64,000 bases of DNA, from the NCBI GenBank assembly GCA_051003415.1, contig JBPCLI010000015.1, forward strand, positions 4,135 through 68,134. The letters are read 5' to 3'. This document shows, piece by piece, positions 1 to 64,000 of the stretch (positions within the stretch are counted from its first letter, which is position 1; every line of letters starts with the position of its first letter). The DNA is from Chthoniobacterales bacterium. GTDB lineage: Bacteria > Verrucomicrobiota > Verrucomicrobiia > Chthoniobacterales > UBA10450. A program made the translations under genes and the position numbers. The notes under the pieces were generated by a model. That model was not told the DNA's origin and did not search any database. It saw only the letters and a list, made by a program, of their open reading frames with translations.

Positions 1-595
1 CGAACCGATCGTGCGCGCCTACATTCTTTGCCCTAACGAATCGATCGGCGATATTCTCCAGCTCATCCTCGAGAAGCGCGGGGTGATGGATCACACCGAG
101 TCGCTCGACACCCGCCGCGTCATGCTCCATTGCGAGTTGCCGCTGAACGAAATCCTGGTCGATTTCAACGACAAAATTAAGAGCATCAGCCGCGGCTATG
201 CCTCGATGGATTACGAGCACGCCGGCTATCGCGTCTCAAATTTGGTCAAACTCGACCTCCTCGTGAATGGCGAACCGGTCGATGCCTTTTCCACCATCGT
301 CCATCGCGATCGCGCCGAATCGCGCGGCCGCCAGTTGGCCTCGAAACTGAAAGAGGTGATCCCAAGCCAGCTTTACCAGGTCGCGATCCAGGCCGCGATC
401 GGTGGCAAGATCGTGGCCCGCGAAACCATCTCCGCCCTGCGCAAAAACGTTACCGCGAAATGCTACGGCGGTGACATCAGCCGCAAACGCAAACTGCTCG
501 AGAAACAAAAAGAGGGGAAGAAGCGGATGAAGAGCATCGGCAAGATCAATATTCCGCAGGAAGCCTTCATTCAGGTTTTGCGGTCGTCGCAATAG
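1..595 (+). CDS. lepA: Elongation factor 4 (LepA), C-terminal part; 5' end outside window
   Basis: The ORF is open to the left edge. The LepA-type C-terminal region is recognisable ([34 protein letters not shown]). It is followed by lepB as in the classic lepA-lepB pair. Confidence 0.9.
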
Positions 596-654
596 AAGCG
601 CGATTCTCCAACAACTGATTTTGCAAACTTCTTTCCTCAGCTAGCGTTCGCCCA

Positions 655-1746
655 ATGTTCGAGCCGCGCTATATCAAGCACAGCCACTTTCTCATCCGCC
701 ACGCGGAGAAGTTGATTCGTTACCGGCACGACCGGCTGAGCGAGTCGACTCTCGCCGAGCTCCGCGCCCAGATTGAAAAAGTGCGGGCGGCGATGAAAGC
801 GCGCGATCAGCGCACGACGCATGAAGAATCAGAGCGCCTCGACGTGCTTCTCAGCCAGCACACACCGCCGCAGAAGGACGCAGTCTGGCGCGAAAATGTC
901 GAAGTCATCCTCGTCGCGATCGTGGTTGCGATCGGCATCCGGTCCTATTTCATCCAGCCCTTCAAGATTCCGACCGGCTCGATGCAGCCGACGCTCAACG
1001 GCATCATCGGGCACCCCATGACCACGCCCGCGCCAAACATTTTCCAGCAGGTCTTCGAATTCGTCGCCTTCGGCCGCAACTACATCGACGTTGTCTCTGA
1101 CGAGGAAAACACCATCATGGACGTCACGCCCCGGAAGATGTTCTTCTTCTTCACGATGTCGCGGATCACCTGCGATCATCAGTCGTTCAGCGTTTACGCG
1201 CCGCCGGAGATCTTGCGACAGGATTTTCAGGTTCTTCCCGGCAATAGCTATCATCGCGGGCAGGTCATCGCGCGCGGTGCAGTCGATACCGGCGACCAGG
1301 TTTTCGTCGATAAATTCAGCTACAACTTCATTCATCCGCATCGCGGCGATGTCTTTGTTTTCCGGACGAATCACATTCTCGGGATTCGCGAGGACCCGGA
1401 GGCAGGCGCGCCGTTTTACATCAAACGCCTGACCGGAACGCCGGGTGACGAGCTGCGGATTGATTCGCCCAAGCTTTACGTCAACGGCGGCCTCGCCAAG
1501 AACTTCGGCATTCGCCGCGTCATGTCGGCAGAGGAACCATACAAGGGCTACTCGCCGGGGCAGGCGTTTCTCGGCACGCCGAACCGCGCTTTCGTCATCC
1601 CGCCGCACTCCTATTTCGCGATGGGCGACAACAGCTACAACAGTTACGACAGTCGCTACTGGGGTCCGGTCCCGGAAGAGAACGTCGTCGGGCGCGGATT
1701 ATTCGTTTACTGGCCCTTCACCCGGCATTGGGGCCTGATTCGTTAG
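655..1746 (+). CDS. lepB: Signal peptidase I
   Basis: N-terminal TM segment; S26 boxes IPTGSMQPTL, RGDVFVF, YIKRLTGTPGDEL, MGDNSYNSYDSRYWGPV. The TAG stop lies inside a CGTTAGGC motif copy. Confidence 0.9.
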   Translation: MFEPRYIKHSHFLIRHAEKLIRYRHDRLSESTLAELRAQIEKVRAAMKARDQRTTHEESERLDVLLSQHTPPQKDAVWRENVEVILVAIVVAIGIRSYFIQPFKIPTGSMQPTLNGIIGHPMTTPAPNIFQQVFEFVAFGRNYIDVVSDEENTIMDVTPRKMFFFFTMSRITCDHQSFSVYAPPEILRQDFQVLPGNSYHRGQVIARGAVDTGDQVFVDKFSYNFIHPHRGDVFVFRTNHILGIREDPEAGAPFYIKRLTGTPGDELRIDSPKLYVNGGLAKNFGIRRVMSAEEPYKGYSPGQAFLGTPNRAFVIPPHSYFAMGDNSYNSYDSRYWGPVPEENVVGRGLFVYWPFTRHWGLIR

Positions 1747-1760
1747 GCGAAGTTTTCCCG

Positions 1761-2939
1761 ATGTTCTCCGCCGTGCCGCGTGTCTATCCGCTGCTCGGGA
1801 TGCTCGCCGGCTACTCCTTGGTCATGCTGGCAAATCCTGTGCGGGTTGCGCTCCGCGACGGTTTTCGCTGCAGTCTGCGCTTTAAGCGCGTCTGGCTTCT
1901 CTTCGCGCTCTTCGCGCTGGCTTATTCCGCCTTTCAGTTTGTCGTCTTCAGTCCGCTGCAATCGTCCGCGGATCTTCGCGTCGAACAATTCGCGTTTTGG
2001 GAATCGTGGCACTGGCCGATCTTCTCCCAGGTCTGGCGCGAGAGTCTCCTTCATACCGCGGAATCGGTGGCCGGTCTTTTCGACGCCGCCGCGACCACTT
2101 GCCCGCTTTCCGTTCTCGCCGCCCTCCTGCTCATTGTGAATTGGCGCGGACTGCACGGCAGTCTGGTGCGCGCCTTGCGCAAACAATTCGGCCCCGCGGG
2201 CTGGCTGATTTACGTCGGCATCCTGCTCAGCGCGCTCGCTTCGTTGCTTAAGCCTTTCATCTATTGGCAGCGCTCGGACCGCTTGCTTTTTCTTTCGCCG
2301 GCGCATCTCCTCCAGACCTCAGCCGCGGTCGACACCGTAGCGTTTATTTTCGAATACCTTTGCGCGGTTTACCTTCAGGTTTACCTGATTGCGGTCTGTC
2401 TCGCGTGGATCAAGGGGCTGAACTTTCGTGAGGGCGAGCTGATGCGTTTTGCCATGCGGCGCTTCAGTTTTGTATTGAAATGGCTCGGCCTCGTGGTGCT
2501 CGCGAGCACGCTCCTTCTGCGCCTGCCGCTTTTGGTTGCTTATTTTCGCGACGTGCCTGGCGTGCTCGATTATTTGCCGATCGGCCGTTGCGCCATGGCC
2601 GCGCTGATCATTTGTTTTTCCTCGATGCAGATTTCGCTCGTTCTGCATAACGAAAGCCTCGCCGAAGCCCTCCGGGCGCACTGGCAATTTGTTAGGCGAC
2701 ACGCTTATCGTCTCGCCTGGTTCCTCGTCATCGGCGCGCTCCATTACTGGTTTCTCTCCCTCGCCGACAGCGTCATCCGCGCGGCTGCGACCGAGCGATT
2801 GCTCGCCTTGTTGCTCTGGAAGATTTTCTACGTCCTGGCCCGAGCCTTCGTCACCGGCTGGCTGCTTGCCAGTTGGGTGGCCCTTTTTCGGCAGTGTGAA
2901 ATCGGGCGGGCAAATCGCGAAACCTGGATCCGGTACTAG
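1761..2939 (+). CDS. Polytopic inner-membrane protein, function unknown
   Basis: Long ORF with high GC3 and many hydrophobic helices. ATG at 1761 (MFSAVPR) lies just after the lepB stop. No family recognised. Confidence 0.55.
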   Translation: MFSAVPRVYPLLGMLAGYSLVMLANPVRVALRDGFRCSLRFKRVWLLFALFALAYSAFQFVVFSPLQSSADLRVEQFAFWESWHWPIFSQVWRESLLHTAESVAGLFDAAATTCPLSVLAALLLIVNWRGLHGSLVRALRKQFGPAGWLIYVGILLSALASLLKPFIYWQRSDRLLFLSPAHLLQTSAAVDTVAFIFEYLCAVYLQVYLIAVCLAWIKGLNFREGELMRFAMRRFSFVLKWLGLVVLASTLLLRLPLLVAYFRDVPGVLDYLPIGRCAMAALIICFSSMQISLVLHNESLAEALRAHWQFVRRHAYRLAWFLVIGALHYWFLSLADSVIRAAATERLLALLLWKIFYVLARAFVTGWLLASWVALFRQCEIGRANRETWIRY

Positions 2940-2943
2940 CGCC

Positions 2944-3780
2944 ATGCCGACCGAGCCTTCCAGCGCCGAGGAAATCACTCGCGCCAGCCAGTCGAACCTG
3001 GCTTTCGCTTTCATTTCGTTAGGCAAAGAGCGTCGGCGCGACATCACGATCTTCTACGCTTACTGCCGGCTGATCGACGACATCGCCGACTCGAGCGAGC
3101 TGCCGCCGGAGGAAAAAGCGCGCCAGTTAAAGCTCTGGCGTGACGCCCTCCACAGGCCGTTCGCGCACGAGTCGCCGCTCGCCCCCAAGGTGCGCGGCTT
3201 GACTGAGCGCTACGCGATCACCCCGGCGATGCTGGAAGAAATCCAAGACGGCGTGGAGATGGATTTAACAATTTCCCGTTACGCAACTTTCCCCGACCTG
3301 CGCGAATATTGTTACCGCGTGGCGAGCGCGGTCGGCCTCGTCAGCATCGAGATTTTTGGTTATCAAAACCCGGCCTGCCGCGAATACGCGATCGAGCTCG
3401 GCCTTGCGTTGCAGGTCACAAATATCCTGCGGGACGTAGCGAAGGATCACGCCAACGGCCGAATTTATCTGCCCCAGGAAGACATGGCGCGCTTCGACTA
3501 CGGCGAGGACGACCTGGCCGCGCACAAATCCGATGACCGATTCGTCAGGCTAATGGAGTTCGAGGCGCAGCGCGCCCACGAGTTTTTCCGAAAAGCCAGC
3601 GCGCTCCTCCCGCGCGAAGACCGGCGCTCGATGATCGGCGCCCGAATCATGTCGTCGATCTATCACGCGCTTCTGCGCCAGATGGAGCGCGATGGTTTCC
3701 GCGTCTTCAACCGGCACTACCGTTTGAGCAAACCGGCAAAATTCCTGCACGTTGGCCGGGAGCTGTTGAAGCTTCATTGA
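2944..3780 (+). CDS. Squalene/phytoene synthase family protein (HpnC/HpnD- or CrtM-like)
   Basis: Internal ATG of the 2689..3780 ORF (MPTEPSS). Two Asp-rich boxes are present: YCRLIDDIADS and ILRDVAKDHANGRIYLPQED. The size (~278 aa) is typical of the family. Confidence 0.85.
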   Translation: MPTEPSSAEEITRASQSNLAFAFISLGKERRRDITIFYAYCRLIDDIADSSELPPEEKARQLKLWRDALHRPFAHESPLAPKVRGLTERYAITPAMLEEIQDGVEMDLTISRYATFPDLREYCYRVASAVGLVSIEIFGYQNPACREYAIELGLALQVTNILRDVAKDHANGRIYLPQEDMARFDYGEDDLAAHKSDDRFVRLMEFEAQRAHEFFRKASALLPREDRRSMIGARIMSSIYHALLRQMERDGFRVFNRHYRLSKPAKFLHVGRELLKLH

Positions 3781-3831
3781 ATAGCTTTCAACAACATCCG
3801 TCTTAACTGCACAGTTCGATTCTAAAGCATT

Positions 3832-4221
3832 ATGAAAAAGTATTTTATCCCAGTGGTCTCAGCCGCGATTTTGTTGCCGATGGCGCTCACGTCTTGTGAC
3901 ACGCCGGTCGGTCAGGGGGCCGGATTCGGCGCGGCCACGGGCGCGATTATCGGCGGCGCGGCGACCGGCCGGGTACGCGGGGCCGCGATCGGCGCGGGCG
4001 CGGGTGCGTTGGCCGGAGCGCTTATCGGCGCGGCGGTCGAAGAAGATCAAGCGCGCTACTACCATGAGCCTTCCGGCGGTTATCCGTTTGGACGCCGGAC
4101 GAGCACCCCAGGCTATGTTTACAGTCCTTACGGTCCGCACAACATCATCGATGTGCGCGGCGTGCCGCCCGGTGCGCTGGTGCGCGATCCGTCAACTGGT
4201 GGAATCTTTCGCCGGCCCTAA
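3832..4221 (+). CDS. Glycine-zipper lipoprotein
   Basis: Signal peptide with lipobox LTSC. GxxxG-rich stretch GAATGAIIGGAATGRVRGAAIGAGAGALAGALIGAAV. Confidence 0.75.
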   Translation: MKKYFIPVVSAAILLPMALTSCDTPVGQGAGFGAATGAIIGGAATGRVRGAAIGAGAGALAGALIGAAVEEDQARYYHEPSGGYPFGRRTSTPGYVYSPYGPHNIIDVRGVPPGALVRDPSTGGIFRRP

Positions 4222-4750
4222 GGCCTTCTCTAAATCTTCGACAACGGATTGGTCGCGCTCTAGCAAGATCAACCCGTTCAGCTCGTCGATTCGTTCCCTG
4301 CAATGCCCAGAGCCGGACTGCAAAGCAGTAATTGTTTACCGCCGGGCGCAACCGCCGCAACATCGCCCGTGATCGCGCCTTCGCGCCTATGTCACGCCGA
4401 GCGTTGACCCGTGCTATGGTAAATTCGTCTCTTTTTTCCGCCAGGAAATCACCGTCCTGCCCGCTCACTAACGCCGACGGTTTGCCCGAGAAAGAGATCC
4501 CTGCCACGGATCCTCCGCACCCAAATCGGCCCGACCACAATCCGACTGCGAATCATAACCTATGGGTGCCAATTAAACTAACGCGCCGTATTTTTACAAA
4601 TACCCGAGTGCCACAACGGGTCCTGCAGACAGGCGGGATTTTAAAAATGGGAGCGCGATTTGGAACGCCTCGGTAGACGCAACAATCACAGTTAACTTTC
4701 CAGAAATGCGGACAAACTTGGCGACAGGGCAGAGGGCGACTAGCTTTATG

Positions 4751-5800
4751 TTACCTGTAAATGATGGAGGTATCTATCTTTACTAGTCGCCCTCCGAGAT
4801 GCATAGCTATTAGCAGGAATATCGGGGGCTCCAGTTCCGCCACTCGATGAGGGGGCTTGGAGAGAACGGCTTCAACGACTTGACTGATAAAATCCAGCGC
4901 CTTTGGAAATTCTCCTTTGTCCAACATTCCGAGAGGTCGGTAGCTTTCGACTACGCGGGACGCCTTGTTTTTTCGCTTCGAGTGAGCGTAGTACATTACA
5001 TGTGCGGCCGCAATATTTGGCCCTTCCTCCGGTTCGACGAGAGCTAGGGAGTGACGGAAGGCGGAGTCGATCTCGTCGTCACCGGCAGTCGCAAAAATCG
5101 TCGCCTGGTTCACTGTCTCTTGCGGGATTCGGGCGACAACTGTAAATGCCACCGTTCCCGCCGGGACGCTTCGATAAAATTGAAAATGATCGCGCAGTCG
5201 GTAGTGGAGCAGATGAATCCAGCTCGTAAAGTAGTGCTTAAAGTCTTGATGAATCAACAGGCTTCCTAACTGTAGGTTGGGGAAGAAATCTCGCGCGATC
5301 CGTTCCGTGAGGCCGTCGTTTTTCATGGCATCTACCAGTAAGATTTTGATAGGACCGCCATTCCACTGGTAATGGTTCAAGTCTGCCTGGATTAATTCGA
5401 CTCGACCGCCGCCATACTCGCGGACGACACGGCGCGCCTCGGGAAGAAAACTCTCGCCGGGCTGATAAAGACAATACGGAATGCGAGCCGGCATCCACTC
5501 ATTCCATTCGAACAGATCGAAGCCGAAGACTTTCTCATTCTGAGAGTAGGCTTTTGAGCCGTGACTCAGGAGGCCTTGCGCCAGCGCGATCGACGTTGAA
5601 CCCAACCAACAGCCAAGATCAACAATGGCACCTTCTATTCCAGCGTAATGAGCAGCGCTTTCGCAATAGAACGCTGCTTCTTCGGACGAGATCATGCCAA
5701 TCTTGGCCCTAGGAACGATAGGTTCGGCGGCGTCGACCGGGAGATCTCGCCTTGAACGACAAAGACTTTTCACAGACCTAAACCATGGGAGTCTTGGCAT
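4751..5800 (-). CDS. Putative class I SAM-dependent methyltransferase, encoded on a low-GC islet
   Basis: 349-aa ORF with a glycine-rich IVDLGCWLGSTS loop and a downstream acidic ILLVDAMKND strand, consistent with a Rossmann-type MTase. GC content and codon usage are clearly lower than in the neighbours. Confidence 0.5.
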   Translation of the reverse strand: MPRLPWFRSVKSLCRSRRDLPVDAAEPIVPRAKIGMISSEEAAFYCESAAHYAGIEGAIVDLGCWLGSTSIALAQGLLSHGSKAYSQNEKVFGFDLFEWNEWMPARIPYCLYQPGESFLPEARRVVREYGGGRVELIQADLNHYQWNGGPIKILLVDAMKNDGLTERIARDFFPNLQLGSLLIHQDFKHYFTSWIHLLHYRLRDHFQFYRSVPAGTVAFTVVARIPQETVNQATIFATAGDDEIDSAFRHSLALVEPEEGPNIAAAHVMYYAHSKRKNKASRVVESYRPLGMLDKGEFPKALDFISQVVEAVLSKPPHRVAELEPPIFLLIAMHLGGRLVKIDTSIIYR

Positions 5801-5922
5801 AGAAATTTCCTAGCTTGCACAGGGCGACCACAGAATAGCATGATTCGACGTCCGTGTTTGAGCGACGGTTTTCCTCTGCGACGCGCAGCGGGAGCAGACA
5901 GAGAAGGTTTTGAGGTGTCGAA

Positions 5923-7395
5923 TCAGGTCGTTCTCTTTTGCAGCTCGTCGACCATTTTTCTCGTCGCGTCATCCATCCGCACCAGCTCGGGCCAGCCACG
6001 GGTGTAGCCTTCACCGGATAATTTTCGGGTCGCGTCAAGGCCCATGTGAGAACCCACATTCTGCACGCTCGGCGCGTGGTCGAGCGAGTCGCTCGGGTTC
6101 GTGATGATCGTGGTGTCGCGTTTCGGATCGGTATTGGCGCACATCCGGAAGAGCACTTCGCTCGTGTTGTGGACGTCGCAGTCCTCATCCACTACCACGA
6201 TGTATTTGCTGAACATCATCTGTCCCATGCCCCAGAGCCCGTGCATCACCTTGAAGGCCTGGTAGGCATATTGCTTCCGGATGCTGACGAAGACGAGGTT
6301 GTGAAAAACGCCTTCGGCCGGCAGCGCCATGTCGACAATTTCCGGGAAGTTCATTTTGAAAACGGGCAGGAAGATCCGCACGCTGGCCGAGCCGAGATAG
6401 AAATCTTCCATCGGCGGAATGCCGACGATCGTGGTCGGATAAACCGCTTCGCGCCGGTGCGTGATGGCGGTGAGATGAAAGACCGGATAATCCTCGACCG
6501 CGGTGTAGAAACCGGTGTGATCGCCGAACGGCCCTTCCGCCCGCAATTCGCCCGGCTGCACATAACCCTCAAGGACAAAATCAACGTCCGCCGGCACTTC
6601 CAGGTCATTCGTTAGGCACTTGACCAGCTCGACGGATTTTTTACGGATAAAACCGGCGAAAAGAATCTCATCGAGCCCGTCGGGCAACGGCGCGGTGGCG
6701 GCGAAAGTATAAGCGGGATCGCCCCCAATGGTGACGGCGACCGGCATGCGCTCGTTACGCTCGTAATAAAGTTTGCCGTGGCGCGCGCCGACCTTGTGCA
6801 CCTGCCAATGCATGCCGGCCGTGAGGCCGTCGTAGACCTGCATCCGGTACATCCCGAGGTTGCGCGCGCCGGTTTCCGGATCGCGGGTGTGAACATTCGG
6901 CAAAGTGATAAAACGCCCGCCGTCCTTCGGCCAGCATTTCAGGATGGGGAGATCGCCTAACGAAAAATCGCCGACACCGCCCTCAAGCCGGTGCGCGATT
7001 TCCTGACAGGCGGCGGATTTTACGTGCTTCGGGCGCGCGTGAAGCAGGTTCAAGCCCTGCTTCAAAAGAGTCCATCCTTCGCGCAGATCCGTCGGCGGCT
7101 TGGCCTTCAGAATAAGCGAAATCTCCTGCGCCAAATCGCCTACGCTCTCGACCTGCAGCGCGAGCGCCATCCGCTTCTCCGAACCCATCGTATTGATGGC
7201 GACCGGAAACTTCGAAACCTTGCCGTCGATCAGCGGCTGCTCGAAGAGGAGCGCCTTGCCTCCGTCAGGCGATTTCATTTCGCGATCGGCCCACTCCGCA
7301 ATCACGAGATCCGTCTCCACCGGCGCGCTGATTCGCTGCAATTCGCCGGTCTTCTCGAGGGCCGTGAGAAATTGGGAAAAAGAAGCGTAAGCCAT
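5923..7395 (-). CDS. UbiD-family (prenylated-FMN) decarboxylase, quinone biosynthesis type
   Basis: 490 aa. The N-terminus FLTALEKTGELQRISAPVETDLVIAE and the overall length and pattern are typical of UbiD / menaquinone-biosynthesis decarboxylases. Confidence 0.9.
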   Translation of the reverse strand: MAYASFSQFLTALEKTGELQRISAPVETDLVIAEWADREMKSPDGGKALLFEQPLIDGKVSKFPVAINTMGSEKRMALALQVESVGDLAQEISLILKAKPPTDLREGWTLLKQGLNLLHARPKHVKSAACQEIAHRLEGGVGDFSLGDLPILKCWPKDGGRFITLPNVHTRDPETGARNLGMYRMQVYDGLTAGMHWQVHKVGARHGKLYYERNERMPVAVTIGGDPAYTFAATAPLPDGLDEILFAGFIRKKSVELVKCLTNDLEVPADVDFVLEGYVQPGELRAEGPFGDHTGFYTAVEDYPVFHLTAITHRREAVYPTTIVGIPPMEDFYLGSASVRIFLPVFKMNFPEIVDMALPAEGVFHNLVFVSIRKQYAYQAFKVMHGLWGMGQMMFSKYIVVVDEDCDVHNTSEVLFRMCANTDPKRDTTIITNPSDSLDHAPSVQNVGSHMGLDATRKLSGEGYTRGWPELVRMDDATRKMVDELQKRTT

Positions 7396-7439
7396 GGTCG
7401 TGCGCCTAACGCTTCTTTACCCCGTTTTTCGCGCCGTCG

Positions 7440-7733
7440 CTACTTCGGCATGCTAACCAACCCTCGGCTGGTGTAATCGCCCAGGGTCAAGAGCAGCATG
7501 AGAAAGAGCCAGATCAAACCGGTAAAGGCGGCGAGATGCAGAAGCCGGCTGCTTCCTTTGATGTGCATGAAAAATAGCACGATCAAAATCGTCTTTGTGA
7601 AGGAGATAAAGAGCGCAATCGGAAGATTAAAGACGCCGAAATTGACGTAAGCGAGCCCCCATGTGAGCGCGAGAAGCCCCATCAAACAAAGGCAATTCGT
7701 CCAGTAAATCTTTGGCGGGTGAATCTTTTCCAT
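7440..7733 (-). CDS. Cytochrome c oxidase subunit IV (small three-TM subunit)
   Basis: 97-aa hydrophobic protein. Its start overlaps the stop of subunit III (7733). Confidence 0.7.
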   Translation of the reverse strand: MEKIHPPKIYWTNCLCLMGLLALTWGLAYVNFGVFNLPIALFISFTKTILIVLFFMHIKGSSRLLHLAAFTGLIWLFLMLLLTLGDYTSRGLVSMPK

Positions 7734-8383
7734 CAGCGGTGTCCCGCCAGATAGAGGAGCGGGAAGAGAAAGACCCAGACGATGTCGACGAAGTGCCAGT
7801 AGAGACCGGCGACCTCGACCGGCATGTAATTCCCGCCCTCAAATCGACGCCGCCAGGCGAGCAGTGCCATCACCAGCATAACGACGATGCCTACGGTGAC
7901 GTGAATCGCATGCAATCCGGTCATGGCGAAGTAGAGCCAGAAGAAAATCTCAGCCGCGCCTGGGTTGGCGTCGTGCCATTGGAAACCAGCACCCGGCACG
8001 AGGTGATCGACGAAGTCCTTGTGATACTCAAACCCCTTGATTCCCATGAAGACAATTCCCAAAAGCGCGGTCCCGAGGAGGAGCCAGATGAGGTGGCGAC
8101 GCCGGCCGAGTTGGGACGCGCGGACAGCGAGCGCCATGAGAGTGCTGCTGAAGAGAAGGATGGCGGTGTTGGCGCCGCCCAGCATCACTTCCGTGTGCCG
8201 GCTGGCGGCGGCGAACACCTCCGGGTAGAGATACCGATAGACGGTGTAAGAAAGGAAAAGGCCGCCGAAAAAAAGCACCTCGGTCGCCAGGAAAATCCAC
8301 ATCCCGAGCTTGGCCGCTTCATGCTGCTGTTCGATGTCGTCGAACTGCTCAGCAAGAATATTTGGGGCGGCGGCTTCGCTCAT
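7733..8383 (-). CDS. ctaE: Heme-copper (aa3/caa3-type) cytochrome c oxidase subunit III
   Basis: 216 aa, 5 TM. C-terminal signature LYWHFVDIVWVFLFPLLYL. Confidence 0.9.
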   Translation of the reverse strand: MSEAAAPNILAEQFDDIEQQHEAAKLGMWIFLATEVLFFGGLFLSYTVYRYLYPEVFAAASRHTEVMLGGANTAILLFSSTLMALAVRASQLGRRRHLIWLLLGTALLGIVFMGIKGFEYHKDFVDHLVPGAGFQWHDANPGAAEIFFWLYFAMTGLHAIHVTVGIVVMLVMALLAWRRRFEGGNYMPVEVAGLYWHFVDIVWVFLFPLLYLAGHR

Positions 8384-8432
8384 CTCCAGAAAAGGATCGC
8401 GTCTCGCGGTCGAAGTGAGCCTCTCTGTTTAA

Positions 8433-9326
8433 TCACGCCTCGCTGAAATGCGCCTCGGGCACCGGCTCAGTCTCGTGGATGCGGCCGTAATCGACACTGA
8501 GCCGATTGGTGCCAAGCTCGGTATAGATCTCGACAAAACGTTCGCCGTAACGCACATCGCGCCACGAATAACCTTGCTGACTTTGCACGGCTGCCGGGAT
8601 GACCGTCTCGACGCAGACGACCGACGCCATCAGCCGCGTGTCAGCGGCCTCCAATAGCCCAGGAGTTATCCCGTGCAAAGGGCTTTGCTCATCAATCGTA
8701 TGGCGCAAGGTAAGCGCGGCGGGAAACATGATGAGCCGGTCAAAGTGCAACTTGAGGGAATAGAAACGCCGCACCACCTCGCCTTCCTGGACCCTCTCAT
8801 CGCGGTGCATCATTAGGCGAAATTCCGCTTCCACCATGCTGTGATGCCGCAAGTTAGCGACCCGCAACATCAGTGTTGGCTGACCGTCAAACGGCGCGAT
8901 GACGATAGAGTCGCTGAAGAGGATCCGGGCAGTCGGTCGGGAGAACCGGACAAAGATCAAACCCGTGATCACGGCCAGCCAAAACATTCCCACCATGATC
9001 TCAACCGTCGCAACCGCGTGCCCGTAAACGGTCTGCGGATACATGTGACCATAACCAACAGTCGCGAGCGTCTCCGCGCTGAAAAACAATGCCCCAAGAA
9101 AAGAGCCCGGGACCATCTCCGCGATGCACGGGCCGCCGAGCGCGTAGAGCGCGGCGAAGAGCAGGTTGATCGTGAGATAGACCCCGAGGATCAGGAAAGC
9201 AAACCGCGACCAGCTCAGGGCAAGTATCCAGTGATAAATGTCGCGCCACTCCTGCTTCTGGGCATTGACTTTGAGAAACTCAAGCTGCCCGACACGTATC
9301 GAGATAGGACGCGAAGTTCTTTTCAT
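8433..9326 (-). CDS. Inward-rectifier-type potassium channel (KirBac family)
   Basis: Two TM segments flank a pore helix with the selectivity filter TVGYGHMYP. A C-terminal cytoplasmic beta-rich domain typical of KirBac follows. Confidence 0.9.
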   Translation of the reverse strand: MKRTSRPISIRVGQLEFLKVNAQKQEWRDIYHWILALSWSRFAFLILGVYLTINLLFAALYALGGPCIAEMVPGSFLGALFFSAETLATVGYGHMYPQTVYGHAVATVEIMVGMFWLAVITGLIFVRFSRPTARILFSDSIVIAPFDGQPTLMLRVANLRHHSMVEAEFRLMMHRDERVQEGEVVRRFYSLKLHFDRLIMFPAALTLRHTIDEQSPLHGITPGLLEAADTRLMASVVCVETVIPAAVQSQQGYSWRDVRYGERFVEIYTELGTNRLSVDYGRIHETEPVPEAHFSEA

Positions 9327-9361
9327 CTTGGGAATCGGGATTAAGTCAGCCGACTGACGGC

Positions 9362-9850
9362 CTACTCTTCCGAGTCATAGTAGTCGATCGTCGCGCTGCC
9401 GCCTCGCACCAGCGTTCGCGCCGGAGAACGGACAAGCCATTTCTGGCTATCGGGATAATAGGAGGACTCACCGAGTGGATTATCGGCCACGACGTAGATG
9501 ACAAGGTCCTCCGCGCCATCGTTGATTAATTGATGCGCCTCGCCCGGTCCGTAGATAAATGCGTCGCCCGCCTCGATCGGCGTCCGGCCACTCTCGTCGC
9601 GGGCCAGGCCGCGCCCGGAGATGACATGGTAGAACTCCCATTGCGCGGAGTGCGAATGATATGGATAAGGTGCCTGTCCCGGAGCGAGGCGCAGGATCTC
9701 GACGGCGAAAGGATGCCGAGCTCTTGCCTCTGGACTTTGCGGATCCCAGCCGAGCGCTTCCGAAAGGTCTTTGCCCGTTCCGCCAAACTTTCCCTTCGGC
9801 GACGTCCAGGAGTATTCCTCCAACTGATTGGCGTTGATCTTTTTCATCAC
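9362..9850 (-). CDS. Cupin domain protein
   Basis: Cupin motif HSHSAQWEFYHVISGRG ... GDAFIYGPGEAHQLIN. Confidence 0.75.
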   Translation of the reverse strand: MMKKINANQLEEYSWTSPKGKFGGTGKDLSEALGWDPQSPEARARHPFAVEILRLAPGQAPYPYHSHSAQWEFYHVISGRGLARDESGRTPIEAGDAFIYGPGEAHQLINDGAEDLVIYVVADNPLGESSYYPDSQKWLVRSPARTLVRGGSATIDYYDSEE

Positions 9851-9853
9851 GCT

Positions 9854-10144
9854 CTACGCGGACAATGCGCCCGTTGCGCTCTCGTATCTGGAGCGAAATT
9901 TGGCGGCTGCTTTCGCCGCTTCCGCATCGCGATCGAGCGGTGGGGCTGTCGTCACGAGGGAAGCGAGCAGTTCGCGGGATGCCCGTGTCACGGCCTCCAC
10001 GGCTCGCGCGAACGGTTCTTCGTTTACCATTGAGGGACGGGTGAAGCCGCTCAGCTTCCGGACGTATTGCGTGGCGGAGGCGCGAATTTCTTCCTCCGTC
10101 GCAGGTGGCTGAAAATTGTGCAGCCTTTTGATATTTCGACACAT
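9854..10144 (-). CDS. DUF2277-like small protein
   Basis: Internal ATG gives MCRNIKRLHNFQPPATEEEIRASATQYVRKLSGF, a pattern I recognise as DUF2277. The upstream part of the 135-aa ORF looks non-coding. Confidence 0.65.
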   Translation of the reverse strand: MCRNIKRLHNFQPPATEEEIRASATQYVRKLSGFTRPSMVNEEPFARAVEAVTRASRELLASLVTTAPPLDRDAEAAKAAAKFRSRYESATGALSA

Positions 10145-10422
10145 AATTAATTCCTCTTCGTGTTGTTTCACGAAACGCGATTTGCTCGAAAAGTCGAGTC
10201 CTTGGTGAATGCGAAAACGCCGGTCAAACTCTGCCTCGTTCTCTTTCGGAAATATGACCAAGAAGTTACGTTTCCTCCCCGAGGCTGGTCCCTCCTTGCC
10301 AGTAGTGCCTGCTCATAGTTAGCAGTATCTCCCTAAACAAAACGAGCGCTGCGCTGCGTCACAGGTTTTATCTCTGCCTAACGAGGAAGTGAGGATCGGC
10401 GCCCAAGACTCAGCTTAACTTT

Positions 10423-11814
10423 ATGAAAATTGACGTCCTTATCATTGGCGGCGGCCCTGGTGGTTCAGCCGCAGCCATGTTCCTGCTCCGCGAAGGCATT
10501 ATCCCCGTCATCCTTGAACAGGAAGAATTTCCGCGATTCCACATTGGCGAATCGTTGACCGGTGAAGCGGCGCAGGTGCTGCGACGGCTCGGGCTGGCGG
10601 AAAAGATGGACGCGATGGATAACCCGGTGAAGCACGGCGTGCGTGTTTATGGCACGAATGCGACCAACAGTTGGTACGTCAAAGTTTCGTCCCGCGACCA
10701 GAACTGGAAACTTTCCGATTCCACCACCTGGCAAGTACGCCGGAGCGAATTCGACGCCATGATGTTGAAGGAAGCCGAAGAGCGCGGCGCAAAAATCATC
10801 CGCGGCACCGCGATCAAGGCGCTCCTAAAGGTCGACGGATCGTTGCGCGGAATCCTGATGCGCCGGCCGGATGGGATGGAGGAAGAGATCGAGACCAAAG
10901 TGGTGCTCGATTGCTCGGGCCAGGCCACTTTCCTCGCCAACCAAAAAGTCACCGGCCCAAAATACATGGGCAGCTACGACAAGCAGGTCGCCTTCTTTTC
11001 TCATGTCCGCGGCGCCCTGCGCGATAGCGGCACCGTGGGCGAAACGGCGCGCGACAACACCCTCATTCTTTACGCCCGGAAATTTCACTGGGCGTGGTTC
11101 ATCCCGATCGACAAGGACGTGGTGAGCGTGGGGATGGTGACGCCGCGGGCCAACTTCATGGAAAAGAAACAAACGCCGGAGGAGTATTACCGGCGCGAGC
11201 TTTTCGAGATCAACCCCGAGCTGCCGCGCCGAATCTCAAAACTCGATCTGGCCGAGAAAGTCCACGTCATTCCGAACTACTCCTACCAGGTGCGCGGCTT
11301 CTGCGGGAAAGGCTTCATCTGCATCGGCGATTCGCATCGCTTCATCGATCCTATTTTTTCCTTCGGCCTCACCGTCACCATGCGCGAGGGGGAATTCGCC
11401 GCGCCGATCGTTAGGCAATATCTGGAAGGCAAATTGGACGACAAGGAGAACCCCTTCGCCGAACACCAGATGGCGTGCGAGAAGGGCATCGATAACCTGG
11501 AAGACATGATCGACCTCTTCTGGGAGCAACCGTTTGCCTTCTCCACCTTCGTCCATTTCCGCTACACCGAACAAATGACCGACGCCTTCGCCGGCCGGAT
11601 CTACGAGCACGAGCATCAGCCTTCGACCTCGATCCTGTCGTTCCGGAAGCTGCTCAAGCGGACGCGCGAATATGACGCGGATGATTATTCCATTCCGATC
11701 GGCTCGCGCTACCACGCGGAGCGGGCGCCGCTCTGGGAACCAGATTCACCCGTCCCTGGCACCGAGGAATGGATCCAGCGGGGCCGGGGGCAGGAAAAGT
11801 TGGTCGGAATCTAG
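10423..11814 (+). CDS. Flavin-dependent halogenase-like FAD oxidoreductase (paralog of 40146..41444)
   Basis: GGGPGGS dinucleotide fold, FPRFHIGESL, and WAWFIP, which matches the WxWxIP box of flavin-dependent halogenases. Confidence 0.75.
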   Translation: MKIDVLIIGGGPGGSAAAMFLLREGIIPVILEQEEFPRFHIGESLTGEAAQVLRRLGLAEKMDAMDNPVKHGVRVYGTNATNSWYVKVSSRDQNWKLSDSTTWQVRRSEFDAMMLKEAEERGAKIIRGTAIKALLKVDGSLRGILMRRPDGMEEEIETKVVLDCSGQATFLANQKVTGPKYMGSYDKQVAFFSHVRGALRDSGTVGETARDNTLILYARKFHWAWFIPIDKDVVSVGMVTPRANFMEKKQTPEEYYRRELFEINPELPRRISKLDLAEKVHVIPNYSYQVRGFCGKGFICIGDSHRFIDPIFSFGLTVTMREGEFAAPIVRQYLEGKLDDKENPFAEHQMACEKGIDNLEDMIDLFWEQPFAFSTFVHFRYTEQMTDAFAGRIYEHEHQPSTSILSFRKLLKRTREYDADDYSIPIGSRYHAERAPLWEPDSPVPGTEEWIQRGRGQEKLVGI

Positions 11815-11914
11815 GCGAACGCCAGGCAAACCCATCGGGTTCCGGACGGCATCGACCTGCGATCAGAATTCGTTTCTGCTCGCCAAGCGGGAAAGGTGGA
11901 TTTAGATAAGCGCC

Positions 11915-12886
11915 ATGCCCGCGCGTTCCAACAAGCAGCCCGTCACAGTGGTCACCGGCGGCGCCGGCTTCCTCGGATCTCATTTGACCGATCGGCTGCT
12001 GGCGGAAGGACATCGCGTGATCGGGATCGATAACCTGATCACGGGCCACCTGACGAACATCGAGCACCTCGCGGGGAACGAGAATTACCGCTTCATCAAA
12101 CAGGATGTGACTCAGTACATCTTCCTCCCGGATGAAATCGATTACGTTTTCCATTTCGCCTCACCGGCCAGCCCGATCGATTACCTCGAGCTTCCCATTC
12201 CGACCTTGAAGGTCGGCGCGCTCGGGACGCACAACACCCTCGGCCTGGCGAAGGCCAAGAAGGCCACCTTCCTTCTTGCCTCCACCTCGGAATGTTACGG
12301 CGATCCGCTCGTCCATCCGCAAAAGGAAGATTACTGGGGCAACGTCAACCCAATCGGGCCGCGCGGGGTTTACGACGAAGCAAAGCGTTTCGCCGAGGCG
12401 ATCACGATGGCCTACCACCGCTATCACGGCATCGACACCAAGATCGTCCGCATCTTCAACACCTACGGCCCGCGGATGCGTTTGCGCGACGGGCGGGTCG
12501 TGCCGGCCTTTATCGGTCAGGCCTTGGCAGGCACGCCCCTAACGATCTTCGGCGACGGTTCTCAGACGCGCTCGTTTTGTTACGTCTCCGATTTGATCGA
12601 GGGAATTTTCCGCCTCTCGCAATCGGATTTCCATGAGCCAGTCAACATCGGCAACCCGCGGGAGATGACGATCAAACAATTTGCCGAGGAAATCATTCGC
12701 ATCACCGGGACGGAATCGGGGATCGAATACAAGCCGCTGCCGGTGGACGATCCGAAGGTGCGCCAGCCCGATATTGGACGGGCGAAAAAGATTCTCGATT
12801 GGGAACCGAAGGTGGAATTTGAAGAGGGAATTGTGCGGACGATCGATTATTTCCGGCAGTGGCTAGAACGAGCCGCTCAGCGCTGA
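11915..12886 (+). CDS. UDP-glucuronate decarboxylase (UDP-xylose synthase), extended SDR
   Basis: [27 protein letters not shown] catalytic YxxxK. Length and sequence are typical of UXS. Confidence 0.9.
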
Positions 12887-13038
12887 ATCATTTCTTCGAC
12901 AGGATCTACCGGCTTCCAGGACAAAGGGGAAAGAGGCGGGAACCCTGGCCGAACGAAGCCCGTTCTCGATCGCGGCAATCCGTTCCTATTTGCAAATTGC
13001 TCGCTTTCCCGCGGCCGATCATTTCAAATGCCAACTCC

Positions 13039-13608
13039 ATGCATCGAAAAATAGCCCTGACGATTATGCTCGCGGCCTTCGCCGGCGCGGCTTCCGCGCA
13101 GACCCGTGCGACGGATTTTCAGATGACGAAAATCACCCGCAACCTCATCGCCTCGCCGGAATTCAACTACAGCGGCGCGGAAACTTTCCGCACCAACACA
13201 CGCGATCGCTGGCTCGAAGTAGAGGTGGAATTCACCTCCGCGCTGGAATTCACCGACGAACTGACCTTCAAATATTTCATCCTCGTGAATGGCAAGCTGC
13301 TCACGGGTGAAGTGACGCACGTGAACATTCTGGGCGGAAAGGAGCTGCACTCCGTCATTTACGTCCCCCCGCGCGCCCTCGCCCACATCATGGGGAATCG
13401 CCCCGTGACCGTCAACGCAATCGAAAACGTCGCGGTCCAGTTGCTTCAGCAGGGCACGATCAAGGATGAGCAAAACCTGACGCGAGCCCGGGCACAATGG
13501 TACACCGGCCTCACCGCCGTCCCCGGCCTTACTCTGAACAAGAACGAAACGCCGTTCGCGCCGCTCTATTGGGACCGCTACGAGCAGATTAAGCCGGCCG
13601 GCCGTTAG
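13039..13608 (+). CDS. Secreted protein at the head of the pilus-like cluster (Amuc_1102-position)
   Basis: ATG at 13039 gives the signal peptide MHRKIALTIMLAAFAGAASAQ. High GC3. It lies immediately upstream of the pilM-like gene. Confidence 0.5.
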   Translation: MHRKIALTIMLAAFAGAASAQTRATDFQMTKITRNLIASPEFNYSGAETFRTNTRDRWLEVEVEFTSALEFTDELTFKYFILVNGKLLTGEVTHVNILGGKELHSVIYVPPRALAHIMGNRPVTVNAIENVAVQLLQQGTIKDEQNLTRARAQWYTGLTAVPGLTLNKNETPFAPLYWDRYEQIKPAGR

Positions 13609-13618
13609 TCCGCGATCC

Positions 13619-15358
13619 ATGCCGGCCGCTCCTCGCATCGTAAGCCTCAACCTCGGCTCCCAATCGTTAGGCCTGGCGGAGTTTCAGAACCTGCCTAACG
13701 GCGGCCTTGTCCTGACCAGCTACCGCCTGCGCGAGATTCCGGCCGATCCTTCCGCGGAAACGGATCGCAACCGGCAGGTCAGCGAGGCTCTGCCCGCCAT
13801 GATGCGCGAACTCGGGATCAAGCGTGGCCCGGTAGATTACGCGGTCTCCGGGCAGTCCGTTTTCGCGCGCTTCGTGAAATTGCCGTCGGTCGATCCGGAT
13901 AAAATCGACCGCATCATCACCTTCGAGGCCCAGCAAAATGTCCCTTGCCCGATCGAGGAAGTAGTCTGGGATTACCAACTCGTCGGGAGCGGCGATGCGG
14001 AGAAAATCGAAGTCGTGCTGGTCGCGATCAAGGCTGATCTCCTTGAAGGGCTCAACGCCGCCGTCGAGTCGACCGGTTTGCAAACCACGCGCGTCGACGT
14101 CGCGACGATGGCGCTCTACAACGCGTTTCGTTTTAACTACAGCGAGCTGACCGGGTCTTCGCTCCTGATCGACATCGGCGCCCGCACGACCAACCTTCTT
14201 TTCATCGAGCCTGGCAGAGTTTTCAGCCGCAGCATCCCGATCGGCGGAGGCTCGATCACCTCCGCAATCGCGAAGGAATTCAACGAGCCGTTCACGGCGG
14301 CCGAGCTGCGCAAGAAGCAGGACGGGTTCGTTAGTCTGGGCGGCGCCTACGAGGAGCCTTCCGACCCGGAAATAGCGCGCGTCTCAAAGCTCGTCCGCAA
14401 CACCATGACGCGCCTGCACGCGGAAGTGACACGCTCGATCAGTTTTTATCGCACGCAGCAGCAGGGCCAACAGCCGCAGCGCGTCTTTCTATGCGGCGGG
14501 GCGGTCAGCACACCCTATATGCGCGAGTTTTTCCATGAGAAACTCCGGTGGCCGATCGAGTTTTTCAATCCGCTCCGCAACGTCACCGTCGGCGAATCGG
14601 TCCCGATCGAGCAGGTCGCGCACAACGCCCACTTGTTAGGTGAACTCGTCGGGCTGGCACTCCGCAGTACCATGACGTGCCCGATGGAGTTGAACCTGCG
14701 CCCGGCCAACGTGGTGCGCCGGCAGCGCCTCGCCCGACGCCGTCCGTTTTTCGTTTTGGCCGGTGCCTGTTTCATCCTCGGCCTGCTCGGCTGGGGCTTT
14801 TATTTTCTCCGGGTGGCACAGGTCCAAGCCCGGGTCGCGGATAACCTCCAGGTCGAGGTCGACCGGATGCGCGGCGCGGAAAACCCGATCGCCAGTCTGC
14901 GCAAGGAAACGGCCAATCTCGACGCGATCGCGACGCCTTTGCTAAGCGCGATCAGCGACCGAGGCGTCTGGCTCCGAATTCTCGACGACCTGAACGCCCG
15001 GCTCCCGAAGGAGAATATCTGGATCACCGAGCTGGCGCCTACTTCCGGTGGACGAATCATCGGCGAAACGGCGCCGGGGACGTCGCCACCCGCCCCGATG
15101 CCCGCGCGCGGAGCCGCCGGCGGCGGGAAAACAGTCCCGATGATCGATGGCGTTTTCGTTAGGGGGCTTTATCTCTCCAATCCGAAGGAGCAGGAAATCG
15201 TGGTCGACTATTTCCGCAATCTGCTCGACTCCTCCATTTTCGAGGTCGATCCGAATGGGCAATCGGAAGTGATCAGGCCGAGCACGCCGACAAGCACGGA
15301 ATGGGCGTATCCCTACGAGTTGCGCTTGAAACTGCGTCAGCCTTTTGCCCTGCCATGA
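13619..15358 (+). CDS. pilM: Type IV pilus assembly protein PilM fused to a PilN-like membrane segment
   Basis: N-terminal actin/FtsA-like ATPase fold (SLNLGSQSLGLAEF, LIDIGARTTNLLF), followed by a TM segment (FFVLAGACFILGLLGWGFYFL) and a coiled-coil/periplasmic part. Confidence 0.8.
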   Translation: MPAAPRIVSLNLGSQSLGLAEFQNLPNGGLVLTSYRLREIPADPSAETDRNRQVSEALPAMMRELGIKRGPVDYAVSGQSVFARFVKLPSVDPDKIDRIITFEAQQNVPCPIEEVVWDYQLVGSGDAEKIEVVLVAIKADLLEGLNAAVESTGLQTTRVDVATMALYNAFRFNYSELTGSSLLIDIGARTTNLLFIEPGRVFSRSIPIGGGSITSAIAKEFNEPFTAAELRKKQDGFVSLGGAYEEPSDPEIARVSKLVRNTMTRLHAEVTRSISFYRTQQQGQQPQRVFLCGGAVSTPYMREFFHEKLRWPIEFFNPLRNVTVGESVPIEQVAHNAHLLGELVGLALRSTMTCPMELNLRPANVVRRQRLARRRPFFVLAGACFILGLLGWGFYFLRVAQVQARVADNLQVEVDRMRGAENPIASLRKETANLDAIATPLLSAISDRGVWLRILDDLNARLPKENIWITELAPTSGGRIIGETAPGTSPPAPMPARGAAGGGKTVPMIDGVFVRGLYLSNPKEQEIVVDYFRNLLDSSIFEVDPNGQSEVIRPSTPTSTEWAYPYELRLKLRQPFALP

Positions 15359-16284
15359 ACTGGTTTCGTCAGAACCGCTTCCTCGGTATCTTCCTCGTTA
15401 CGCTCGTCCTTGCGACCGGCCTGAGCGTTTATTTTTTACTCTACGAGAAAGACGCGGCCGAGGAAACCGGAGCCCGGCTCGACACGACTGTGACCGAGCT
15501 CAATCGGCTGCGCGGGAGCGCGCCGTTTCCGAACGCCGAAAACCTGCGCAAGACAAAGACGCAGACCGACAACTATCGCAACTCGCTCCTCGCCCTCGAG
15601 ATGGAGTTAAAAAACCGGATGTTTCCGAAGCCGCCGCTCCAGCCTAACGAATTCCAGGCGCTCCTCCGGCAGTCCACCACCGCCGTGGCCGATCGGGCGC
15701 GTGCGAGCAAGGTGCAGTTGCCGGAAAATTTCAATCTTGGCTTCGATGAGTACGCGACCTCGCTCCCGAACAGCCTCGCCGCCCCGCGTCTTGCCCGGCA
15801 GCTGCACGCGATCGAGTGGATTGCCGACACCGTCATCGACTCGCATGTCGATGCCCTCCTCAGCCTGAGCCGCAGCGCGCTTCCGGAAGAGAAAGCGGCT
15901 CCGAGCCCCACCCCGGCAGCTGGCCGCACTACGCGAAAGCCGAAAACGGTGGAACCTAATGCCACGATCGTCGACTCAACCTCGGTCGATGTCAGCTTCG
16001 CCGGCAGCCCGGCCGCGGCGCGGCGGGTCTTCAACCAGATCGCCGCGGCCAAGGAGCAAACTTACATCATCCGTACCTTACACGTGCACAACCAGGCCGA
16101 CAAAGGACCGAAACGCAGCGGTGCAGGAGACGCGCCGTCGGCTCCCACTCCGGCGCCCCGGCCCGGCGGCGCGGCCAAATCGGGAGAAGCCGGCATCAGC
16201 TTTATCGTCGGGACCGAACACGTGAACGTCGCGGCCCGGATCGAGATTCTGCGCTTCGACATTCCGGAAAAGGAGGCTCGTTAG
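15355..16284 (+). CDS. Membrane-anchored pilus-associated protein, Amuc_1100-like (PilO position)
   Basis: ATGA overlap with the pilM/N stop. N-terminal TM anchor, coiled coil, Ala/Pro-rich linker and a C-terminal beta-rich module. Size (~309 aa) and locus position match my recollection of Akkermansia Amuc_1100; this has not been alignment-verified. Confidence 0.55.
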   Translation: MNWFRQNRFLGIFLVTLVLATGLSVYFLLYEKDAAEETGARLDTTVTELNRLRGSAPFPNAENLRKTKTQTDNYRNSLLALEMELKNRMFPKPPLQPNEFQALLRQSTTAVADRARASKVQLPENFNLGFDEYATSLPNSLAAPRLARQLHAIEWIADTVIDSHVDALLSLSRSALPEEKAAPSPTPAAGRTTRKPKTVEPNATIVDSTSVDVSFAGSPAAARRVFNQIAAAKEQTYIIRTLHVHNQADKGPKRSGAGDAPSAPTPAPRPGGAAKSGEAGISFIVGTEHVNVAARIEILRFDIPEKEAR

Positions 16285-16287
16285 GCG

Positions 16288-17232
16288 ATGGACTGGCTTC
16301 GGGCGAATTACGACCGCGCGGCCGTGCTCGCCGCCTCTCTCTTTCTCGTCCTCTGCGCGATCTTTATCTTTCTCAACGCCTCTGGGTTCAGCGAAAAATT
16401 CAGCGCCCTGCAGAACGTCCCGACGCCGAATAACAAGATCCCGGCCGGGAAGGCACCCGAGATCGTCGAGGCGATGGAGAAATTGAGGGCGCCGTCGCAG
16501 TGGACCTCGAGCGGACGCTCCGGGCTTTTCGTGCCGGAAAAACATTTCATCGGGGCCGATGGCCAGCCCGCCACTTTGCAAAACACGCTCCTTCATCCGC
16601 CCGTGCCTAACGAATGGCTGGAGGAATTCGGTCTTCCCATTACCGAGGTCGACGTCCTGACCCAGGATGCGGATGGCGACGGCTTCACCAACCTCGACGA
16701 ATGGGAAGGCCACACCAACCCGATCGAAAAGAAATCGCACCCGCCTTACACCTTTAAGCTCAAGCTTCGCTCCTTCGCTCAGGAGGCATTCCCGCTCATT
16801 TTCTCCTCGTCGGTCGCGGAGACCTACGCGATCAACAACGTCAATCCGACAAAGCCGACGCAATTCCTGCACATCGGCGAGATTGTGGCCGGGACGAAAT
16901 ACAAGCTGACCGGCTACACCGAAAAATTCGATACTGATAAATACGGCACGACCATCGACGTCTCGGAACTGACCCTCGAGCAGGTCGACACCCATGATCA
17001 GGTCACGCTCGTGAAGGAAAAACGAGCCACCTCACCGGAGTCGGTCGCGAACTTCCTCTATTCCTGGAACGGCGCGGAGGAGACCTTCTCGGTGAAGAAA
17101 GATCAGGAGTTCTCGCTCAAGCCCCTGGCGGATATCACCTACAAGCTGCTCGACGTCCAACCGGATAAGGCGATTGTCATCGACACGCAGAAGCCTAACG
17201 ACAAGATCGAGATTGGTCCGACCAAGCCCTGA
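16288..17232 (+). CDS. Membrane-anchored pilus-cluster protein (PilP / Amuc_1099 position) with a Ca-binding-type DxDxDG motif
   Basis: N-terminal TM segment (AAVLAASLFLVLCAIFIFL). DADGDGFTNLDEWEGHTNP resembles thrombospondin-type-3 / DxDxDG calcium loops. Confidence 0.5.
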   Translation: MDWLRANYDRAAVLAASLFLVLCAIFIFLNASGFSEKFSALQNVPTPNNKIPAGKAPEIVEAMEKLRAPSQWTSSGRSGLFVPEKHFIGADGQPATLQNTLLHPPVPNEWLEEFGLPITEVDVLTQDADGDGFTNLDEWEGHTNPIEKKSHPPYTFKLKLRSFAQEAFPLIFSSSVAETYAINNVNPTKPTQFLHIGEIVAGTKYKLTGYTEKFDTDKYGTTIDVSELTLEQVDTHDQVTLVKEKRATSPESVANFLYSWNGAEETFSVKKDQEFSLKPLADITYKLLDVQPDKAIVIDTQKPNDKIEIGPTKP

Positions 17233-17369
17233 GCGGCCAGCGTGCTCCGGCGGGTCGACACGGATCGGGCTGCCGGGCGTGGCGGACACGCCACATATTC
17301 GAGACGATTTTTGGCTGCGTTATTTCCTTGCCGGGCTCACCGCACCCAGTTACAACGCGACCACTGCTC

Positions 17370-19946
17370 ATGAATCCCTTATCTCACCGCGCTCGAATTC
17401 TCCTCATTATTTCTCTGCTGGCCGTCCCTGGCTGGCTGGCCAGCGCGCAGAGCGTGCGGAGCATCGCCGAGCACGAAGTCTCGCGGCGCCAGAATGCTGT
17501 CCTCCAGGGACAGGCCGCGCTCGCCCGCGGTCGGATCGCACTCGAGACGAAGGATTTCGCCAAGGCGCACGATGAATACCGCGCCGCCGTCACCTTCCTT
17601 CCTGACGCTCTCACCACCGCCGCCGATCACGACGCAGCGGTTGCCGGTTTTTGCGAGAGCGGCGTGAAACTGGCCGAGCAGCGCATCGCCGAGGGCAAAT
17701 ACGGCGAAGCCGAGGTCATCGTGCGGGAGGCCGTCAGTGATCGTTATGGGCCGAATTGCCGTGAGGCTCTCGATCTCCTCGCTCATCTTTCCGAGCCCGG
17801 TTATTTCAACAAGACGATGGGTCCCAAGTTCATCGCCAAGGTCGAGGACGTGAAGAAACTCTTGAGCGACGCCGACGAGTATTACAGCTCCGGCCGCTAC
17901 GATCTCGCCTTCAAGAAATACGAGCAGGTGCTCAACCTCGATCCCTATAACGTGGCCGCGCGCCGCGGTGAAGAGCGGATCGACAATACGAAAACCCACT
18001 ACGGCGAGCAGGCTTACAACGAGACCCGTTCCCGTTCCCTCTGGCAGGTGCAGAAAGGCTGGGAAGAACCGGTCCGCCAATACGGGGAGTCGGTCGGCCC
18101 GATCAGCGATGCGTTCGCGCGGGACGCCGGCGGGACGGCGCGGATCACAAACAAGCTCAACAGCATTATCATTCCGAAGATTGAATTCCGCGACGCCAGC
18201 ATCCGGGAGGCGATCGATTTTCTCCGTCAGCAGGCCGCGGCCAACGATCCTTCAAGCGAGGGAAAACGCGGAGTCGACATTGTTTTGCGGACGACGGCAT
18301 TAGGCCGGGCCGAGGCGCCCACTCCCCCGCCGTTCCGGGAAACCGCGCCGCCCCTACCGGGTGCCTCGCCGGAAGCCGCTCCCGCCGGGATCGAACCCAC
18401 CCCTGTGCCGTTGCCGGCCACTCCCTCGATTGCGCCGAGTGACTCGCGGATCACGATTACGCTCAACCAAATTCCGTTAGGCGAAGCGCTCCGCTATATC
18501 GCCAGCCAGGCGGGCTTGAAAGTGAAAGTCGAGCCCTACGCCGTCTCCGTCATCCCGATCAACGAACAAAGCAGCGACCTCTTCACGAAGGAATATCGGG
18601 TCCCGCCGGGCTTCATCAGCAGCACGGTCACCATTAACGCGACGAAACTGGATCAGGGACCAACTCGCGTCGGGTCGGTCGGCACTGCCAAAGACACACA
18701 GGAAACAACCGGTGGTCAGCTACTAGTTAATCGCCAGACCGCGCTCGACTTTCTGAAGGACCAGGGCGTACCCTTTCCCGCTGGAACGAGCGCTAACTTC
18801 CTTCCGCAAAGCAGCCGCCTGATCGTGAGGAACACGGAGGAAAATCTCGAATTGGTCGACGCGCTTGTTGAGCAGGCTAATGTCGGCGGACCGAAGCAAG
18901 TCGAGATCGAAGCCAAATTTGTTGAGATCACGCAAAATAATCTCAAGGAACTAGGTTTTGACTGGTTGTTAGGCCCATTCGACGCCGGCGCAAATGGCAG
19001 AGTGGTCGCCAACGGCGGCACCTCTGGCACTGCTCCCGGGGTAAATCCCCTTGATTTTCCCGGTTCAATAACAGGCTTGAATCCGGTCACATCGGGCAAT
19101 CGCAGCGGCAATCTCGCGATTAGCGCCAACGCACTCGATGCGCTCCTCTTCGGGATGCCGGGAGCTAGTTCGCTCGCTCCGGGAATCTTCGGACTAAGCG
19201 GTGTTATGACCAGCCCGCAATTTCAGGCCGTCGTTAGGGCGCTCAATCAAAAGAAGGGCGTGGATCTTTTGTCGTCGCCGCGAATTACGACGAAAAGCGG
19301 CCAGCGCGCCGTCATCGAAATCGTTCGAGAGTTTCGTTATCCGACCCAATTTGATCCGCCGAAGGTTCCCCAGGGCAGTGCGAATGGGGGCGCAACTGCC
19401 AATGTCGTTACGCCGACCACGCCGACAGGATTCGAAACGCGCAACACTGGAGTAACACTTGAAGTCGAGCCCGTGGTGGGCCCTGACGGCGTGACCATCG
19501 ATTTGAATCTTGTCCCGCAGGTGGTCGAATTTGAAGGCTTTATCAATTACGGAAGTCCAATTTTCGCTCCATCGAGCAACCCAATAACGCCGCCCTCCTT
19601 GCTTACGCCAAACGTCATTAACCAACCAATCTTTAACACCCGGAAAGTCACTACGAGCGTAAGCGTGTGGGACGGCCAGACGGTCGTGCTCGGCGGCCTC
19701 ATGCGCGAGGACGTGCAGAAGACGGAGGATCGCACTCCGATCATCGGCGATATTCCTATTGTCGGGCGGCTCTTCCGAACCAATGTCGACCAACACATCA
19801 AGCGCAACCTGGTCATCTTCGTGACCGCGCGCTTGGTGAACCCGGCTGGTCAGCCGATCAATTCGACGGAAGAGGAAGAGGAGACTGAAACGGTCAGCCA
19901 AATCGAGCAGCCCGTTCTGCCGCAGGTTCCTTATTACAAAAAGTAG
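17370..19946 (+). CDS. pilQ: Secretin (PilQ/GspD family) with long N-terminal TPR-like and Pro-rich regions
   Basis: Signal peptide from the ATG at 17370. C-terminal secretin domain: VVLGGLMREDVQKTEDRTPIIGDIPIVGRLFRTN ... LVIFVTARLV. Confidence 0.85.
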   Translation: MNPLSHRARILLIISLLAVPGWLASAQSVRSIAEHEVSRRQNAVLQGQAALARGRIALETKDFAKAHDEYRAAVTFLPDALTTAADHDAAVAGFCESGVKLAEQRIAEGKYGEAEVIVREAVSDRYGPNCREALDLLAHLSEPGYFNKTMGPKFIAKVEDVKKLLSDADEYYSSGRYDLAFKKYEQVLNLDPYNVAARRGEERIDNTKTHYGEQAYNETRSRSLWQVQKGWEEPVRQYGESVGPISDAFARDAGGTARITNKLNSIIIPKIEFRDASIREAIDFLRQQAAANDPSSEGKRGVDIVLRTTALGRAEAPTPPPFRETAPPLPGASPEAAPAGIEPTPVPLPATPSIAPSDSRITITLNQIPLGEALRYIASQAGLKVKVEPYAVSVIPINEQSSDLFTKEYRVPPGFISSTVTINATKLDQGPTRVGSVGTAKDTQETTGGQLLVNRQTALDFLKDQGVPFPAGTSANFLPQSSRLIVRNTEENLELVDALVEQANVGGPKQVEIEAKFVEITQNNLKELGFDWLLGPFDAGANGRVVANGGTSGTAPGVNPLDFPGSITGLNPVTSGNRSGNLAISANALDALLFGMPGASSLAPGIFGLSGVMTSPQFQAVVRALNQKKGVDLLSSPRITTKSGQRAVIEIVREFRYPTQFDPPKVPQGSANGGATANVVTPTTPTGFETRNTGVTLEVEPVVGPDGVTIDLNLVPQVVEFEGFINYGSPIFAPSSNPITPPSLLTPNVINQPIFNTRKVTTSVSVWDGQTVVLGGLMREDVQKTEDRTPIIGDIPIVGRLFRTNVDQHIKRNLVIFVTARLVNPAGQPINSTEEEEETETVSQIEQPVLPQVPYYKK

Positions 19947-20023
19947 CGTGGTTTGCAGAGCCGCGCCGGCGGCGGTTTGCGAGCGGTTTGACTTTGTTGG
20001 GCCGGCTCCTACCCTTCGATATC

Positions 20024-20767
20024 ATGCATCGTAAACTCTTTCCTGCGATCGCTCTGGCGATCGTCGCCAGCGCTTCGTTCGTTCTCGCCCAAACTCCCGC
20101 GCCTGGCGAGACTCCGGGCGCATCGGCTTCTCCGGCAAAACATCGCAGCCATCGGAAGGAAGCTTCCCCAACGCCTGTAACCGAGGTAGCGAAGGAATCT
20201 CCGACACCAATCCGGACTCGGAAGCAAAAGGAGAAGTTGACAAAGACCGAGGCGACGGCGGCCAGCCCAGCGGAGAGCCCGGCCGCATCGCCCGTCAAGC
20301 GCAGCCGCAGTCGGAAGGAAAAGGAGGCCACTACTGGGACAGAGAAGACCGCCGCCAGTCCCATGGAGAGTCCGGCCAGTTCTCCTGCCAAGACAAGCCG
20401 GAAGAAATCCGGCGGGCCGGCCACCGTTCCGACCCAGCCTTCCCCCGTCGTCACGCCGCCGACCGCTCCCGTTCCGGTCGCGACCGCTACGCCAAAGCGA
20501 GATATGCTCGGGCGCTTTTTCAACAAACCGACTCCCACGCCAATGCCGCGCGTCGCGGCGACGCCGGCCGAGGCGAGTGAGCCAATGCCGCCCGCGCTGG
20601 CTTCGCCGATCCCAGGCGGCGGCGGTGGCCTCGTCTGGGTCAACGAGGCAACCCATATCTATCACAAAGAAGGCTCGCGCTATTACGGTCGCACGAAGAA
20701 GGGCAAATACATGAGCGAAGCCGAAGCGACCGAAGAAGGAAATCGGGCCGCGGCCGGCAGTCGTTAG
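20024..20767 (+). CDS. Secreted Pro/Thr/Ser/Ala-rich protein with a conserved C-terminal module
   Basis: Signal peptide MHRKLFPAIALAIVASASFVLAQ and a long low-complexity region. The C-terminus is VWVNEATHIYHKEGSRYYGRTKKGKYMSEAEATEEGNRAA. Confidence 0.6.
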   Translation: MHRKLFPAIALAIVASASFVLAQTPAPGETPGASASPAKHRSHRKEASPTPVTEVAKESPTPIRTRKQKEKLTKTEATAASPAESPAASPVKRSRSRKEKEATTGTEKTAASPMESPASSPAKTSRKKSGGPATVPTQPSPVVTPPTAPVPVATATPKRDMLGRFFNKPTPTPMPRVAATPAEASEPMPPALASPIPGGGGGLVWVNEATHIYHKEGSRYYGRTKKGKYMSEAEATEEGNRAAAGSR

Positions 20768-20933
20768 GCAACGATTTCCAGGTCGAGTTCCCGCCCCGGG
20801 GGGCGCCGGGCCGTCGCTCGAAAAGGGGCGTCTTCGAAATATTCTTCCCGGGGCCCCCGATTTTCTCTTTCTGTTCTCTTTGCGCCGGGATTGCGCCGCC
20901 AGCCGCTTTCCGATACAAGCGGCTCACTTCTTC

Positions 20934-21536
20934 ATGCCCAAACCTTGCATCGTCATCGGCATTACCGGTGGCATCTCCACTGGCAAATCGACTTTCTCTC
21001 GGCTCTTGCGCGATCTGACGGCGGCGCCTCTTTTCGATGCCGACCGCGCGGCGCATAGCCTAACGGATAACGACCCGGAGGTTCGCCGCCTTCTGCGCGA
21101 GGAATTCGGGGACACGATTTTTTCTGCGGACGGCGTGTTGAATCGCGCCGCACTTCGAGCGATAGTATTTGCCGAATCGGAAAAGAAGCGCGCGCTCGAG
21201 CAAATCCTCCATCCGCGCATCCGCCGGCAGTGGTCCACTGCGGCGGAGGAAAGCCGCCAGTCCGGCCACCTTTTCCTGGCCGATATCCCACTCCTTTATG
21301 AAACCGAAGGTGAATCTTTATGCGATCGCGTTGTGGTCGTCGCCTGTTCCCATGCCATCCAGCAGCGACGCCTGATGGCTCGCGCTCACCTCGATTCCGC
21401 CGCCTCTCTCGCCATGATTCAATCGCAAATGCCGCTCCCACAAAAAATCGCCCGCGCCGATCACCTGATCTGGAATAACGGGGCGCTCTCCGTCCTAGAA
21501 GCGCAGGCCGAAATGCTGGCGCGGTTCTGGAACTAG
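20934..21536 (+). CDS. coaE: Dephospho-CoA kinase
   Basis: P-loop IGITGGISTGKST. Length ~200 aa. LLYETEGESLCDRVVVV is typical of CoaE. Confidence 0.9.
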   Translation: MPKPCIVIGITGGISTGKSTFSRLLRDLTAAPLFDADRAAHSLTDNDPEVRRLLREEFGDTIFSADGVLNRAALRAIVFAESEKKRALEQILHPRIRRQWSTAAEESRQSGHLFLADIPLLYETEGESLCDRVVVVACSHAIQQRRLMARAHLDSAASLAMIQSQMPLPQKIARADHLIWNNGALSVLEAQAEMLARFWN

Positions 21537-21541
21537 ATACC

Positions 21542-22879
21542 ATGGACGACCAGGCTCTTACCGCCCCCGACGACATTTCTGATTCCGCCGAACCGGTGCC
21601 AGCCCCTAACGAGCCGACGCCGCAAGTGTTCGATTTGCCGCTCCTCCAGGATCTCAGTCCGACGGCCCTGCAGGAATTATTTTCCCGCTTCCAACTCCAT
21701 CCCAATCCCGGCCGGACGCGGCACCAGTCGCTGGTCGATCTTATGCGCCACCTCATCTCGCGCGGCCATCTCGTCCGCACGAGCGGCTTCCTGGAGTTAC
21801 CTCATGAGAGTCCGGCGATGCTGCGCTCTCCCCGCCTCAATTTTCTTCCCCTCCCGGAAGACATCGGCGTGCCGCATCATCTTATCCGCCACTTCGGCCT
21901 CCGGCCTGGGCAGTCTTTGAATGGGACGATTCGCCTCCCGCGCGATCGCGAGAAAACGCTCATGCTCGATCATGTGATCTCGATCGAAGATCAACCGACC
22001 GACCAATGGAAAGCGCCGACCGCGTTCGACAATCTGACGCCGCTCTACCCAGAGGGCCGGATCATGCTGGAGAACAATTCCGCTGATTCCGCCTGCGTGC
22101 GCGCGGTCGATCTGCTCACGCCGCTCGGGCGCGGCCAGCGCGGCTTGATCGTCGCTCCGCCGCGGGTCGGCAAAACGATCCTCCTCAAGCAGATCGCCAA
22201 GGCGATCCGCAAGAATCATCCCGACATCGTGCTCATCATCCTGCTCGTGGACGAGCGACCGGAAGAAGTGACCGATCTGCAACGCGAGGTGGATTGCCAG
22301 ATCTACAGCTCGACCTTTGACGAACCGCCGACCCGCCACGTCCAGGTCGCGGAGCTGGTAAGCGAGCGGGCGAAGCGCCTCGTCGAGCAAAAGAAGGATG
22401 TCGTCCTCCTGCTCGACAGCATTACGCGGCTGGCGCGCGGATATAATTCGCTCGTCAAAGGCAAGGGCCGCACCATGTCGGGCGGCGTGGAAGCGAAAGC
22501 CTTGCTCAAACCGAAACGATTTTTCGCCGCAGCCCGCAACGTCGAAGAAGGCGGCAGCCTAACGATTCTCGCGACCTGCCTGATCGAGACCGGCAGCCGG
22601 ATGGACGAAGTGATTTTCGAAGAGTTCAAGGGAACCGGGAACATGGAACTGCATCTCGACCGCTCGCTGGTCGAGAAACGCCTCTACCCTGCGATCCACA
22701 TTTTGCAGTCTGGCACCCGGCGCGAAGACCTGCTTTATCATCCCGAGGAGTGGGCCCGCGTGCAGTTGTTGCGGAAGGCGATGGCCGCCCTTCCGCCACT
22801 CGAAGCGATGGAGCAGTTGATCAAAAATCTGCACGCGACGAAATCGAACGCTGAACTCTTGCTCGCAGGTCTCCGGTGA
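21542..22879 (+). CDS. rho: Transcription termination factor Rho
   Basis: RIMLEN...[26 protein letters not shown] (Walker A), [33 protein letters not shown]. Confidence 0.95.
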
Positions 22880-23925
22880 TTGCGTCCGATTCACAACTCA
22901 CGGAAATCCTTCCCAGCCTCCGCCGCTTCGAACGCGTCGCGGTCGATACCGAGGCCGACAGTCTGCACTGCTATTTCGAAAAGTTGTGCCTGATCCAGCT
23001 CACTTTCGACGGCCAGGATATTCTCGTTGATCCCCTCGCCCAGCTCGATCTCCAGCCGCTCTGCACCGCGCTCGCCGAGCGCGAGATCATTCTGCAAGGG
23101 ATGGATTTCGATCTGCGTCTGCTCCGGCGCACGTTTAAATTCCCGGTCAACCAGGTTTTCGACACCGTGATCGCGGCCCGCATGCTCGGTCTGAAGGAAT
23201 TCAGTCTCGCCGCACTCGTGCAGCAATATTTCGATGTGACTCTGGCAAAGGGCTCGCAGAAGGCGAACTGGGCACGCCGCCCACTCCCGCAGGCGATGGC
23301 CGAATACGCGAAAAACGACACCCACTTTCTCATCCCGCTGGCAGCGAAAATGGAAGAGCAAATGACGACCCTCGGACGCATGGACTGGTTCCGCCAATCC
23401 TGCCAGCGGGCTCTCGAGCAGACACTCGTCTCGCGGGAACGCGACCCGGACGAAGCCTGGCGCATCACCGGCAGCGGAACCCTTCCGCCGCAGACCGGCG
23501 CTGTCCTGCGCGCCATTTGGCAGTGGCGCGATCGCGAGGCGCGGCACGCCGACCGGCCTTCGTTTCACATTCTGCAAAACAGTGCCATGATCGAAGCCGC
23601 GAAAGAATTCGTCGCGGGAGAGACGCCGGATTTCCGGCATTTGTCGGAGCGACGCCGGCAAGGTTTTCTCGAGGCGGCGCGCGAAGCCCTGGCTTTGCCG
23701 GAATCCGCCTGGCCGCAAAGGCTGCCGCGGATGAGCCGGACGCGGACGCCGGGATTCGACAAAAAAGTAGAAGAGCTGCGGCGGCGGCGCGATCACCGCG
23801 CGAAGGAACTCGCGCTCGACCCTGCCTTCATCGCCCCGCGCAGCGCGCTCGAGGGCATCGCCGCCGACCCGACGCGGAGCCAGGCGCTGCTCGTGCAATG
23901 GCAGCGCGATCTGCTCGGACTTTAA
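22876..23925 (+). CDS. rnd: Ribonuclease D-like 3'-5' exonuclease with HRDC region
   Basis: DEDD exonuclease motif VAVDTEADSL, YAKNDTHFL, and a C-terminal HRDC-like segment. 4-nt overlap with rho. Confidence 0.85.
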   Translation: MIASDSQLTEILPSLRRFERVAVDTEADSLHCYFEKLCLIQLTFDGQDILVDPLAQLDLQPLCTALAEREIILQGMDFDLRLLRRTFKFPVNQVFDTVIAARMLGLKEFSLAALVQQYFDVTLAKGSQKANWARRPLPQAMAEYAKNDTHFLIPLAAKMEEQMTTLGRMDWFRQSCQRALEQTLVSRERDPDEAWRITGSGTLPPQTGAVLRAIWQWRDREARHADRPSFHILQNSAMIEAAKEFVAGETPDFRHLSERRRQGFLEAAREALALPESAWPQRLPRMSRTRTPGFDKKVEELRRRRDHRAKELALDPAFIAPRSALEGIAADPTRSQALLVQWQRDLLGL

Positions 23926-23936
23926 TTCGTTAGGCG

Positions 23937-24119
23937 TTACTGCTGGGGCGTGGGCAGACCTTCCGCCGCGGCCGTCGTCCCCGGCGCCGTCTTTTTCTGC
24001 TGGATCGCGTTGTAGGGCCCGGCGTCATCGCTCGGGTTATAAAGGTCGCGCCGGTTCGACAGCGTCGTACAGGAAGTCGCGCCGATCGCGAACAGGCACA
24101 ACAGGAGAAGTAATTTCAC
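23937..24119 (-). CDS. Small lipoprotein
   Basis: 60 aa. MKLLLLLCLFAIGATSC has a lipobox. Confidence 0.5.
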   Translation of the reverse strand: MKLLLLLCLFAIGATSCTTLSNRRDLYNPSDDAGPYNAIQQKKTAPGTTAAAEGLPTPQQ

Positions 24120-24204
24120 GCCGGCATCGAATCAGACAGGCTCGGGGGTGTCAACGCGCCTGAGAAACCGATTGCGCCCGGCCCGCCTTCGCGGGAAGTT
24201 CGCT

Positions 24205-24302
24205 CTCCGTCAGGGGCTATGGACTGAGGACTAACGAACCCCGCCAGGGCAGGAATGCAGCAACGGTAGTCTGATTCTCTTTGCCGTAGTCCTCTGGCGG
24301 TC
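24205..24302 (+). ncRNA. ffs: Probable signal recognition particle RNA (4.5S-type)
   Basis: Domain IV signature read directly: AGG-GCA-GGAA-UGC-AGCA (24246-24262), i.e. a GNRA tetraloop, 3-bp stem and AGG/AGCA symmetric loop as in E. coli 4.5S RNA. A 10-bp closing helix CCGUCAGGGG (24207-16) / CCUCUGGCGG (24291-300), plus the CUAUGG/CCGUAG and GGACUA/UAGUCU helices, give one ~100-nt hairpin followed by a U-rich tract. Confidence 0.55.
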
Positions 24303-24330
24303 TTTCTTTTACGCAACCCGATCGTCTCCC

Positions 24331-24618
24331 ATGAAATTGCTCAAGGTGAAGTCGAGCCGCTTTAGCGCAGTCGTCGAGGCCGCTGGCCCGCCGCAGGTTT
24401 ATACCCTCTGGCAGGCGCCGGAAAAGGATCGGCACCTCCAGTCCCAGGTCCGGCAGAACCGCGTCCTGTCGATCCAGCGCTCGGAAAGCGGCTCGGATTT
24501 CGGCACCGTCGGTCTCGCGAAACGGAAAGGCGCGATTCATCTCGTCTTCCCGAAATCCTTGAAGCGTTTCGCGGATCAGCGGATCGTGGGCATCAAATGG
24601 GAGCTGGTCAAAAAATAG
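24331..24618 (+). CDS. Hypothetical small protein
   Basis: 95-aa ORF with very high GC3, clearly better than the overlapping antisense ORF 24217..24540. No family recognised. Confidence 0.5.
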   Translation: MKLLKVKSSRFSAVVEAAGPPQVYTLWQAPEKDRHLQSQVRQNRVLSIQRSESGSDFGTVGLAKRKGAIHLVFPKSLKRFADQRIVGIKWELVKK

Positions 24619-25784
24619 CGACGCCCTTGCCTAACGAGACGTCGGCGACCGGATTGAGCGAGGATGAACGCCGGCGCTATTCCCGGCACATTATGTTGCC
24701 GGAGATCGGCGTCGCCGGCCAGGAACGTCTGAAAGCGGCGCGCGTCCTTTGCCTGGGCGCGGGCGGGCTCGGGTCGCCCGCCGCCCTTTATCTCGCGGCC
24801 GCGGGCGTTGGCACGATCGGATTGGTCGATGACGACCGGGTCGCGCTCTCAAATCTGCATCGCCAATTGCTCCATGGGGCGAAGGACGTCGGCCGTCCGA
24901 AAACCGAGTCGGCGCGCCAGCGCCTGCGCGATGTGAATCCGGAGATCGACGTGCGCCTTCACTCGTGCCGTTTCGAGAGCGGGAACGCGGAAGAGATCTT
25001 GCGCGATTACGATTTGATCGTGGACGGGACGGATAATTTCGCCACCCGCTACCTTTCCAACGACGTCGCTGTCTTCGCGCGCAAGCCTAACGTTTACGGC
25101 TCGATCTTCCGTTTCGATGGACAGACGACCGTCTTCGCGCCTCACCTCGGCGGACCATGTTATCGCTGCCTTTTTCCTGAACCGCCCCCGCCCGGCGCGG
25201 TCCCTAGTTGCGCGGGGGCCGGCGTCCTCGGCGTGCTCCCGGGAATTGTCGGGACGATGCAGGCGACTGAGGCGCTCAAGCTGATTCTCGGGATCGGCGA
25301 ACCGCTCGTCGGCCGTCTGGTCCACTTCGATGCCCTGAAGATGAAATTTCGCGAGTTTAACCTGAAGCGCGATCCGGAATGTCCGGTTTGCGGCGATCAC
25401 CCGACGATCACCGAGCCGATCGATTACGAAATGTTCTGCCACGGCGCGCCCGATCCAACGCAGGCCGTCGCGCAGATCCAGGTGTGCGAACTGGACGAGC
25501 GGATGCGCTCGGGCCGGCCCTTCATCCTGCTCGATGTGCGGGAGCCGTTCGAATTCGAAATGGCGCGGATCGAGGGCGCGAGTCTGATTCCGTTAGGCGA
25601 ATTGCCGAACCGCTCGCGCGAACTGGACCGCGAGAAAGAGATTTTTGTTATCTGTCACAGCGGAGTGCGAAGCGAACGGGCCGCCGAGTTTCTGCGCTCG
25701 AATGGATTTCCCAAAGTCGTGAATGTCGCGGGCGGGATCGATGCGTGGTCGGAGGAAATTGATCCTGATGTTCCGCGTTACTAG
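24597..25784 (+). CDS. moeB: MoeB/ThiF-type adenylyltransferase (E1-like) with C-terminal rhodanese domain
   Basis: RYSRHIMLPEIG, GAGGLGSP, Zn-binding CYRC...CPVC, and a C-terminal rhodanese loop ICHSGVRS. Confidence 0.9.
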   Translation: MGAGQKIATPLPNETSATGLSEDERRRYSRHIMLPEIGVAGQERLKAARVLCLGAGGLGSPAALYLAAAGVGTIGLVDDDRVALSNLHRQLLHGAKDVGRPKTESARQRLRDVNPEIDVRLHSCRFESGNAEEILRDYDLIVDGTDNFATRYLSNDVAVFARKPNVYGSIFRFDGQTTVFAPHLGGPCYRCLFPEPPPPGAVPSCAGAGVLGVLPGIVGTMQATEALKLILGIGEPLVGRLVHFDALKMKFREFNLKRDPECPVCGDHPTITEPIDYEMFCHGAPDPTQAVAQIQVCELDERMRSGRPFILLDVREPFEFEMARIEGASLIPLGELPNRSRELDREKEIFVICHSGVRSERAAEFLRSNGFPKVVNVAGGIDAWSEEIDPDVPRY

Positions 25785-26463
25785 TTCCGCCCGGCGCGTC
25801 CTCCTTGGATGCCTCCTCTCGTTAGGCATGCTGGCTTCCTGCAATCGGATGATCATTCCGCGCCAGGTCCAACTGGGAAAGGATGCGGATGCAAAAACGG
25901 CCGAGGGCAGCTACGCGGAGGCGATTAACCTCTACGAAGCGGCCCTCGATGGAACCCCGGGCTCGGCCGACGTGCACTACAAGCTCGCGCTCATCTACGA
26001 CGACAAGATGAACGACCCGCTCAATGCGCTGCATCATTTCAAGCGCTTCCTCGCGCTCGAGCCGACCGGGAAACGCGCCCAGGAAGTGAAGGGCTTCATG
26101 AAACGTGACGAGCTGACCTTGCTCACGAGTCTGACCGGCGATTCGATGGTGCCACGCTCCGAGCTGGTCCGGCTGAACAATGAAAACCTGAGCCTGCGCA
26201 AACAAATCGGGGAAGGATGGGCCAAGGAAAAGGCGATGAACGCGGCCGATAAAGCCGCTCACGCGAAACGCCCGCCTAACGAGAAGATAAAGCGCACCGG
26301 AAAAGAGCACAGCTACACGGTGCAACGGGGCGACACCCTCGCATCGATCTCGCGCAAGTTTTACAAGAGCTCGGCCCGCTGGCAGCGAATTCTCGACGCC
26401 AATTCCGATATCCTGACCAAGCCGGGCGATTTGAAACCGGGACAGATGCTGGTTATCCCCTAG
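25768..26463 (+). CDS. Lipoprotein with TPR-like region and C-terminal LysM domain
   Basis: Lipobox LGMLASC. LysM: YTVQRGDTLASISRKFYKSSARWQRILDAN...GQMLVIP. Confidence 0.75.
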   Translation: MFRVTSSARRVLLGCLLSLGMLASCNRMIIPRQVQLGKDADAKTAEGSYAEAINLYEAALDGTPGSADVHYKLALIYDDKMNDPLNALHHFKRFLALEPTGKRAQEVKGFMKRDELTLLTSLTGDSMVPRSELVRLNNENLSLRKQIGEGWAKEKAMNAADKAAHAKRPPNEKIKRTGKEHSYTVQRGDTLASISRKFYKSSARWQRILDANSDILTKPGDLKPGQMLVIP

Positions 26464-26475
26464 CCGCTGATTCCT

Positions 26476-26560
26476 AATGTGGAAGGGGCCCTTGTGCCCC
26501 GATCTCTGAAGGCTACGCTTTGGCTGCGGACGATCGGGGCGCGAAGGCCCCTCCCACATT
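26476..26560. repeat. REP-like double-hairpin palindromic element, copy 1
   Basis: AATGTGGAAGGGGCCCTTGTGCCCCGATC ... GATCGGGGCGCGAAGGCCCCTCCCACATT. The two arms are imperfect inverted repeats, and each contains a GGGGC-N6-GCCCC hairpin. A near-identical second copy lies at 41476..41546. Confidence 0.85.
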
Positions 26561-26605
26561 GCGTGACGGCGGTTGGTTTTCGATTACCTTAGTAATTCTG
26601 TGCGC

Positions 26606-27514
26606 ATGAAAGCCATCGAACGAATTGCTCCCGACGTCGGCTGGCAGCCGATTAGTTTCGTCAACGCGTATCTGGTTGGCCATCCGGGCGAGCCGTGGGC
26701 CTTGGTCGACTCCGGCTTACCGGGACGCGCCGAACAGATTTTCGCCGCGGCCGAGGCGCGTTTTGGCGCGGGCTCGCGACCGGCGGCGATTTACCTGACG
26801 CACGGCCATTTCGATCACGCGGGATCGGCCCGGCAGTTGGCGAAGAAATGGGAGGTCCCAATTTTCGCGCACCGGATGGAACTCCCGTTTGTCACTGGAC
26901 GCTCCGATTATCCGCCGCCGGATCCGACCATCGGCGGCGCCATGGCGTTTCTCTCCCGCTTCATGCCCCACCGGACGCGAGACCTCGGCAAGCGAGTCCG
27001 GGAACTGCCTAACGAGGACCTTCCGGGACTGGCGGGCTGGGAGTGGATCGCCACGCCCGGGCATTCTCCCGGGCACGTTTCATTTTTCCGCAAATCCGAC
27101 CGTGTCCTGCTGGCGGGCGATGCTTTCGCGACCATGAACATGGATTCCTGGATCGGGCTGGCGAGTGGAAAAAAAGGGCTGGCTCGCGCCGGCGCGCCAT
27201 TCAACATGGATTGGCGGGCGACCCGCGAGTCGGTTCAAAAATTGGCGGACCTTCGGCCTAACGTTGTCGGATGCGGTCACGGAATTCCGATGGGGAACGC
27301 AACTTTGCCTGATCGGTTGCAGCGCTTTGCGGAACGCTTCGAGCGGCCGCGCCACGGGCGTTATGCCGACGCGCCGGCCGTGGTGAGCGAATCGGGTGTG
27401 GAGTCACTTCCCCCGGCGCCATTCGATCCGGTGCCGCTCGCCACCGCCGGAGCGTTACTCATCGCGGGGGTCGCGCTCGGTTCCGGCTACATGGAAGACC
27501 GGTTGAGCGATTAA
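26606..27514 (+). CDS. MBL-fold metallo-hydrolase
   Basis: HxHxDH motif THGHFDHAGS, a later TPGHSPGH, and GHG near the C-terminal third. Confidence 0.85.
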   Translation: MKAIERIAPDVGWQPISFVNAYLVGHPGEPWALVDSGLPGRAEQIFAAAEARFGAGSRPAAIYLTHGHFDHAGSARQLAKKWEVPIFAHRMELPFVTGRSDYPPPDPTIGGAMAFLSRFMPHRTRDLGKRVRELPNEDLPGLAGWEWIATPGHSPGHVSFFRKSDRVLLAGDAFATMNMDSWIGLASGKKGLARAGAPFNMDWRATRESVQKLADLRPNVVGCGHGIPMGNATLPDRLQRFAERFERPRHGRYADAPAVVSESGVESLPPAPFDPVPLATAGALLIAGVALGSGYMEDRLSD

Positions 27515-27951
27515 CCGGGCGAGACTGCTCGTTAGGGCAACGGAACCCGCCATCTCCCTGACCGGGCGAATACGGTAGCGGTCAGACCCCGGTGCGAAGC
27601 TGCGTGACCAAGCACGACAACCCTCCGGTGCGAACGGTCATGCCGTCTTGCACCCCATCGCTCACCGTCGCGGGCCGCGGCGCAGCGGTTTTGGGAAGAA
27701 GCCTAACGTCTTTGATCACATGCTTGACGCGCGCTTCCTTCAACCTGGCCGCGCTCGCCGGCCCTCACGAAACAGGCGAGCGGCAGGATGAGACAGAGAA
27801 CCTTGAATGAGTTCGAAATTTTGAATGGGAATTCGCGCGGCTGGAGGGTCATCCTCATGTCGCGATGAAGCAGGAGCCGCGCGACAGGGTCAAGGATGCT
27901 CCGGCCGCCAGCGGGCATCCGATCAGACGTCGAACTTCGTAGCATGACCGA

Positions 27952-28758
27952 ATGTTTCCTTTACCCACTAAAACTTTTCCGGTGGATGCCGAGGCATTGC
28001 GCGCCGCCCTCGAAGAAAGCATCCTCCGCTTCGTTAGGCCAATCGGTCTAATCGTAACGGTAGAAGATGCCGGTTATCCGAAACTGGCGGCGATCCGCCT
28101 TTCGCTCGATGGCGCGAGTGCGGGAGAACGACAGCCGCCGCGACCGCTCCCCCCGGTCGGCCCGGTCGAGCCCGGATTGCGGGTTGAAGATTTCCAGGTC
28201 AGCGGGCGACCAATCATCGTGCAGCGGGCAAAGGTAGAACTCACCTGTTCCGCGCGCGACGTTCAATTCAACCAGGGACGAGACCGGGATGGGAACGTGC
28301 TCCTGCTTCTCCAGGAGGCCACCAACGGCCGGGTGGAAGTTGCAATCGCGCTGAGTGATCTCGAAGACCTCGTGCTCGGAGGCGCGCGAACGGAAGCGGC
28401 GAAGCAGGGCGTGAAAGTGGAAAGCGTCCGGATCGAGCTGCAGGCCAGTTCCGAGCGCGCGCTCGAGGTGATCGTATACGTGAGCGCGAAGAAGCTCTTT
28501 CTCAACGCCGCCCTCCGGATCAGCGGAAGCGTGGCGATTGACGGGCAATTGAACGCCCGTCTCGCCGGATTGAAATGCGCCGGTGAAGGAGCTCTCGGTA
28601 CGCTGGCCTGCGGCTTCGTCGCTCCTCATCTCGCACGCTTTGACGGACGCGAATTTTCGCTCCTCGCCCTGCCCTTGGGCGAAGTGAAGTTGCGCGATGT
28701 GCGGATCGCGGCCGGTCGCGAACTTCGGGTGACGGCGCAGTTTGGCCGTCCCGCCTAA
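27952..28758 (+). CDS. Hypothetical protein (possibly DUF2993/LmeA-like)
   Basis: 268-aa ORF with high GC3. The family call is only a weak impression. The TAA stop lies inside a GCCTAACG motif copy. Confidence 0.5.
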   Translation: MFPLPTKTFPVDAEALRAALEESILRFVRPIGLIVTVEDAGYPKLAAIRLSLDGASAGERQPPRPLPPVGPVEPGLRVEDFQVSGRPIIVQRAKVELTCSARDVQFNQGRDRDGNVLLLLQEATNGRVEVAIALSDLEDLVLGGARTEAAKQGVKVESVRIELQASSERALEVIVYVSAKKLFLNAALRISGSVAIDGQLNARLAGLKCAGEGALGTLACGFVAPHLARFDGREFSLLALPLGEVKLRDVRIAAGRELRVTAQFGRPA

Positions 28759-28803
28759 CGAATCGAAAATCGTGCCCGGGTCTTCCTACCCCTGAACGCA
28801 AGA

Positions 28804-28839
28804 AAGGACGGGCTCGCTCGGGAAAGCGAACCCGTCCTT
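28804..28839 (-). terminator. Stem-loop between convergent genes (likely terminator for 28889..29680)
   Basis: AAGGACGGG/CCCGTCCTT 9-bp stem plus an inner TCGC/GCGA. On the minus strand it is followed by TTTCTTGCG. Confidence 0.5.
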
Positions 28840-28845
28840 CTGCCG

Positions 28846-28870
28846 TCCTGCCGCCCTTCGGCGGACAGGA
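28846..28870 (+). terminator. Stem-loop between convergent genes (likely terminator for 27952..28758)
   Basis: TCCTG(C)CGCC-CTTC-GGCGG(A)CAGGA hairpin followed by AATTATT. Confidence 0.45.
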
Positions 28871-28888
28871 AATTATTCGTGCTCTGGA

Positions 28889-29680
28889 TTAGACGCCGGT
28901 CCAGTAATACGGAGTCACGGCGAAGTGGTCGTAGATCTCCTTGTTCCAGGACAGGCTGTTCATGTCGGGCCAGTTCTTTTCGTCAAAGAAGGTGCCGGCC
29001 TCGATTTTGGCTTTATCGGCGTGAAGGACAAAGCCAGGGGTATCCTTTTCGCTCTGACGCACCAGCGTCCAAGGCACCATCGTCATCATGTCGTCGCCTT
29101 TTTTGATGAACTCATCCTTGAACGAGACCACCGCATAGGCGGCCTTGCCGGATTTGGCGTCGACGATCACGTCGTCGATCTCACCGATGTGGTTACCGCT
29201 CTTATCGAAGAGCTTGGCGTCGTCCACCGTGCTCATGCGCACCAGCTTCTTGTCGGTGCTGCCGGCGAAATCCTTCTTCCAGGCTTCGTCGTTTTTTGTC
29301 CAGGTGCTCTTCTCGTAGCTCTTTTCTGCGCTGAGCTTCGCCTTATCGAGCGTGGTGGTGACTTTGATCTTGCCGTCAGTCGTCGTCTTGACCGTGATCG
29401 CGTCCCAGGTCACCGGGGTAAGCTTGTCGCCGATCCCGATAAAGCCGCCGGCCGCGAGGATGGCGTGCATCATGCCGCCGGAGTTTTCGTCAAAAACCAC
29501 GTCATTGACCTGGCCGATGTCGTCACCAGTGGTGTTGTAAAGATCCGCGCCGATCAGTTGCGAGCTGCGGATGAGCTGGCCGTGGAAGCCTTTCTCATCG
29601 TGCTGTTGCCCGAGGGCGGGGAGTGCAGTCAGCCCCAGTGCGAGGCCGCAAATTGTTACGGCAGATAATAGTTTTTTCAT
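28889..29680 (-). CDS. Secreted PRC-barrel domain protein (tandem domains)
   Basis: Signal peptide. Repeated pattern LIGADLYNTTGDDIGQVNDVVFDENSGGMMHAILAAGGFIGIG and LFDKSGNHIGEIDDVIVDAKSGKAAYAVVSF. Confidence 0.8.
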   Translation of the reverse strand: MKKLLSAVTICGLALGLTALPALGQQHDEKGFHGQLIRSSQLIGADLYNTTGDDIGQVNDVVFDENSGGMMHAILAAGGFIGIGDKLTPVTWDAITVKTTTDGKIKVTTTLDKAKLSAEKSYEKSTWTKNDEAWKKDFAGSTDKKLVRMSTVDDAKLFDKSGNHIGEIDDVIVDAKSGKAAYAVVSFKDEFIKKGDDMMTMVPWTLVRQSEKDTPGFVLHADKAKIEAGTFFDEKNWPDMNSLSWNKEIYDHFAVTPYYWTGV

Positions 29681-29935
29681 AGTTTGGTTCCTTTCGTATT
29701 AGAGGCGATCCGACGCGATCGCACTCCCGCAAACTGGTTGCAAAAATGCTAAGCCAAACTGATCAAAAGAGGGAAGTCTTCGAAGGCGAAGAGAATGATC
29801 AGCTCGAACCGCTCCCTTAGGTTTCGAGTTTCTTTTGTGGCGCACGGAGAATTCCGTCGCTGTGCAACAATATACCACAGGAACCCATTTTTTCCAGTCG
29901 ATTGGCCTCATTCTCCCAGCTAATCTGGACCGCTC

Positions 29936-31567
29936 ATGACGAACGCTCAGACTGCATCTCCTTCTGCGCTGCCTTCCCCCGCCCTGGGTTGGCTGGTGAT
30001 CCTGGCTCTCGCCCGCCTGCTCCTGCACTGCGCGACGAACTGGCAGTACGGATTTCATCGGGACGAGCTCGGGCTGCTCGACGACGCGCGTTACCTCGAC
30101 TGGGGCTATGTTTCCTATCCGCCCTTCACCCCTTTCCTTGCACGGATCGCGCTCATCCTCTTCGGGCCGTCGCTGGTGGGCGTGCGTTTCTTCGCCGCGC
30201 TGGCGCAAAGCGTCGCGATGGTTTTCACCGGCTTGATGGCGCGCGAGTTGGGCGGGCGGCGCTGGGCGCAGATAGTCGCGGCGTTGGCGGCGGCGGTTTC
30301 CCCGATGGCGGTCTGCATGGGCACGATGCTGCAATACATCGCGTTGGATTATCTCTGGTGGGTGCTCGCCGCCTACGGCGTGATCCGGCTCCTGCGCTCG
30401 GACAATCCGCGCTGGTGGCTGCTGATCGGCGTCGCGCTCGGTCTCGGGATGATGACGAAATACACGATGATCTTTTTTATCGTGGGCATCGTCGCCGGTG
30501 TCGTGCTCACCCCAGCACGACGTTATCTGAAAAGCCCGTGGCTCTGGGCCGGTGCCGCGCTCTCCATCGTCATCTTTTTGCCTAACGTCATCTGGCAAAT
30601 CCAACACGATTTTATCTCCCTCACTTTCCTGAACCACATCCATGAACGCGACGTCGAGATCGGGCGCACCAGCGGCTTCTTTGTGCAGCAACTTTTCGTG
30701 AGCGCGAATCTGTTTACTCTCCCGCTCTGGCTGGCGGGACTCTGGTTTTACTTCGTTCTGCCGGCAATGCCGGTGGAGCGAGACTCTGTCGAGCGGGGGG
30801 AAGAACGCCGCCAACCGACGCCGCACCAAAGCCCAGGCTCGACGGAGTCTCGCCCTACCAGCGGAAGCGACCGACGTTATCGCGCGCTCGGGTGGATGTT
30901 TCTCGTGCCGCTCATTTTGTTTTTTCTGGCGAAAGGTCGCTTTTATTACATGGCCCCGGCTTACCCGATGCTCTTCGCCGCGGGGGCGGTGCTCTGGGAA
31001 GGCTGGCTCGCCCGGCGCAGCGAGCGAGCCGCGCGCGCCGGACGCATTGCGACCTGGAGCGCGCTCGGGGCGAGCGCAGCTATTAGCGCCCTCATCATGC
31101 TGCCGATTGCGCCGATCAATTCTGCCGGCTGGCGCCTAACGAGCAAGATTCACGATAATTTCACCGAGCAAATCGGGTGGCCGGAGCTGGCCGCGAGTGT
31201 CGCCGGAATCTATCAGGGACTGCCCGAAATGGAGAAAGCGCACACCGCCATCCTGACCGGGAATTACGGCGAAGCGGGTGGGATCAATCTCTACCGCCGC
31301 GCGCACGCTTTGCCGGAGGCGATCTCCGGCACCAACACCTACTGGTGGCGGGGTTACGGCGCGGAGCCGCCTGAGGTCGTGATCCTGGTCGGTTTTTCGC
31401 GCGCGTCCGCGGAGCGTTTCGCCAACCAGGTGGAGCTGGCCGGTCACATCACCAACCCTTATGGCGTGAGGAATGAGGAGACGAAAGATCATCCCGAGAT
31501 TTTCGTCTGCCGCGGTTTCAAGAAATCGTGGCCGGAATTCTGGAAAAATTTCCAGCGCTTTAGCTGA
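29936..31567 (+). CDS. Family-39 glycosyltransferase (ArnT/PMT-like, polytopic membrane protein)
   Basis: N-terminal FHRDELGLLDDARYLDWGYVSYPPFTPFLARI, multiple TM helices, and a soluble C-terminal domain. Confidence 0.85.
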   Translation: MTNAQTASPSALPSPALGWLVILALARLLLHCATNWQYGFHRDELGLLDDARYLDWGYVSYPPFTPFLARIALILFGPSLVGVRFFAALAQSVAMVFTGLMARELGGRRWAQIVAALAAAVSPMAVCMGTMLQYIALDYLWWVLAAYGVIRLLRSDNPRWWLLIGVALGLGMMTKYTMIFFIVGIVAGVVLTPARRYLKSPWLWAGAALSIVIFLPNVIWQIQHDFISLTFLNHIHERDVEIGRTSGFFVQQLFVSANLFTLPLWLAGLWFYFVLPAMPVERDSVERGEERRQPTPHQSPGSTESRPTSGSDRRYRALGWMFLVPLILFFLAKGRFYYMAPAYPMLFAAGAVLWEGWLARRSERAARAGRIATWSALGASAAISALIMLPIAPINSAGWRLTSKIHDNFTEQIGWPELAASVAGIYQGLPEMEKAHTAILTGNYGEAGGINLYRRAHALPEAISGTNTYWWRGYGAEPPEVVILVGFSRASAERFANQVELAGHITNPYGVRNEETKDHPEIFVCRGFKKSWPEFWKNFQRFS

Positions 31568-31646
31568 CAAAAAATAATGCGACCGGGCCAGAAAATGAGA
31601 CTGATAAATAATGGCGACCGGTTCCTGATCCCATCGCCTAGCGACT

Positions 31647-32462
31647 ATGCTGATTAAGATTGGATTCGATATTGAGTTTGAGCTGCGTGGACCGACCCCG
31701 ATGGTCCTGATGCTCTTCGTGCATCCCTCACGCCAGGGCGATCTGCGCCAACCGGAAGAATTGCAGGTCGAACCGGAGGTAGCGGTCTCCTATTACACCG
31801 ATCTCTTCGGCAACCGCTGCGCGCGGCTGCTCGCCCCGCCCGGAAACATTCGCCTCGCGCTTGAGACCTTGATCGAGGACAGCGGGGAACCCGATCCGCA
31901 ATCACCGGATGCGATCCAGCACACAATCGAGAACCTGCCCGACGAGACGCTCGCCTTCCTCATGCCGAGCCGGTATTGCGAAGTGGATAAGCTTTCCGAT
32001 ATCGCCTGGAAGCTTTTCGGCGAGACGGCACCGGGCTGGCCGCGGGTGCAGGCCATCTGCAGCTGGGTGCACAACCATATCAAATTTGATTACCAAAAGG
32101 CCAATCACACGAAATCCGCCTTCGATGTTTACAACGAGAAAGAGGGCGTCTGTCGCGATTTTAGTCATCTCGCGCTCACTTTCTGCCGCTGCATGAATAT
32201 TCCGGCGCGTTACGCTACCGGCTACATGGGAGACATCGGCGTGCCGGTCGTCCTGCCGATGGATTTCAGCGGCTGGTTCGAGGTTTACCTGGGCGATCGG
32301 TGGCACACCTTTGACGCCCGCCACAACATCCCGCGCATCGGTCGCGTCGTCATGGCGGTCGGGCGCGACGCCGCGGATGTTGCCCTAACGACAAACTTCG
32401 GGAGCGCGACGCTGAAGAAATTCTTCATCATTAGCGACGAAATCGTCGAAGTCCCGGCCTAA
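31647..32462 (+). CDS. Transglutaminase-like cysteine protease family protein
   Basis: Core EKEGVCRDFSHLALTFCRCMNIPARYATGY with the Cys nucleophile; downstream His/Asp (WHTFDARH). The TAA stop lies inside a motif copy. Confidence 0.85.
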   Translation: MLIKIGFDIEFELRGPTPMVLMLFVHPSRQGDLRQPEELQVEPEVAVSYYTDLFGNRCARLLAPPGNIRLALETLIEDSGEPDPQSPDAIQHTIENLPDETLAFLMPSRYCEVDKLSDIAWKLFGETAPGWPRVQAICSWVHNHIKFDYQKANHTKSAFDVYNEKEGVCRDFSHLALTFCRCMNIPARYATGYMGDIGVPVVLPMDFSGWFEVYLGDRWHTFDARHNIPRIGRVVMAVGRDAADVALTTNFGSATLKKFFIISDEIVEVPA

Positions 32463-32515
32463 CGACACCGTTCCCCGGAAAGCTGTGATGCTCAAAGCCC
32501 TTCCCTGCGCGCTTT

Positions 32516-33148
32516 CTACGGTCCGGTTTTTCCGGGAAGCGGACCCGCTGGATCGCAGGCGGCGAAGCCATCGATGTGGCGCGTGAGCAGACCGACCCAG
32601 CCCTCGGCGGCCCAGCGCGAATGCATTTGCGGGGCCGGAAGCAGGCGCAGATGACACATCCGGGTCCACCAGAAATTGCCCGCAAAAAGCCAGAACTCTT
32701 CCAACTGCATCCAATGGCAGCCGTAAGCATGATGCGTCTCCAGACTGGACAATGCTTTCCGCCAGCGCTCCACGGTGTAATAAGTCATCCGCTGGCGCCA
32801 GGCGGTGTTGAAGGAGCTGGGCGTAGACGCTCCCTTGGTATGAGCGTAAAGAACGAATCCCTCCAAGCGTTGGCTTTCCTGCGCGAGCACATTCAGGGTG
32901 ACCTGTTCCCAGCCTTGCTCGCTCGATGCGATCTCACTCCAACGGCCGGAGTGATCGTTCAAAAATTTGCGGACCGCCGCAGTGTTCCGATCGTTGCCGA
33001 CAAGGCCGACACCTAGTGAAAAATCTTTTTCCTCCCCGAGACCGGATGTCTTCAAGGCTTGAAGATGTTCTTGGACCGGCTGCCGCCACTCCCCATCCGC
33101 GTAGATGTGATAGAAATGATGAAGCTTGCGGTCCGTCATCGCGGCCAA
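32516..33148 (-). CDS. Hypothetical protein
   Basis: 210-aa Trp/His-rich ORF (HHFYHIYADGEWRQ...) with good GC3. No family recognised. Confidence 0.5.
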   Translation of the reverse strand: MAAMTDRKLHHFYHIYADGEWRQPVQEHLQALKTSGLGEEKDFSLGVGLVGNDRNTAAVRKFLNDHSGRWSEIASSEQGWEQVTLNVLAQESQRLEGFVLYAHTKGASTPSSFNTAWRQRMTYYTVERWRKALSSLETHHAYGCHWMQLEEFWLFAGNFWWTRMCHLRLLPAPQMHSRWAAEGWVGLLTRHIDGFAACDPAGPLPGKTGP

Positions 33149-33155
33149 ACGAGAT

Positions 33156-34262
33156 TTACTGCTTGCTCAGCCGGCGGAAAAGCCAGGTGCCGATGACGAT
33201 GAAGAGGAGGTTGGGGAACCAGACGAGCAGCTCAGGATGGATCCTGGCATTGGCCCGCATCGTGTCGGCGATGATGATGAAGAGAAAATAGAAGATCGCC
33301 ACGACCAGCCCGGTGGCGAAGCCGACCGAGGTCTCGCGCCGATGCGTGGTGATGCCTAACGGCACTCCAATGAGGGCAAATGCAATGCAGGAGAAGGGAA
33401 AAGAGAAGCGCTTGTTGATCTCCGTCTTCGTCGCACTCTGATCGCGCCGCGCGCCGGTTTTGAGCTGCTCCATCAGTTGCGAGAGAGACAGCTGGGAACG
33501 GCTCGGGCGCTTTTTTTCCCGCTCATAAAGCTCCTCGAGGCTGATCGGAAGGGTTCCTTCGGCCAGGCTGATTCCGTCCCTGATCCTCGTCAGATCGTAG
33601 GGATCCTTGGCGTCGCGTTCCTGGTAACGGGCCTCGTAGAGATGGAGGAGGAGCCGTTTGTTAGGCAAATCCGTTTCCAGCATCCCGGTCCGGGCATGGG
33701 TGACGCGGACGGGAAGATCGTGCTCGTCCATCTGGAAGACGAGGATGTTCTCCAGCTTGTTGCCCTCTTTCTTGCCGACGTAAATCTTCCGGCCCGGGAA
33801 TTGGTCGATCACTTGGTCGCCGCCAAAGAGCGCGATCGGATTCTGGGTCGCAAGATCGAAAATGCTGCTCCGCAATTTCTCCTGCGCGGCCGGCGCCACC
33901 GATACATTCAGCCAGAGACAGATCGCCGTGCTCACCACCGCCAGAAAAGCCAGCGGCACGCAGACCCGCGTCACACTTACCCCATTGGCGCGGAGCGCGA
34001 TCAATTCGTTATCCGCCGAGAGCCGGCCGAAGACCAGCAGGACGGCCGTCAAAAGTCCCCATGGGATCGTGAAGATGAGCGAGAACGGCAGAACGTAGGC
34101 GATAAACGTGATGAGAAACTCCAGCGGCACATCGTGATTCACGAGCAGCGGGAGGAGCTTGCGAAAGATATTCCCCACCACCAGGACGAGGCTCAGGACC
34201 ACGATCGCGAACAACACGTTCACGAGCAGCTCACGGCCGACGAAGCGATCGATCAATTTCAT
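33156..34262 (-). CDS. LptF/LptG-family lipopolysaccharide export permease
   Basis: MKLIDRFVGRELL N-terminus, 3+3 TM helices around a periplasmic beta-jellyroll-size insert, ~368 aa. Confidence 0.85.
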   Translation of the reverse strand: MKLIDRFVGRELLVNVLFAIVVLSLVLVVGNIFRKLLPLLVNHDVPLEFLITFIAYVLPFSLIFTIPWGLLTAVLLVFGRLSADNELIALRANGVSVTRVCVPLAFLAVVSTAICLWLNVSVAPAAQEKLRSSIFDLATQNPIALFGGDQVIDQFPGRKIYVGKKEGNKLENILVFQMDEHDLPVRVTHARTGMLETDLPNKRLLLHLYEARYQERDAKDPYDLTRIRDGISLAEGTLPISLEELYEREKKRPSRSQLSLSQLMEQLKTGARRDQSATKTEINKRFSFPFSCIAFALIGVPLGITTHRRETSVGFATGLVVAIFYFLFIIIADTMRANARIHPELLVWFPNLLFIVIGTWLFRRLSKQ

Positions 34263-34429
34263 ATTGGTAGGTAGGTCTTCATTGCTTCGACTCCGACGGC
34301 TTGTCTAGTCCCAGCCGCAACATCCCGCCTCGAAACGCCGGTTGCAGCTGCGGGAATGGATACCTCTCGCGCAACCGCGCCTACCGAGACGCTTGCTTTT
34401 CCGGCCGGGCCGGATATCGGGAGAACATC

Positions 34430-34579
34430 ATGAAATCAATCCTCACCGTTATGCTCTGCACAGGCTGCCTGCTCATTGCCGTCGTCGGCTGCACGACCAC
34501 CGTCAGCGAACCGACACCGACCACGACCACCACCACCCACTCGACCACCGTCCATAGTTCTAGCGCGACAGGTTACTAA
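34430..34579 (+). CDS. Small Thr-rich lipoprotein
   Basis: GGGAGA RBS 6-11 nt upstream of the ATG. MKSILTVMLCTGCLLIAVVGC lipobox, then a TTTT-rich tail. Confidence 0.5.
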   Translation: MKSILTVMLCTGCLLIAVVGCTTTVSEPTPTTTTTTHSTTVHSSSATGY

Positions 34580-35489
34580 GTCACCTGTGAGACCGGCTCT
34601 CCGCCCGGCCCTGCCTGCGTAGACGGAGGCCGGCTTGCCACGACCAATAAAAAGAAAAACCCACGCCACCCTGCGGCGACGTAGGCGTTCCCCCAGAATA
34701 ATCTTTAATCGGGCTAACTCACCCGTACGGAAAGGCGACTGCCATTCCCGTTAGGCGAGATCGCTGCCAACGGAGCCAGCTCCGGCGCCGAAGAGGCCGA
34801 GGCCTCCGGTTTGCTTTCAGTTGGTGGCATCGTCACTGGATCGGATGGCAGGCCACACCCTGCGAATTGCCATCCCCTGCCTGCGCGATGATCGCGAGCG
34901 TGAGGCCCGCCGCCAGACCTTCGAGCCGGGAAAGTCGAACGTTTCAATCACTTCGATTGTTGCCCCCGAGGCGATGTTTCCGGCCAGCGGCAAGGCCGCC
35001 AAGCCCACCGCGCCATACAGATGTCTTACTTTCATAATACTGATTTCCTTTCGCAGGGGTTGTTTCGTTTGTAACTCTCGATCGCGAAGGTGATGCGGCA
35101 TCCCTTCCGGCAGAATGACGAATGACCGACAACAAATGCCATCCCGCCGGCGCTACCGCGCGGAGGTAACTCCTGAGTGTCACCGCAGAAGTCAGATCGA
35201 CTGATTGGCGGTACTACGTGGCACTGGCGACGGCACACCGAAAAGTCGGGCCGGTGACGAGAGACACGCTCAGCGAGCATTGTGCCCTGGACGCTCCAAA
35301 GACCGGGCAATGCGCCGAAAAATCAGACCGGGCGCTTAAGGGCGGGTCGAGGCGCTGAAAAGGGCGCTTAGCTAGAGACGCGAATCGGAGCGTTATTCCC
35401 GAACGTCTCGCGAAAAGAATTGCTTTTTCTTTGCCGCTGCCTAAACGCTCGAAAACCATTGCCTATTCATCGGCATCAACTGGGAGGAC

Positions 35490-37253
35490 ATGAAAAACAA
35501 TAAAAATGAGATTGCGTCTGCTACCCCTGGTTCGCCTCTTCTTTCTGGCAATAATGGGACCAGCCGTCGGAAATTCCTTGGCCAAGTCAGCGCGGCACTT
35601 GCCGGAAGCGTAGTCCTGGCAAAAGCAGCCTCGGCCTCGGGGCAAACCGCTCGCGGTCTTCTCGGGGATGGGGTGGCGCAGTCGACCGCGCTCGATCCGC
35701 GGGTAAAGCGGTCTTACCAAATCCGCAAGGCAGCGGCGCTGGCGGAGGGCCACATTCCCGTCCCGCCGCACACGACGAACGGCGACGAGCAGCTGTATCC
35801 CGACAAGTCGGGCACTTACTCGAAGGGGGTTCTACAAGATGGGATCTGCCTGGTGAATCCAGACGCTTTCCGCAGTCTTCGCGAGGCGATTAATAACGGC
35901 ACTTTTGAGGCTTTCGAGAATGTGATCACGGGCGGGACTCGCACGCTCAACGGACCGCTCGGCGGGCGCGCCTTCGCCTTGGAAGGAAGCGACGATGTGC
36001 AGTTTGGGAACGCTTCGTCGCCGGCTAACCAGGTCAATCAGATAGTAGTGCCGCCCGCGCCTGCGCTCGCCAGCACCACCTACGGAACGGAATTGGTCGA
36101 ACTCTACTGGGCTTCACTGCTGCGCGATGTCGCCTTTAGCGATTACTCCACTAACTCGACAGCCATCCAGGCGGCCGCCGAGCTCAACTCCATGCCGGAA
36201 TATCTCGGACCTCGCGATGGGACCGGAACGGTCACACCAGACCTACTTTTCCGCGGCACTTATCCCGGAGACGCGGTTGGGCCCTACGGTTCCCAATTCC
36301 AACTCTTGCCGACCTTCCTCGGGGCGCAGGCCTTGAACCAACAGCTCAATTCCTACCTCGCCGGGCAGGATTTTATGACCAACGCCACCACTTTCGAGGC
36401 TGTGCAGAACGGCATCGACAGCGGTGAAGTCGTCGTGACGGATACGGTCGCGCGTTATATCACCTCGGGCCGCGATCTGGCCACCTTCACCCGGCAGGAT
36501 GTGCTCTTTCAGGCATATTTGGTCGCCTCGCTCGTTCTGAGCACCCTCAAAGCGCCGCCTAACCCGGGCAGCCCCTACATCGGCTCCACCAAGCAAAACG
36601 GCTTTGGCACCTTCGGCGGTCCCGACATGGCGGCCACACTCGCCGCCGCCGCGCGCCTCGCTATCAATAACGTCTGGTACCAGAAATGGTGGATCCACCT
36701 CCGCCATCGCCCAGAGTCCGGCGGCGGTATCGTTAGGCAGATTCTGCAGGGCTTTGGCAACACCCTCGACGGTCACGCGAATGACAACGTCCTCAATTCA
36801 CAGGCCGTCGCTACCAGCTTTAGCAAATACGGCGACTACTTCCTCTCGCAGACCTTCCCCGAAGGCTCGCCGGCGCATCCAGCCTACCCGACCGGCCACG
36901 GCACGGTCGCCGGCGCCTGCATCACCGTGCTGAAGTTCTTCTTCGACGGAAGCTACGTCATTCCCAATCCCATGTGGCCGACGGACAACGGGCTCTCGCT
37001 CGTTCCCTATACCGGCGGGGATGCAGGACAGATCACGGTCAATGGCGAACTGAACAAGCTCGCCAACAATGTCTCCTTCGGGCACGGCATTCACGCCGGT
37101 ATTCATTGGCGGACCGATACCAGCTCGTCCGTGCAACTCGGTGAAGCGGTCGCGATCAGCATGTTGCAGGATCGGGCAGCGACTTACCCGGAGAAGTTCA
37201 CGATCAGCCTAACGAAGATCGACGGCACGATCGCGACGATTTCGAACGAGTAA
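35490..37253 (+). CDS. Tat-exported vanadium-dependent haloperoxidase / PAP2-superfamily protein
   Basis: GGGAGGA RBS. Twin-arginine signal SRRKFLGQVSAALAGSVVLAKAASA. C-terminal PAP2/V-HPO boxes PAHPAYPTGHGTVAGA and FGHGIHAGIHWRTD. Confidence 0.8.
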   Translation: MKNNKNEIASATPGSPLLSGNNGTSRRKFLGQVSAALAGSVVLAKAASASGQTARGLLGDGVAQSTALDPRVKRSYQIRKAAALAEGHIPVPPHTTNGDEQLYPDKSGTYSKGVLQDGICLVNPDAFRSLREAINNGTFEAFENVITGGTRTLNGPLGGRAFALEGSDDVQFGNASSPANQVNQIVVPPAPALASTTYGTELVELYWASLLRDVAFSDYSTNSTAIQAAAELNSMPEYLGPRDGTGTVTPDLLFRGTYPGDAVGPYGSQFQLLPTFLGAQALNQQLNSYLAGQDFMTNATTFEAVQNGIDSGEVVVTDTVARYITSGRDLATFTRQDVLFQAYLVASLVLSTLKAPPNPGSPYIGSTKQNGFGTFGGPDMAATLAAAARLAINNVWYQKWWIHLRHRPESGGGIVRQILQGFGNTLDGHANDNVLNSQAVATSFSKYGDYFLSQTFPEGSPAHPAYPTGHGTVAGACITVLKFFFDGSYVIPNPMWPTDNGLSLVPYTGGDAGQITVNGELNKLANNVSFGHGIHAGIHWRTDTSSSVQLGEAVAISMLQDRAATYPEKFTISLTKIDGTIATISNE

Positions 37254-37622
37254 TTTGGACCACCATGCAGCTGGAGTTGCTCCGGATGCCTGCGTTAGCT
37301 CAAATCAGCATCTGCCGTTCGGAGTCGCTCGCGGCTTTCGCCTTCTTGAAATTCAGGTCGAGCTCGTAGTCGGGATGCTCGGCACGTTGCGTACTGTCGA
37401 GCAGACCTTCGATTGTGGTCAATTGCACGCGGGCGAACTTGCCGGCGCGGCTTTCGCAGAATCCGACTGACGCTGCATCTTTTCACCATCGCGGATGTTG
37501 GCTTGTCCAGCGAGATGAAAAGCGCGATCTCCGCTTTCCCCGTTCTCCTACGTGATCGGACGGTCGCCTCGAAATTGCAGACTCGTGAGCACAGCCGTTC
37601 TTGATTTCCCATAAACTCCTCC

Positions 37623-38065
37623 GTGGTGTTTGATTACTTCATTGGATTACTGGCCGATAGCGTCCCCTGGTTTCTCGGCGGCGCCATCTTGGAAGCTGCC
37701 TTCGAAGCCTGGCTGCCGGCATCATGGGCTATTGCGCTGGTTGAGTTCTCCGCGCGCGTCCGTCGTCCATGCCACCGTCGCCGGCGCGATCCTTCCCGGC
37801 TGCTCAATGACCACCTATCCCGTTGGCCGCAGCGTTGCAACGACGTGGAGCGCGACTCGGAAGGCTGACGGCGTTCATCATGATTTCGCCAATTCTCAGC
37901 CCGGAAAGAATCATCCTCACCGTCGCGATGCTCGGGGCGAAGCTGACCGCAGCCCGGATTGTTTTGCCCTCATCGCGACCCTTGTCAGGATCGGCAAACG
38001 GTATCTACCGTGCGGCGCTACGCATCGTCGCACCGCTTTCGCGGACGTCTTCTTCGCGGTGGTAA
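37623..38065 (+). pseudogene. Decayed permease (DUF318/ArsP-like), at least 2 frameshifts and 3'-truncated
   Basis: Three consecutive frames carry pieces of one membrane protein: MVFDYFIGLLADSVPWFLGGAILEAAFEAWLP (frame 0), VHATVAGAILPGCSMTTYPVGRSV (frame 1), and GARLGRLTAFIMISPILSPERIILTVAMLGAKLTAARI (frame 2). Confidence 0.5.
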
Positions 38066-39846
38066 CGCTGCCGGGCGCTGAGGATACCCGCGCGGCCGAG
38101 GTAGCCGATGACTTTCTTCGGCGCGGCACGATCAACCACCGGCAAGCGGCCGACATCGTTGCGGAGAAGCTTGGCGATGACATCGTAAAGGGTCTCGTCC
38201 GGGTAAGCGACGACCAGCTCGGTCTGGCCGGCCTCCAGCACGGTGAATGTCTCATCACGCGAGCGTTCGAAAGCGCGCACGACGTCGCCGCGGGTGATGA
38301 TTCCCACAAGCTCGCCCGCTTCGTTGCCGAGCAGGGTCCCCTGATGCGAGCAAAGGAGCGGGTCGCCGCTGGCGATGCGCGCGGAATAGCGCGGCAACGG
38401 CGTCGTCGCGGGCAGGAGGGTAAATTCTCGATCCATCACCTCTCCCACGCGCATCAGTTCGAAGAGGTCGACGCTATATTCACGCGCGATGTGTTGCCCG
38501 CGGCGGGCCAGTTTCTCCGTGAGAATAAAGCGCCGCATCATTAGCACCGTCACCGCCAAGGCCGCGACCGATTCGCAAAGTAAGGCCGGGAGCGCGTTGT
38601 AATCCGCGGTTAGCTCAAGAATGAAGAACACACCGGTAAGTGGAAAACGCATCGTTCCGCCCATCATCCCGGCCATCGCCACCATCGCCCACAGGCTGGG
38701 ATCGCCCACAGGCAGCCATTGACCGACGAAGGCTCCGAGCGCACCGCCGATGATGAGCAACGGAGCGAGGACGCCGCCCGAGGTGCCGGAACCTAACGAG
38801 ATTGACTAGACGATCGCTTTCAGGAGGAGGAGCGAGACCACGGCCGCGCCTACGATGTGACCCTGAAGCAGACCATCGATTAAGTAGTATCCCACTCCCA
38901 GCACACGTGGATCAAACCAGCCGCCTAAACCGACAAAAATGGCGCCCAAAGCGGGCCACCACATCCAGTGGATGGGCAGCTTGAGGAAGATATCTTCGCA
39001 AAAATAAACCAGCACGGTCAATAACCCAGACCCGAAACCGGTTAGGAGGCCAATCAGCACTGCGCATAAGATGGTCGTCGCCCCGAGGGCGGCATGCGGA
39101 TGAACAGGGAAGATAGGTCCCGCACCCAGCAAGGGCACGCGGAGCAGCGTTGCCACGATGGATGCCACCGCGACCGGGATAAAGCTGCGCGGACGCCATT
39201 CAAAGAGCAAGAGTTCCACTGCCAGCAGGGTGGCCGCAATCGGCGTGGAAAAGACCGCGGCCATTCCGCCGGCGGCGCCCGCAACAAGGAGAGTTTTCCG
39301 CTCCGCGGCGGTGAGATGAAAGAGCTGGGCGATGAGCGAGCCGAGCGCTCCACCTGTCATAATAATGGGACCCTCGGCTCCAAAAGGACCGCCCGTGCCG
39401 ATGGAGATGGCCGATGAGATTGGCTTCAAGATCGCCACCTTGGGCTCGATTACACTCTGGCCGAGAAGGATCGCTTCCAAGGCCTCCGGAATCCCGTGTC
39501 CGCGAATCTTCTCGGAACCGTAATGCGCCATCAATCCAATGATCAGCGCGCCCGCCACCGGCGCAGCGATGATCCACCAGCCCAGGTGATGATCTTCCAA
39601 CGGCGGAAGGGCCGCTCCGAAGCGTTGGAAGAATACAAGGTTAGTAATCTCGGCGATTAACCAAAGCAGCGCTTTGGCGACGAAGGCGCTGACCACACCG
39701 ACCGGTATGGCGAGTCCCACGAGCACGAGCATGCGCGAATCAGTGCGGAAATCCCGCAGCAAGTGGGACGCGTCTTTCCTTCCGTCCGCAGCATCTGTTC
39801 GTTCCATCTGCCCGATAATTTCCGCGCCAGCGTAAGTTTCAAGCAA
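38005..39846 (-). pseudogene. ClC chloride channel with C-terminal CBS pair, interrupted by one in-frame TAG (38806..38808)
   Basis: ORFs 38806..39846 and 38005..38760 are in the same frame. Reading through gives ...LLLKAIV*SISLGSGTSGGVLAPLLIIGGALG. The ClC boxes GHGIPE, GAEGP and GGVLAP are all present, as are the CBS domains (VGIITRGDVV, IGYLGRAGIL). Confidence 0.8.
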
Positions 39847-40145
39847 CTGCGCGGATCAAGCGGATAGATCAGCTCGCCATAATCTTTGAAGACGCTTCCC
39901 CAAGACCGCGAGCCTTTGCTGTCCGCCGCTTACCCGACTCCTTCGCGACGCCTTTGGATTTCTTCTCGTCGCTCTCTACGTCCGTCCGATCAGGTGTACG
40001 ACATGATCGAGCAGAAGGTGCGCAAGATTCTCGACCGCATGAAGTCGTTTCGGACTTAACACACGAGAGAGCGGCTTTCGCCCCTCGCTCCCACGTGATG
40101 CTCCGTGGTTTCCTTCCGGCGCAAGCTGGTTAACTTCATCGCCGC

Positions 40146-41444
40146 ATGCCGGAAGTAACCTACGACGTGGCCATCATCGGCGGCGGACCCGCAGGGAGCA
40201 CCGCCGCGACGCTGCTCGCCCGGGCCGGTCGGAAAGTGATCGTCTGCGAACGCGAGAGATTCCCGCGCTTCCACATCGGCGAATCACTTTTGCCGGTGAG
40301 CATGAAGACGTTCACCCGGCTCGGGGTGCATGAGAAGTTCGCCCAGGCCGGATTTATCCGGAAGTACGGCGGCGAAATGGCGGGCGCCTGTTCCCAGCAA
40401 GGGGTGAAGTTTTATTTCAAGGACGGCTTCAACTCGCAGACGGAAACGTCCTACCAGGTGCCGCGGGCGGAGTTCGACAAGCTGCTGCTCGATCACGCGG
40501 CGGAGAATGGCGCCGAGGTGCGCGAGGAAACAGCAGTCAAGGGAGTGGAATTTTTCGACGATCGCGTGGAGCTGCAGCTCGAGTCGAAGAGCGGCCACGC
40601 AGAAAAGATCGACGCGCGCTATGTGATCGACGCCAGCGGGCGGCACTCGATTCTGGGGAATCATTTCAAGCTGAAGGAGACCTATCCGCATCTCCAGAAA
40701 ATCTCGATCTTCGCCCACTACGAAGGGGTGGAGGCGGATGAAGGCCGCGACGGCACGCTGACGCGCCAACTGCGCGCGGCCGATCGCTGGTTCTGGTATG
40801 TGCCCTTGCCTAACGACCGGGCCAGCCTCGGCGTGGTGCTCGATACCGCGCTCTATCGGCAGATGAAAAAATCTCCCGAGCAGTTCCTCGAAGAGGCCCT
40901 GGCCGAGCAACCATTTCTCGCCCGGCGCATGACGCACGCCCGGCGGGTCACGCCCGCTTATGCGAGCGCCGACTTTTCCTATCGCCAAACGAAACTTACC
41001 GGCGAGCGCTGGATGCTGGCGGGCGATGCCGCCGGGTTCATCGACCCGGTTTTCAGCAGCGGGGTTTTTCTCGCGCTGCTCGCGGGCGAACAAGCGGCCG
41101 ACATTCTGGATGTCGTGCTCGATCACCCGCACAAGGCGCCCCGGCTCTTTGCCCGATACGAGCGCCTCCTACGACGCACGATGAAAGGCTATCTGCGTTT
41201 CGTCGATGCCTGGTATTCGAAGGAATTCATCGAGGTTTTCCTTTATCCGCAGGATGTCCTGCAGATTCCGCCGGCCGTGAACGCCGTCCTTGGCGGCAAC
41301 ATCAGCGGGAGCTTCGCGATTCGCTGGCGCATGTCGGCCTTCTATTTCATAGTCTGGCTGCAACGCTATCTGCCGCTCTGCCCGCGCCGCACGCTGGTCG
41401 CGCCAAGGGCCCCGGCTCAACCCGCCCTGCGTTCCGCTGCCTAA
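40146..41444 (+). CDS. Flavin-dependent halogenase-like FAD oxidoreductase
   Basis: GGGPAGS, FPRFHIGESLLP, WFWYVP (WxWxIP-like box). N-terminus closely parallels 10423..11814. The TAA stop lies inside a motif copy. Confidence 0.75.
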   Translation: MPEVTYDVAIIGGGPAGSTAATLLARAGRKVIVCERERFPRFHIGESLLPVSMKTFTRLGVHEKFAQAGFIRKYGGEMAGACSQQGVKFYFKDGFNSQTETSYQVPRAEFDKLLLDHAAENGAEVREETAVKGVEFFDDRVELQLESKSGHAEKIDARYVIDASGRHSILGNHFKLKETYPHLQKISIFAHYEGVEADEGRDGTLTRQLRAADRWFWYVPLPNDRASLGVVLDTALYRQMKKSPEQFLEEALAEQPFLARRMTHARRVTPAYASADFSYRQTKLTGERWMLAGDAAGFIDPVFSSGVFLALLAGEQAADILDVVLDHPHKAPRLFARYERLLRRTMKGYLRFVDAWYSKEFIEVFLYPQDVLQIPPAVNAVLGGNISGSFAIRWRMSAFYFIVWLQRYLPLCPRRTLVAPRAPAQPALRSAA

Positions 41445-41475
41445 CGAATGGACCCACGCGCCCGGGAAAACCAAC

Positions 41476-41546
41476 GTGGAAGGGGCCTCTGTGCCCCGAT
41501 GGCTGCGGCGCTTTCGCTGATCGGGGCGCAAAGGCCCCTCTCACAT
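41476..41546. repeat. REP-like double-hairpin palindromic element, copy 2
   Basis: GTGGAAGGGGCCTCTGTGCCCCGAT ... GATCGGGGCGCAAAGGCCCCTCTCACAT. The arms are the same as in copy 1 but the centre is shorter. Confidence 0.85.
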
Positions 41547-41945
41547 TTGCTGGTCTTCCTCGTTCTTTGCCTAACGAGTTGCCAAGCACTGCGTCACCAG
41601 CTTGCCTCCCCGGAGCCTGATTGGCAATCGAAGGTCGGCCAACTCCAGTACCGAGGACCAAAAACCTCGCTTATTGGAGAAGTCCTCGTCCGTTATTCCG
41701 GGCAGGGCGATTTCGAGCTCACTTTCAGCAAAGGGCCGGGCGTCATTTTGCTCACCGTCCGCCAGGATGAGAAGTTCGTGCGCGTCAGCGGCCCCCTCGC
41801 CCGCGGCTCGTGGTCGGGACCGCCTAACGAGACGCCCGCGCGGTTGCGCGGCTGGGTTTCGCTCCGGGAACTGCTGCTCCGGAGCAAGGACCAGCCGCTC
41901 ATCCGCGAAACCCTCGGGTCCGACCGCTTCACCTTCGCTTTTTGA
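41499..41945 (+). CDS. Lipoprotein of the MMPL/LolA-like export module (start uncertain)
   Basis: Lipobox LVLCLTSC. The candidate ATG at 41499 lies inside the REP-like element; an alternative is the TTG near 41536. The position before the MMPL gene recalls the small lipoproteins of aryl-polyene-type export modules. Confidence 0.5.
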   Translation: MAAALSLIGAQRPLSHLLVFLVLCLTSCQALRHQLASPEPDWQSKVGQLQYRGPKTSLIGEVLVRYSGQGDFELTFSKGPGVILLTVRQDEKFVRVSGPLARGSWSGPPNETPARLRGWVSLRELLLRSKDQPLIRETLGSDRFTFAF

Positions 41946-41960
41946 CCGCGGCGGTCGCTG

Positions 41961-44477
41961 ATGTCGTACTCGAAGTTCATCGCCCGCCTCGTCACGCAGC
42001 ATCGCGCGCCGGTCTGGATGGGCGTTTTCTTCATCGCCGGGGTCAGCCTTTATATCCTCGTCACGCGCCTGACCCTCGACACCGAGGTGCTGAATCTGCT
42101 CCCGGCCAAGTTCGAATCGGTCCAGGGCCTCAAGGTTTATAACAACGATTTCGCCCAGACTCGCGAGCTGACTTTCGCCCTCTCCTGTCAGCCTAACGAC
42201 GTCGACAAGCTGGAGGAATTCGCCCTGGTCTTCGGGCAACGCCTTCGCGAACAGTCCTGGAGCACGCGCGTCCTCGCCGGCTCACCGATGGAATCGCCGG
42301 AAGCGATCAAGGATTTGCAGGGACTCGCCGTTCCGCTGCTTCTTAATCTCGAACCGCAGGCTTTTACCGACACTCTCGCCATCCTGCAGCCTGAAAAACT
42401 GCAGGCGCGTCTGGCGCGGTTGCATCACGAAATCGAAGCGGGCTCGCCGCGGCCGGAGCTTGAGCTGCAGCTCGATCCGTTAGGCGTGATCGCGCCCGCG
42501 CTCAAGCCTTTTTCCGGCAATGCCGCCCTTGAGCAGGATCAGCCGCTCACTTCGCCCGATCGCACAATGCGCGTTTTCCTTGCAGTCACGAACCAGCCGT
42601 CGATCAGCGCTTTCGATTGCCAGGTCCTGATGAAAAAGGTGAACGCCTTTCGCGCCGGCGCGAGCGCGGGCTGGGAAGGCGCCGGGCCGCTCGAGGTGCT
42701 CGTGACCGGGCGGTCGGCTTACGTCGCGGAAATTTCCTTGGGCATGCGGCACGACATTACCGTCACGCTGCTCGGCTCGATCTTTCTCGTGGGTGGCGTG
42801 TTCTTCGTCGGTTTTCGCCGCTGGCTGCCGCTCATCGGTATGGGTTTCTCGCTCCTCCTCTGCTGCCTCGTCGCGCTCGCCGCCGGGCTCCTCATTTTTC
42901 ACGAGCTCAACATGGTGACGATCGGGATGTGCGCGATCCTCATCGGGCTCGGGGTCGATTTCGCCATTCTGATTTTTGGGCGCTACCAGCAGGCGCGCAA
43001 CGAAGGAGCCGAGCACGCGCCCGCCATCGAGGCGGCGGTGGCGAGACTGGGCCGCGCCATTTTCTTCGGCGCGCTCACCACCGCGGTCGGGTTCATGGCG
43101 CTGCTTCTCGCCAACTCGGGCGGTTTCACCCAGCTCGGAGTGCTGATCGCGGTCGGCATCCTGGTCGCCGCGCTTTTCATGACGAGCGTTTTCTTTTTGT
43201 TCATCCGCGAGCGCTCGCGCCCGCCGCGCAACGATTGGATTCTCGCGGTCGTTAGGCTTTACGTCCGGCGAACCTTGCGCACGCCCGGGCTCATCCTTTG
43301 GATCGCGCTCCCGATTCTGGTGATTTTGTTCGCGCTCGCGCTTCTCCCGCAACTGCCGCTCATCTTCGACGCCAGCACGCGCTCGATGGAACCGAAGTCG
43401 AGCGAGGCCGGTTATGCTCTCGCCCACATCATGGGGAAAATGCCGACCCGCTGGGAGCCGGTTCTCGCCCTTCTCCGCGCGCCTAACGAGGAGCGGCTGC
43501 ACGAGGATTGGCAGAATATCGAAGCCCGCTGGCGCTCGCTCGAAAAGACCGGCGCGATCAAGAGTTTCTCCACGCCGGCCGCGCTCGCCCTCTCTCCGCG
43601 CCTGATGGCAGCGAACCGGCAACGGCTGAGCTCGATCGATTTCGCCGCCGCCCGCCGCGCGCTCGTGGAAGCGATCGCGCGCGAAGGCTTCAGCCGCGAA
43701 AGTTTTGCCGCCGGTTTTACCCTGCTCGATCAGCTCGAAGCAGTCGCCCGCGGGACGATGCCGATCCCTGATTGGCGCAAGGCGTTGCCACCTTCCTCGA
43801 GCTGGTGGTTTCTCGTCGACCGCTATTTCGCGGCCGACCCGCTGCTCACGGTCGGTTTCGTGACCACGAATAAACCGGTCCAAACTCACGACCAAAAGGA
43901 AATGCTGATGCGCGAATTGCCGGTGGAGGGTGTGCCGATGATCCTCTCCGGCTGGAGCTTCACCCTCACCGATCTCATCCCGTGGTCGCATCGCCAGCTG
44001 ATTCTGATCAGTACGCTGATGGCTTTCTTCGACGGCTTCCTCCTCGCCCTGCTCTATCGCGATTGGCGGCTTTGGTTGATCCAGATCGCCACTCTTGCCC
44101 TCGCCATCGGCGCCATGATCGCGACGATGAAACTGGCGCACATTCCGCTCAATCTGCTTAACGTCCTCGCCTTTCGCCTCGTCCTCGCGATCGGCGTGGA
44201 TTACGGCATCTACGTCCTGCTCGTCTGGCAGCGCGCCCGCGAGATCGAGCATGACGTGGCCGGTGTGCTTAAGCCCGTGCTGCTCGCCGGTTTGACTGCG
44301 ATCGCCGGCTTCGGTTCGTTAGGCTTGGCCAATAATCCGATCTTGAGCGGGCTCGGCATCGCGTGCGCGATCGGACTGGCCTGGAGCCTGTTTGCCACCA
44401 TCTTTTTTACCCTGCCCGCAGCAGCCATCGCAGAACCGATGTCTATTGAAGCGCGCAAATTACTCGCCGGCACATGA
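41961..44477 (+). CDS. MMPL/RND-superfamily lipid exporter
   Basis: 838 aa. Two repeats of a periplasmic domain plus 5-6 TM bundles (LGVDFAILIFGRY..., IGVDYGIYVLLVW...). Confidence 0.85.
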   Translation: MSYSKFIARLVTQHRAPVWMGVFFIAGVSLYILVTRLTLDTEVLNLLPAKFESVQGLKVYNNDFAQTRELTFALSCQPNDVDKLEEFALVFGQRLREQSWSTRVLAGSPMESPEAIKDLQGLAVPLLLNLEPQAFTDTLAILQPEKLQARLARLHHEIEAGSPRPELELQLDPLGVIAPALKPFSGNAALEQDQPLTSPDRTMRVFLAVTNQPSISAFDCQVLMKKVNAFRAGASAGWEGAGPLEVLVTGRSAYVAEISLGMRHDITVTLLGSIFLVGGVFFVGFRRWLPLIGMGFSLLLCCLVALAAGLLIFHELNMVTIGMCAILIGLGVDFAILIFGRYQQARNEGAEHAPAIEAAVARLGRAIFFGALTTAVGFMALLLANSGGFTQLGVLIAVGILVAALFMTSVFFLFIRERSRPPRNDWILAVVRLYVRRTLRTPGLILWIALPILVILFALALLPQLPLIFDASTRSMEPKSSEAGYALAHIMGKMPTRWEPVLALLRAPNEERLHEDWQNIEARWRSLEKTGAIKSFSTPAALALSPRLMAANRQRLSSIDFAAARRALVEAIAREGFSRESFAAGFTLLDQLEAVARGTMPIPDWRKALPPSSSWWFLVDRYFAADPLLTVGFVTTNKPVQTHDQKEMLMRELPVEGVPMILSGWSFTLTDLIPWSHRQLILISTLMAFFDGFLLALLYRDWRLWLIQIATLALAIGAMIATMKLAHIPLNLLNVLAFRLVLAIGVDYGIYVLLVWQRAREIEHDVAGVLKPVLLAGLTAIAGFGSLGLANNPILSGLGIACAIGLAWSLFATIFFTLPAAAIAEPMSIEARKLLAGT

Positions 44478-45142
44478 TTTCCAGATTCGCACTTCTCGCT
44501 TTCTGCGCCTCAGTCGCATTGACCGGCCTTCAGGCCGAGCCGCTCGCGCCGCCGGACGTCAAGGCTCTGCTCGACCGCATTCGCGCCAAGCGCGCCGGCG
44601 CACCGCAGTTGCAGGCTGATTTCCATGAAGAAAAAACCGTCCACCTGATGAACAAGCCGATCAGCAGCACGGGCAAAGTCTGGTTTCAAAAGCCAGATAA
44701 ATTCCGCCGCGAGGTGACGGGCAACTCGCCCAGCGTCATGGTCAGCGATGGCAAGCAGCTCTGGATTTATTACCCGAAATTCAAGTCGGCCGAGCACTAC
44801 TCGTTAGGCAAACACTCGCCGCTGGACGCCGGGATCGCCGCCCTCACTGCCGCGCTCAATCTCGAGAACGTCGAGAACAGCTACCATATTGCGGGCAGCA
44901 AACTCGATGACGGTTACGAACTGCAACTGGCGCCGCGCAATCCTTCCCTCAAACGGCTACTCAAGACATTCAACATCCAGATGAACGCTGATCTCCAGGT
45001 GGAGCGAACCGAGATGGTGCAGCCGAATGGCGACCACATCGTGACCAAATATTCTAACGAATCACGTGCCCCGATCGATCCCTCCACTTTCACCTTCAGC
45101 GCGCCGACCGGGACAGACGTGACCACACCGCTCGGTCGTTAG
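44474..45142 (+). CDS. LolA-like outer-membrane lipoprotein carrier family protein
   Basis: Signal peptide. LQADFHEEKTVHLMNKPISSTGKVWFQKPDKFRREV is typical of LolA-fold proteins. 4-nt overlap with the MMPL gene. The TAG stop lies inside a motif copy. Confidence 0.8.
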   Translation: MISRFALLAFCASVALTGLQAEPLAPPDVKALLDRIRAKRAGAPQLQADFHEEKTVHLMNKPISSTGKVWFQKPDKFRREVTGNSPSVMVSDGKQLWIYYPKFKSAEHYSLGKHSPLDAGIAALTAALNLENVENSYHIAGSKLDDGYELQLAPRNPSLKRLLKTFNIQMNADLQVERTEMVQPNGDHIVTKYSNESRAPIDPSTFTFSAPTGTDVTTPLGR

Positions 45143-45171
45143 GCCGAGGAGATTTCGCCGGCCGCAAAGCC

Positions 45172-45897
45172 ATGGCGACAAAACAACATCCTGAGATTTC
45201 GATCGTCATTCCGGTCACGAACGAGGCCGTCGCGCTGCCGCATTGCCTGCAGCGCATCGAGTGCGATTGCACCGAAATCCTGGTCGTCGACGGCGGGAGC
45301 GAGGACGACACCCGCCCCATCGCCGAGGCGGCAGGTTGCCGGGTCATCTCAGTCCCGGAACGGCATCGTGCGCGGCAGATGAACCTCGGCGCCGCGCAGG
45401 CCCGTGGCCGAATTTTGCTTTTCCTGCATGCCGACACCTGGCTCCCGCCGAGCGCGCTCGAGCAGGCCCGGCGTGCGATCGACGAGCGGGGTGCCCTCGG
45501 GGGTGGCTTCGCCCGCCGCTACCGCGCGCGCTCGCTCACTCTCGCGCTCACCTGCCACCTCGCCGGGCTGCGCAACCGCCTCTTCGGCTGGCATCTCGGT
45601 GACCAAGCCCTTTTCGTTAGGCGAGATATCTTTCAGCAGCTCGGCGGTTACCGCGACTTTCCCATCTTCGAAGACCTCGATTTCTCGCGCCGCTTGCGCC
45701 GGCTGGGCCGGACGGTCACCCTAACCCCGCCGATCTCTTCCTCCGCGCGCCGCTTTGCGGAAAAAGGGCCGCTTCGCACGACATGGCACGATCTGCTTCT
45801 GACCCGCCGATATTTGTCCGGTGAAAATCCGAATCGTCTTTGCCAAGAGGGGCGGGATCGCCTAAAAACTGTGCAAGCCTATGAACGCCTATCTTGA
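45172..45897 (+). CDS. Family-2 glycosyltransferase
   Basis: ISIVIPVTNE, VVDGGSEDDT, ILLFLHADTWLP. Confidence 0.8.
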   Translation: MATKQHPEISIVIPVTNEAVALPHCLQRIECDCTEILVVDGGSEDDTRPIAEAAGCRVISVPERHRARQMNLGAAQARGRILLFLHADTWLPPSALEQARRAIDERGALGGGFARRYRARSLTLALTCHLAGLRNRLFGWHLGDQALFVRRDIFQQLGGYRDFPIFEDLDFSRRLRRLGRTVTLTPPISSSARRFAEKGPLRTTWHDLLLTRRYLSGENPNRLCQEGRDRLKTVQAYERLS

Positions 45898-46552
45898 TCG
45901 CCTCGACGCCCAAATCGCTGCCCGCCATCTTTTAACGCATCCGTTTTACCTTGCCTGGACTCGCGGCGAGCTGAGTCGGGAGACGCTGGCCGATTATGCC
46001 GGCCAGTATTATAAGCACGTTGCCGCCTTCCCGACTTATCTCTCCGCCGTGCACGCGCGCTGCGACGATCAGCCGACCCGCCGCCAGATTCTGGCCAACC
46101 TGATCGACGAAGAAGCGGGCGATCCGAATCATCCGCAACTCTGGAAAAACTTCGCCGCCGCTCTCGGTCTTTCGCCTAACGACCTCGACAACACCGCAAC
46201 CTGGCCGGAGACGGCGGAACTGATCGCGACCTTCCGCGCGGTCTGCCGCGAGGGCGATATCGCCGAGGGGCTGGCCGCACTTTACGCCTACGAAAGCCAG
46301 ATCCCGGCCGTCTCGGAATCGAAAATCGACGGACTGGTGAAGCACTACCAATTCGACCATCCGGAAAGCTATCGCTATTTCACGGTCCACATCGAGGCCG
46401 ATCGTGAACACGCCGCGGCTGAGCGGGCAATGCTCGAGAACCATCTGCGCGAGGAGAATTCCGCGGCGGTCACGAAAGCGGCCGACCGGATTCTGGCCGC
46501 GCTCTGGGAACTGCTCTCCGGGGTCTGCCGCCGGCACGCGATCGCTTGTTAG
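45881..46552 (+). CDS. Heme-oxygenase-like di-iron enzyme (CADD / PqqC / TenA-like fold)
   Basis: HPFYLAWTRGELSRETLADYAGQYYKHVAAFPTYLS and LIDEEAGDPNHPQLW match the pattern I recall for the CADD/PqqC-like family. Confidence 0.65.
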   Translation: MNAYLDRLDAQIAARHLLTHPFYLAWTRGELSRETLADYAGQYYKHVAAFPTYLSAVHARCDDQPTRRQILANLIDEEAGDPNHPQLWKNFAAALGLSPNDLDNTATWPETAELIATFRAVCREGDIAEGLAALYAYESQIPAVSESKIDGLVKHYQFDHPESYRYFTVHIEADREHAAAERAMLENHLREENSAAVTKAADRILAALWELLSGVCRRHAIAC

Positions 46553-46621
46553 GCGACAGAGCGGGAATAGCTGCTCTCGGCGACGCTCCTACGCTCGGTG
46601 GGAAAAGAAGACGGCACTTAG

Positions 46622-47700
46622 AATCTGGTCGTGATCGGCGCCGGCACCGGCGGCCTCGTCACGGCAGCAGGATCGGTCGCGCTCGGGGAGCGTGTCGCCT
46701 TGGTCGAGCGCAACCGGATGGGCGGCGACTGTCTGAACTTGGGCTGCGTCCCCAGCAAGGCGTTGATTTTCTCGGCGCGCCTCCTCGATCGCATGCGCCA
46801 CGCCGACAAGTGGGGCCGGAATTCGATTTTCAAAAAGTCTTCGCCAGCATGCGCGCACAGCAGGCGGCACTGGCGCCCCTCGATTCGGCGGGACGTTTCG
46901 AGTCGTTAGGGGTGGATGTCTTTCGCGGGGAAGCGAGCTTCCTTTCCCCGCACGAGATCGCCGTCGGCGACCTGAAACTGCGCGCCCGCAATTGCATCAT
47001 CGCGACCGGCTCTCGCGCTGCGATTCCGGCTCCGATCGGATCGAGCCATGCTCCCTATTTCACCAACGAGACGATTTTTGACGAACTGAAGGAGAAGCCG
47101 GAAAGCCTCATCGTCGTGGGCGGCGGACCGATCGGCTGCGAGCTCGGGCAGATGTTTAACCGGCTCGGAGTGAAGGTGACCATCCTGCACAAAGGAAAAC
47201 GTCTCCTCGAGAAAGAGGATCCGATCGTGAGTACGGTTCTGGCGGAGATGCTGGAGGCCGAGGGAGTGCGCGTTCTCACCGGGGCCGTAATCGAGGAGGT
47301 GCAGGAATCGGGCGCGGGCATTTCTCTGCGTTCGGGCGGGGAGAAAATGTCGGCGACGGCGCTGCTCGTCGCGGCCGGCCGTCAGCCGAACGTGGAAAAT
47401 CTGAACCTGCAAAAAGCTAACGTCGCCTTTACAGCAAAAGAGGTGACGGTCGACGAGCATCTCGAGACGACGCAGCCGGGGATTTACGCGATCGGAGACA
47501 TTATCGGCCAACTCCAGTTCACCCACGTGGCCGATTACCACGCGCGAATCGCGCGCCTATCTCGGAGCGATCGGCCAGGCCGGTCTGTCCGGCGAAGAAA
47601 AAGGCCACAGCCCGCTGGAGTGGACCTTGCTCGGAATCGGTCTTCTCGTAACCGTCGGGATGACGATCTTCGATCAGCCGGCTGGCGAAAAACGCGCTGA
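46622..47700 (+). pseudogene. Decayed pyridine-nucleotide-disulfide oxidoreductase (Lpd/MerA-like)
   Basis: VIGAGTGG...GGDCLNLGCVPSK (redox CxxxxC) is in one frame. After ~46810 the protein continues in another frame (VGPEFDFQKVF ... VVGGGPIGCELG ... YAIGDI ... FTHVADYHARIA). A stop lies 3 codons upstream of the GxGxxG, and the dimerisation domain is missing. Confidence 0.7.
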
Positions 47701-47793
47701 AGAGAACCGACGCGACGAAAAACTAAACCGCCCCTCCGCGAACACTCGCGATCTGCGGTCAGAGAGAGAGAGTGCCCGGCGGCAGAAAGAAAA

Positions 47794-47824
47794 CGCCGGC
47801 GCATTCACGAAAAATGCGCCGGCG
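47794..47824 (-). terminator. Rho-independent terminator of the DUF4331 gene
   Basis: Perfect 12-bp stem CGCCGGCGCATT / AATGCGCCGGCG with a 7-nt loop. On the minus strand it is followed by TTTTCTTTC. Confidence 0.75.
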
Positions 47825-47851
47825 CCCATCATTACAACCTTATCGGCGCCC

Positions 47852-49369
47852 CTATGGGGTTGCCGCGTTCGGGCCGGAATCCTTGCTGTTTCTGGGGCCG
47901 GCATTTGGGGTCCCTGCATATGGGAAAGTCCGGTTATAGAGCTGATCGTTAGCCGCCACGTTGTCGCCCAGCAGGGTGATCGTCGCGAAGGTCGGGCCAC
48001 TCGCGACCGCGGTCAGCGCGATGTCGACCACGTCGTCGCCGAAGCGCCGTCCGTTAGGCCAACCGGAAGGAATCTGGTCCCCGTTGCCATTGGCAACGGT
48101 GTCTCCGCCGATGAAACTGAGGCGGTTGAAGCTGCTCTCGCCGGCCACTGGCACAGCACCGGTTGTAGTGTTTACCCGAATGACATCCGGAATGTAAACC
48201 GCTTGAAGGTCGACACGTTTATCGGTCTGAAAGCTGGTTCCGTAGACGGTGTTGATCAGGACTGCGATCTCAGGATTGAGCGCGTACTTGGCGAAGGCCG
48301 CGGCATCTTGCGTCGGCTTCGTCCGATTGTAGTTATCCTTGTCGGCGGCCGCGACCAGCACTTCGTTGAAGAGAGGGTTCGCCAGGCGGTTGACCTGGAT
48401 GTAAGGCCCCGAGCCGGTGTCCGCTTCGGTGCTCGAACGCACCGTCATCTGCGGCCGGCTGACCGAGGCGTAAACGCCGATCCCCTGGCTCTCAGGCTGC
48501 AAGGCGCCGGTGTAGGTGAAACTCGGGAACTTGCTCACCGGAATGGCGATCGCATAATGCAGGACATTGTAGCCTTTAAAACCGTCGACACCATTGCCGT
48601 CCTGGCCAAGCCCGTCGTTCGGATCGCCGTCGTTATCGATGATGCGTCCGTCGAGCAGATCAAAAATCCCTGGCGTATCAGCATAGAAACCGTCCTCGCG
48701 CGACCCGGCGAATACCGTGTAACCCGAAGGCAGATCATAAACCGTCTGCCGGGTATAGGAATCGAGCGTGGCACGATTGGTCGCGCCGGAAATTGCGCGC
48801 CCGTCCGGACCATTGTAGGCCGGAGTCGTGTTCATGCCAACGTTAGGCGGGGGCACGAGCAAGGGCGTGCGCGTGAGCAACGCAGACTTGTTAGGCTTGA
48901 CCTTCGTCACCGTGTAAGTCTGGGTGAAATTCTGTCGCGCGTCCCCCACCGTCACGATCGGTCCCACCTCGGTCCCGAGACCGTAGCGCAAAATCGTGTT
49001 GGTGTTCTTGTAGGAGCCATTGGCGGCGTCGACCGGAGAGAATTTGAATTCATACCGCTCCACTTCTTCGCCCGTGACCGGGTTTGCGAGATGGATCGTG
49101 TAGAGGGCATCGGACGAGAACGCGTCATACATGACGCCATCGCCCGGTTCCGAGAAAGGATGGACGCTGACTTCGACGACGAGGACTTTGGGTCCGTTAC
49201 CCTTTTGCGTCATGAAGGCGTAGAGGTCGGTCAGGTTGGCCTGCGGATCGAGCTTAATCAGCGGGGCGTCACTGTGACTGGAAGCGATCGCACCGGGCGC
49301 GACCGCGAGACAGGTGGCTGCCGCGGCCAGTAAGGTTAGCGGAAGTTTGGAATATTTTTGCAGTATCAT
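47852..49369 (-). CDS. Secreted DUF4331 domain protein
   Basis: Signal peptide, then the hallmark SSHSDAPLIKLDPQANLTDLYAF. 505 aa. Confidence 0.85.
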   Translation of the reverse strand: MILQKYSKLPLTLLAAAATCLAVAPGAIASSHSDAPLIKLDPQANLTDLYAFMTQKGNGPKVLVVEVSVHPFSEPGDGVMYDAFSSDALYTIHLANPVTGEEVERYEFKFSPVDAANGSYKNTNTILRYGLGTEVGPIVTVGDARQNFTQTYTVTKVKPNKSALLTRTPLLVPPPNVGMNTTPAYNGPDGRAISGATNRATLDSYTRQTVYDLPSGYTVFAGSREDGFYADTPGIFDLLDGRIIDNDGDPNDGLGQDGNGVDGFKGYNVLHYAIAIPVSKFPSFTYTGALQPESQGIGVYASVSRPQMTVRSSTEADTGSGPYIQVNRLANPLFNEVLVAAADKDNYNRTKPTQDAAAFAKYALNPEIAVLINTVYGTSFQTDKRVDLQAVYIPDVIRVNTTTGAVPVAGESSFNRLSFIGGDTVANGNGDQIPSGWPNGRRFGDDVVDIALTAVASGPTFATITLLGDNVAANDQLYNRTFPYAGTPNAGPRNSKDSGPNAATP

Positions 49370-49491
49370 TATGGGTTCCTTTTGTTGTGGTTACGGGAGA
49401 GCTACGACGTCGTTTGAAGCGCGGATGCAAAACGGGCGCAGATTTCTCCGGAAGCTCTGCGTGAGAAATGGAGAAAAGCCTGCCCTAGTCG

Positions 49492-50625
49492 TTAGGGTCG
49501 ATGATCACCGATGTCGCTCACGCGCGCAGGATAAGCCCGGCCTTTCCAGAGCGCCGGCCGACCGCGCAGGAACCTAACGAGTCCCAGCCATTGAATCCCG
49601 AGGAGCCCCACGATCGCGACCGGGTGCAGGATCACTCCCAGCCAGGTTTGCCGGAAGAAAAAAGCCGCCAGCAAACGCGGAAGCAAGACAAGCAGGCACG
49701 CAGTCGCCGCCAGCAACCGCACCGGCCACGACACCGGCATCAGCACGAGCAAAAATGGAAGGACCTGCCCGCAAAGCAGGATGAGCGTCATCGGGACGAT
49801 CAGGCCCGGGGCGCCCAGACCTTCATGGGTGTTTTTGGCCAGTCCGCGCCAGACTTCGCCGTCCCGCTGATACATCCGGCAGGTGGCCACATCGGTTGCA
49901 TCGAAGAGATCCGTCGCGAAACCGTACTCCCGAAATTTTTTCGGCAACGAAAGCCCCTCATGAATCCGATTGCGAATGGCGCCGTGACCGCCCGACGCGC
50001 GATAAGCGGCCGCATCGGCCACGAAAAGTTGGCCGCAACCCGCGCCATAAGCCGGATGCCGCGTCCGGCGCATGCGGGGAAGGGGAAGAAATCCCAGGAG
50101 CAGAAAATGAATCAGTGGAATGAGGAGTTGCTCTGAAAAGGTCCGGGTGATTTCGCGCGGCACCCCACTCCCCAGCTGCGCGCCCGCTTGTTCGAGAAAG
50201 GCCGCCAGCCGCGGGGCGGACCCGGGTGCAAGTTGCACGTCGGCATCGACAAAAACGAGAATCGGCCCGCCCGCGGCCGCGGCCAGTTGCGCGCAGGCGA
50301 AATTCTTTCCGCACCAGCCGGGAGGCAGCGCTTCGCCGCGGAGGAGGCGAAGCCGGGGATTCTCGCGCGCGATCTGCCCAACGATCTGCGGGGTCGCGTC
50401 GCTGGAACCGTCGTCCAGCACGAGCACTTCATCCGCGCCGCTCCCGAGCGCAGCGCGCACCGCTGTCTCGATATTCTCGGCTTCGTCGCGCGCCGGGATC
50501 AAGACAGAAATCCCTTTTCTTGAACGGCCGCTTCGAGGGGGCGGCCGGTAGGCGAGCAGGTTAACGAGAAAAAGCAGCGCGGGCACACCGGCGCAAAGGA
50601 GGGACAAGCCCGCGAGCCATATCAT
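49492..50625 (-). CDS. Membrane-associated family-2 glycosyltransferase (CrtQ-like position in the carotenoid operon)
   Basis: ISVLIPARDE, VLDDGSSDAT, ILVFVDADV, and C-terminal TM helices. 4-nt overlap with the upstream acyltransferase. Confidence 0.8.
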   Translation of the reverse strand: MIWLAGLSLLCAGVPALLFLVNLLAYRPPPRSGRSRKGISVLIPARDEAENIETAVRAALGSGADEVLVLDDGSSDATPQIVGQIARENPRLRLLRGEALPPGWCGKNFACAQLAAAAGGPILVFVDADVQLAPGSAPRLAAFLEQAGAQLGSGVPREITRTFSEQLLIPLIHFLLLGFLPLPRMRRTRHPAYGAGCGQLFVADAAAYRASGGHGAIRNRIHEGLSLPKKFREYGFATDLFDATDVATCRMYQRDGEVWRGLAKNTHEGLGAPGLIVPMTLILLCGQVLPFLLVLMPVSWPVRLLAATACLLVLLPRLLAAFFFRQTWLGVILHPVAIVGLLGIQWLGLVRFLRGRPALWKGRAYPARVSDIGDHRP

Positions 50626-51377
50626 AGCCGACCATGATCAGCGCGAAACGCTTCGCCGCGCAACCGGGCCCGCATCCCCCGCCAGAGATCATACGGAAGA
50701 TTGACCCCGCTCCGGCTCCGGCGGAGAACTTTCCATTCGTTAGGCTGGCGCCGCGCCGCGGCCTCTGCGAGCGCGGTCTGGAGGTTCGCCAGGCGCGCCA
50801 CCAGCGAGTCTCCGTCGGACGCCGGTAAGGCTTCGCCAAAAGCGAGCAGCACCTCTGGTTTGCGTTCTTCCCAAAAAGAATACTCGATCGCCAACGGCAG
50901 GAAGACCGAGTCCGGCGCACGCGCCGCGAGGTGATCGATCCCCGGCGCAAAAAGCAACGGCGCACGCACGTCGGCAAATTGTCCCTGCGGCGTGAGAAAG
51001 ACCGCGGTCTTCTCCTCGTCCAAAATCGCGCCAGAGGTCTTAAGAAATTGAGCTGCACCCCGCCTCGTGCCCGTCTCGACGGCAAAAAAGCCGAGCTTCT
51101 CCAGGAAACGATAACGGGCCAGCGCCGCCGTCTCGATCGGGGCGTAAGCGGCCCGGCCGCGAAAAAATTCTCGTCGCAGCACGAGACAGACAAGCGGATC
51201 CCACCAGGCGGCGTGATTCAGGTAAACCACCAGTGGCCCCGGCGGATCGTTAGGCGGCGGAGCCGCGGCGAGGAGACGGATGGAATGAAAGTTTTTCCCC
51301 AGATACCAACCGGCATACCGGGAGAAGAGAGCAAGGAGCGGCCGCGAAATCTTCGGGAGCTGGCCGGCCGCGCTCAC
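50622..51377 (-). CDS. PlsC-type acyltransferase (CrtO-like position)
   Basis: HX4D box NHAAWWDP. A GTG start at 51377 overlaps the TGA of the upstream gene (GTGA). The longer 51473 start would overlap that gene by 100 nt. Confidence 0.7.
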   Translation of the reverse strand: MSAAGQLPKISRPLLALFSRYAGWYLGKNFHSIRLLAAAPPPNDPPGPLVVYLNHAAWWDPLVCLVLRREFFRGRAAYAPIETAALARYRFLEKLGFFAVETGTRRGAAQFLKTSGAILDEEKTAVFLTPQGQFADVRAPLLFAPGIDHLAARAPDSVFLPLAIEYSFWEERKPEVLLAFGEALPASDGDSLVARLANLQTALAEAAARRQPNEWKVLRRSRSGVNLPYDLWRGMRARLRGEAFRADHGRL

Positions 51378-52927
51378 ACGGATTGCGCGGCCAGTTGCGG
51401 TTCGGAGCGTTCCCGTTGCTCGCGCGATGGCGCACCACCGAAATCCTGGTCGATCGCATCCGCCGCGATCCAACCCGACATCAAAACCATCGGCATGCCC
51501 GGGCCGGGATGCGCTGCGCCGCCCGCAAGATACAGTCCACGCAGATCGGGGCTGCGATTGCTCGGTTTAAAGGCTCCGAGCCAGCGCCCGTGACTGGCGA
51601 TTCCATAGATGGCGCCGTTCAGCACACCGTAACGGTCGTGGATATCCTGCGGCGTAAGCGCGCTCTCGGTCACAATCTCGGATTCGAGATCGAGCCCGGC
51701 GACGCGGCGCAACTTGCGCAGAATTACCCGCCGATATTCCGGCAGCATTTTCTTCCAATCGTGATGTTCCCGCAGATACGGAGTGTGGACCAGAACGTAG
51801 AGCGCTTCACCGCCCGCCGGCGCCACGCTGGGATCGCTCCGGGCTGGGGCGCAGACGTAGCAGGTCGGATCCGGCGCGGGCTCGCCTTTGCGATAGATGA
51901 AATCAAATTCCTCGTGCGGGTCGCGCGAGAAAACGAAATTGTGATGGAGCAGCTGGGCGGGTTGACGCTTCAGTCCGAGATAGAGCACGACTCCGGAACA
52001 GGCCGGCTCGTAACGGCGGCGGCGCTCGAATTTTTTCACCCCACCGAGCAGCTCGCGGTGTGTCCGGACGGCGTCGGAATTGGAAACGACCGCCTCCAGC
52101 CTAACGAACTCACCGGAATCCAGCTCCACTCCGCTGACCGCGCCGGCCTCCTGCGTAATTCGCCGCACCGCGCAACCAATTCGAATTTCCACTCCCAGCT
52201 CGCTTGCCAGTTCGGCCAGCGCGCGCGGGATTTCAGCGGTGCCACCACGCGGATAGGAAATACCTTCACTCGTCTGCATGTGCGCGATGCCGCACAAGAC
52301 CGCCGGTGACGCGTCCGGCGCCGAGCCAACGTATTGCGTGAAGTGATCGACCATCTGCGCCACCCGCGCGTCCGGGATGAAACTCCGCACTGTTCCGCCC
52401 ACACTCCGGCCCATCCGCATCGCCAGGACATCACCGAGGGTCCCGGCCTGGACCATGTTGCCGGCGTTAAACATGTCGCGCAGCCCTCCGACCGGTCGAT
52501 AGAAAAACCAGTTTCGCGAAATACGATGCAGACGCTCGGAGAGCTTGAGAAAGCGGTCGTAGCCGGTGGCGGCAGAAGTCCCGGGCGAAAAGCGCTGCAA
52601 CTCCTCCGCCATGCGAGAGGAGTCGGAATGCAAATCGAGCGTGCTGCCGTCTTCAAAAAAGGAGCGCCACTGCGGATCCAACCTAACGAGATCGACCGCT
52701 TGATCGAGGTCGCGGCCGGCTTCGGCAAAAATCCGGCGCAAGACCGAGGGAAGGGTGACGATCGTCGGGCCCATGTCGAAATGGAACCCGTCCTGTTCAA
52801 GGACGGCCGCCTTCCCGCCCAGCCATTCGTTGCGCTCGAAGAGCACGACGGAATAACCGCGGGCCGCGAGAGTGCAGGCGGAGGCCAGTCCGCCCAGGCC
52901 GCCACCGATGATTCCAATGCGTTTCAT
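51374..52927 (-). CDS. CrtI-family carotenoid oxidase/desaturase (CrtP / CrtNb-like)
   Basis: IGIIGGGLGGLASACTLAARGYSVVLFERNEWLGGK and the C-terminal LAGGAAHPGPGMPMV. Confidence 0.85.
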   Translation of the reverse strand: MKRIGIIGGGLGGLASACTLAARGYSVVLFERNEWLGGKAAVLEQDGFHFDMGPTIVTLPSVLRRIFAEAGRDLDQAVDLVRLDPQWRSFFEDGSTLDLHSDSSRMAEELQRFSPGTSAATGYDRFLKLSERLHRISRNWFFYRPVGGLRDMFNAGNMVQAGTLGDVLAMRMGRSVGGTVRSFIPDARVAQMVDHFTQYVGSAPDASPAVLCGIAHMQTSEGISYPRGGTAEIPRALAELASELGVEIRIGCAVRRITQEAGAVSGVELDSGEFVRLEAVVSNSDAVRTHRELLGGVKKFERRRRYEPACSGVVLYLGLKRQPAQLLHHNFVFSRDPHEEFDFIYRKGEPAPDPTCYVCAPARSDPSVAPAGGEALYVLVHTPYLREHHDWKKMLPEYRRVILRKLRRVAGLDLESEIVTESALTPQDIHDRYGVLNGAIYGIASHGRWLGAFKPSNRSPDLRGLYLAGGAAHPGPGMPMVLMSGWIAADAIDQDFGGAPSREQRERSEPQLAAQSV

Positions 52928-54261
52928 TTTCCAGTGTTCGTTCCGGTGGCGCTGGCGGCGATCTTATCTTCGGCTCGCGTGTTGGCGGCGAGGGAGTTTG
53001 CGGGCGACACGCCCGCCGCTACACCACGTCGGCGCGCGGCCCACAGGAAGTCGCGGAATGATTTGATCCGATCTCGGTTCCGGCCATAAACGAGTTTGAT
53101 GTAGGCGCCGAAAAGTTCTTCGTCGCCCGTTTTCGTTTCCTCGAGATGTGGCAAGGCGCGTCCGCGCCGCAGCGCAATGACATGCGGATAAGTGAACTCG
53201 CGCAGGCCATCCGCTCCCCGCGTCGTCCCGAAACCGCTCTCGCGCACTCCGCCAAAAGGAAAACGCGGGTCCGCCGTCGGCGCGATGAGATCGTTGATCG
53301 TGACAAAGCCGGTCGGCAACTGCCGGGCGAGAATGCGCGCGGCCTCTTCGTCAGCGGAAAAAATGGACGCTCCAAGGCCGTATGAATTCTCCCGGGCGAG
53401 GACGAGCACGGCGTGGTCGTCGGCAAAGGCGCGCACTTCCAATTCGCCCAAGCCCAGCTCATGCAAGCGACTCGTTAGGCCGATCCGGGCGTTTTCATGG
53501 ACCAGGACGGACCGCGGCGCCATGCAGGTGTCGCCCGCGTTCAGGCGCCGCCCGAAGGCGATGGCTTTGGCGGCGCGTTCCAGGTCAGCATCCTGCCTAA
53601 CGATTACGAGGTCAGCCCCGGAGAGCTCGAAAATGCCGGGAGTGTTTTGTTCGGCGAGCAGGGCGAGGAAACCACGGCCGTTTTCCGACGATCCGGTGAA
53701 GATGACCTTATCGACGCCCGCCCGCACCGCTTCCTGGGCAGAGGCGGGAGGTTCGGGCAGGATTTGCACCAGGTCGCGATCGATCAGACGCCGCTCGAGC
53801 AATTGACCGACCAGCCATTGGAGCGGGGCGCTGCATCCTTCCGCCGGCTTAAGGAGGACGGCGTTTCCCGCCACCAGCGCCTGCAAGAGTTGCACGCCGG
53901 CGAGGAAAAGCGGGTAGTTCCCTGGCCCAACAATGAGGACAACGCCGAAAGGCCGGCGTTCCACGGTAAAGGAATGACCGCGCAGCCAAAGCGGGCGACC
54001 GCGCGCGCCGAAATTCTCGGGGCGCAAAATCCGCGCCGCATTTCGCTCCAGGAAGCGGCAGGCATCGAGCAGCGGGATGACCTCGGAAGTCAGCTTCTCG
54101 GCCAACGGGCGATCGTTAGGCGCGGCCGCCAACTGCGCGAGATGCGTAGCATTCTCTGCCATCACGAGCCGTAGCTGTGCGATCACGGCGAGGCGCTGGC
54201 GCAGAGTGGAGGCGGCCCAGCGCCGCTGCGCCAAGCGTGCTGCTGCAATCACTTCACTCAT
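52924..54261 (-). CDS. Aldehyde dehydrogenase family protein
   Basis: FTGSSENGR, ELSGAD (ELGGK-type box), NAGDTCMAPRSVLV (catalytic Cys). 445 aa. Confidence 0.85.
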   Translation of the reverse strand: MSEVIAAARLAQRRWAASTLRQRLAVIAQLRLVMAENATHLAQLAAAPNDRPLAEKLTSEVIPLLDACRFLERNAARILRPENFGARGRPLWLRGHSFTVERRPFGVVLIVGPGNYPLFLAGVQLLQALVAGNAVLLKPAEGCSAPLQWLVGQLLERRLIDRDLVQILPEPPASAQEAVRAGVDKVIFTGSSENGRGFLALLAEQNTPGIFELSGADLVIVRQDADLERAAKAIAFGRRLNAGDTCMAPRSVLVHENARIGLTSRLHELGLGELEVRAFADDHAVLVLARENSYGLGASIFSADEEAARILARQLPTGFVTINDLIAPTADPRFPFGGVRESGFGTTRGADGLREFTYPHVIALRRGRALPHLEETKTGDEELFGAYIKLVYGRNRDRIKSFRDFLWAARRRGVAAGVSPANSLAANTRAEDKIAASATGTNTGK

Positions 54262-55826
54262 GCCGCTGCCTCCTCCATGGGGAAGGCGGCCGGCATTTCC
54301 GGCGCCGATACCCCGAGATCCTGCAAAAGAAGACGGGAGCTAATGCGAGCCGATTCGAATATTACCGGCAATCCGCTTCCTGGATGAGTCCCACCGCCGA
54401 CGAGATAGACGCCGTCGACATCTTCGAAGCGGTTGTGCGGACGCAGATGGAGGAGTTGCCCGAGGCTGTGGGCGAGATTGAAGGTCGCGCCGCGATGAAT
54501 TTCATACTGCTTCTCCCAATCGTCCGGAGTGAGGAGTCGCTCGAAACGAATACGTCGCTCGAGATCGGTGAAACCAGCTTGCGCTGCCTTCTGCAAGGCA
54601 AGCGCGCGATAGCGTTCCCGCTCCCGCGACCAATCGACATTCGGATGCTGGTGCGTGACCGGGACGAGAAAATAGATCGTGCTCATGCCCGCGGGCGCGA
54701 GGGTCGGATCGGTGACCGACGCATTCTGAATATAGAACGACGGATCTTCCGAGAGCACGTGCCGATTCTCAATTTCATCGAGGTTCCGCGCGTAATCCGC
54801 CGAGATATGGATGTTGTGGTGCGGCAGGTCGTAACGCCCCTCGATTCCGAGGTAGAGCATGAAAGTGGAGCAGGGAAACTTCTTCTTCGCCATCTTGCGC
54901 GCATTCCAGCGCCGCAGCTTCCCGTTAGGCAAGAGGCGCGACATGGCGCGCGCGAAATCCGCGTTGAGCACGACCGCGTCGGCAGCGTAGACACCTTCCC
55001 GGGTGCGGACGCCGGTGGCGCGTCGTCCCTCCAGCAAAACTTCCTCGACCGGTTCATCGAGACGAATTTCCACCCCCATCCGCCGGGCCACGCGCGCGAG
55101 CGCGGTCATGACCGCACCGCAACCACCGATCGGATGGAACACGCCGTATTCGTACTCGAGAAAGGAGAGAATCGAAAAGAGGCTGGGGCAGCGGAAAGGC
55201 GACATGCCGAGATATTTTGATTGGAAAGAAAAAGCGAGCCGGATTCGTTCGTCGGCAAAGAAGCGGCGGAGGTAAGTATCGATCGATTGATGCGGCCGCA
55301 GCATCGGGAGCAGTTTGAGCAGACTGGGCGCGAAGATGTCTTTCCAACTGGAGAACGAACTCTCGAGACAGGGTTGCATGAGGGCGAGCTTGCGCCGGTT
55401 GTCCTCGAGAAAACGGCCGAAGCCAGGGACGTCGTTAGGCGCGAGGCCGGCGATTTGCCGTTCCATCGCCGCGCGCTCGGGGGTGCAATCGATCTGGCCG
55501 CCCGCTCCGAAAGTGAGGCGATATTGCGGATCGAGCCGGACCATTTCCACCTCGGCCTGAAGCGAGGTGCCGGCCGTGCGCAGGATTTCGTCAAGGATGC
55601 GGGGATAAAGAAAGAACGTCGGGCCAAGATCGAACTTGAATCCCTCGGCCTCGATCGTGGAGGTGCGGCCCCCGACGATCGGAAGGCGCTCCAAGATTCG
55701 CACCCGCACTCCAGCAGCGGCCAGTAGAATGGAAGCGGCAAGTCCGCCGGGGCCGGCACCGACGATCACGACTTCGCGGGTGGCTCCAACTCGCCCCGCA
55801 GAAGCAGTTCTCATATTTAAATTCAT
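54258..55826 (-). CDS. CrtI-family desaturase (CrtN-like, dehydrosqualene/squalene desaturase type)
   Basis: Start taken at MNLNMRTAS... (55826). VVIVGAGPGGLAASILLAAAGVRVRILERLPIVGGR and the C-terminal VGGGTHPGSGLPVI. The upstream 155 codons of the 677-aa ORF look non-coding. Confidence 0.85.
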   Translation of the reverse strand: MNLNMRTASAGRVGATREVVIVGAGPGGLAASILLAAAGVRVRILERLPIVGGRTSTIEAEGFKFDLGPTFFLYPRILDEILRTAGTSLQAEVEMVRLDPQYRLTFGAGGQIDCTPERAAMERQIAGLAPNDVPGFGRFLEDNRRKLALMQPCLESSFSSWKDIFAPSLLKLLPMLRPHQSIDTYLRRFFADERIRLAFSFQSKYLGMSPFRCPSLFSILSFLEYEYGVFHPIGGCGAVMTALARVARRMGVEIRLDEPVEEVLLEGRRATGVRTREGVYAADAVVLNADFARAMSRLLPNGKLRRWNARKMAKKKFPCSTFMLYLGIEGRYDLPHHNIHISADYARNLDEIENRHVLSEDPSFYIQNASVTDPTLAPAGMSTIYFLVPVTHQHPNVDWSRERERYRALALQKAAQAGFTDLERRIRFERLLTPDDWEKQYEIHRGATFNLAHSLGQLLHLRPHNRFEDVDGVYLVGGGTHPGSGLPVIFESARISSRLLLQDLGVSAPEMPAAFPMEEAAA

Positions 55827-55869
55827 CGATCGGTTGTACGTTTGAATTAAGGAAACGGATTCAACTTTA

Positions 55870-56742
55870 CAGCCAAGCTGCGGCAGAAGCGACCTGACGA
55901 CCAGTGCGCCTAGGGCTTGGGCGAGACTGCCGCTTCCTCTGCCGCGAATTCTTCGGCGAGGGCAACGACCAGGCAATCCGGGTATAACGCACGTCGCCCT
56001 CCCCGCGAGGTCCGCGCTCCTGGCGCCGCCCTTCCGAGAAGCGCACCCAGCCGCCTCGTTCACGATCGGGTCCGTCGAGCGGATAGAGCGCGGCGAAAAA
56101 TACAGAGTGTAATAATCCGGCGCACGCGGACCGCTTCGTTGAAGAGTCGGAAAAACTCCGCTGGCGGCCAGCCTTGGACGAAGGCGACCACTTCCATCTT
56201 GTGAAAAATTCCGGCGGGATTTTCGCGTTCGGATGCCCTTCCAGAATCTGCTGGGCGACACTTGCTTCGCGTAGGTAAGCGGCGAGGCCATCTTCCACCT
56301 CGGAAGCGGAGCCGGCCCAGCGGGCGTGGTTGCCTAGAGCGTGTCATGCATTTTTGAGCAGGTGGAAGCAACGGATGAAGGTAGCCGCCCTGCCTCTGGG
56401 CCCGGGGAGCACCTGCATCTGCGCGCTGGGAAATCATTTCTCCGTCACCCTTGTGCTGTGCTGCTCAAAGTGCGTGACACCCTCTAGGCTCAAGTGACAT
56501 CCCGCCTGCGCGATCGACTGGGCCGCCGAAGTGGGATAATGCGAAAGCCAGTGTTCCATCTTCCGGGCGACTTGGGCATAACGTTCATCGGACTCATCCG
56601 TGTTCACTTCCAAGCCGCTGAAAAAGCGCTTAGGATCCACGTCCCATTTGAGAATCTCTCGCGGCTTTCCCGCAGTTCGTTAGCCAGCTCCTCGAAGGTC
56701 GCGAAATCTTCGCGCCAAAACGCCTGCCCGACCGTCGCCATG
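55870..56742 (-). pseudogene. Multi-frameshift gene remnant, family not recognised
   Basis: Protein-like pieces are spread over three minus-strand frames (MATVGQAFWREDFATFEELANELRE; DPKRFFSGLEVNTDESDERYAQVARKMEHWLSHYP; LEDGLAAYLREASVAQQILEGHPNAKIPPEFF; KMEVVAFVQGWPPAEFFRLFNEAV). No intact ORF exists. Confidence 0.35.
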
Positions 56743-56901
56743 GAATGCTCCCGATTTGATGACCGCACTTGTGCCTAACGAAAAGAAGAGCACGATCGAG
56801 ACAGTAAAACGGGCGCAATACCGCGAGACGTCCTGAGATGGCGGGAATCGAGCCGCTCTTGCATAACCAACGGCGACGCTGGGTAGACCGAAGACGTCCG
56901 G

Positions 56902-57876
56902 TCAGGGATTCTTCTTCTGCCGCAGATAGAGGGTGCCGCTATTGAAATCGAAAACCGCGCCATGCATGCCCAGGTATTCGGCCCCGAGCAAACCGCCCGC
57001 CGGGCTCTTGCCCTGGCCGCCGAGCAACTCCGGATCGAGAGCGGTGATGGTGACGCTCGCATTTCGGATCACGAAATCACCCACCTTGAACTCCGGGAAC
57101 TGGCTCACCTGGATTGGCCTCGCTTTCGTCCCAAAGCCTTCTGCGTATTGGCCGGTGTTATGACCGCCGAGGTGAGCGCTCCGCGCAAATTGGTCATCGA
57201 TGACGGTAAGGAAAGCACCTGTATCGACAACGAGACGGCAGGGTGTCCCATTGATCACCGCCGACAGATAGAGATGACCGCTACTGATGGAAAGCTCGAC
57301 CGGCGTGTAACCTTGTTTCGTTAGGATGGATCGCATCCTTTGGGAGACTCCGTTGCTCTGCCCGCGCGGATTGACCAGGAGAAGATGATTGGAGATGTCG
57401 AGCACAGCGCCGTATTTCATCATCTCCCGGAGGCCGAAGAGACCGTCCGTCGCGCCGTAAACGCGATAGAGCCCGCCGCTGGCGGGATCGGGAAGCACGG
57501 CCGCTTTCACATTCGTGAGGGTGCAATTTCCCATCGCAAGCTGGTGAATGACGGTACGGCCTACTTTATCTTTTCCTTTCCCGAAGGCGCCGTGCACTGC
57601 GATGTCCGTCTCTTCACGAGTCAGGCCGAATTTTTTCATGACCCCCTGGAAGACGATGGCGCTGGGCGACCCGGTATCGATCGTTAGGTCGCCGGGCTGC
57701 CCGTTAGCGATAATCGGAAGCCGGTAGGTGTTCTGATATTGGATAAATTGGGCGCCGCCATATCCGTGGGCAACAACGTACTGGTCGAGTGCGGTCAGAG
57801 CCACGGCACCTCGCGCGCTTGGCAGGAGGCTGGACAGGACGAGGAAGACAACACCCAAAAGGATTAATTTGCGCAC
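56902..57876 (-). CDS. Secreted retropepsin-like (clan AA) aspartic protease, two pseudo-repeats
   Basis: Signal peptide and two DTG boxes (DLTIDTGSPSAIVF, RLVVDTGAFLTVID). Confidence 0.75.
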   Translation of the reverse strand: MRKLILLGVVFLVLSSLLPSARGAVALTALDQYVVAHGYGGAQFIQYQNTYRLPIIANGQPGDLTIDTGSPSAIVFQGVMKKFGLTREETDIAVHGAFGKGKDKVGRTVIHQLAMGNCTLTNVKAAVLPDPASGGLYRVYGATDGLFGLREMMKYGAVLDISNHLLLVNPRGQSNGVSQRMRSILTKQGYTPVELSISSGHLYLSAVINGTPCRLVVDTGAFLTVIDDQFARSAHLGGHNTGQYAEGFGTKARPIQVSQFPEFKVGDFVIRNASVTITALDPELLGGQGKSPAGGLLGAEYLGMHGAVFDFNSGTLYLRQKKNP

Positions 57877-57966
57877 GGCAGGGACGTTTAGACGGCCCGC
57901 TCCGATCCGTCAATCACACACGAATCGCAGCTTCATTTCCGCGGCCGCCCACTCTATGCTCGCGCG

Positions 57967-58821
57967 ATGAGGGAGCACCATTTCCTGCGCGGGGCACGCG
58001 TCTACCTTTCCGGTCCGATGGACTTCGTGGCCTCGCGCGCGGACGAAAAGAAGCTCGGCTGGCGCAACCGGATCGGTGATTTCCTGCGCGCGCACGGCGC
58101 GATTGTTTTCGACCCGTGGTTCAAGCCGGGCGTGCGTGGCGCCCAGCAATACGGCCTGGAGGACATCAACACGATCGACGTGCGCGAGGAATGGACCTTC
58201 GAACAGGGCCAAGCCGGGGACGAGAAACGTTCGCACTGCGCCGAGAAGTTTTGGGAAACACTCCACATCGATTTGCGGATGGTGGACACGAGCGATTTCA
58301 CGATCGCCTTCGTGCCGACCAACATCTACAGCGTCGGCACAGTGCACGAGATCGTGCTCTCCCGCCTGCAGGTAAAGCCCGTGCTTTTCGTTAGTCCGCC
58401 AGTCACTTTTCCCGCGCTCGATCTTCTCCGGGCGCATCTCGAGCAGGCGAAAGATACCCACGCGCTGCAACTGCTCGATCGACTCACCTCGGATGTGCCG
58501 ATCAAGCCGAACCCTCGCGCCCTCCCCAGCCTTTGGTACATGCCGCTGGTCGGAAGCGGGAATTTTTTCGACGGCTTTGGTTTCGCGGGTTATCGCGAAA
58601 AATTCGGCTGGGCTGAGATCGCGATGGACGAGCGCGAGAACCTCCAGCCGCCGCAGAACCCGCTTCTCCCGTTTCTCGACCGGCTGACCCACGAACTGCC
58701 GCAGCGCTGGGACAACCGCCTGAAGAAATACGTGCCTAACGACGATTGGCTGCTCTGGGAACTCGACGAGCCCAAAGGCGGAGGCGCGGAAGTGCGACAG
58801 GTCCACGAGAGCGGAGGCTGA
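57967..58821 (+). CDS. Hypothetical protein, possibly nucleoside 2-deoxyribosyltransferase-like fold
   Basis: VYLSGPMD near the N-terminus and MVDTSDFTIAFVP...SVGTVHEIV resemble the NDT-like Rossmann pattern. Weak call. Confidence 0.4.
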   Translation: MREHHFLRGARVYLSGPMDFVASRADEKKLGWRNRIGDFLRAHGAIVFDPWFKPGVRGAQQYGLEDINTIDVREEWTFEQGQAGDEKRSHCAEKFWETLHIDLRMVDTSDFTIAFVPTNIYSVGTVHEIVLSRLQVKPVLFVSPPVTFPALDLLRAHLEQAKDTHALQLLDRLTSDVPIKPNPRALPSLWYMPLVGSGNFFDGFGFAGYREKFGWAEIAMDERENLQPPQNPLLPFLDRLTHELPQRWDNRLKKYVPNDDWLLWELDEPKGGGAEVRQVHESGG

Positions 58822-58838
58822 TCTTGTAGCCGGGGTAG

Positions 58839-60077
58839 TTGACCCCGGCAGGAACTGTCGTGAGTTCGAGCGCCAACACCACCGGAGTCAACGACCGCGG
58901 CTACAACCAGCAGCGCTACGACGTCATTGTCATCGGCGCCGGTGCCGCCGGTCTGATGTGCGCCTTCACTGCCGGACGGCGCGGGCGCCGCGTCGCTCTC
59001 CTCGAATGCAACGCCCGGGTCGGACTCAAGATCGCAATCTCGGGCGGCGGCCGATGTAATTTCACAAATCTTTTCGCCACGCAGGAAAATTACCTTTCCG
59101 GCAACCCGCGTTTCTGCGCCTCGGCTCTCGCCCGTTACCAGCCGCAGGATTTCATCGCCCTCGTCGAGAAACACCGCATCCCGTATCACGAGAAAAAGCT
59201 CGGCCAATTGTTCTGCGACTCCAGTTCGCGTCAGATCGTCGAGATGCTGCTCGCGGAATGCGCCATCGCCGAGGTCGATATCCGCTGCAGTTGCCGGGTC
59301 GAGACGGTCGATAAACGCGCGCGCTTTTCGTTAGGCACGAATCGCGGGGAACTCGAATGCGACTCGCTCGTCATCGCGACCGGCGGCCTTTCGCTCCCTC
59401 GCCTGGGCGCTTCCGATCTCGGTTACCGAATCGCCGAGCAATTCGGGCTTAAGTTGACGGAGACTCGCCCGGGCCTGGTTCCCCTCACCTTTTCGGAAGA
59501 TGAGCGGGAGTTATTCGCGCCGCTGAGCGGAGTGTCTCTCCCGGTCGTGGCCCGCGCGAACGGCGCATCATTTGCGGAGGCGATGCTCATCACGCATCGC
59601 GGCGTGAGCGGGCCCGCGATTCTGCAGGTTTCTTCTTATTGGCGGGAGGCAAAGAGTCTGACGCTCGATCTCCTGCCGGAGCATCCCGGGGCGGAGTGGC
59701 TGCTCGCACAACGCGAAACGAAAACGACCGTCGAAGATTTACTCGCGCGGGAATGGCCGGCACGGTTCGCCTCGAAGTGGTGTGCTCGTTACGCCCCGCC
59801 CAAACGGTTGCAGCAAACGCGCACCGCCGAGCTCGAGCAAGTCGCTCGGCTCATTCACCAGTGGCCGCTTTGGCCGGAGGGCACGGAAGGTTATCCCAAA
59901 GCCGAGGTGACCGTGGGCGGCGTGGAGACCGGTGAATTGTCTTCCAAAACGATGGAGGTGCGACGGGTGCCCGGCCTTTATTTCATCGGCGAAGTGGTGG
60001 ACGTGACCGGCTGGCTCGGCGGCTATAATTTCCAGTGGGCCTGGGCGAGCGGGCACGCGGCGGGTGAAGTTGCCTAA
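58839..60077 (+). CDS. HI0933/BaiN-family FAD-dependent oxidoreductase
   Basis: YDVIVIGAGAAGLMCA, GLKIAISGGGRCNFTN, C-terminal DVTGWLGGYNFQWAWASG. The exact start is uncertain (non-ATG at 58839). Confidence 0.85.
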   Translation: MTPAGTVVSSSANTTGVNDRGYNQQRYDVIVIGAGAAGLMCAFTAGRRGRRVALLECNARVGLKIAISGGGRCNFTNLFATQENYLSGNPRFCASALARYQPQDFIALVEKHRIPYHEKKLGQLFCDSSSRQIVEMLLAECAIAEVDIRCSCRVETVDKRARFSLGTNRGELECDSLVIATGGLSLPRLGASDLGYRIAEQFGLKLTETRPGLVPLTFSEDERELFAPLSGVSLPVVARANGASFAEAMLITHRGVSGPAILQVSSYWREAKSLTLDLLPEHPGAEWLLAQRETKTTVEDLLAREWPARFASKWCARYAPPKRLQQTRTAELEQVARLIHQWPLWPEGTEGYPKAEVTVGGVETGELSSKTMEVRRVPGLYFIGEVVDVTGWLGGYNFQWAWASGHAAGEVA

Positions 60078-60079
60078 CG
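60072..60079. repeat. Exemplar copy of the hyper-abundant 8-mer (GCCTAACG) supplying both convergent stop codons
   Basis: TAA of 58839..60077 (60075-77) and TAG of 60074..60988 on the minus strand (60074-76) overlap inside one motif copy. Confidence 0.95.
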
Positions 60080-60988
60080 AATCCCATCGGACTCTTTTTC
60101 CCGCGCTGCGCGCGCGTGCTTCATCGGCATGATCTTCCTTCCGTGCCGCCGGGCATAGACCTGAGTGAACTCCGCGCCAAAAAAACTGATTAGAGCGGAG
60201 TAATAAATCCACACGAGAAGGACGGCGAAGGAGCCGGCCGCCCCAAAGGCGCTCCCGATCGCGGCGTGACCGAGATAGACGCTGATCAGATATTTCCCTC
60301 CGTTGAAAAGAAGGGATGTGACCACGGCGCCGATCCAGACGTCGCGCCAGCCGATCTCCACGTCGGGAAGATATTTGTAGATCATGGCGAAAAGGATCGC
60401 GACCACGATGAGGGAAATGACGATGTTCCCCGCCTGCCAGAGCCATGGAAAGCTCGGCATCCAGTTCGTCATGTAGTCCTGCAACGCGCTCAGCGCAGCG
60501 CTCAGGACGAGAGAGACAAGCAGTAAAAATCCGACTCCGAGCGCGATCGAAAACGACCGCAATCGATCGACGATGTAATCGAGGACGAGCCCCCGCCGCA
60601 CTTGCACCTGGACGTTCCAAATCGCATTCAGGGCCGACTGAAGTTCCGCGAAAACGACCGAGGCGCCGAGGATGAGCATGACGATACCAATCGTAATCGC
60701 CCAGGCCCCCTTGCCAATCCCAGCAGACGACTCGAGCACGGTTCGGATAGCACTGGCGCCCTGTTCGCCGAGGAGCCGCTGCAGTTCGTTGACGACGCGA
60801 TTGATGGCGGTCTCGCGCGCGAAGAAAAGGCTGGCCCCGCCAACCGCGATCAGGAGGACGGGCGCGACGGAGAAAATCGTGTAAAAAGCCAGCGCAGCGG
60901 CGAGGCGAAAGGTGTTGTCGTTCCACCATTCGGTCCCGGCGTTCCTCAGTAGCATCCACGCTTCGTGTAGTTTGTTTTCGTTTTCCAT
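60074..60988 (-). CDS. YihY/BrkB-family membrane protein
   Basis: WWNDNTFRLAAALAFYTIFSVAPVLLIAV and six TM helices. Confidence 0.85.
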   Translation of the reverse strand: MENENKLHEAWMLLRNAGTEWWNDNTFRLAAALAFYTIFSVAPVLLIAVGGASLFFARETAINRVVNELQRLLGEQGASAIRTVLESSAGIGKGAWAITIGIVMLILGASVVFAELQSALNAIWNVQVQVRRGLVLDYIVDRLRSFSIALGVGFLLLVSLVLSAALSALQDYMTNWMPSFPWLWQAGNIVISLIVVAILFAMIYKYLPDVEIGWRDVWIGAVVTSLLFNGGKYLISVYLGHAAIGSAFGAAGSFAVLLVWIYYSALISFFGAEFTQVYARRHGRKIMPMKHARAAREKESDGIR

Positions 60989-61109
60989 CTCTCTTTCTGA
61001 ATCGCGACCGCTGCCGCAAAAAGTTTTGCCGAAGCAGAATTTCTGCCTAACGATTCCACGACGAATCGCGACGCCCAGCCAGAATTTGTCAGAGCGCTCC
61101 CGCGAGCGG

Positions 61110-61826
61110 ATGATCGAGGGATTGATGAAGACTTGGATCGGAACCTCGGGTTTCCAATACAGCGAATGGAAAGGCAGCTTCTATCCGGAGGATATGGCCG
61201 CGGCGAAGATGTTGCCCTATTTCGCGGAGCGCCTTTCGACGACGGAAATTAATTACACCTTCCACCGCATCCCGTCGCCCAAGACGATCGATAATTGGCT
61301 GGCACAGACGCCGGACAACTTTCGTTTCGCGCTCAAGGCGCCGCAGAAAATCACGCACTTCGCGAAGCTGCGCGATTGCCAGGACACGATCAGTTATTTT
61401 TACCGAGTGGTTTCTGCGCTCGGCGATCGCCTCGGACCGGTCCTCTTCCAGCTTCCGCCGAATTTCAAAAAGGACGCCGAAGTCCTGAGTGCGTTTCTGC
61501 GCGAATTGCCGGCGATGCGGGCGGCTTTTGAATTTCGCCACCCCTCCTGGCTGGACGAAGAAATTTTCGGCCTCCTGCGCTCGCACAAGGTGGCCCTTTG
61601 CCTCGCCGACACGGAAAAGCTGGCCGCGCCTACGGCCGTGACGGCAGACTATGGTTATCTCCGGCTCCGGCGCGAAGATTACACCGCCGACGATGTCGCG
61701 CGCTGGACGGACTTCGTTAGGGGAAAAGAAGCGAACTGGCAGGACGCATTTGTTTATTTCAAACACGAGGAAGCGGGGATCGGCCCGAAGCTGGCCGGGC
61801 AAATGATCGGGCTGCTCACAAGGTGA
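61110..61826 (+). CDS. DUF72 domain protein
   Basis: WIGTSGFQYSEWKGSFYPE, EINYTFHRIPS, LGPVLFQLPPNF, FEFRHPSW. The start could be at 61110 or 61125. Confidence 0.85.
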   Translation: MIEGLMKTWIGTSGFQYSEWKGSFYPEDMAAAKMLPYFAERLSTTEINYTFHRIPSPKTIDNWLAQTPDNFRFALKAPQKITHFAKLRDCQDTISYFYRVVSALGDRLGPVLFQLPPNFKKDAEVLSAFLRELPAMRAAFEFRHPSWLDEEIFGLLRSHKVALCLADTEKLAAPTAVTADYGYLRLRREDYTADDVARWTDFVRGKEANWQDAFVYFKHEEAGIGPKLAGQMIGLLTR

Positions 61827-62524
61827 TGGAAGAAATTGCGGCCAATCTTGGGCGAGTGCTGGGACAGATCTCAGATGCGGCACAGAAGAGCAGTCGTGCC
61901 GCAGATAAAATTGAACTTGTTGCCGTCTCGAAGACGCACCCCGCCGAGAAAGTGCAGGCCGCATTCGAAGCTGGACAATCGCTTTTCGGCGAGAACCGGG
62001 TCCAGGAAGCGCGGGCCAAGATTCCCCTGCTGCCGTCGCGCCTGCGCTGGCATTTCATTGGTCACCTGCAGAAAAACAAAATCCGGCACGCCCTTCCGCT
62101 CTTTGAAATGTTTCACGGAATCGACTCGCTCGCCCTCGCTCAAGACATACAGCGCATCGCCGACGAGGACGGGATGCAGCCACGGATCTTGCTCGAGGTC
62201 AACGTCGCTGGCGAAGCAAGCAAACACGGGTTCACGCCCGAAGGTGTGCACCGCGACCTGGAAGCCGTCTTGTCGTTAGGCCGGTTGACCGTCGAAGGCC
62301 TGATGACGATCCCGCCGCTCGCGCCGGAAGCGGAAGCGTCGCGCCGGTATTTCGTAGCCTTGCGCAAATTGCGCGATCAACTGGAAGCGGATTTCGGGAT
62401 CAGTCTGCCGCGCCTTTCAATGGGAATGAGCGGCGATTACGCGATCGCGATCGAAGAAGGAGCCACTCTCGTGCGTGTGGGGACGGCGATTTTTGGCGAG
62501 CGCTCGCGCCGCGGGCAGGAGTAA
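61823..62524 (+). CDS. yggS: YggS-family pyridoxal-phosphate homeostasis protein
   Basis: LVAVSKTHP (PLP Lys), FGENRVQE, HFIGHLQKNK, SMGMSGDY. Confidence 0.9.
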   Translation: MMEEIAANLGRVLGQISDAAQKSSRAADKIELVAVSKTHPAEKVQAAFEAGQSLFGENRVQEARAKIPLLPSRLRWHFIGHLQKNKIRHALPLFEMFHGIDSLALAQDIQRIADEDGMQPRILLEVNVAGEASKHGFTPEGVHRDLEAVLSLGRLTVEGLMTIPPLAPEAEASRRYFVALRKLRDQLEADFGISLPRLSMGMSGDYAIAIEEGATLVRVGTAIFGERSRRGQE

Positions 62525-62538
62525 GCCCGGGCCAGCGA

Positions 62539-63135
62539 ATGCAGAAGCTTTTCCTCGCCTCGCGCAACGCGCACAAGACCCGCGAACTGGCACAACTTCT
62601 CGGTCCGGATTTTGTGCTGGAGGATCTGCGGACTCATCCTGGGATCAGCGAAGTGCTCGAGGACGGCTCGACCTTCCTCGAAAATGCACAGCTCAAGGCA
62701 GCGACGATTTCGCGACAGATTCCCGGCCTGGTCCTGGCGGATGACTCAGGGCTGGAAGTCGATTCGTTAGGAGGAGCGCCAGGAATTTATTCAGCCCGCT
62801 ACGCCGGGGAAGGTGCGACGGATGAAACAAATCGGCGCCAGCTCCTCGCGGAATTGGATCGCCTTCCGGTTGAAACTTCGCGAGTGGCGTGCTTTCGTTG
62901 CGTCCTCGTGCTGGCTGAAGGAGGAAACGTCCTTTCAGCCTTCGCCGGCGCGGTCAGCGGACGAATCCTTCACACCGAGCGCGGTGACGCCGGTTTCGGC
63001 TACGATCCACTCTTCCAACCCGATGGATTCGAGAAAAGTTTCGCGGAACTTTGCGCCATGGAAAAGAACGTGGTTAGCCACCGCGGAGCAGCGGTAGATC
63101 AGTTGCGGCTTTTCCTAAAAGCCGCGCGCCATTAA
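62539..63135 (+). CDS. rdgB: RdgB/HAM1 non-canonical purine NTP pyrophosphatase
   Basis: LASRNAHKTRE, ADDSGLEVDSLGGAPGIYSARY, GFGYDPLF. Confidence 0.9.
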   Translation: MQKLFLASRNAHKTRELAQLLGPDFVLEDLRTHPGISEVLEDGSTFLENAQLKAATISRQIPGLVLADDSGLEVDSLGGAPGIYSARYAGEGATDETNRRQLLAELDRLPVETSRVACFRCVLVLAEGGNVLSAFAGAVSGRILHTERGDAGFGYDPLFQPDGFEKSFAELCAMEKNVVSHRGAAVDQLRLFLKAARH

Positions 63136-63146
63136 CTTCGGAAGCG

Positions 63147-63662
63147 CTACGGGGCCGGCGGTGGAGGTGGTGGGGGCGCTGGCGCACCGGGCGCGCCTGA
63201 CGCTGGCGGGGCACCGGGCGCGCCTGCTGCTCCTCCCGCGACATGCTTTATTTTGATTTCGTAGGCGACTTTCTCGATTCCTGCCGAGCGCACGCGATCG
63301 AGTAACTTCATCACCTCGCCGTGGAGCGCTTCCCTATCGGCGCTAACGAAGACCTTCACATTGGCGTTCCCCTTGTAAAGCGCGAAGAGTCGCGGCATCA
63401 CGTCACCGTCAGTCACCACTTCCTTATCGAAGTGGACGACGCCATCGGCATCCACAAACAAACTGACGTGGTCATGCGGGTCGGGGGTCGGCGTCGGCTG
63501 CGTCGGTGAAACGGACGATGGCAGGTTTGCGCGGATGCCTTTCATGTGCACCTGGCTTAGGCTCACCATCATGAAACTGGCCAGGAGGAAGAACATGATA
63601 TCGATCAGCGGGATGATCTCGATGCGCGCCCTTTTTTTTGGCACTGGCGAAGTCAGTCTCAT
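63147..63662 (-). CDS. exbD: ExbD/TolR-family biopolymer transport protein with Pro-rich tail
   Basis: RARIEIIPLIDIMFFLLASFMMVS TM segment and a periplasmic domain. The C-terminal tail is PPPPPPAP. Confidence 0.85.
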   Translation of the reverse strand: MRLTSPVPKKRARIEIIPLIDIMFFLLASFMMVSLSQVHMKGIRANLPSSVSPTQPTPTPDPHDHVSLFVDADGVVHFDKEVVTDGDVMPRLFALYKGNANVKVFVSADREALHGEVMKLLDRVRSAGIEKVAYEIKIKHVAGGAAGAPGAPPASGAPGAPAPPPPPPPAP

Positions 63663-63677
63663 AGCGGAAGGTGGAGT

Positions 63678-64000
63678 CTAAAGCTGGGCGCCTTGCAACG
63701 TATAGGTAATCGGCACATAGACCTTGTTATAAACGCCTGGCTTGCAACGCCAACGATGGAAGGTGTTGATGGTAGTCGCATCGAGAATCGCGCTCCCGGT
63801 GCTCTGGACGGCTGAGACGTCCGTGACATTGCCACCCGAATCAAAGGTTAACAGGAATTTACCGCTGCCAGTCTGCTTGCTCCGGCGCGCTTCGTAAGGG
63901 TAAACAGGGTGGGGCGCACTTACCATGTTAGCCTTAGCCGACACATAGTTAGCCGTCCCGCTGTAGGCCTGGCCTTTATTTGCTGCGACCTTCGGTCTCG
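63678..64000 (-). CDS. tonB: TonB-family protein, C-terminal domain (5' end outside window)
   Basis: The ORF is open to the right edge. PHPVYPYEARRSKQTGSGKFLLTFDSGGNVTDV is the TonB C-terminal pattern. It lies directly upstream of exbD. Confidence 0.75.
   Translation of the reverse strand, partial: RPKVAANKGQAYSGTANYVSAKANMVSAPHPVYPYEARRSKQTGSGKFLLTFDSGGNVTDVSAVQSTGSAILDATTINTFHRWRCKPGVYNKVYVPITYTLQGAQL

Follow-up and report, generated by a model that had tools for sequence, protein, structure and literature searches.

A hyper-abundant nine-nucleotide word in DNA of soil Verrucomicrobiae is a candidate self-DNA tag resembling uptake sequences

The window, that is, the whole 64,000-nucleotide stretch analyzed here, belongs to a Verrucomicrobiae ('Spartobacteria') chromosome and carries a pilus and secretin cluster together with genes such as rho, a signal peptidase gene and a LolA-like gene. 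The gene identities proposed in a first-pass annotation from the letters alone hold for the PilM-like gene, the secretin gene, the ThiF/rhodanese MoeB-like gene and the PMT_2 (GT39-like) gene. Scattered through these genes and the spacers between them is a short word, which forms the dispersed family listed first; the copies and genes that the argument draws on follow it.

1..64000, both strands: dispersed family T-CGTTAGG-C, with 80 cores, 64 exact 8-mers and 49 exact 9-mers
1740..1748, plus strand: copy that ends the signal peptidase gene 655-1746 with its TAG (1744-1746)
13619..15358, plus strand: PilM-like type IV pilus assembly gene, context only
13664..13701, unstranded: sole close inverted pair of the window, within the pilM CDS (13664-13672 plus, 13693-13701 minus)
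16278..16286, plus strand: copy whose TAG is the stop of the pilus-cluster gene 15355-16284
17370..19946, plus strand: TPR-secretin gene, context and anchor for fetching related loci
22557..22565, minus strand: copy within rho in the frame nnC-CTA-ACG, where the related locus L002 has the synonymous Leu codon CTG
23927..23935, plus strand: intergenic copy 3' of an RNase D-like gene, kept at the orthologous L002 position
25085..25093, minus strand: copy within the MoeB-like gene in the frame CCT-AAC-G (Pro-Asn), where L002 has the synonymous CCG-AAC
28753..28761, minus strand: copy whose TAA (read on the plus strand) is the stop of the gene 27982-28758
41439..41447, minus strand: copy providing the TAA with which the FAD-dependent halogenase-like gene 40146-41444 ends, shared with the 100% identical Logan contig L001
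45136..45144, plus strand: copy that ends the LolA-like gene 44474-45142 with its TAG
60072..60080, minus strand: one copy forming both stops of convergent overlapping genes, the TAA of 58839-60077 (plus) and the TAG of 60074-60988 (minus)

The first-pass annotation had counted by eye about 64 copies of the 8-mer CGTTAGGC on the two strands. We reproduce this number, with 30 copies on the plus and 34 on the minus strand against 1.51 +/- 1.15 (maximum 4) in dinucleotide shuffles, and each position read by hand falls no more than 11 nt from a real copy. Together with TCGTTAGG (65 copies), CGTTAGGC is one of the top two 8-mers of the window, above every GC-rich word. The 7-nt core CGTTAGG is found on both strands at about 1.25 cores per kb, or one per ~0.8 kb, and outside it only two positions are constrained, namely T at -1 (65 of 80 cores) and C at +8 (64 of 80); past this 9-nt word, the flanks of the copies are mutually unrelated. 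For the full 9-mer, TCGTTAGGC, motif-masked order-2 and order-3 Markov models run on the window expect 0.19-0.26 copies where 49 are present, an over-representation of roughly 200-fold, and the word makes up ~1.1% of window DNA. For the window word, the excess is 45- to 200-fold at about one copy per kb. Matches with at most one mismatch number 104 in the window against 11.65 expected, and the CpG-decay variant TTGTTAGGC is enriched as well (5 against 0.1). Once the word is masked, no further hyper-abundant word is left in the 64 kb.

All in-gene statistics are based on our own gene map, cross-checked solely by Pfam hits and by NCBI gene calls in syntenic loci. About 80% of the copies lie in genes, density being modestly higher in non-coding (1.84 per kb) than in coding DNA (1.16 per kb), and copies are concentrated toward gene ends, as is likewise the case in Pasteurellaceae. 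When synonymous codons were resampled under constant proteins and codon usage, 4.0 +/- 1.9 in-gene cores (maximum 11) were expected, whereas 63 are seen. The cause of the signal thus lies at the DNA level, and selection or drive targets the DNA word and not a peptide, which had been proposed earlier from copies standing in different frames. These copies indeed spread over all four stop-free frames (25, 15, 12 and 11 copies). Since either strand of the word contains a stop codon, no more than four frames can be used, and 10 of the 55 genes take their stop from the word itself. Frame use is guided by codon quality, since the codons of the preferred frame, CCT-AAC-G, are the least rare; among the rare codons, the word supplies 15 of 53 TTA, 11 of 52 CTA and 12 of 43 AGG. 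That the copy in rho relies on a rare codon follows from the CTG that L002 has at the same position. The dipeptide Pro-Asn is enriched (56 against 32), and the word occupies 25 of the 36 compatible Pro-Asn sites. Codon-driven frame preference and peptide enrichment have both been published for the uptake sequences USS and DUS, and the window word displays the two features alike.

Neither gene orientation (36 against 27 in-gene copies) nor, within the window and the sampled relatives, the replication strand imposes a polarity on the word, as is true of USS and DUS. The description of the two orientations as interleaved without a switch stands: they are balanced in the window (30/34), where GC skew stays at negative or near-zero values without a clear reversal. 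The plus/minus split is 20/28 before 47 kb, where the gene strand changes, and 10/6 after it, so that there is no clean flip, and relatives are likewise balanced (14/14, 16/20 and 10/8). Spacing is evener than random (CV 0.77 against 0.98, P=0.008). As to terminator pairing, the sole close inverted pair of the window lies inside a gene, and no predicted terminator-like hairpin in the window holds the word. Such inverted pairs are common in both the USS and the DUS families, about half of whose copies lie in terminators, and are dispensable for uptake.

Using the TPR-secretin gene as anchor, we collected 80 related soil loci. The word reaches a density of ~0.6-1.8 cores per kb in about ten related genomes or contigs, those of L002, L003, L082, L095, L104, L124, L135, L159 and L162-L166, its clade-wide abundance in genomes being an extrapolation from ~250 kb of sampled DNA. 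Other bacteria are at background, with 34 copies counted in 1.22 Mb and 40.8 expected, and its occurrence is confined to a single clade of related lineages. Orthologous word sites are kept in 75, 74, 92, 47 and 62% of cases against backgrounds of 35, 27, 38, 14 and 19%, respectively (P 2e-8 to 0.008), and synonymous alternatives are seen in L002 (CTG, CCG). Among more distant relatives, site conservation is gone (10% against 12.5%) while density is retained. Copies are gained and lost by single substitutions at synonymous third positions, without indels; motif and non-motif orthologous sites differ by T/C, A/C and A/G at two positions, with one C/T at the CpG. This origin by point substitution and the unrelated flanks bear out the earlier assertion that the word is not a dispersed mobile element. 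L003 carries a flank dialect, ACTCGTTAGGC. Point-mutation origin, conservation among close relatives and lineage dialects are all shared with USS and DUS. An alternative word, AAGATCGACA, is found in some sister lineages, which carry W1, W2 or none, and L104 holds two unrelated hyper-abundant words, a situation not known from uptake sequences and one that speaks against the uptake reading. Genuine REP-like and tandem-repeat words are present in the relatives L098, L129 and L148.

Resident and foreign DNA could be compared in a small sample of one depleted island and three word-rich contigs. The island, a low-GC region with an IS200-like transposase at L002 1-9300, holds a single copy in its 9.3 kb, whereas the 11.3 kb of adjoining core genes hold 14. 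The word is also common in at least three contigs of phages or mobile elements; in the phage contigs it reaches host-level density, with copies falling within terminase, portal and head genes. These word-rich phage contigs bear temperate-phage markers, namely a repressor-like regulator and an integrase; USS accumulates in temperate Pasteurellaceae phages.

The likeness to DUS and USS put forward in the first-pass annotation is retained in its sequence-level part and even exceeds what was claimed, extending to lineage specificity, site conservation, even spacing, frame preference, peptides and accumulation in the sampled phage contigs. Density, orientation balance, frame use and site turnover with dialects all follow the uptake-sequence pattern; inverted terminator pairs are absent. 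The pilus cluster, which had been offered in support, is conserved in relatives with and without the word and is thus not specific evidence for an uptake role. Within the 64-kb window, genes for pilin, ComEA, ComEC and DprA were not found (no matching Pfam hits, no prepilin motif), nor was a ComP-like pilin. The literature searched describes no uptake sequence for this phylum, in line with the annotation, and does not report natural transformation in Verrucomicrobia.

The best reading, to which we give about an even chance, is that TCGTTAGGC is the genomic 'self' word of an uncultured soil Verrucomicrobiae clade (Spartobacteria/Chthoniobacterales-like) and serves natural transformation as a self-DNA tag peculiar to this lineage, working like USS and DUS; it would be the first candidate outside the Proteobacteria. 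A putative DNA receptor on the cell surface, belonging to the transformation machinery, would bind word-bearing double-stranded DNA, and conspecific fragments would consequently be preferentially taken up and recombined. Uptake bias together with mutation, a molecular drive possibly aided by selection, would spread the word over time, and it would settle wherever the sequence tolerates it, at synonymous positions, Pro-Asn sites, stop codons and spacers and in long-resident prophages. Uptake bias, receptor and competence of these organisms are what we infer from the sequence patterns. A wider claim is tentative, and we lean against it: that soil Verrucomicrobiae run self-DNA recognition for transformation, the first case outside the Proteobacteria, in which the tag may switch between unrelated words (TCGTTAGGC, AAGATCGACA in sisters, and both in at least one lineage), beyond small dialect changes, and may be adopted by phages.

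Among the alternatives, the one that survives best, although we consider it unlikely, is that the word is the site of an abundant intracellular DNA-binding protein, acting in nucleoid organization, a role suggested for cyanobacterial HIP1, as a cytoplasmic self/non-self signal or as an orientation-independent recombination-stimulating signal, with selection keeping about one copy per kb. Even spacing, site conservation and the fact that phage structural genes reach host-level density would all fit, the last being expected of any intracellular process that acts on whatever DNA is resident, and Xu et al. reasoned likewise for HIP1 from site conservation and periodicity. However, the word is rare in the compositionally foreign L002 island, the specificity of such a protein would need to change between sister lineages that carry W1, W2 or none, and HIP1 itself has recently been linked to transformation efficiency. 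Moreover, no candidate protein is known, and comparable classes of site are sparser or different in kind, Chi and KOPS being strand-polar and HIP1 a palindrome.

Less probable still is a neutral by-product of biased repair or gene conversion, for example by a methyltransferase-associated very-short-patch-like system that converts near-cognates in resident DNA. This explanation, previously discussed for HIP1, would account for accumulation in genes, spacers and phages alike and would fit the lineage specificity, given that methyltransferase specificities change quickly. Yet orthologous sites are conserved well above background, which by the logic already applied to HIP1 indicates maintenance and not continual random replenishment, and spacing is evener than random. 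In addition, the site differences are of several kinds, only one being the C/T at the CpG, and the enrichment of TTGTTAGGC indicates that deamination products are not efficiently corrected. Nor is the word a palindrome.

A polar signal co-oriented with replication, such as Chi (RecBCD/AddAB) or KOPS/SRS (FtsK/SpoIIIE), is very improbable: the asymmetry of the word, its length of 8-9 nt and its frequency inside genes would suit it, but the balanced orientations in the window and in relatives, without a clear GC-skew reversal or a clean flip, do not, and neither does so large an excess. Chi is over-represented a few-fold only, with about one site every 5 kb in E. coli. That the copies are relics of a MITE, REP or other mobile or repetitive element, or an artifact of composition or of a repeated peptide, has next to no probability. 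Nothing beyond repetition itself speaks for it, even if some relatives have repeat words of that sort. It is refuted by the lack of conservation past 9 nt, the four frames, both orientations, the ~80% of copies in genes, the absence of indels, outgroups at expectation, and shuffles, Markov models and codon resampling that fall short by a factor of at least 15; REP and MITE elements are conserved over more than a core, usually lie between genes and can fold into hairpins.

If the self-DNA tag reading is true, species-selective transformation would be more widespread than two proteobacterial families and would include soil, where recombination is common and its mechanism unknown. A concrete 9-mer is on offer: it could be put to use in uptake assays and receptor pull-downs, and its methylation could be checked in Nanopore data already available for soil. 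As a barcode, the word may serve to bin contigs, flag foreign islands and link phages with their hosts, as already done for three IMG/VR contigs that it ties to the clade. It could also aid the design of DNA acceptable to these unculturable or genetically intractable bacteria. Two unrelated words that co-occur or replace each other among sister lineages would constitute a natural experiment on the co-evolution of tag and reader.

According to the literature searched, sequence-specific DNA uptake is known from two proteobacterial families only, the relatives of Neisseria and of Haemophilus, both studied in pathogens. Their uptake words have 9-10 nt and hundreds to thousands of copies, taking up to ~2% of the chromosome; the receptors are the minor pilin ComP or a predicted ComN, and the competence machine comprises ComEA, ComEC and DprA. 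Of the other word classes, Chi and the KOPS/SRS octamers are, like the window word, short, asymmetric and frequent in coding DNA, but they are co-oriented with replication, whereas the window word has no orientation bias. Both are only modestly over-represented. HIP1 (GCGATCGC, cyanobacteria) comes closer, with a 15- to 300-fold excess, about one copy per gene, location within genes, conserved sites and non-random spacing. In contrast to the window word, which is asymmetric and confined to a few related lineages, HIP1 is a palindrome, recognized by orphan methyltransferases and phylum-wide, and we therefore reject an iterated palindrome of the HIP1 type. DUS (ATGCCGTCTGAA and dialects, Neisseriaceae), which is bound by ComP, resembles the window word as a hyper-abundant, short, asymmetric 'watermark' of a lineage that has dialects among relatives and, judging for the window word from one island and three contigs, is depleted in foreign DNA and present in some mobile elements; DUS is mostly intergenic and often forms inverted-repeat terminators, whereas the window word lies mainly in genes and never in a terminator. 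USS (AAGTGCGGT / ACAAGCGGT, Pasteurellaceae) is unrelated in sequence and belongs to another phylum, and the window word, known here from sequence alone, differs from it in having almost no terminator pairs and in its stops on both strands, which leave it four usable frames, and in ending 10 of the 55 genes. In other respects the two are alike. Each consists of an asymmetric 9-nt core between weaker flanks, recurs about once per kb on either strand without replication bias, and falls mostly in genes, though spacers and gene ends are modestly enriched. Both also combine codon-guided frames, enriched peptides, origin by point substitution, clade dialects and, as far as the few phage contigs sampled here show, accumulation in temperate phages.

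The 8-mer CGTTAGGC occurs 64 times in the window, 30 times on the forward strand and 34 times on the reverse, against an expectation of 1.51 ± 1.15 from dinucleotide-preserving shuffles of the window. The first-pass annotation had arrived at exactly this count, and no coordinate that it lists is more than 11 nt from a true copy. No 8-mer in the window is commoner than this one and its neighbour TCGTTAGG (65 copies), which rank above all GC-rich 8-mers despite a GC content of 60%. The invariant core, CGTTAGG, is present in 80 copies, preceded by T at position -1 in 65 of the 80 and followed by C at position +8 in 64; conservation ends at these two positions, with none further out. Since only -1 and +8 are constrained outside the core, the unit is the 9-mer TCGTTAGGC, hereafter the word. 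Comparison with Markov models, which had been proposed as a check, places both the word and its one-mismatch neighbours far above expectation in the window: 49 exact copies were observed where models trained on the motif-masked window predict 0.19-0.26, and 104 matches with at most one mismatch where 11.65 are expected. Among the one-off variants positions 1 and 9 are tolerant, as is C2>T, and the inner GTTA is essentially invariant. When the word was masked, no other outstanding word was found in the window.

Using a self-trained gene map, compared with Pfam hits and with NCBI gene calls in syntenic loci, we assign about 64 cores to coding sequence and 16 to spacers or gene edges. In the window, coding DNA has 1.16 cores per kb and non-coding DNA 1.84. 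At least one copy of the word is found in 73% of the window genes. To obtain a null for genes, proteins and window codon usage were held fixed while synonymous codons were redrawn 300 times; genes contain 63 cores, against 4.0 ± 1.9 expected and a maximum of 11. The signal acts at the DNA level, and the earlier claim of selection on the DNA word itself, if widened to selection or drive, stands up to this redraw.

One strand of the word contains TAG and the other TAA, which leaves it four of the six frames, and all four are occupied (25, 15, 12 and 11 copies). The word's own TAG or TAA supplies the stop codon of 10 of the 55 genes (five TAG, five TAA), and one copy does so twice:

60072-60080, a copy of the word that ends two convergent genes at once

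Stop codons in the window number 21 TAG, 21 TGA and 13 TAA; TAG is thus as frequent as TGA, which is unusual for bacteria. Among sense codons, copies of the word provide 15 of 53 TTA, 11 of 52 CTA, 12 of 43 AGG and 25 of 125 CCT, the first three being the rarest Leu and Arg codons of this genome. The spelling CCT-AAC-G is used at 25 of 36 Pro-Asn-[ADEGV] sites (2.7 expected). Moreover, the Pro-Asn dipeptide is itself enriched (56 vs 32), indicating that the word has also shaped proteins. For the uptake signal sequence of Pasteurellaceae (USS) and the DNA uptake sequence of Neisseriaceae (DUS), Findlay and Redfield described frame use that tracks codon quality and an approximately two-fold enrichment of word-encoded peptides; the same two effects, codon-driven frame use and peptide enrichment, are seen here.

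Separately, a CLC chloride-channel gene (38005-39846, minus strand) is interrupted near 38.80 kb by an in-frame TAG (...KAIV*SISLGSGTSGG...) that divides it into two open reading frames, which points to a sequencing error, a read-through site or a pseudogene. Downstream of this stop, at a distance of 6 nt, lies TCGTTAGGT, a one-off copy of the word that encodes Ser-Leu-Gly.

Rho, the type-IV-pilus-like cluster and other genes assign the window to Verrucomicrobiae, and one of its proteins shares 99% identity with one from a 'Spartobacteria bacterium' MAG. An exact-protein look-up of the window genes returned one match, a Logan contig of 2.3 kb with 100% identity to the window. The word is hyper-abundant in two relatives, L002 and L003, whose Rho proteins are 78% and 69% identical to that of the window. 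Their non-syntenic flanks are also word-bearing, so the abundance is a genome-wide and not a regional property. Four loci of 73-85% nucleotide identity (L162, L163, L165, L166) carry 1.2-1.8 cores per kb with balanced strands, and the word is likewise hyper-abundant in the loci from soil metagenomes that hold the closest relatives of the secretin (L082, L124, L159) and in L095, L104 and L135. Other members of the same soil family are enriched only about 2.6-fold, and in other bacteria, other Verrucomicrobiota included, the core is at expectation (34 vs 40.8 in 1.22 Mb). A Desulfacinum locus with seven copies (L047) was ruled out as word-enriched, being a tandem heptamer array.

These properties suggest that the word may be a tag of self DNA that the transformation machinery recognises, a reading to which we give about an even chance. 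It is favoured because every computable property, terminator association excepted, matches USS and DUS, and it concerns how the word works, not membership of a family. Of the terminator-like hairpins predicted in the window, none contains the word. Relatives that lack the word likewise retain the pilus and secretin genes seen in the window, and no prepilin motif was found in any of the six frames of the window. A Lys/Arg-rich secreted protein adjoining the secretin (19988-20767) was considered as a DNA binder and dropped, as it has neither a Pfam hit nor a homologue in the fetched loci. Alternatively, the word could be an intracellular binding site or another self signal of the cytoplasm, which we consider rather unlikely.

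It had also been proposed to ask whether the word is kept in orthologues. At orthologous positions, the conservation of window sites was set against that of arbitrary 7-mers from the same alignment.

Conservation of window sites in related loci
L163: 75% of sites conserved, background 35%
L165: 74% of sites conserved, background 27%
L162: 92% of sites conserved, background 38%
L166: 47% of sites conserved, background 14%
L002: 62% of sites conserved, background 19%

The word is thus kept above background in all five (P from 2e-8 to 0.008). L003 is more distant, and there window sites are conserved only at the background rate (10% vs 12.5%), though the density of the word is the same. This indicates that sites are maintained over short range and replaced over long range. 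Motif and non-motif orthologues differ by substitutions, with no indels, clustered at core positions 4 and 5. In the main frames both are third codon positions where the change is synonymous, and the rarer A/T-ending codon is the one found in the motif (e.g. CTA vs CTG, CCT vs CCG). A repair or conversion bias could in principle generate such a word. The differences are of several types, with C/T at CpG in one only, which argues against a single-type very-short-patch repair bias; we regard a repair or conversion bias as improbable.

The L003 flank has its own dialect, with the consensus extended to ACTCGTTAGGC. At 15625-17857 and 20025-21309 of L003, copies lie within tandemly repeated coding domains, at a period of 558 or 642 nt and with long flanks that are identical; these were entered once in the dialect logo. 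Between the window and L162 (GCA_039931045.1), identity is 94-98% over about 2.4 kb around a DUF4331 gene (47411-49800) and falls to 73-87% across the next 5.6 kb. Either the MAG contig is chimeric, or this tract marks a recent homologous recombination event involving diverged lineages.

A polar signal of the Chi or KOPS type would be co-oriented with replication. In the window, GC skew is negative across the first 46 kb and then near zero, with no clear reversal, and word orientation is 20/28 before and 10/6 after 47 kb, where gene strand changes. Copies in genes are antisense in 36 cases and sense in 27. Balanced orientation (30/34) with neither a skew reversal nor a clean flip leaves a polar signal unsupported and, in our view, highly improbable. 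That the word is a repeat element or artefact has a practically negligible probability.

Spacing in the window is more even than random (coefficient of variation 0.77 vs 0.98, P=0.008), with 4 gaps below 100 nt against 9.4 expected. L163 and L165 are evenly spaced too, both being syntenic with the window and hence non-independent samples. Only one close inverted pair occurs in the window, within pilM. Large copy-free gaps contain ordinary genes, and their size does not exceed chance expectation; thus, the window alone is uninformative on core versus acquired DNA. L002 has a non-syntenic low-GC segment (1-9300; GC 0.555 vs ~0.62) that encodes a phosphoesterase, a methyltransferase and an IS200-like Y1 transposase. 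Its 9.3 kb contain a single copy, against 14 copies in 11.3 kb of the adjoining core genes. Scanning IMG/VR for pairs of the 9-mer gave 50 loci, three of them clearly phage or mobile element with dispersed copies:

L184 (UViG_3300037261_000237), 1-13890: 17 cores in 13.9 kb, 1.22 per kb; terminase, portal, holin, repressor-like
L180 (UViG_3300036819_000104), 1-12120: 12 cores in 12.1 kb, 0.99 per kb; terminase, portal, head protease, major head
L170 (UViG_3300005937_000047), 1-12874: 8 cores in 12.9 kb, 0.62 per kb; integrase, DnaB, anti-restriction

The phage copies fall within structural genes, including those for terminase, portal and head protease. Host-like density in these contigs therefore predicts their host clade. 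On this small sample, the pattern may resemble that of USS, which temperate Pasteurellaceae phages, unlike large lytic ones, accumulate until they match their hosts.

Word discovery relied on single-locus counts only, because shared ancestry inflates counts in pooled orthologous loci. Several relatives poor in or without TCGTTAGGC carry a second word, AAGATCGACA(A). In the soil locus L104 (1-22667), AGATCGAC occurs 40 times in 22.7 kb against 1.7 expected, and the second word lies on both strands (28/26), occupies all six frames and has flanks that are unrelated. It coexists there with TCGTTAGGC at 0.7 per kb. Another locus, L118, has 19 copies, and the second word is also present in L100, L103, L083 and L088. 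Three other candidates were ruled out as comparable words: ATGACGAA (L148, L106, L152) lies within tandem coding repeats, ACCACGGA (L129) is a segment of a composite repeat of greater length, and GGAGGGAC (L098) belongs to a REP-like hairpin element. The latter, a palindromic intergenic element at 3976-19782 of L098 (TGGAGGGACG(G/C)(G/C)CGC(T/C)G...CGTCCC; about 15 in 22.6 kb, often paired), is a repeat of another kind than the word TCGTTAGGC.

Searching the literature, we found no description of the word or of any uptake sequence in Verrucomicrobia, which a paper on ComEC evolution does not mention; matches to the word were primers and nematode telomere papers, a coincidence given that TTAGGC is the C. 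elegans telomere unit. A late-2025 paper names Pasteurellaceae and Neisseriaceae as the only families having uptake sequences. The only other comparably hyper-abundant word is the cyanobacterial HIP1, a palindrome linked to methyltransferases, which was argued to be selected on grounds of site conservation and has recently been tied to transformation efficiency. What is new here is the genomic signature of USS and DUS in a new phylum, carried by a word of unrelated sequence. It differs from both in placing stop codons on both strands, in having no terminator association, and in being accompanied by an unrelated second word in sister lineages.
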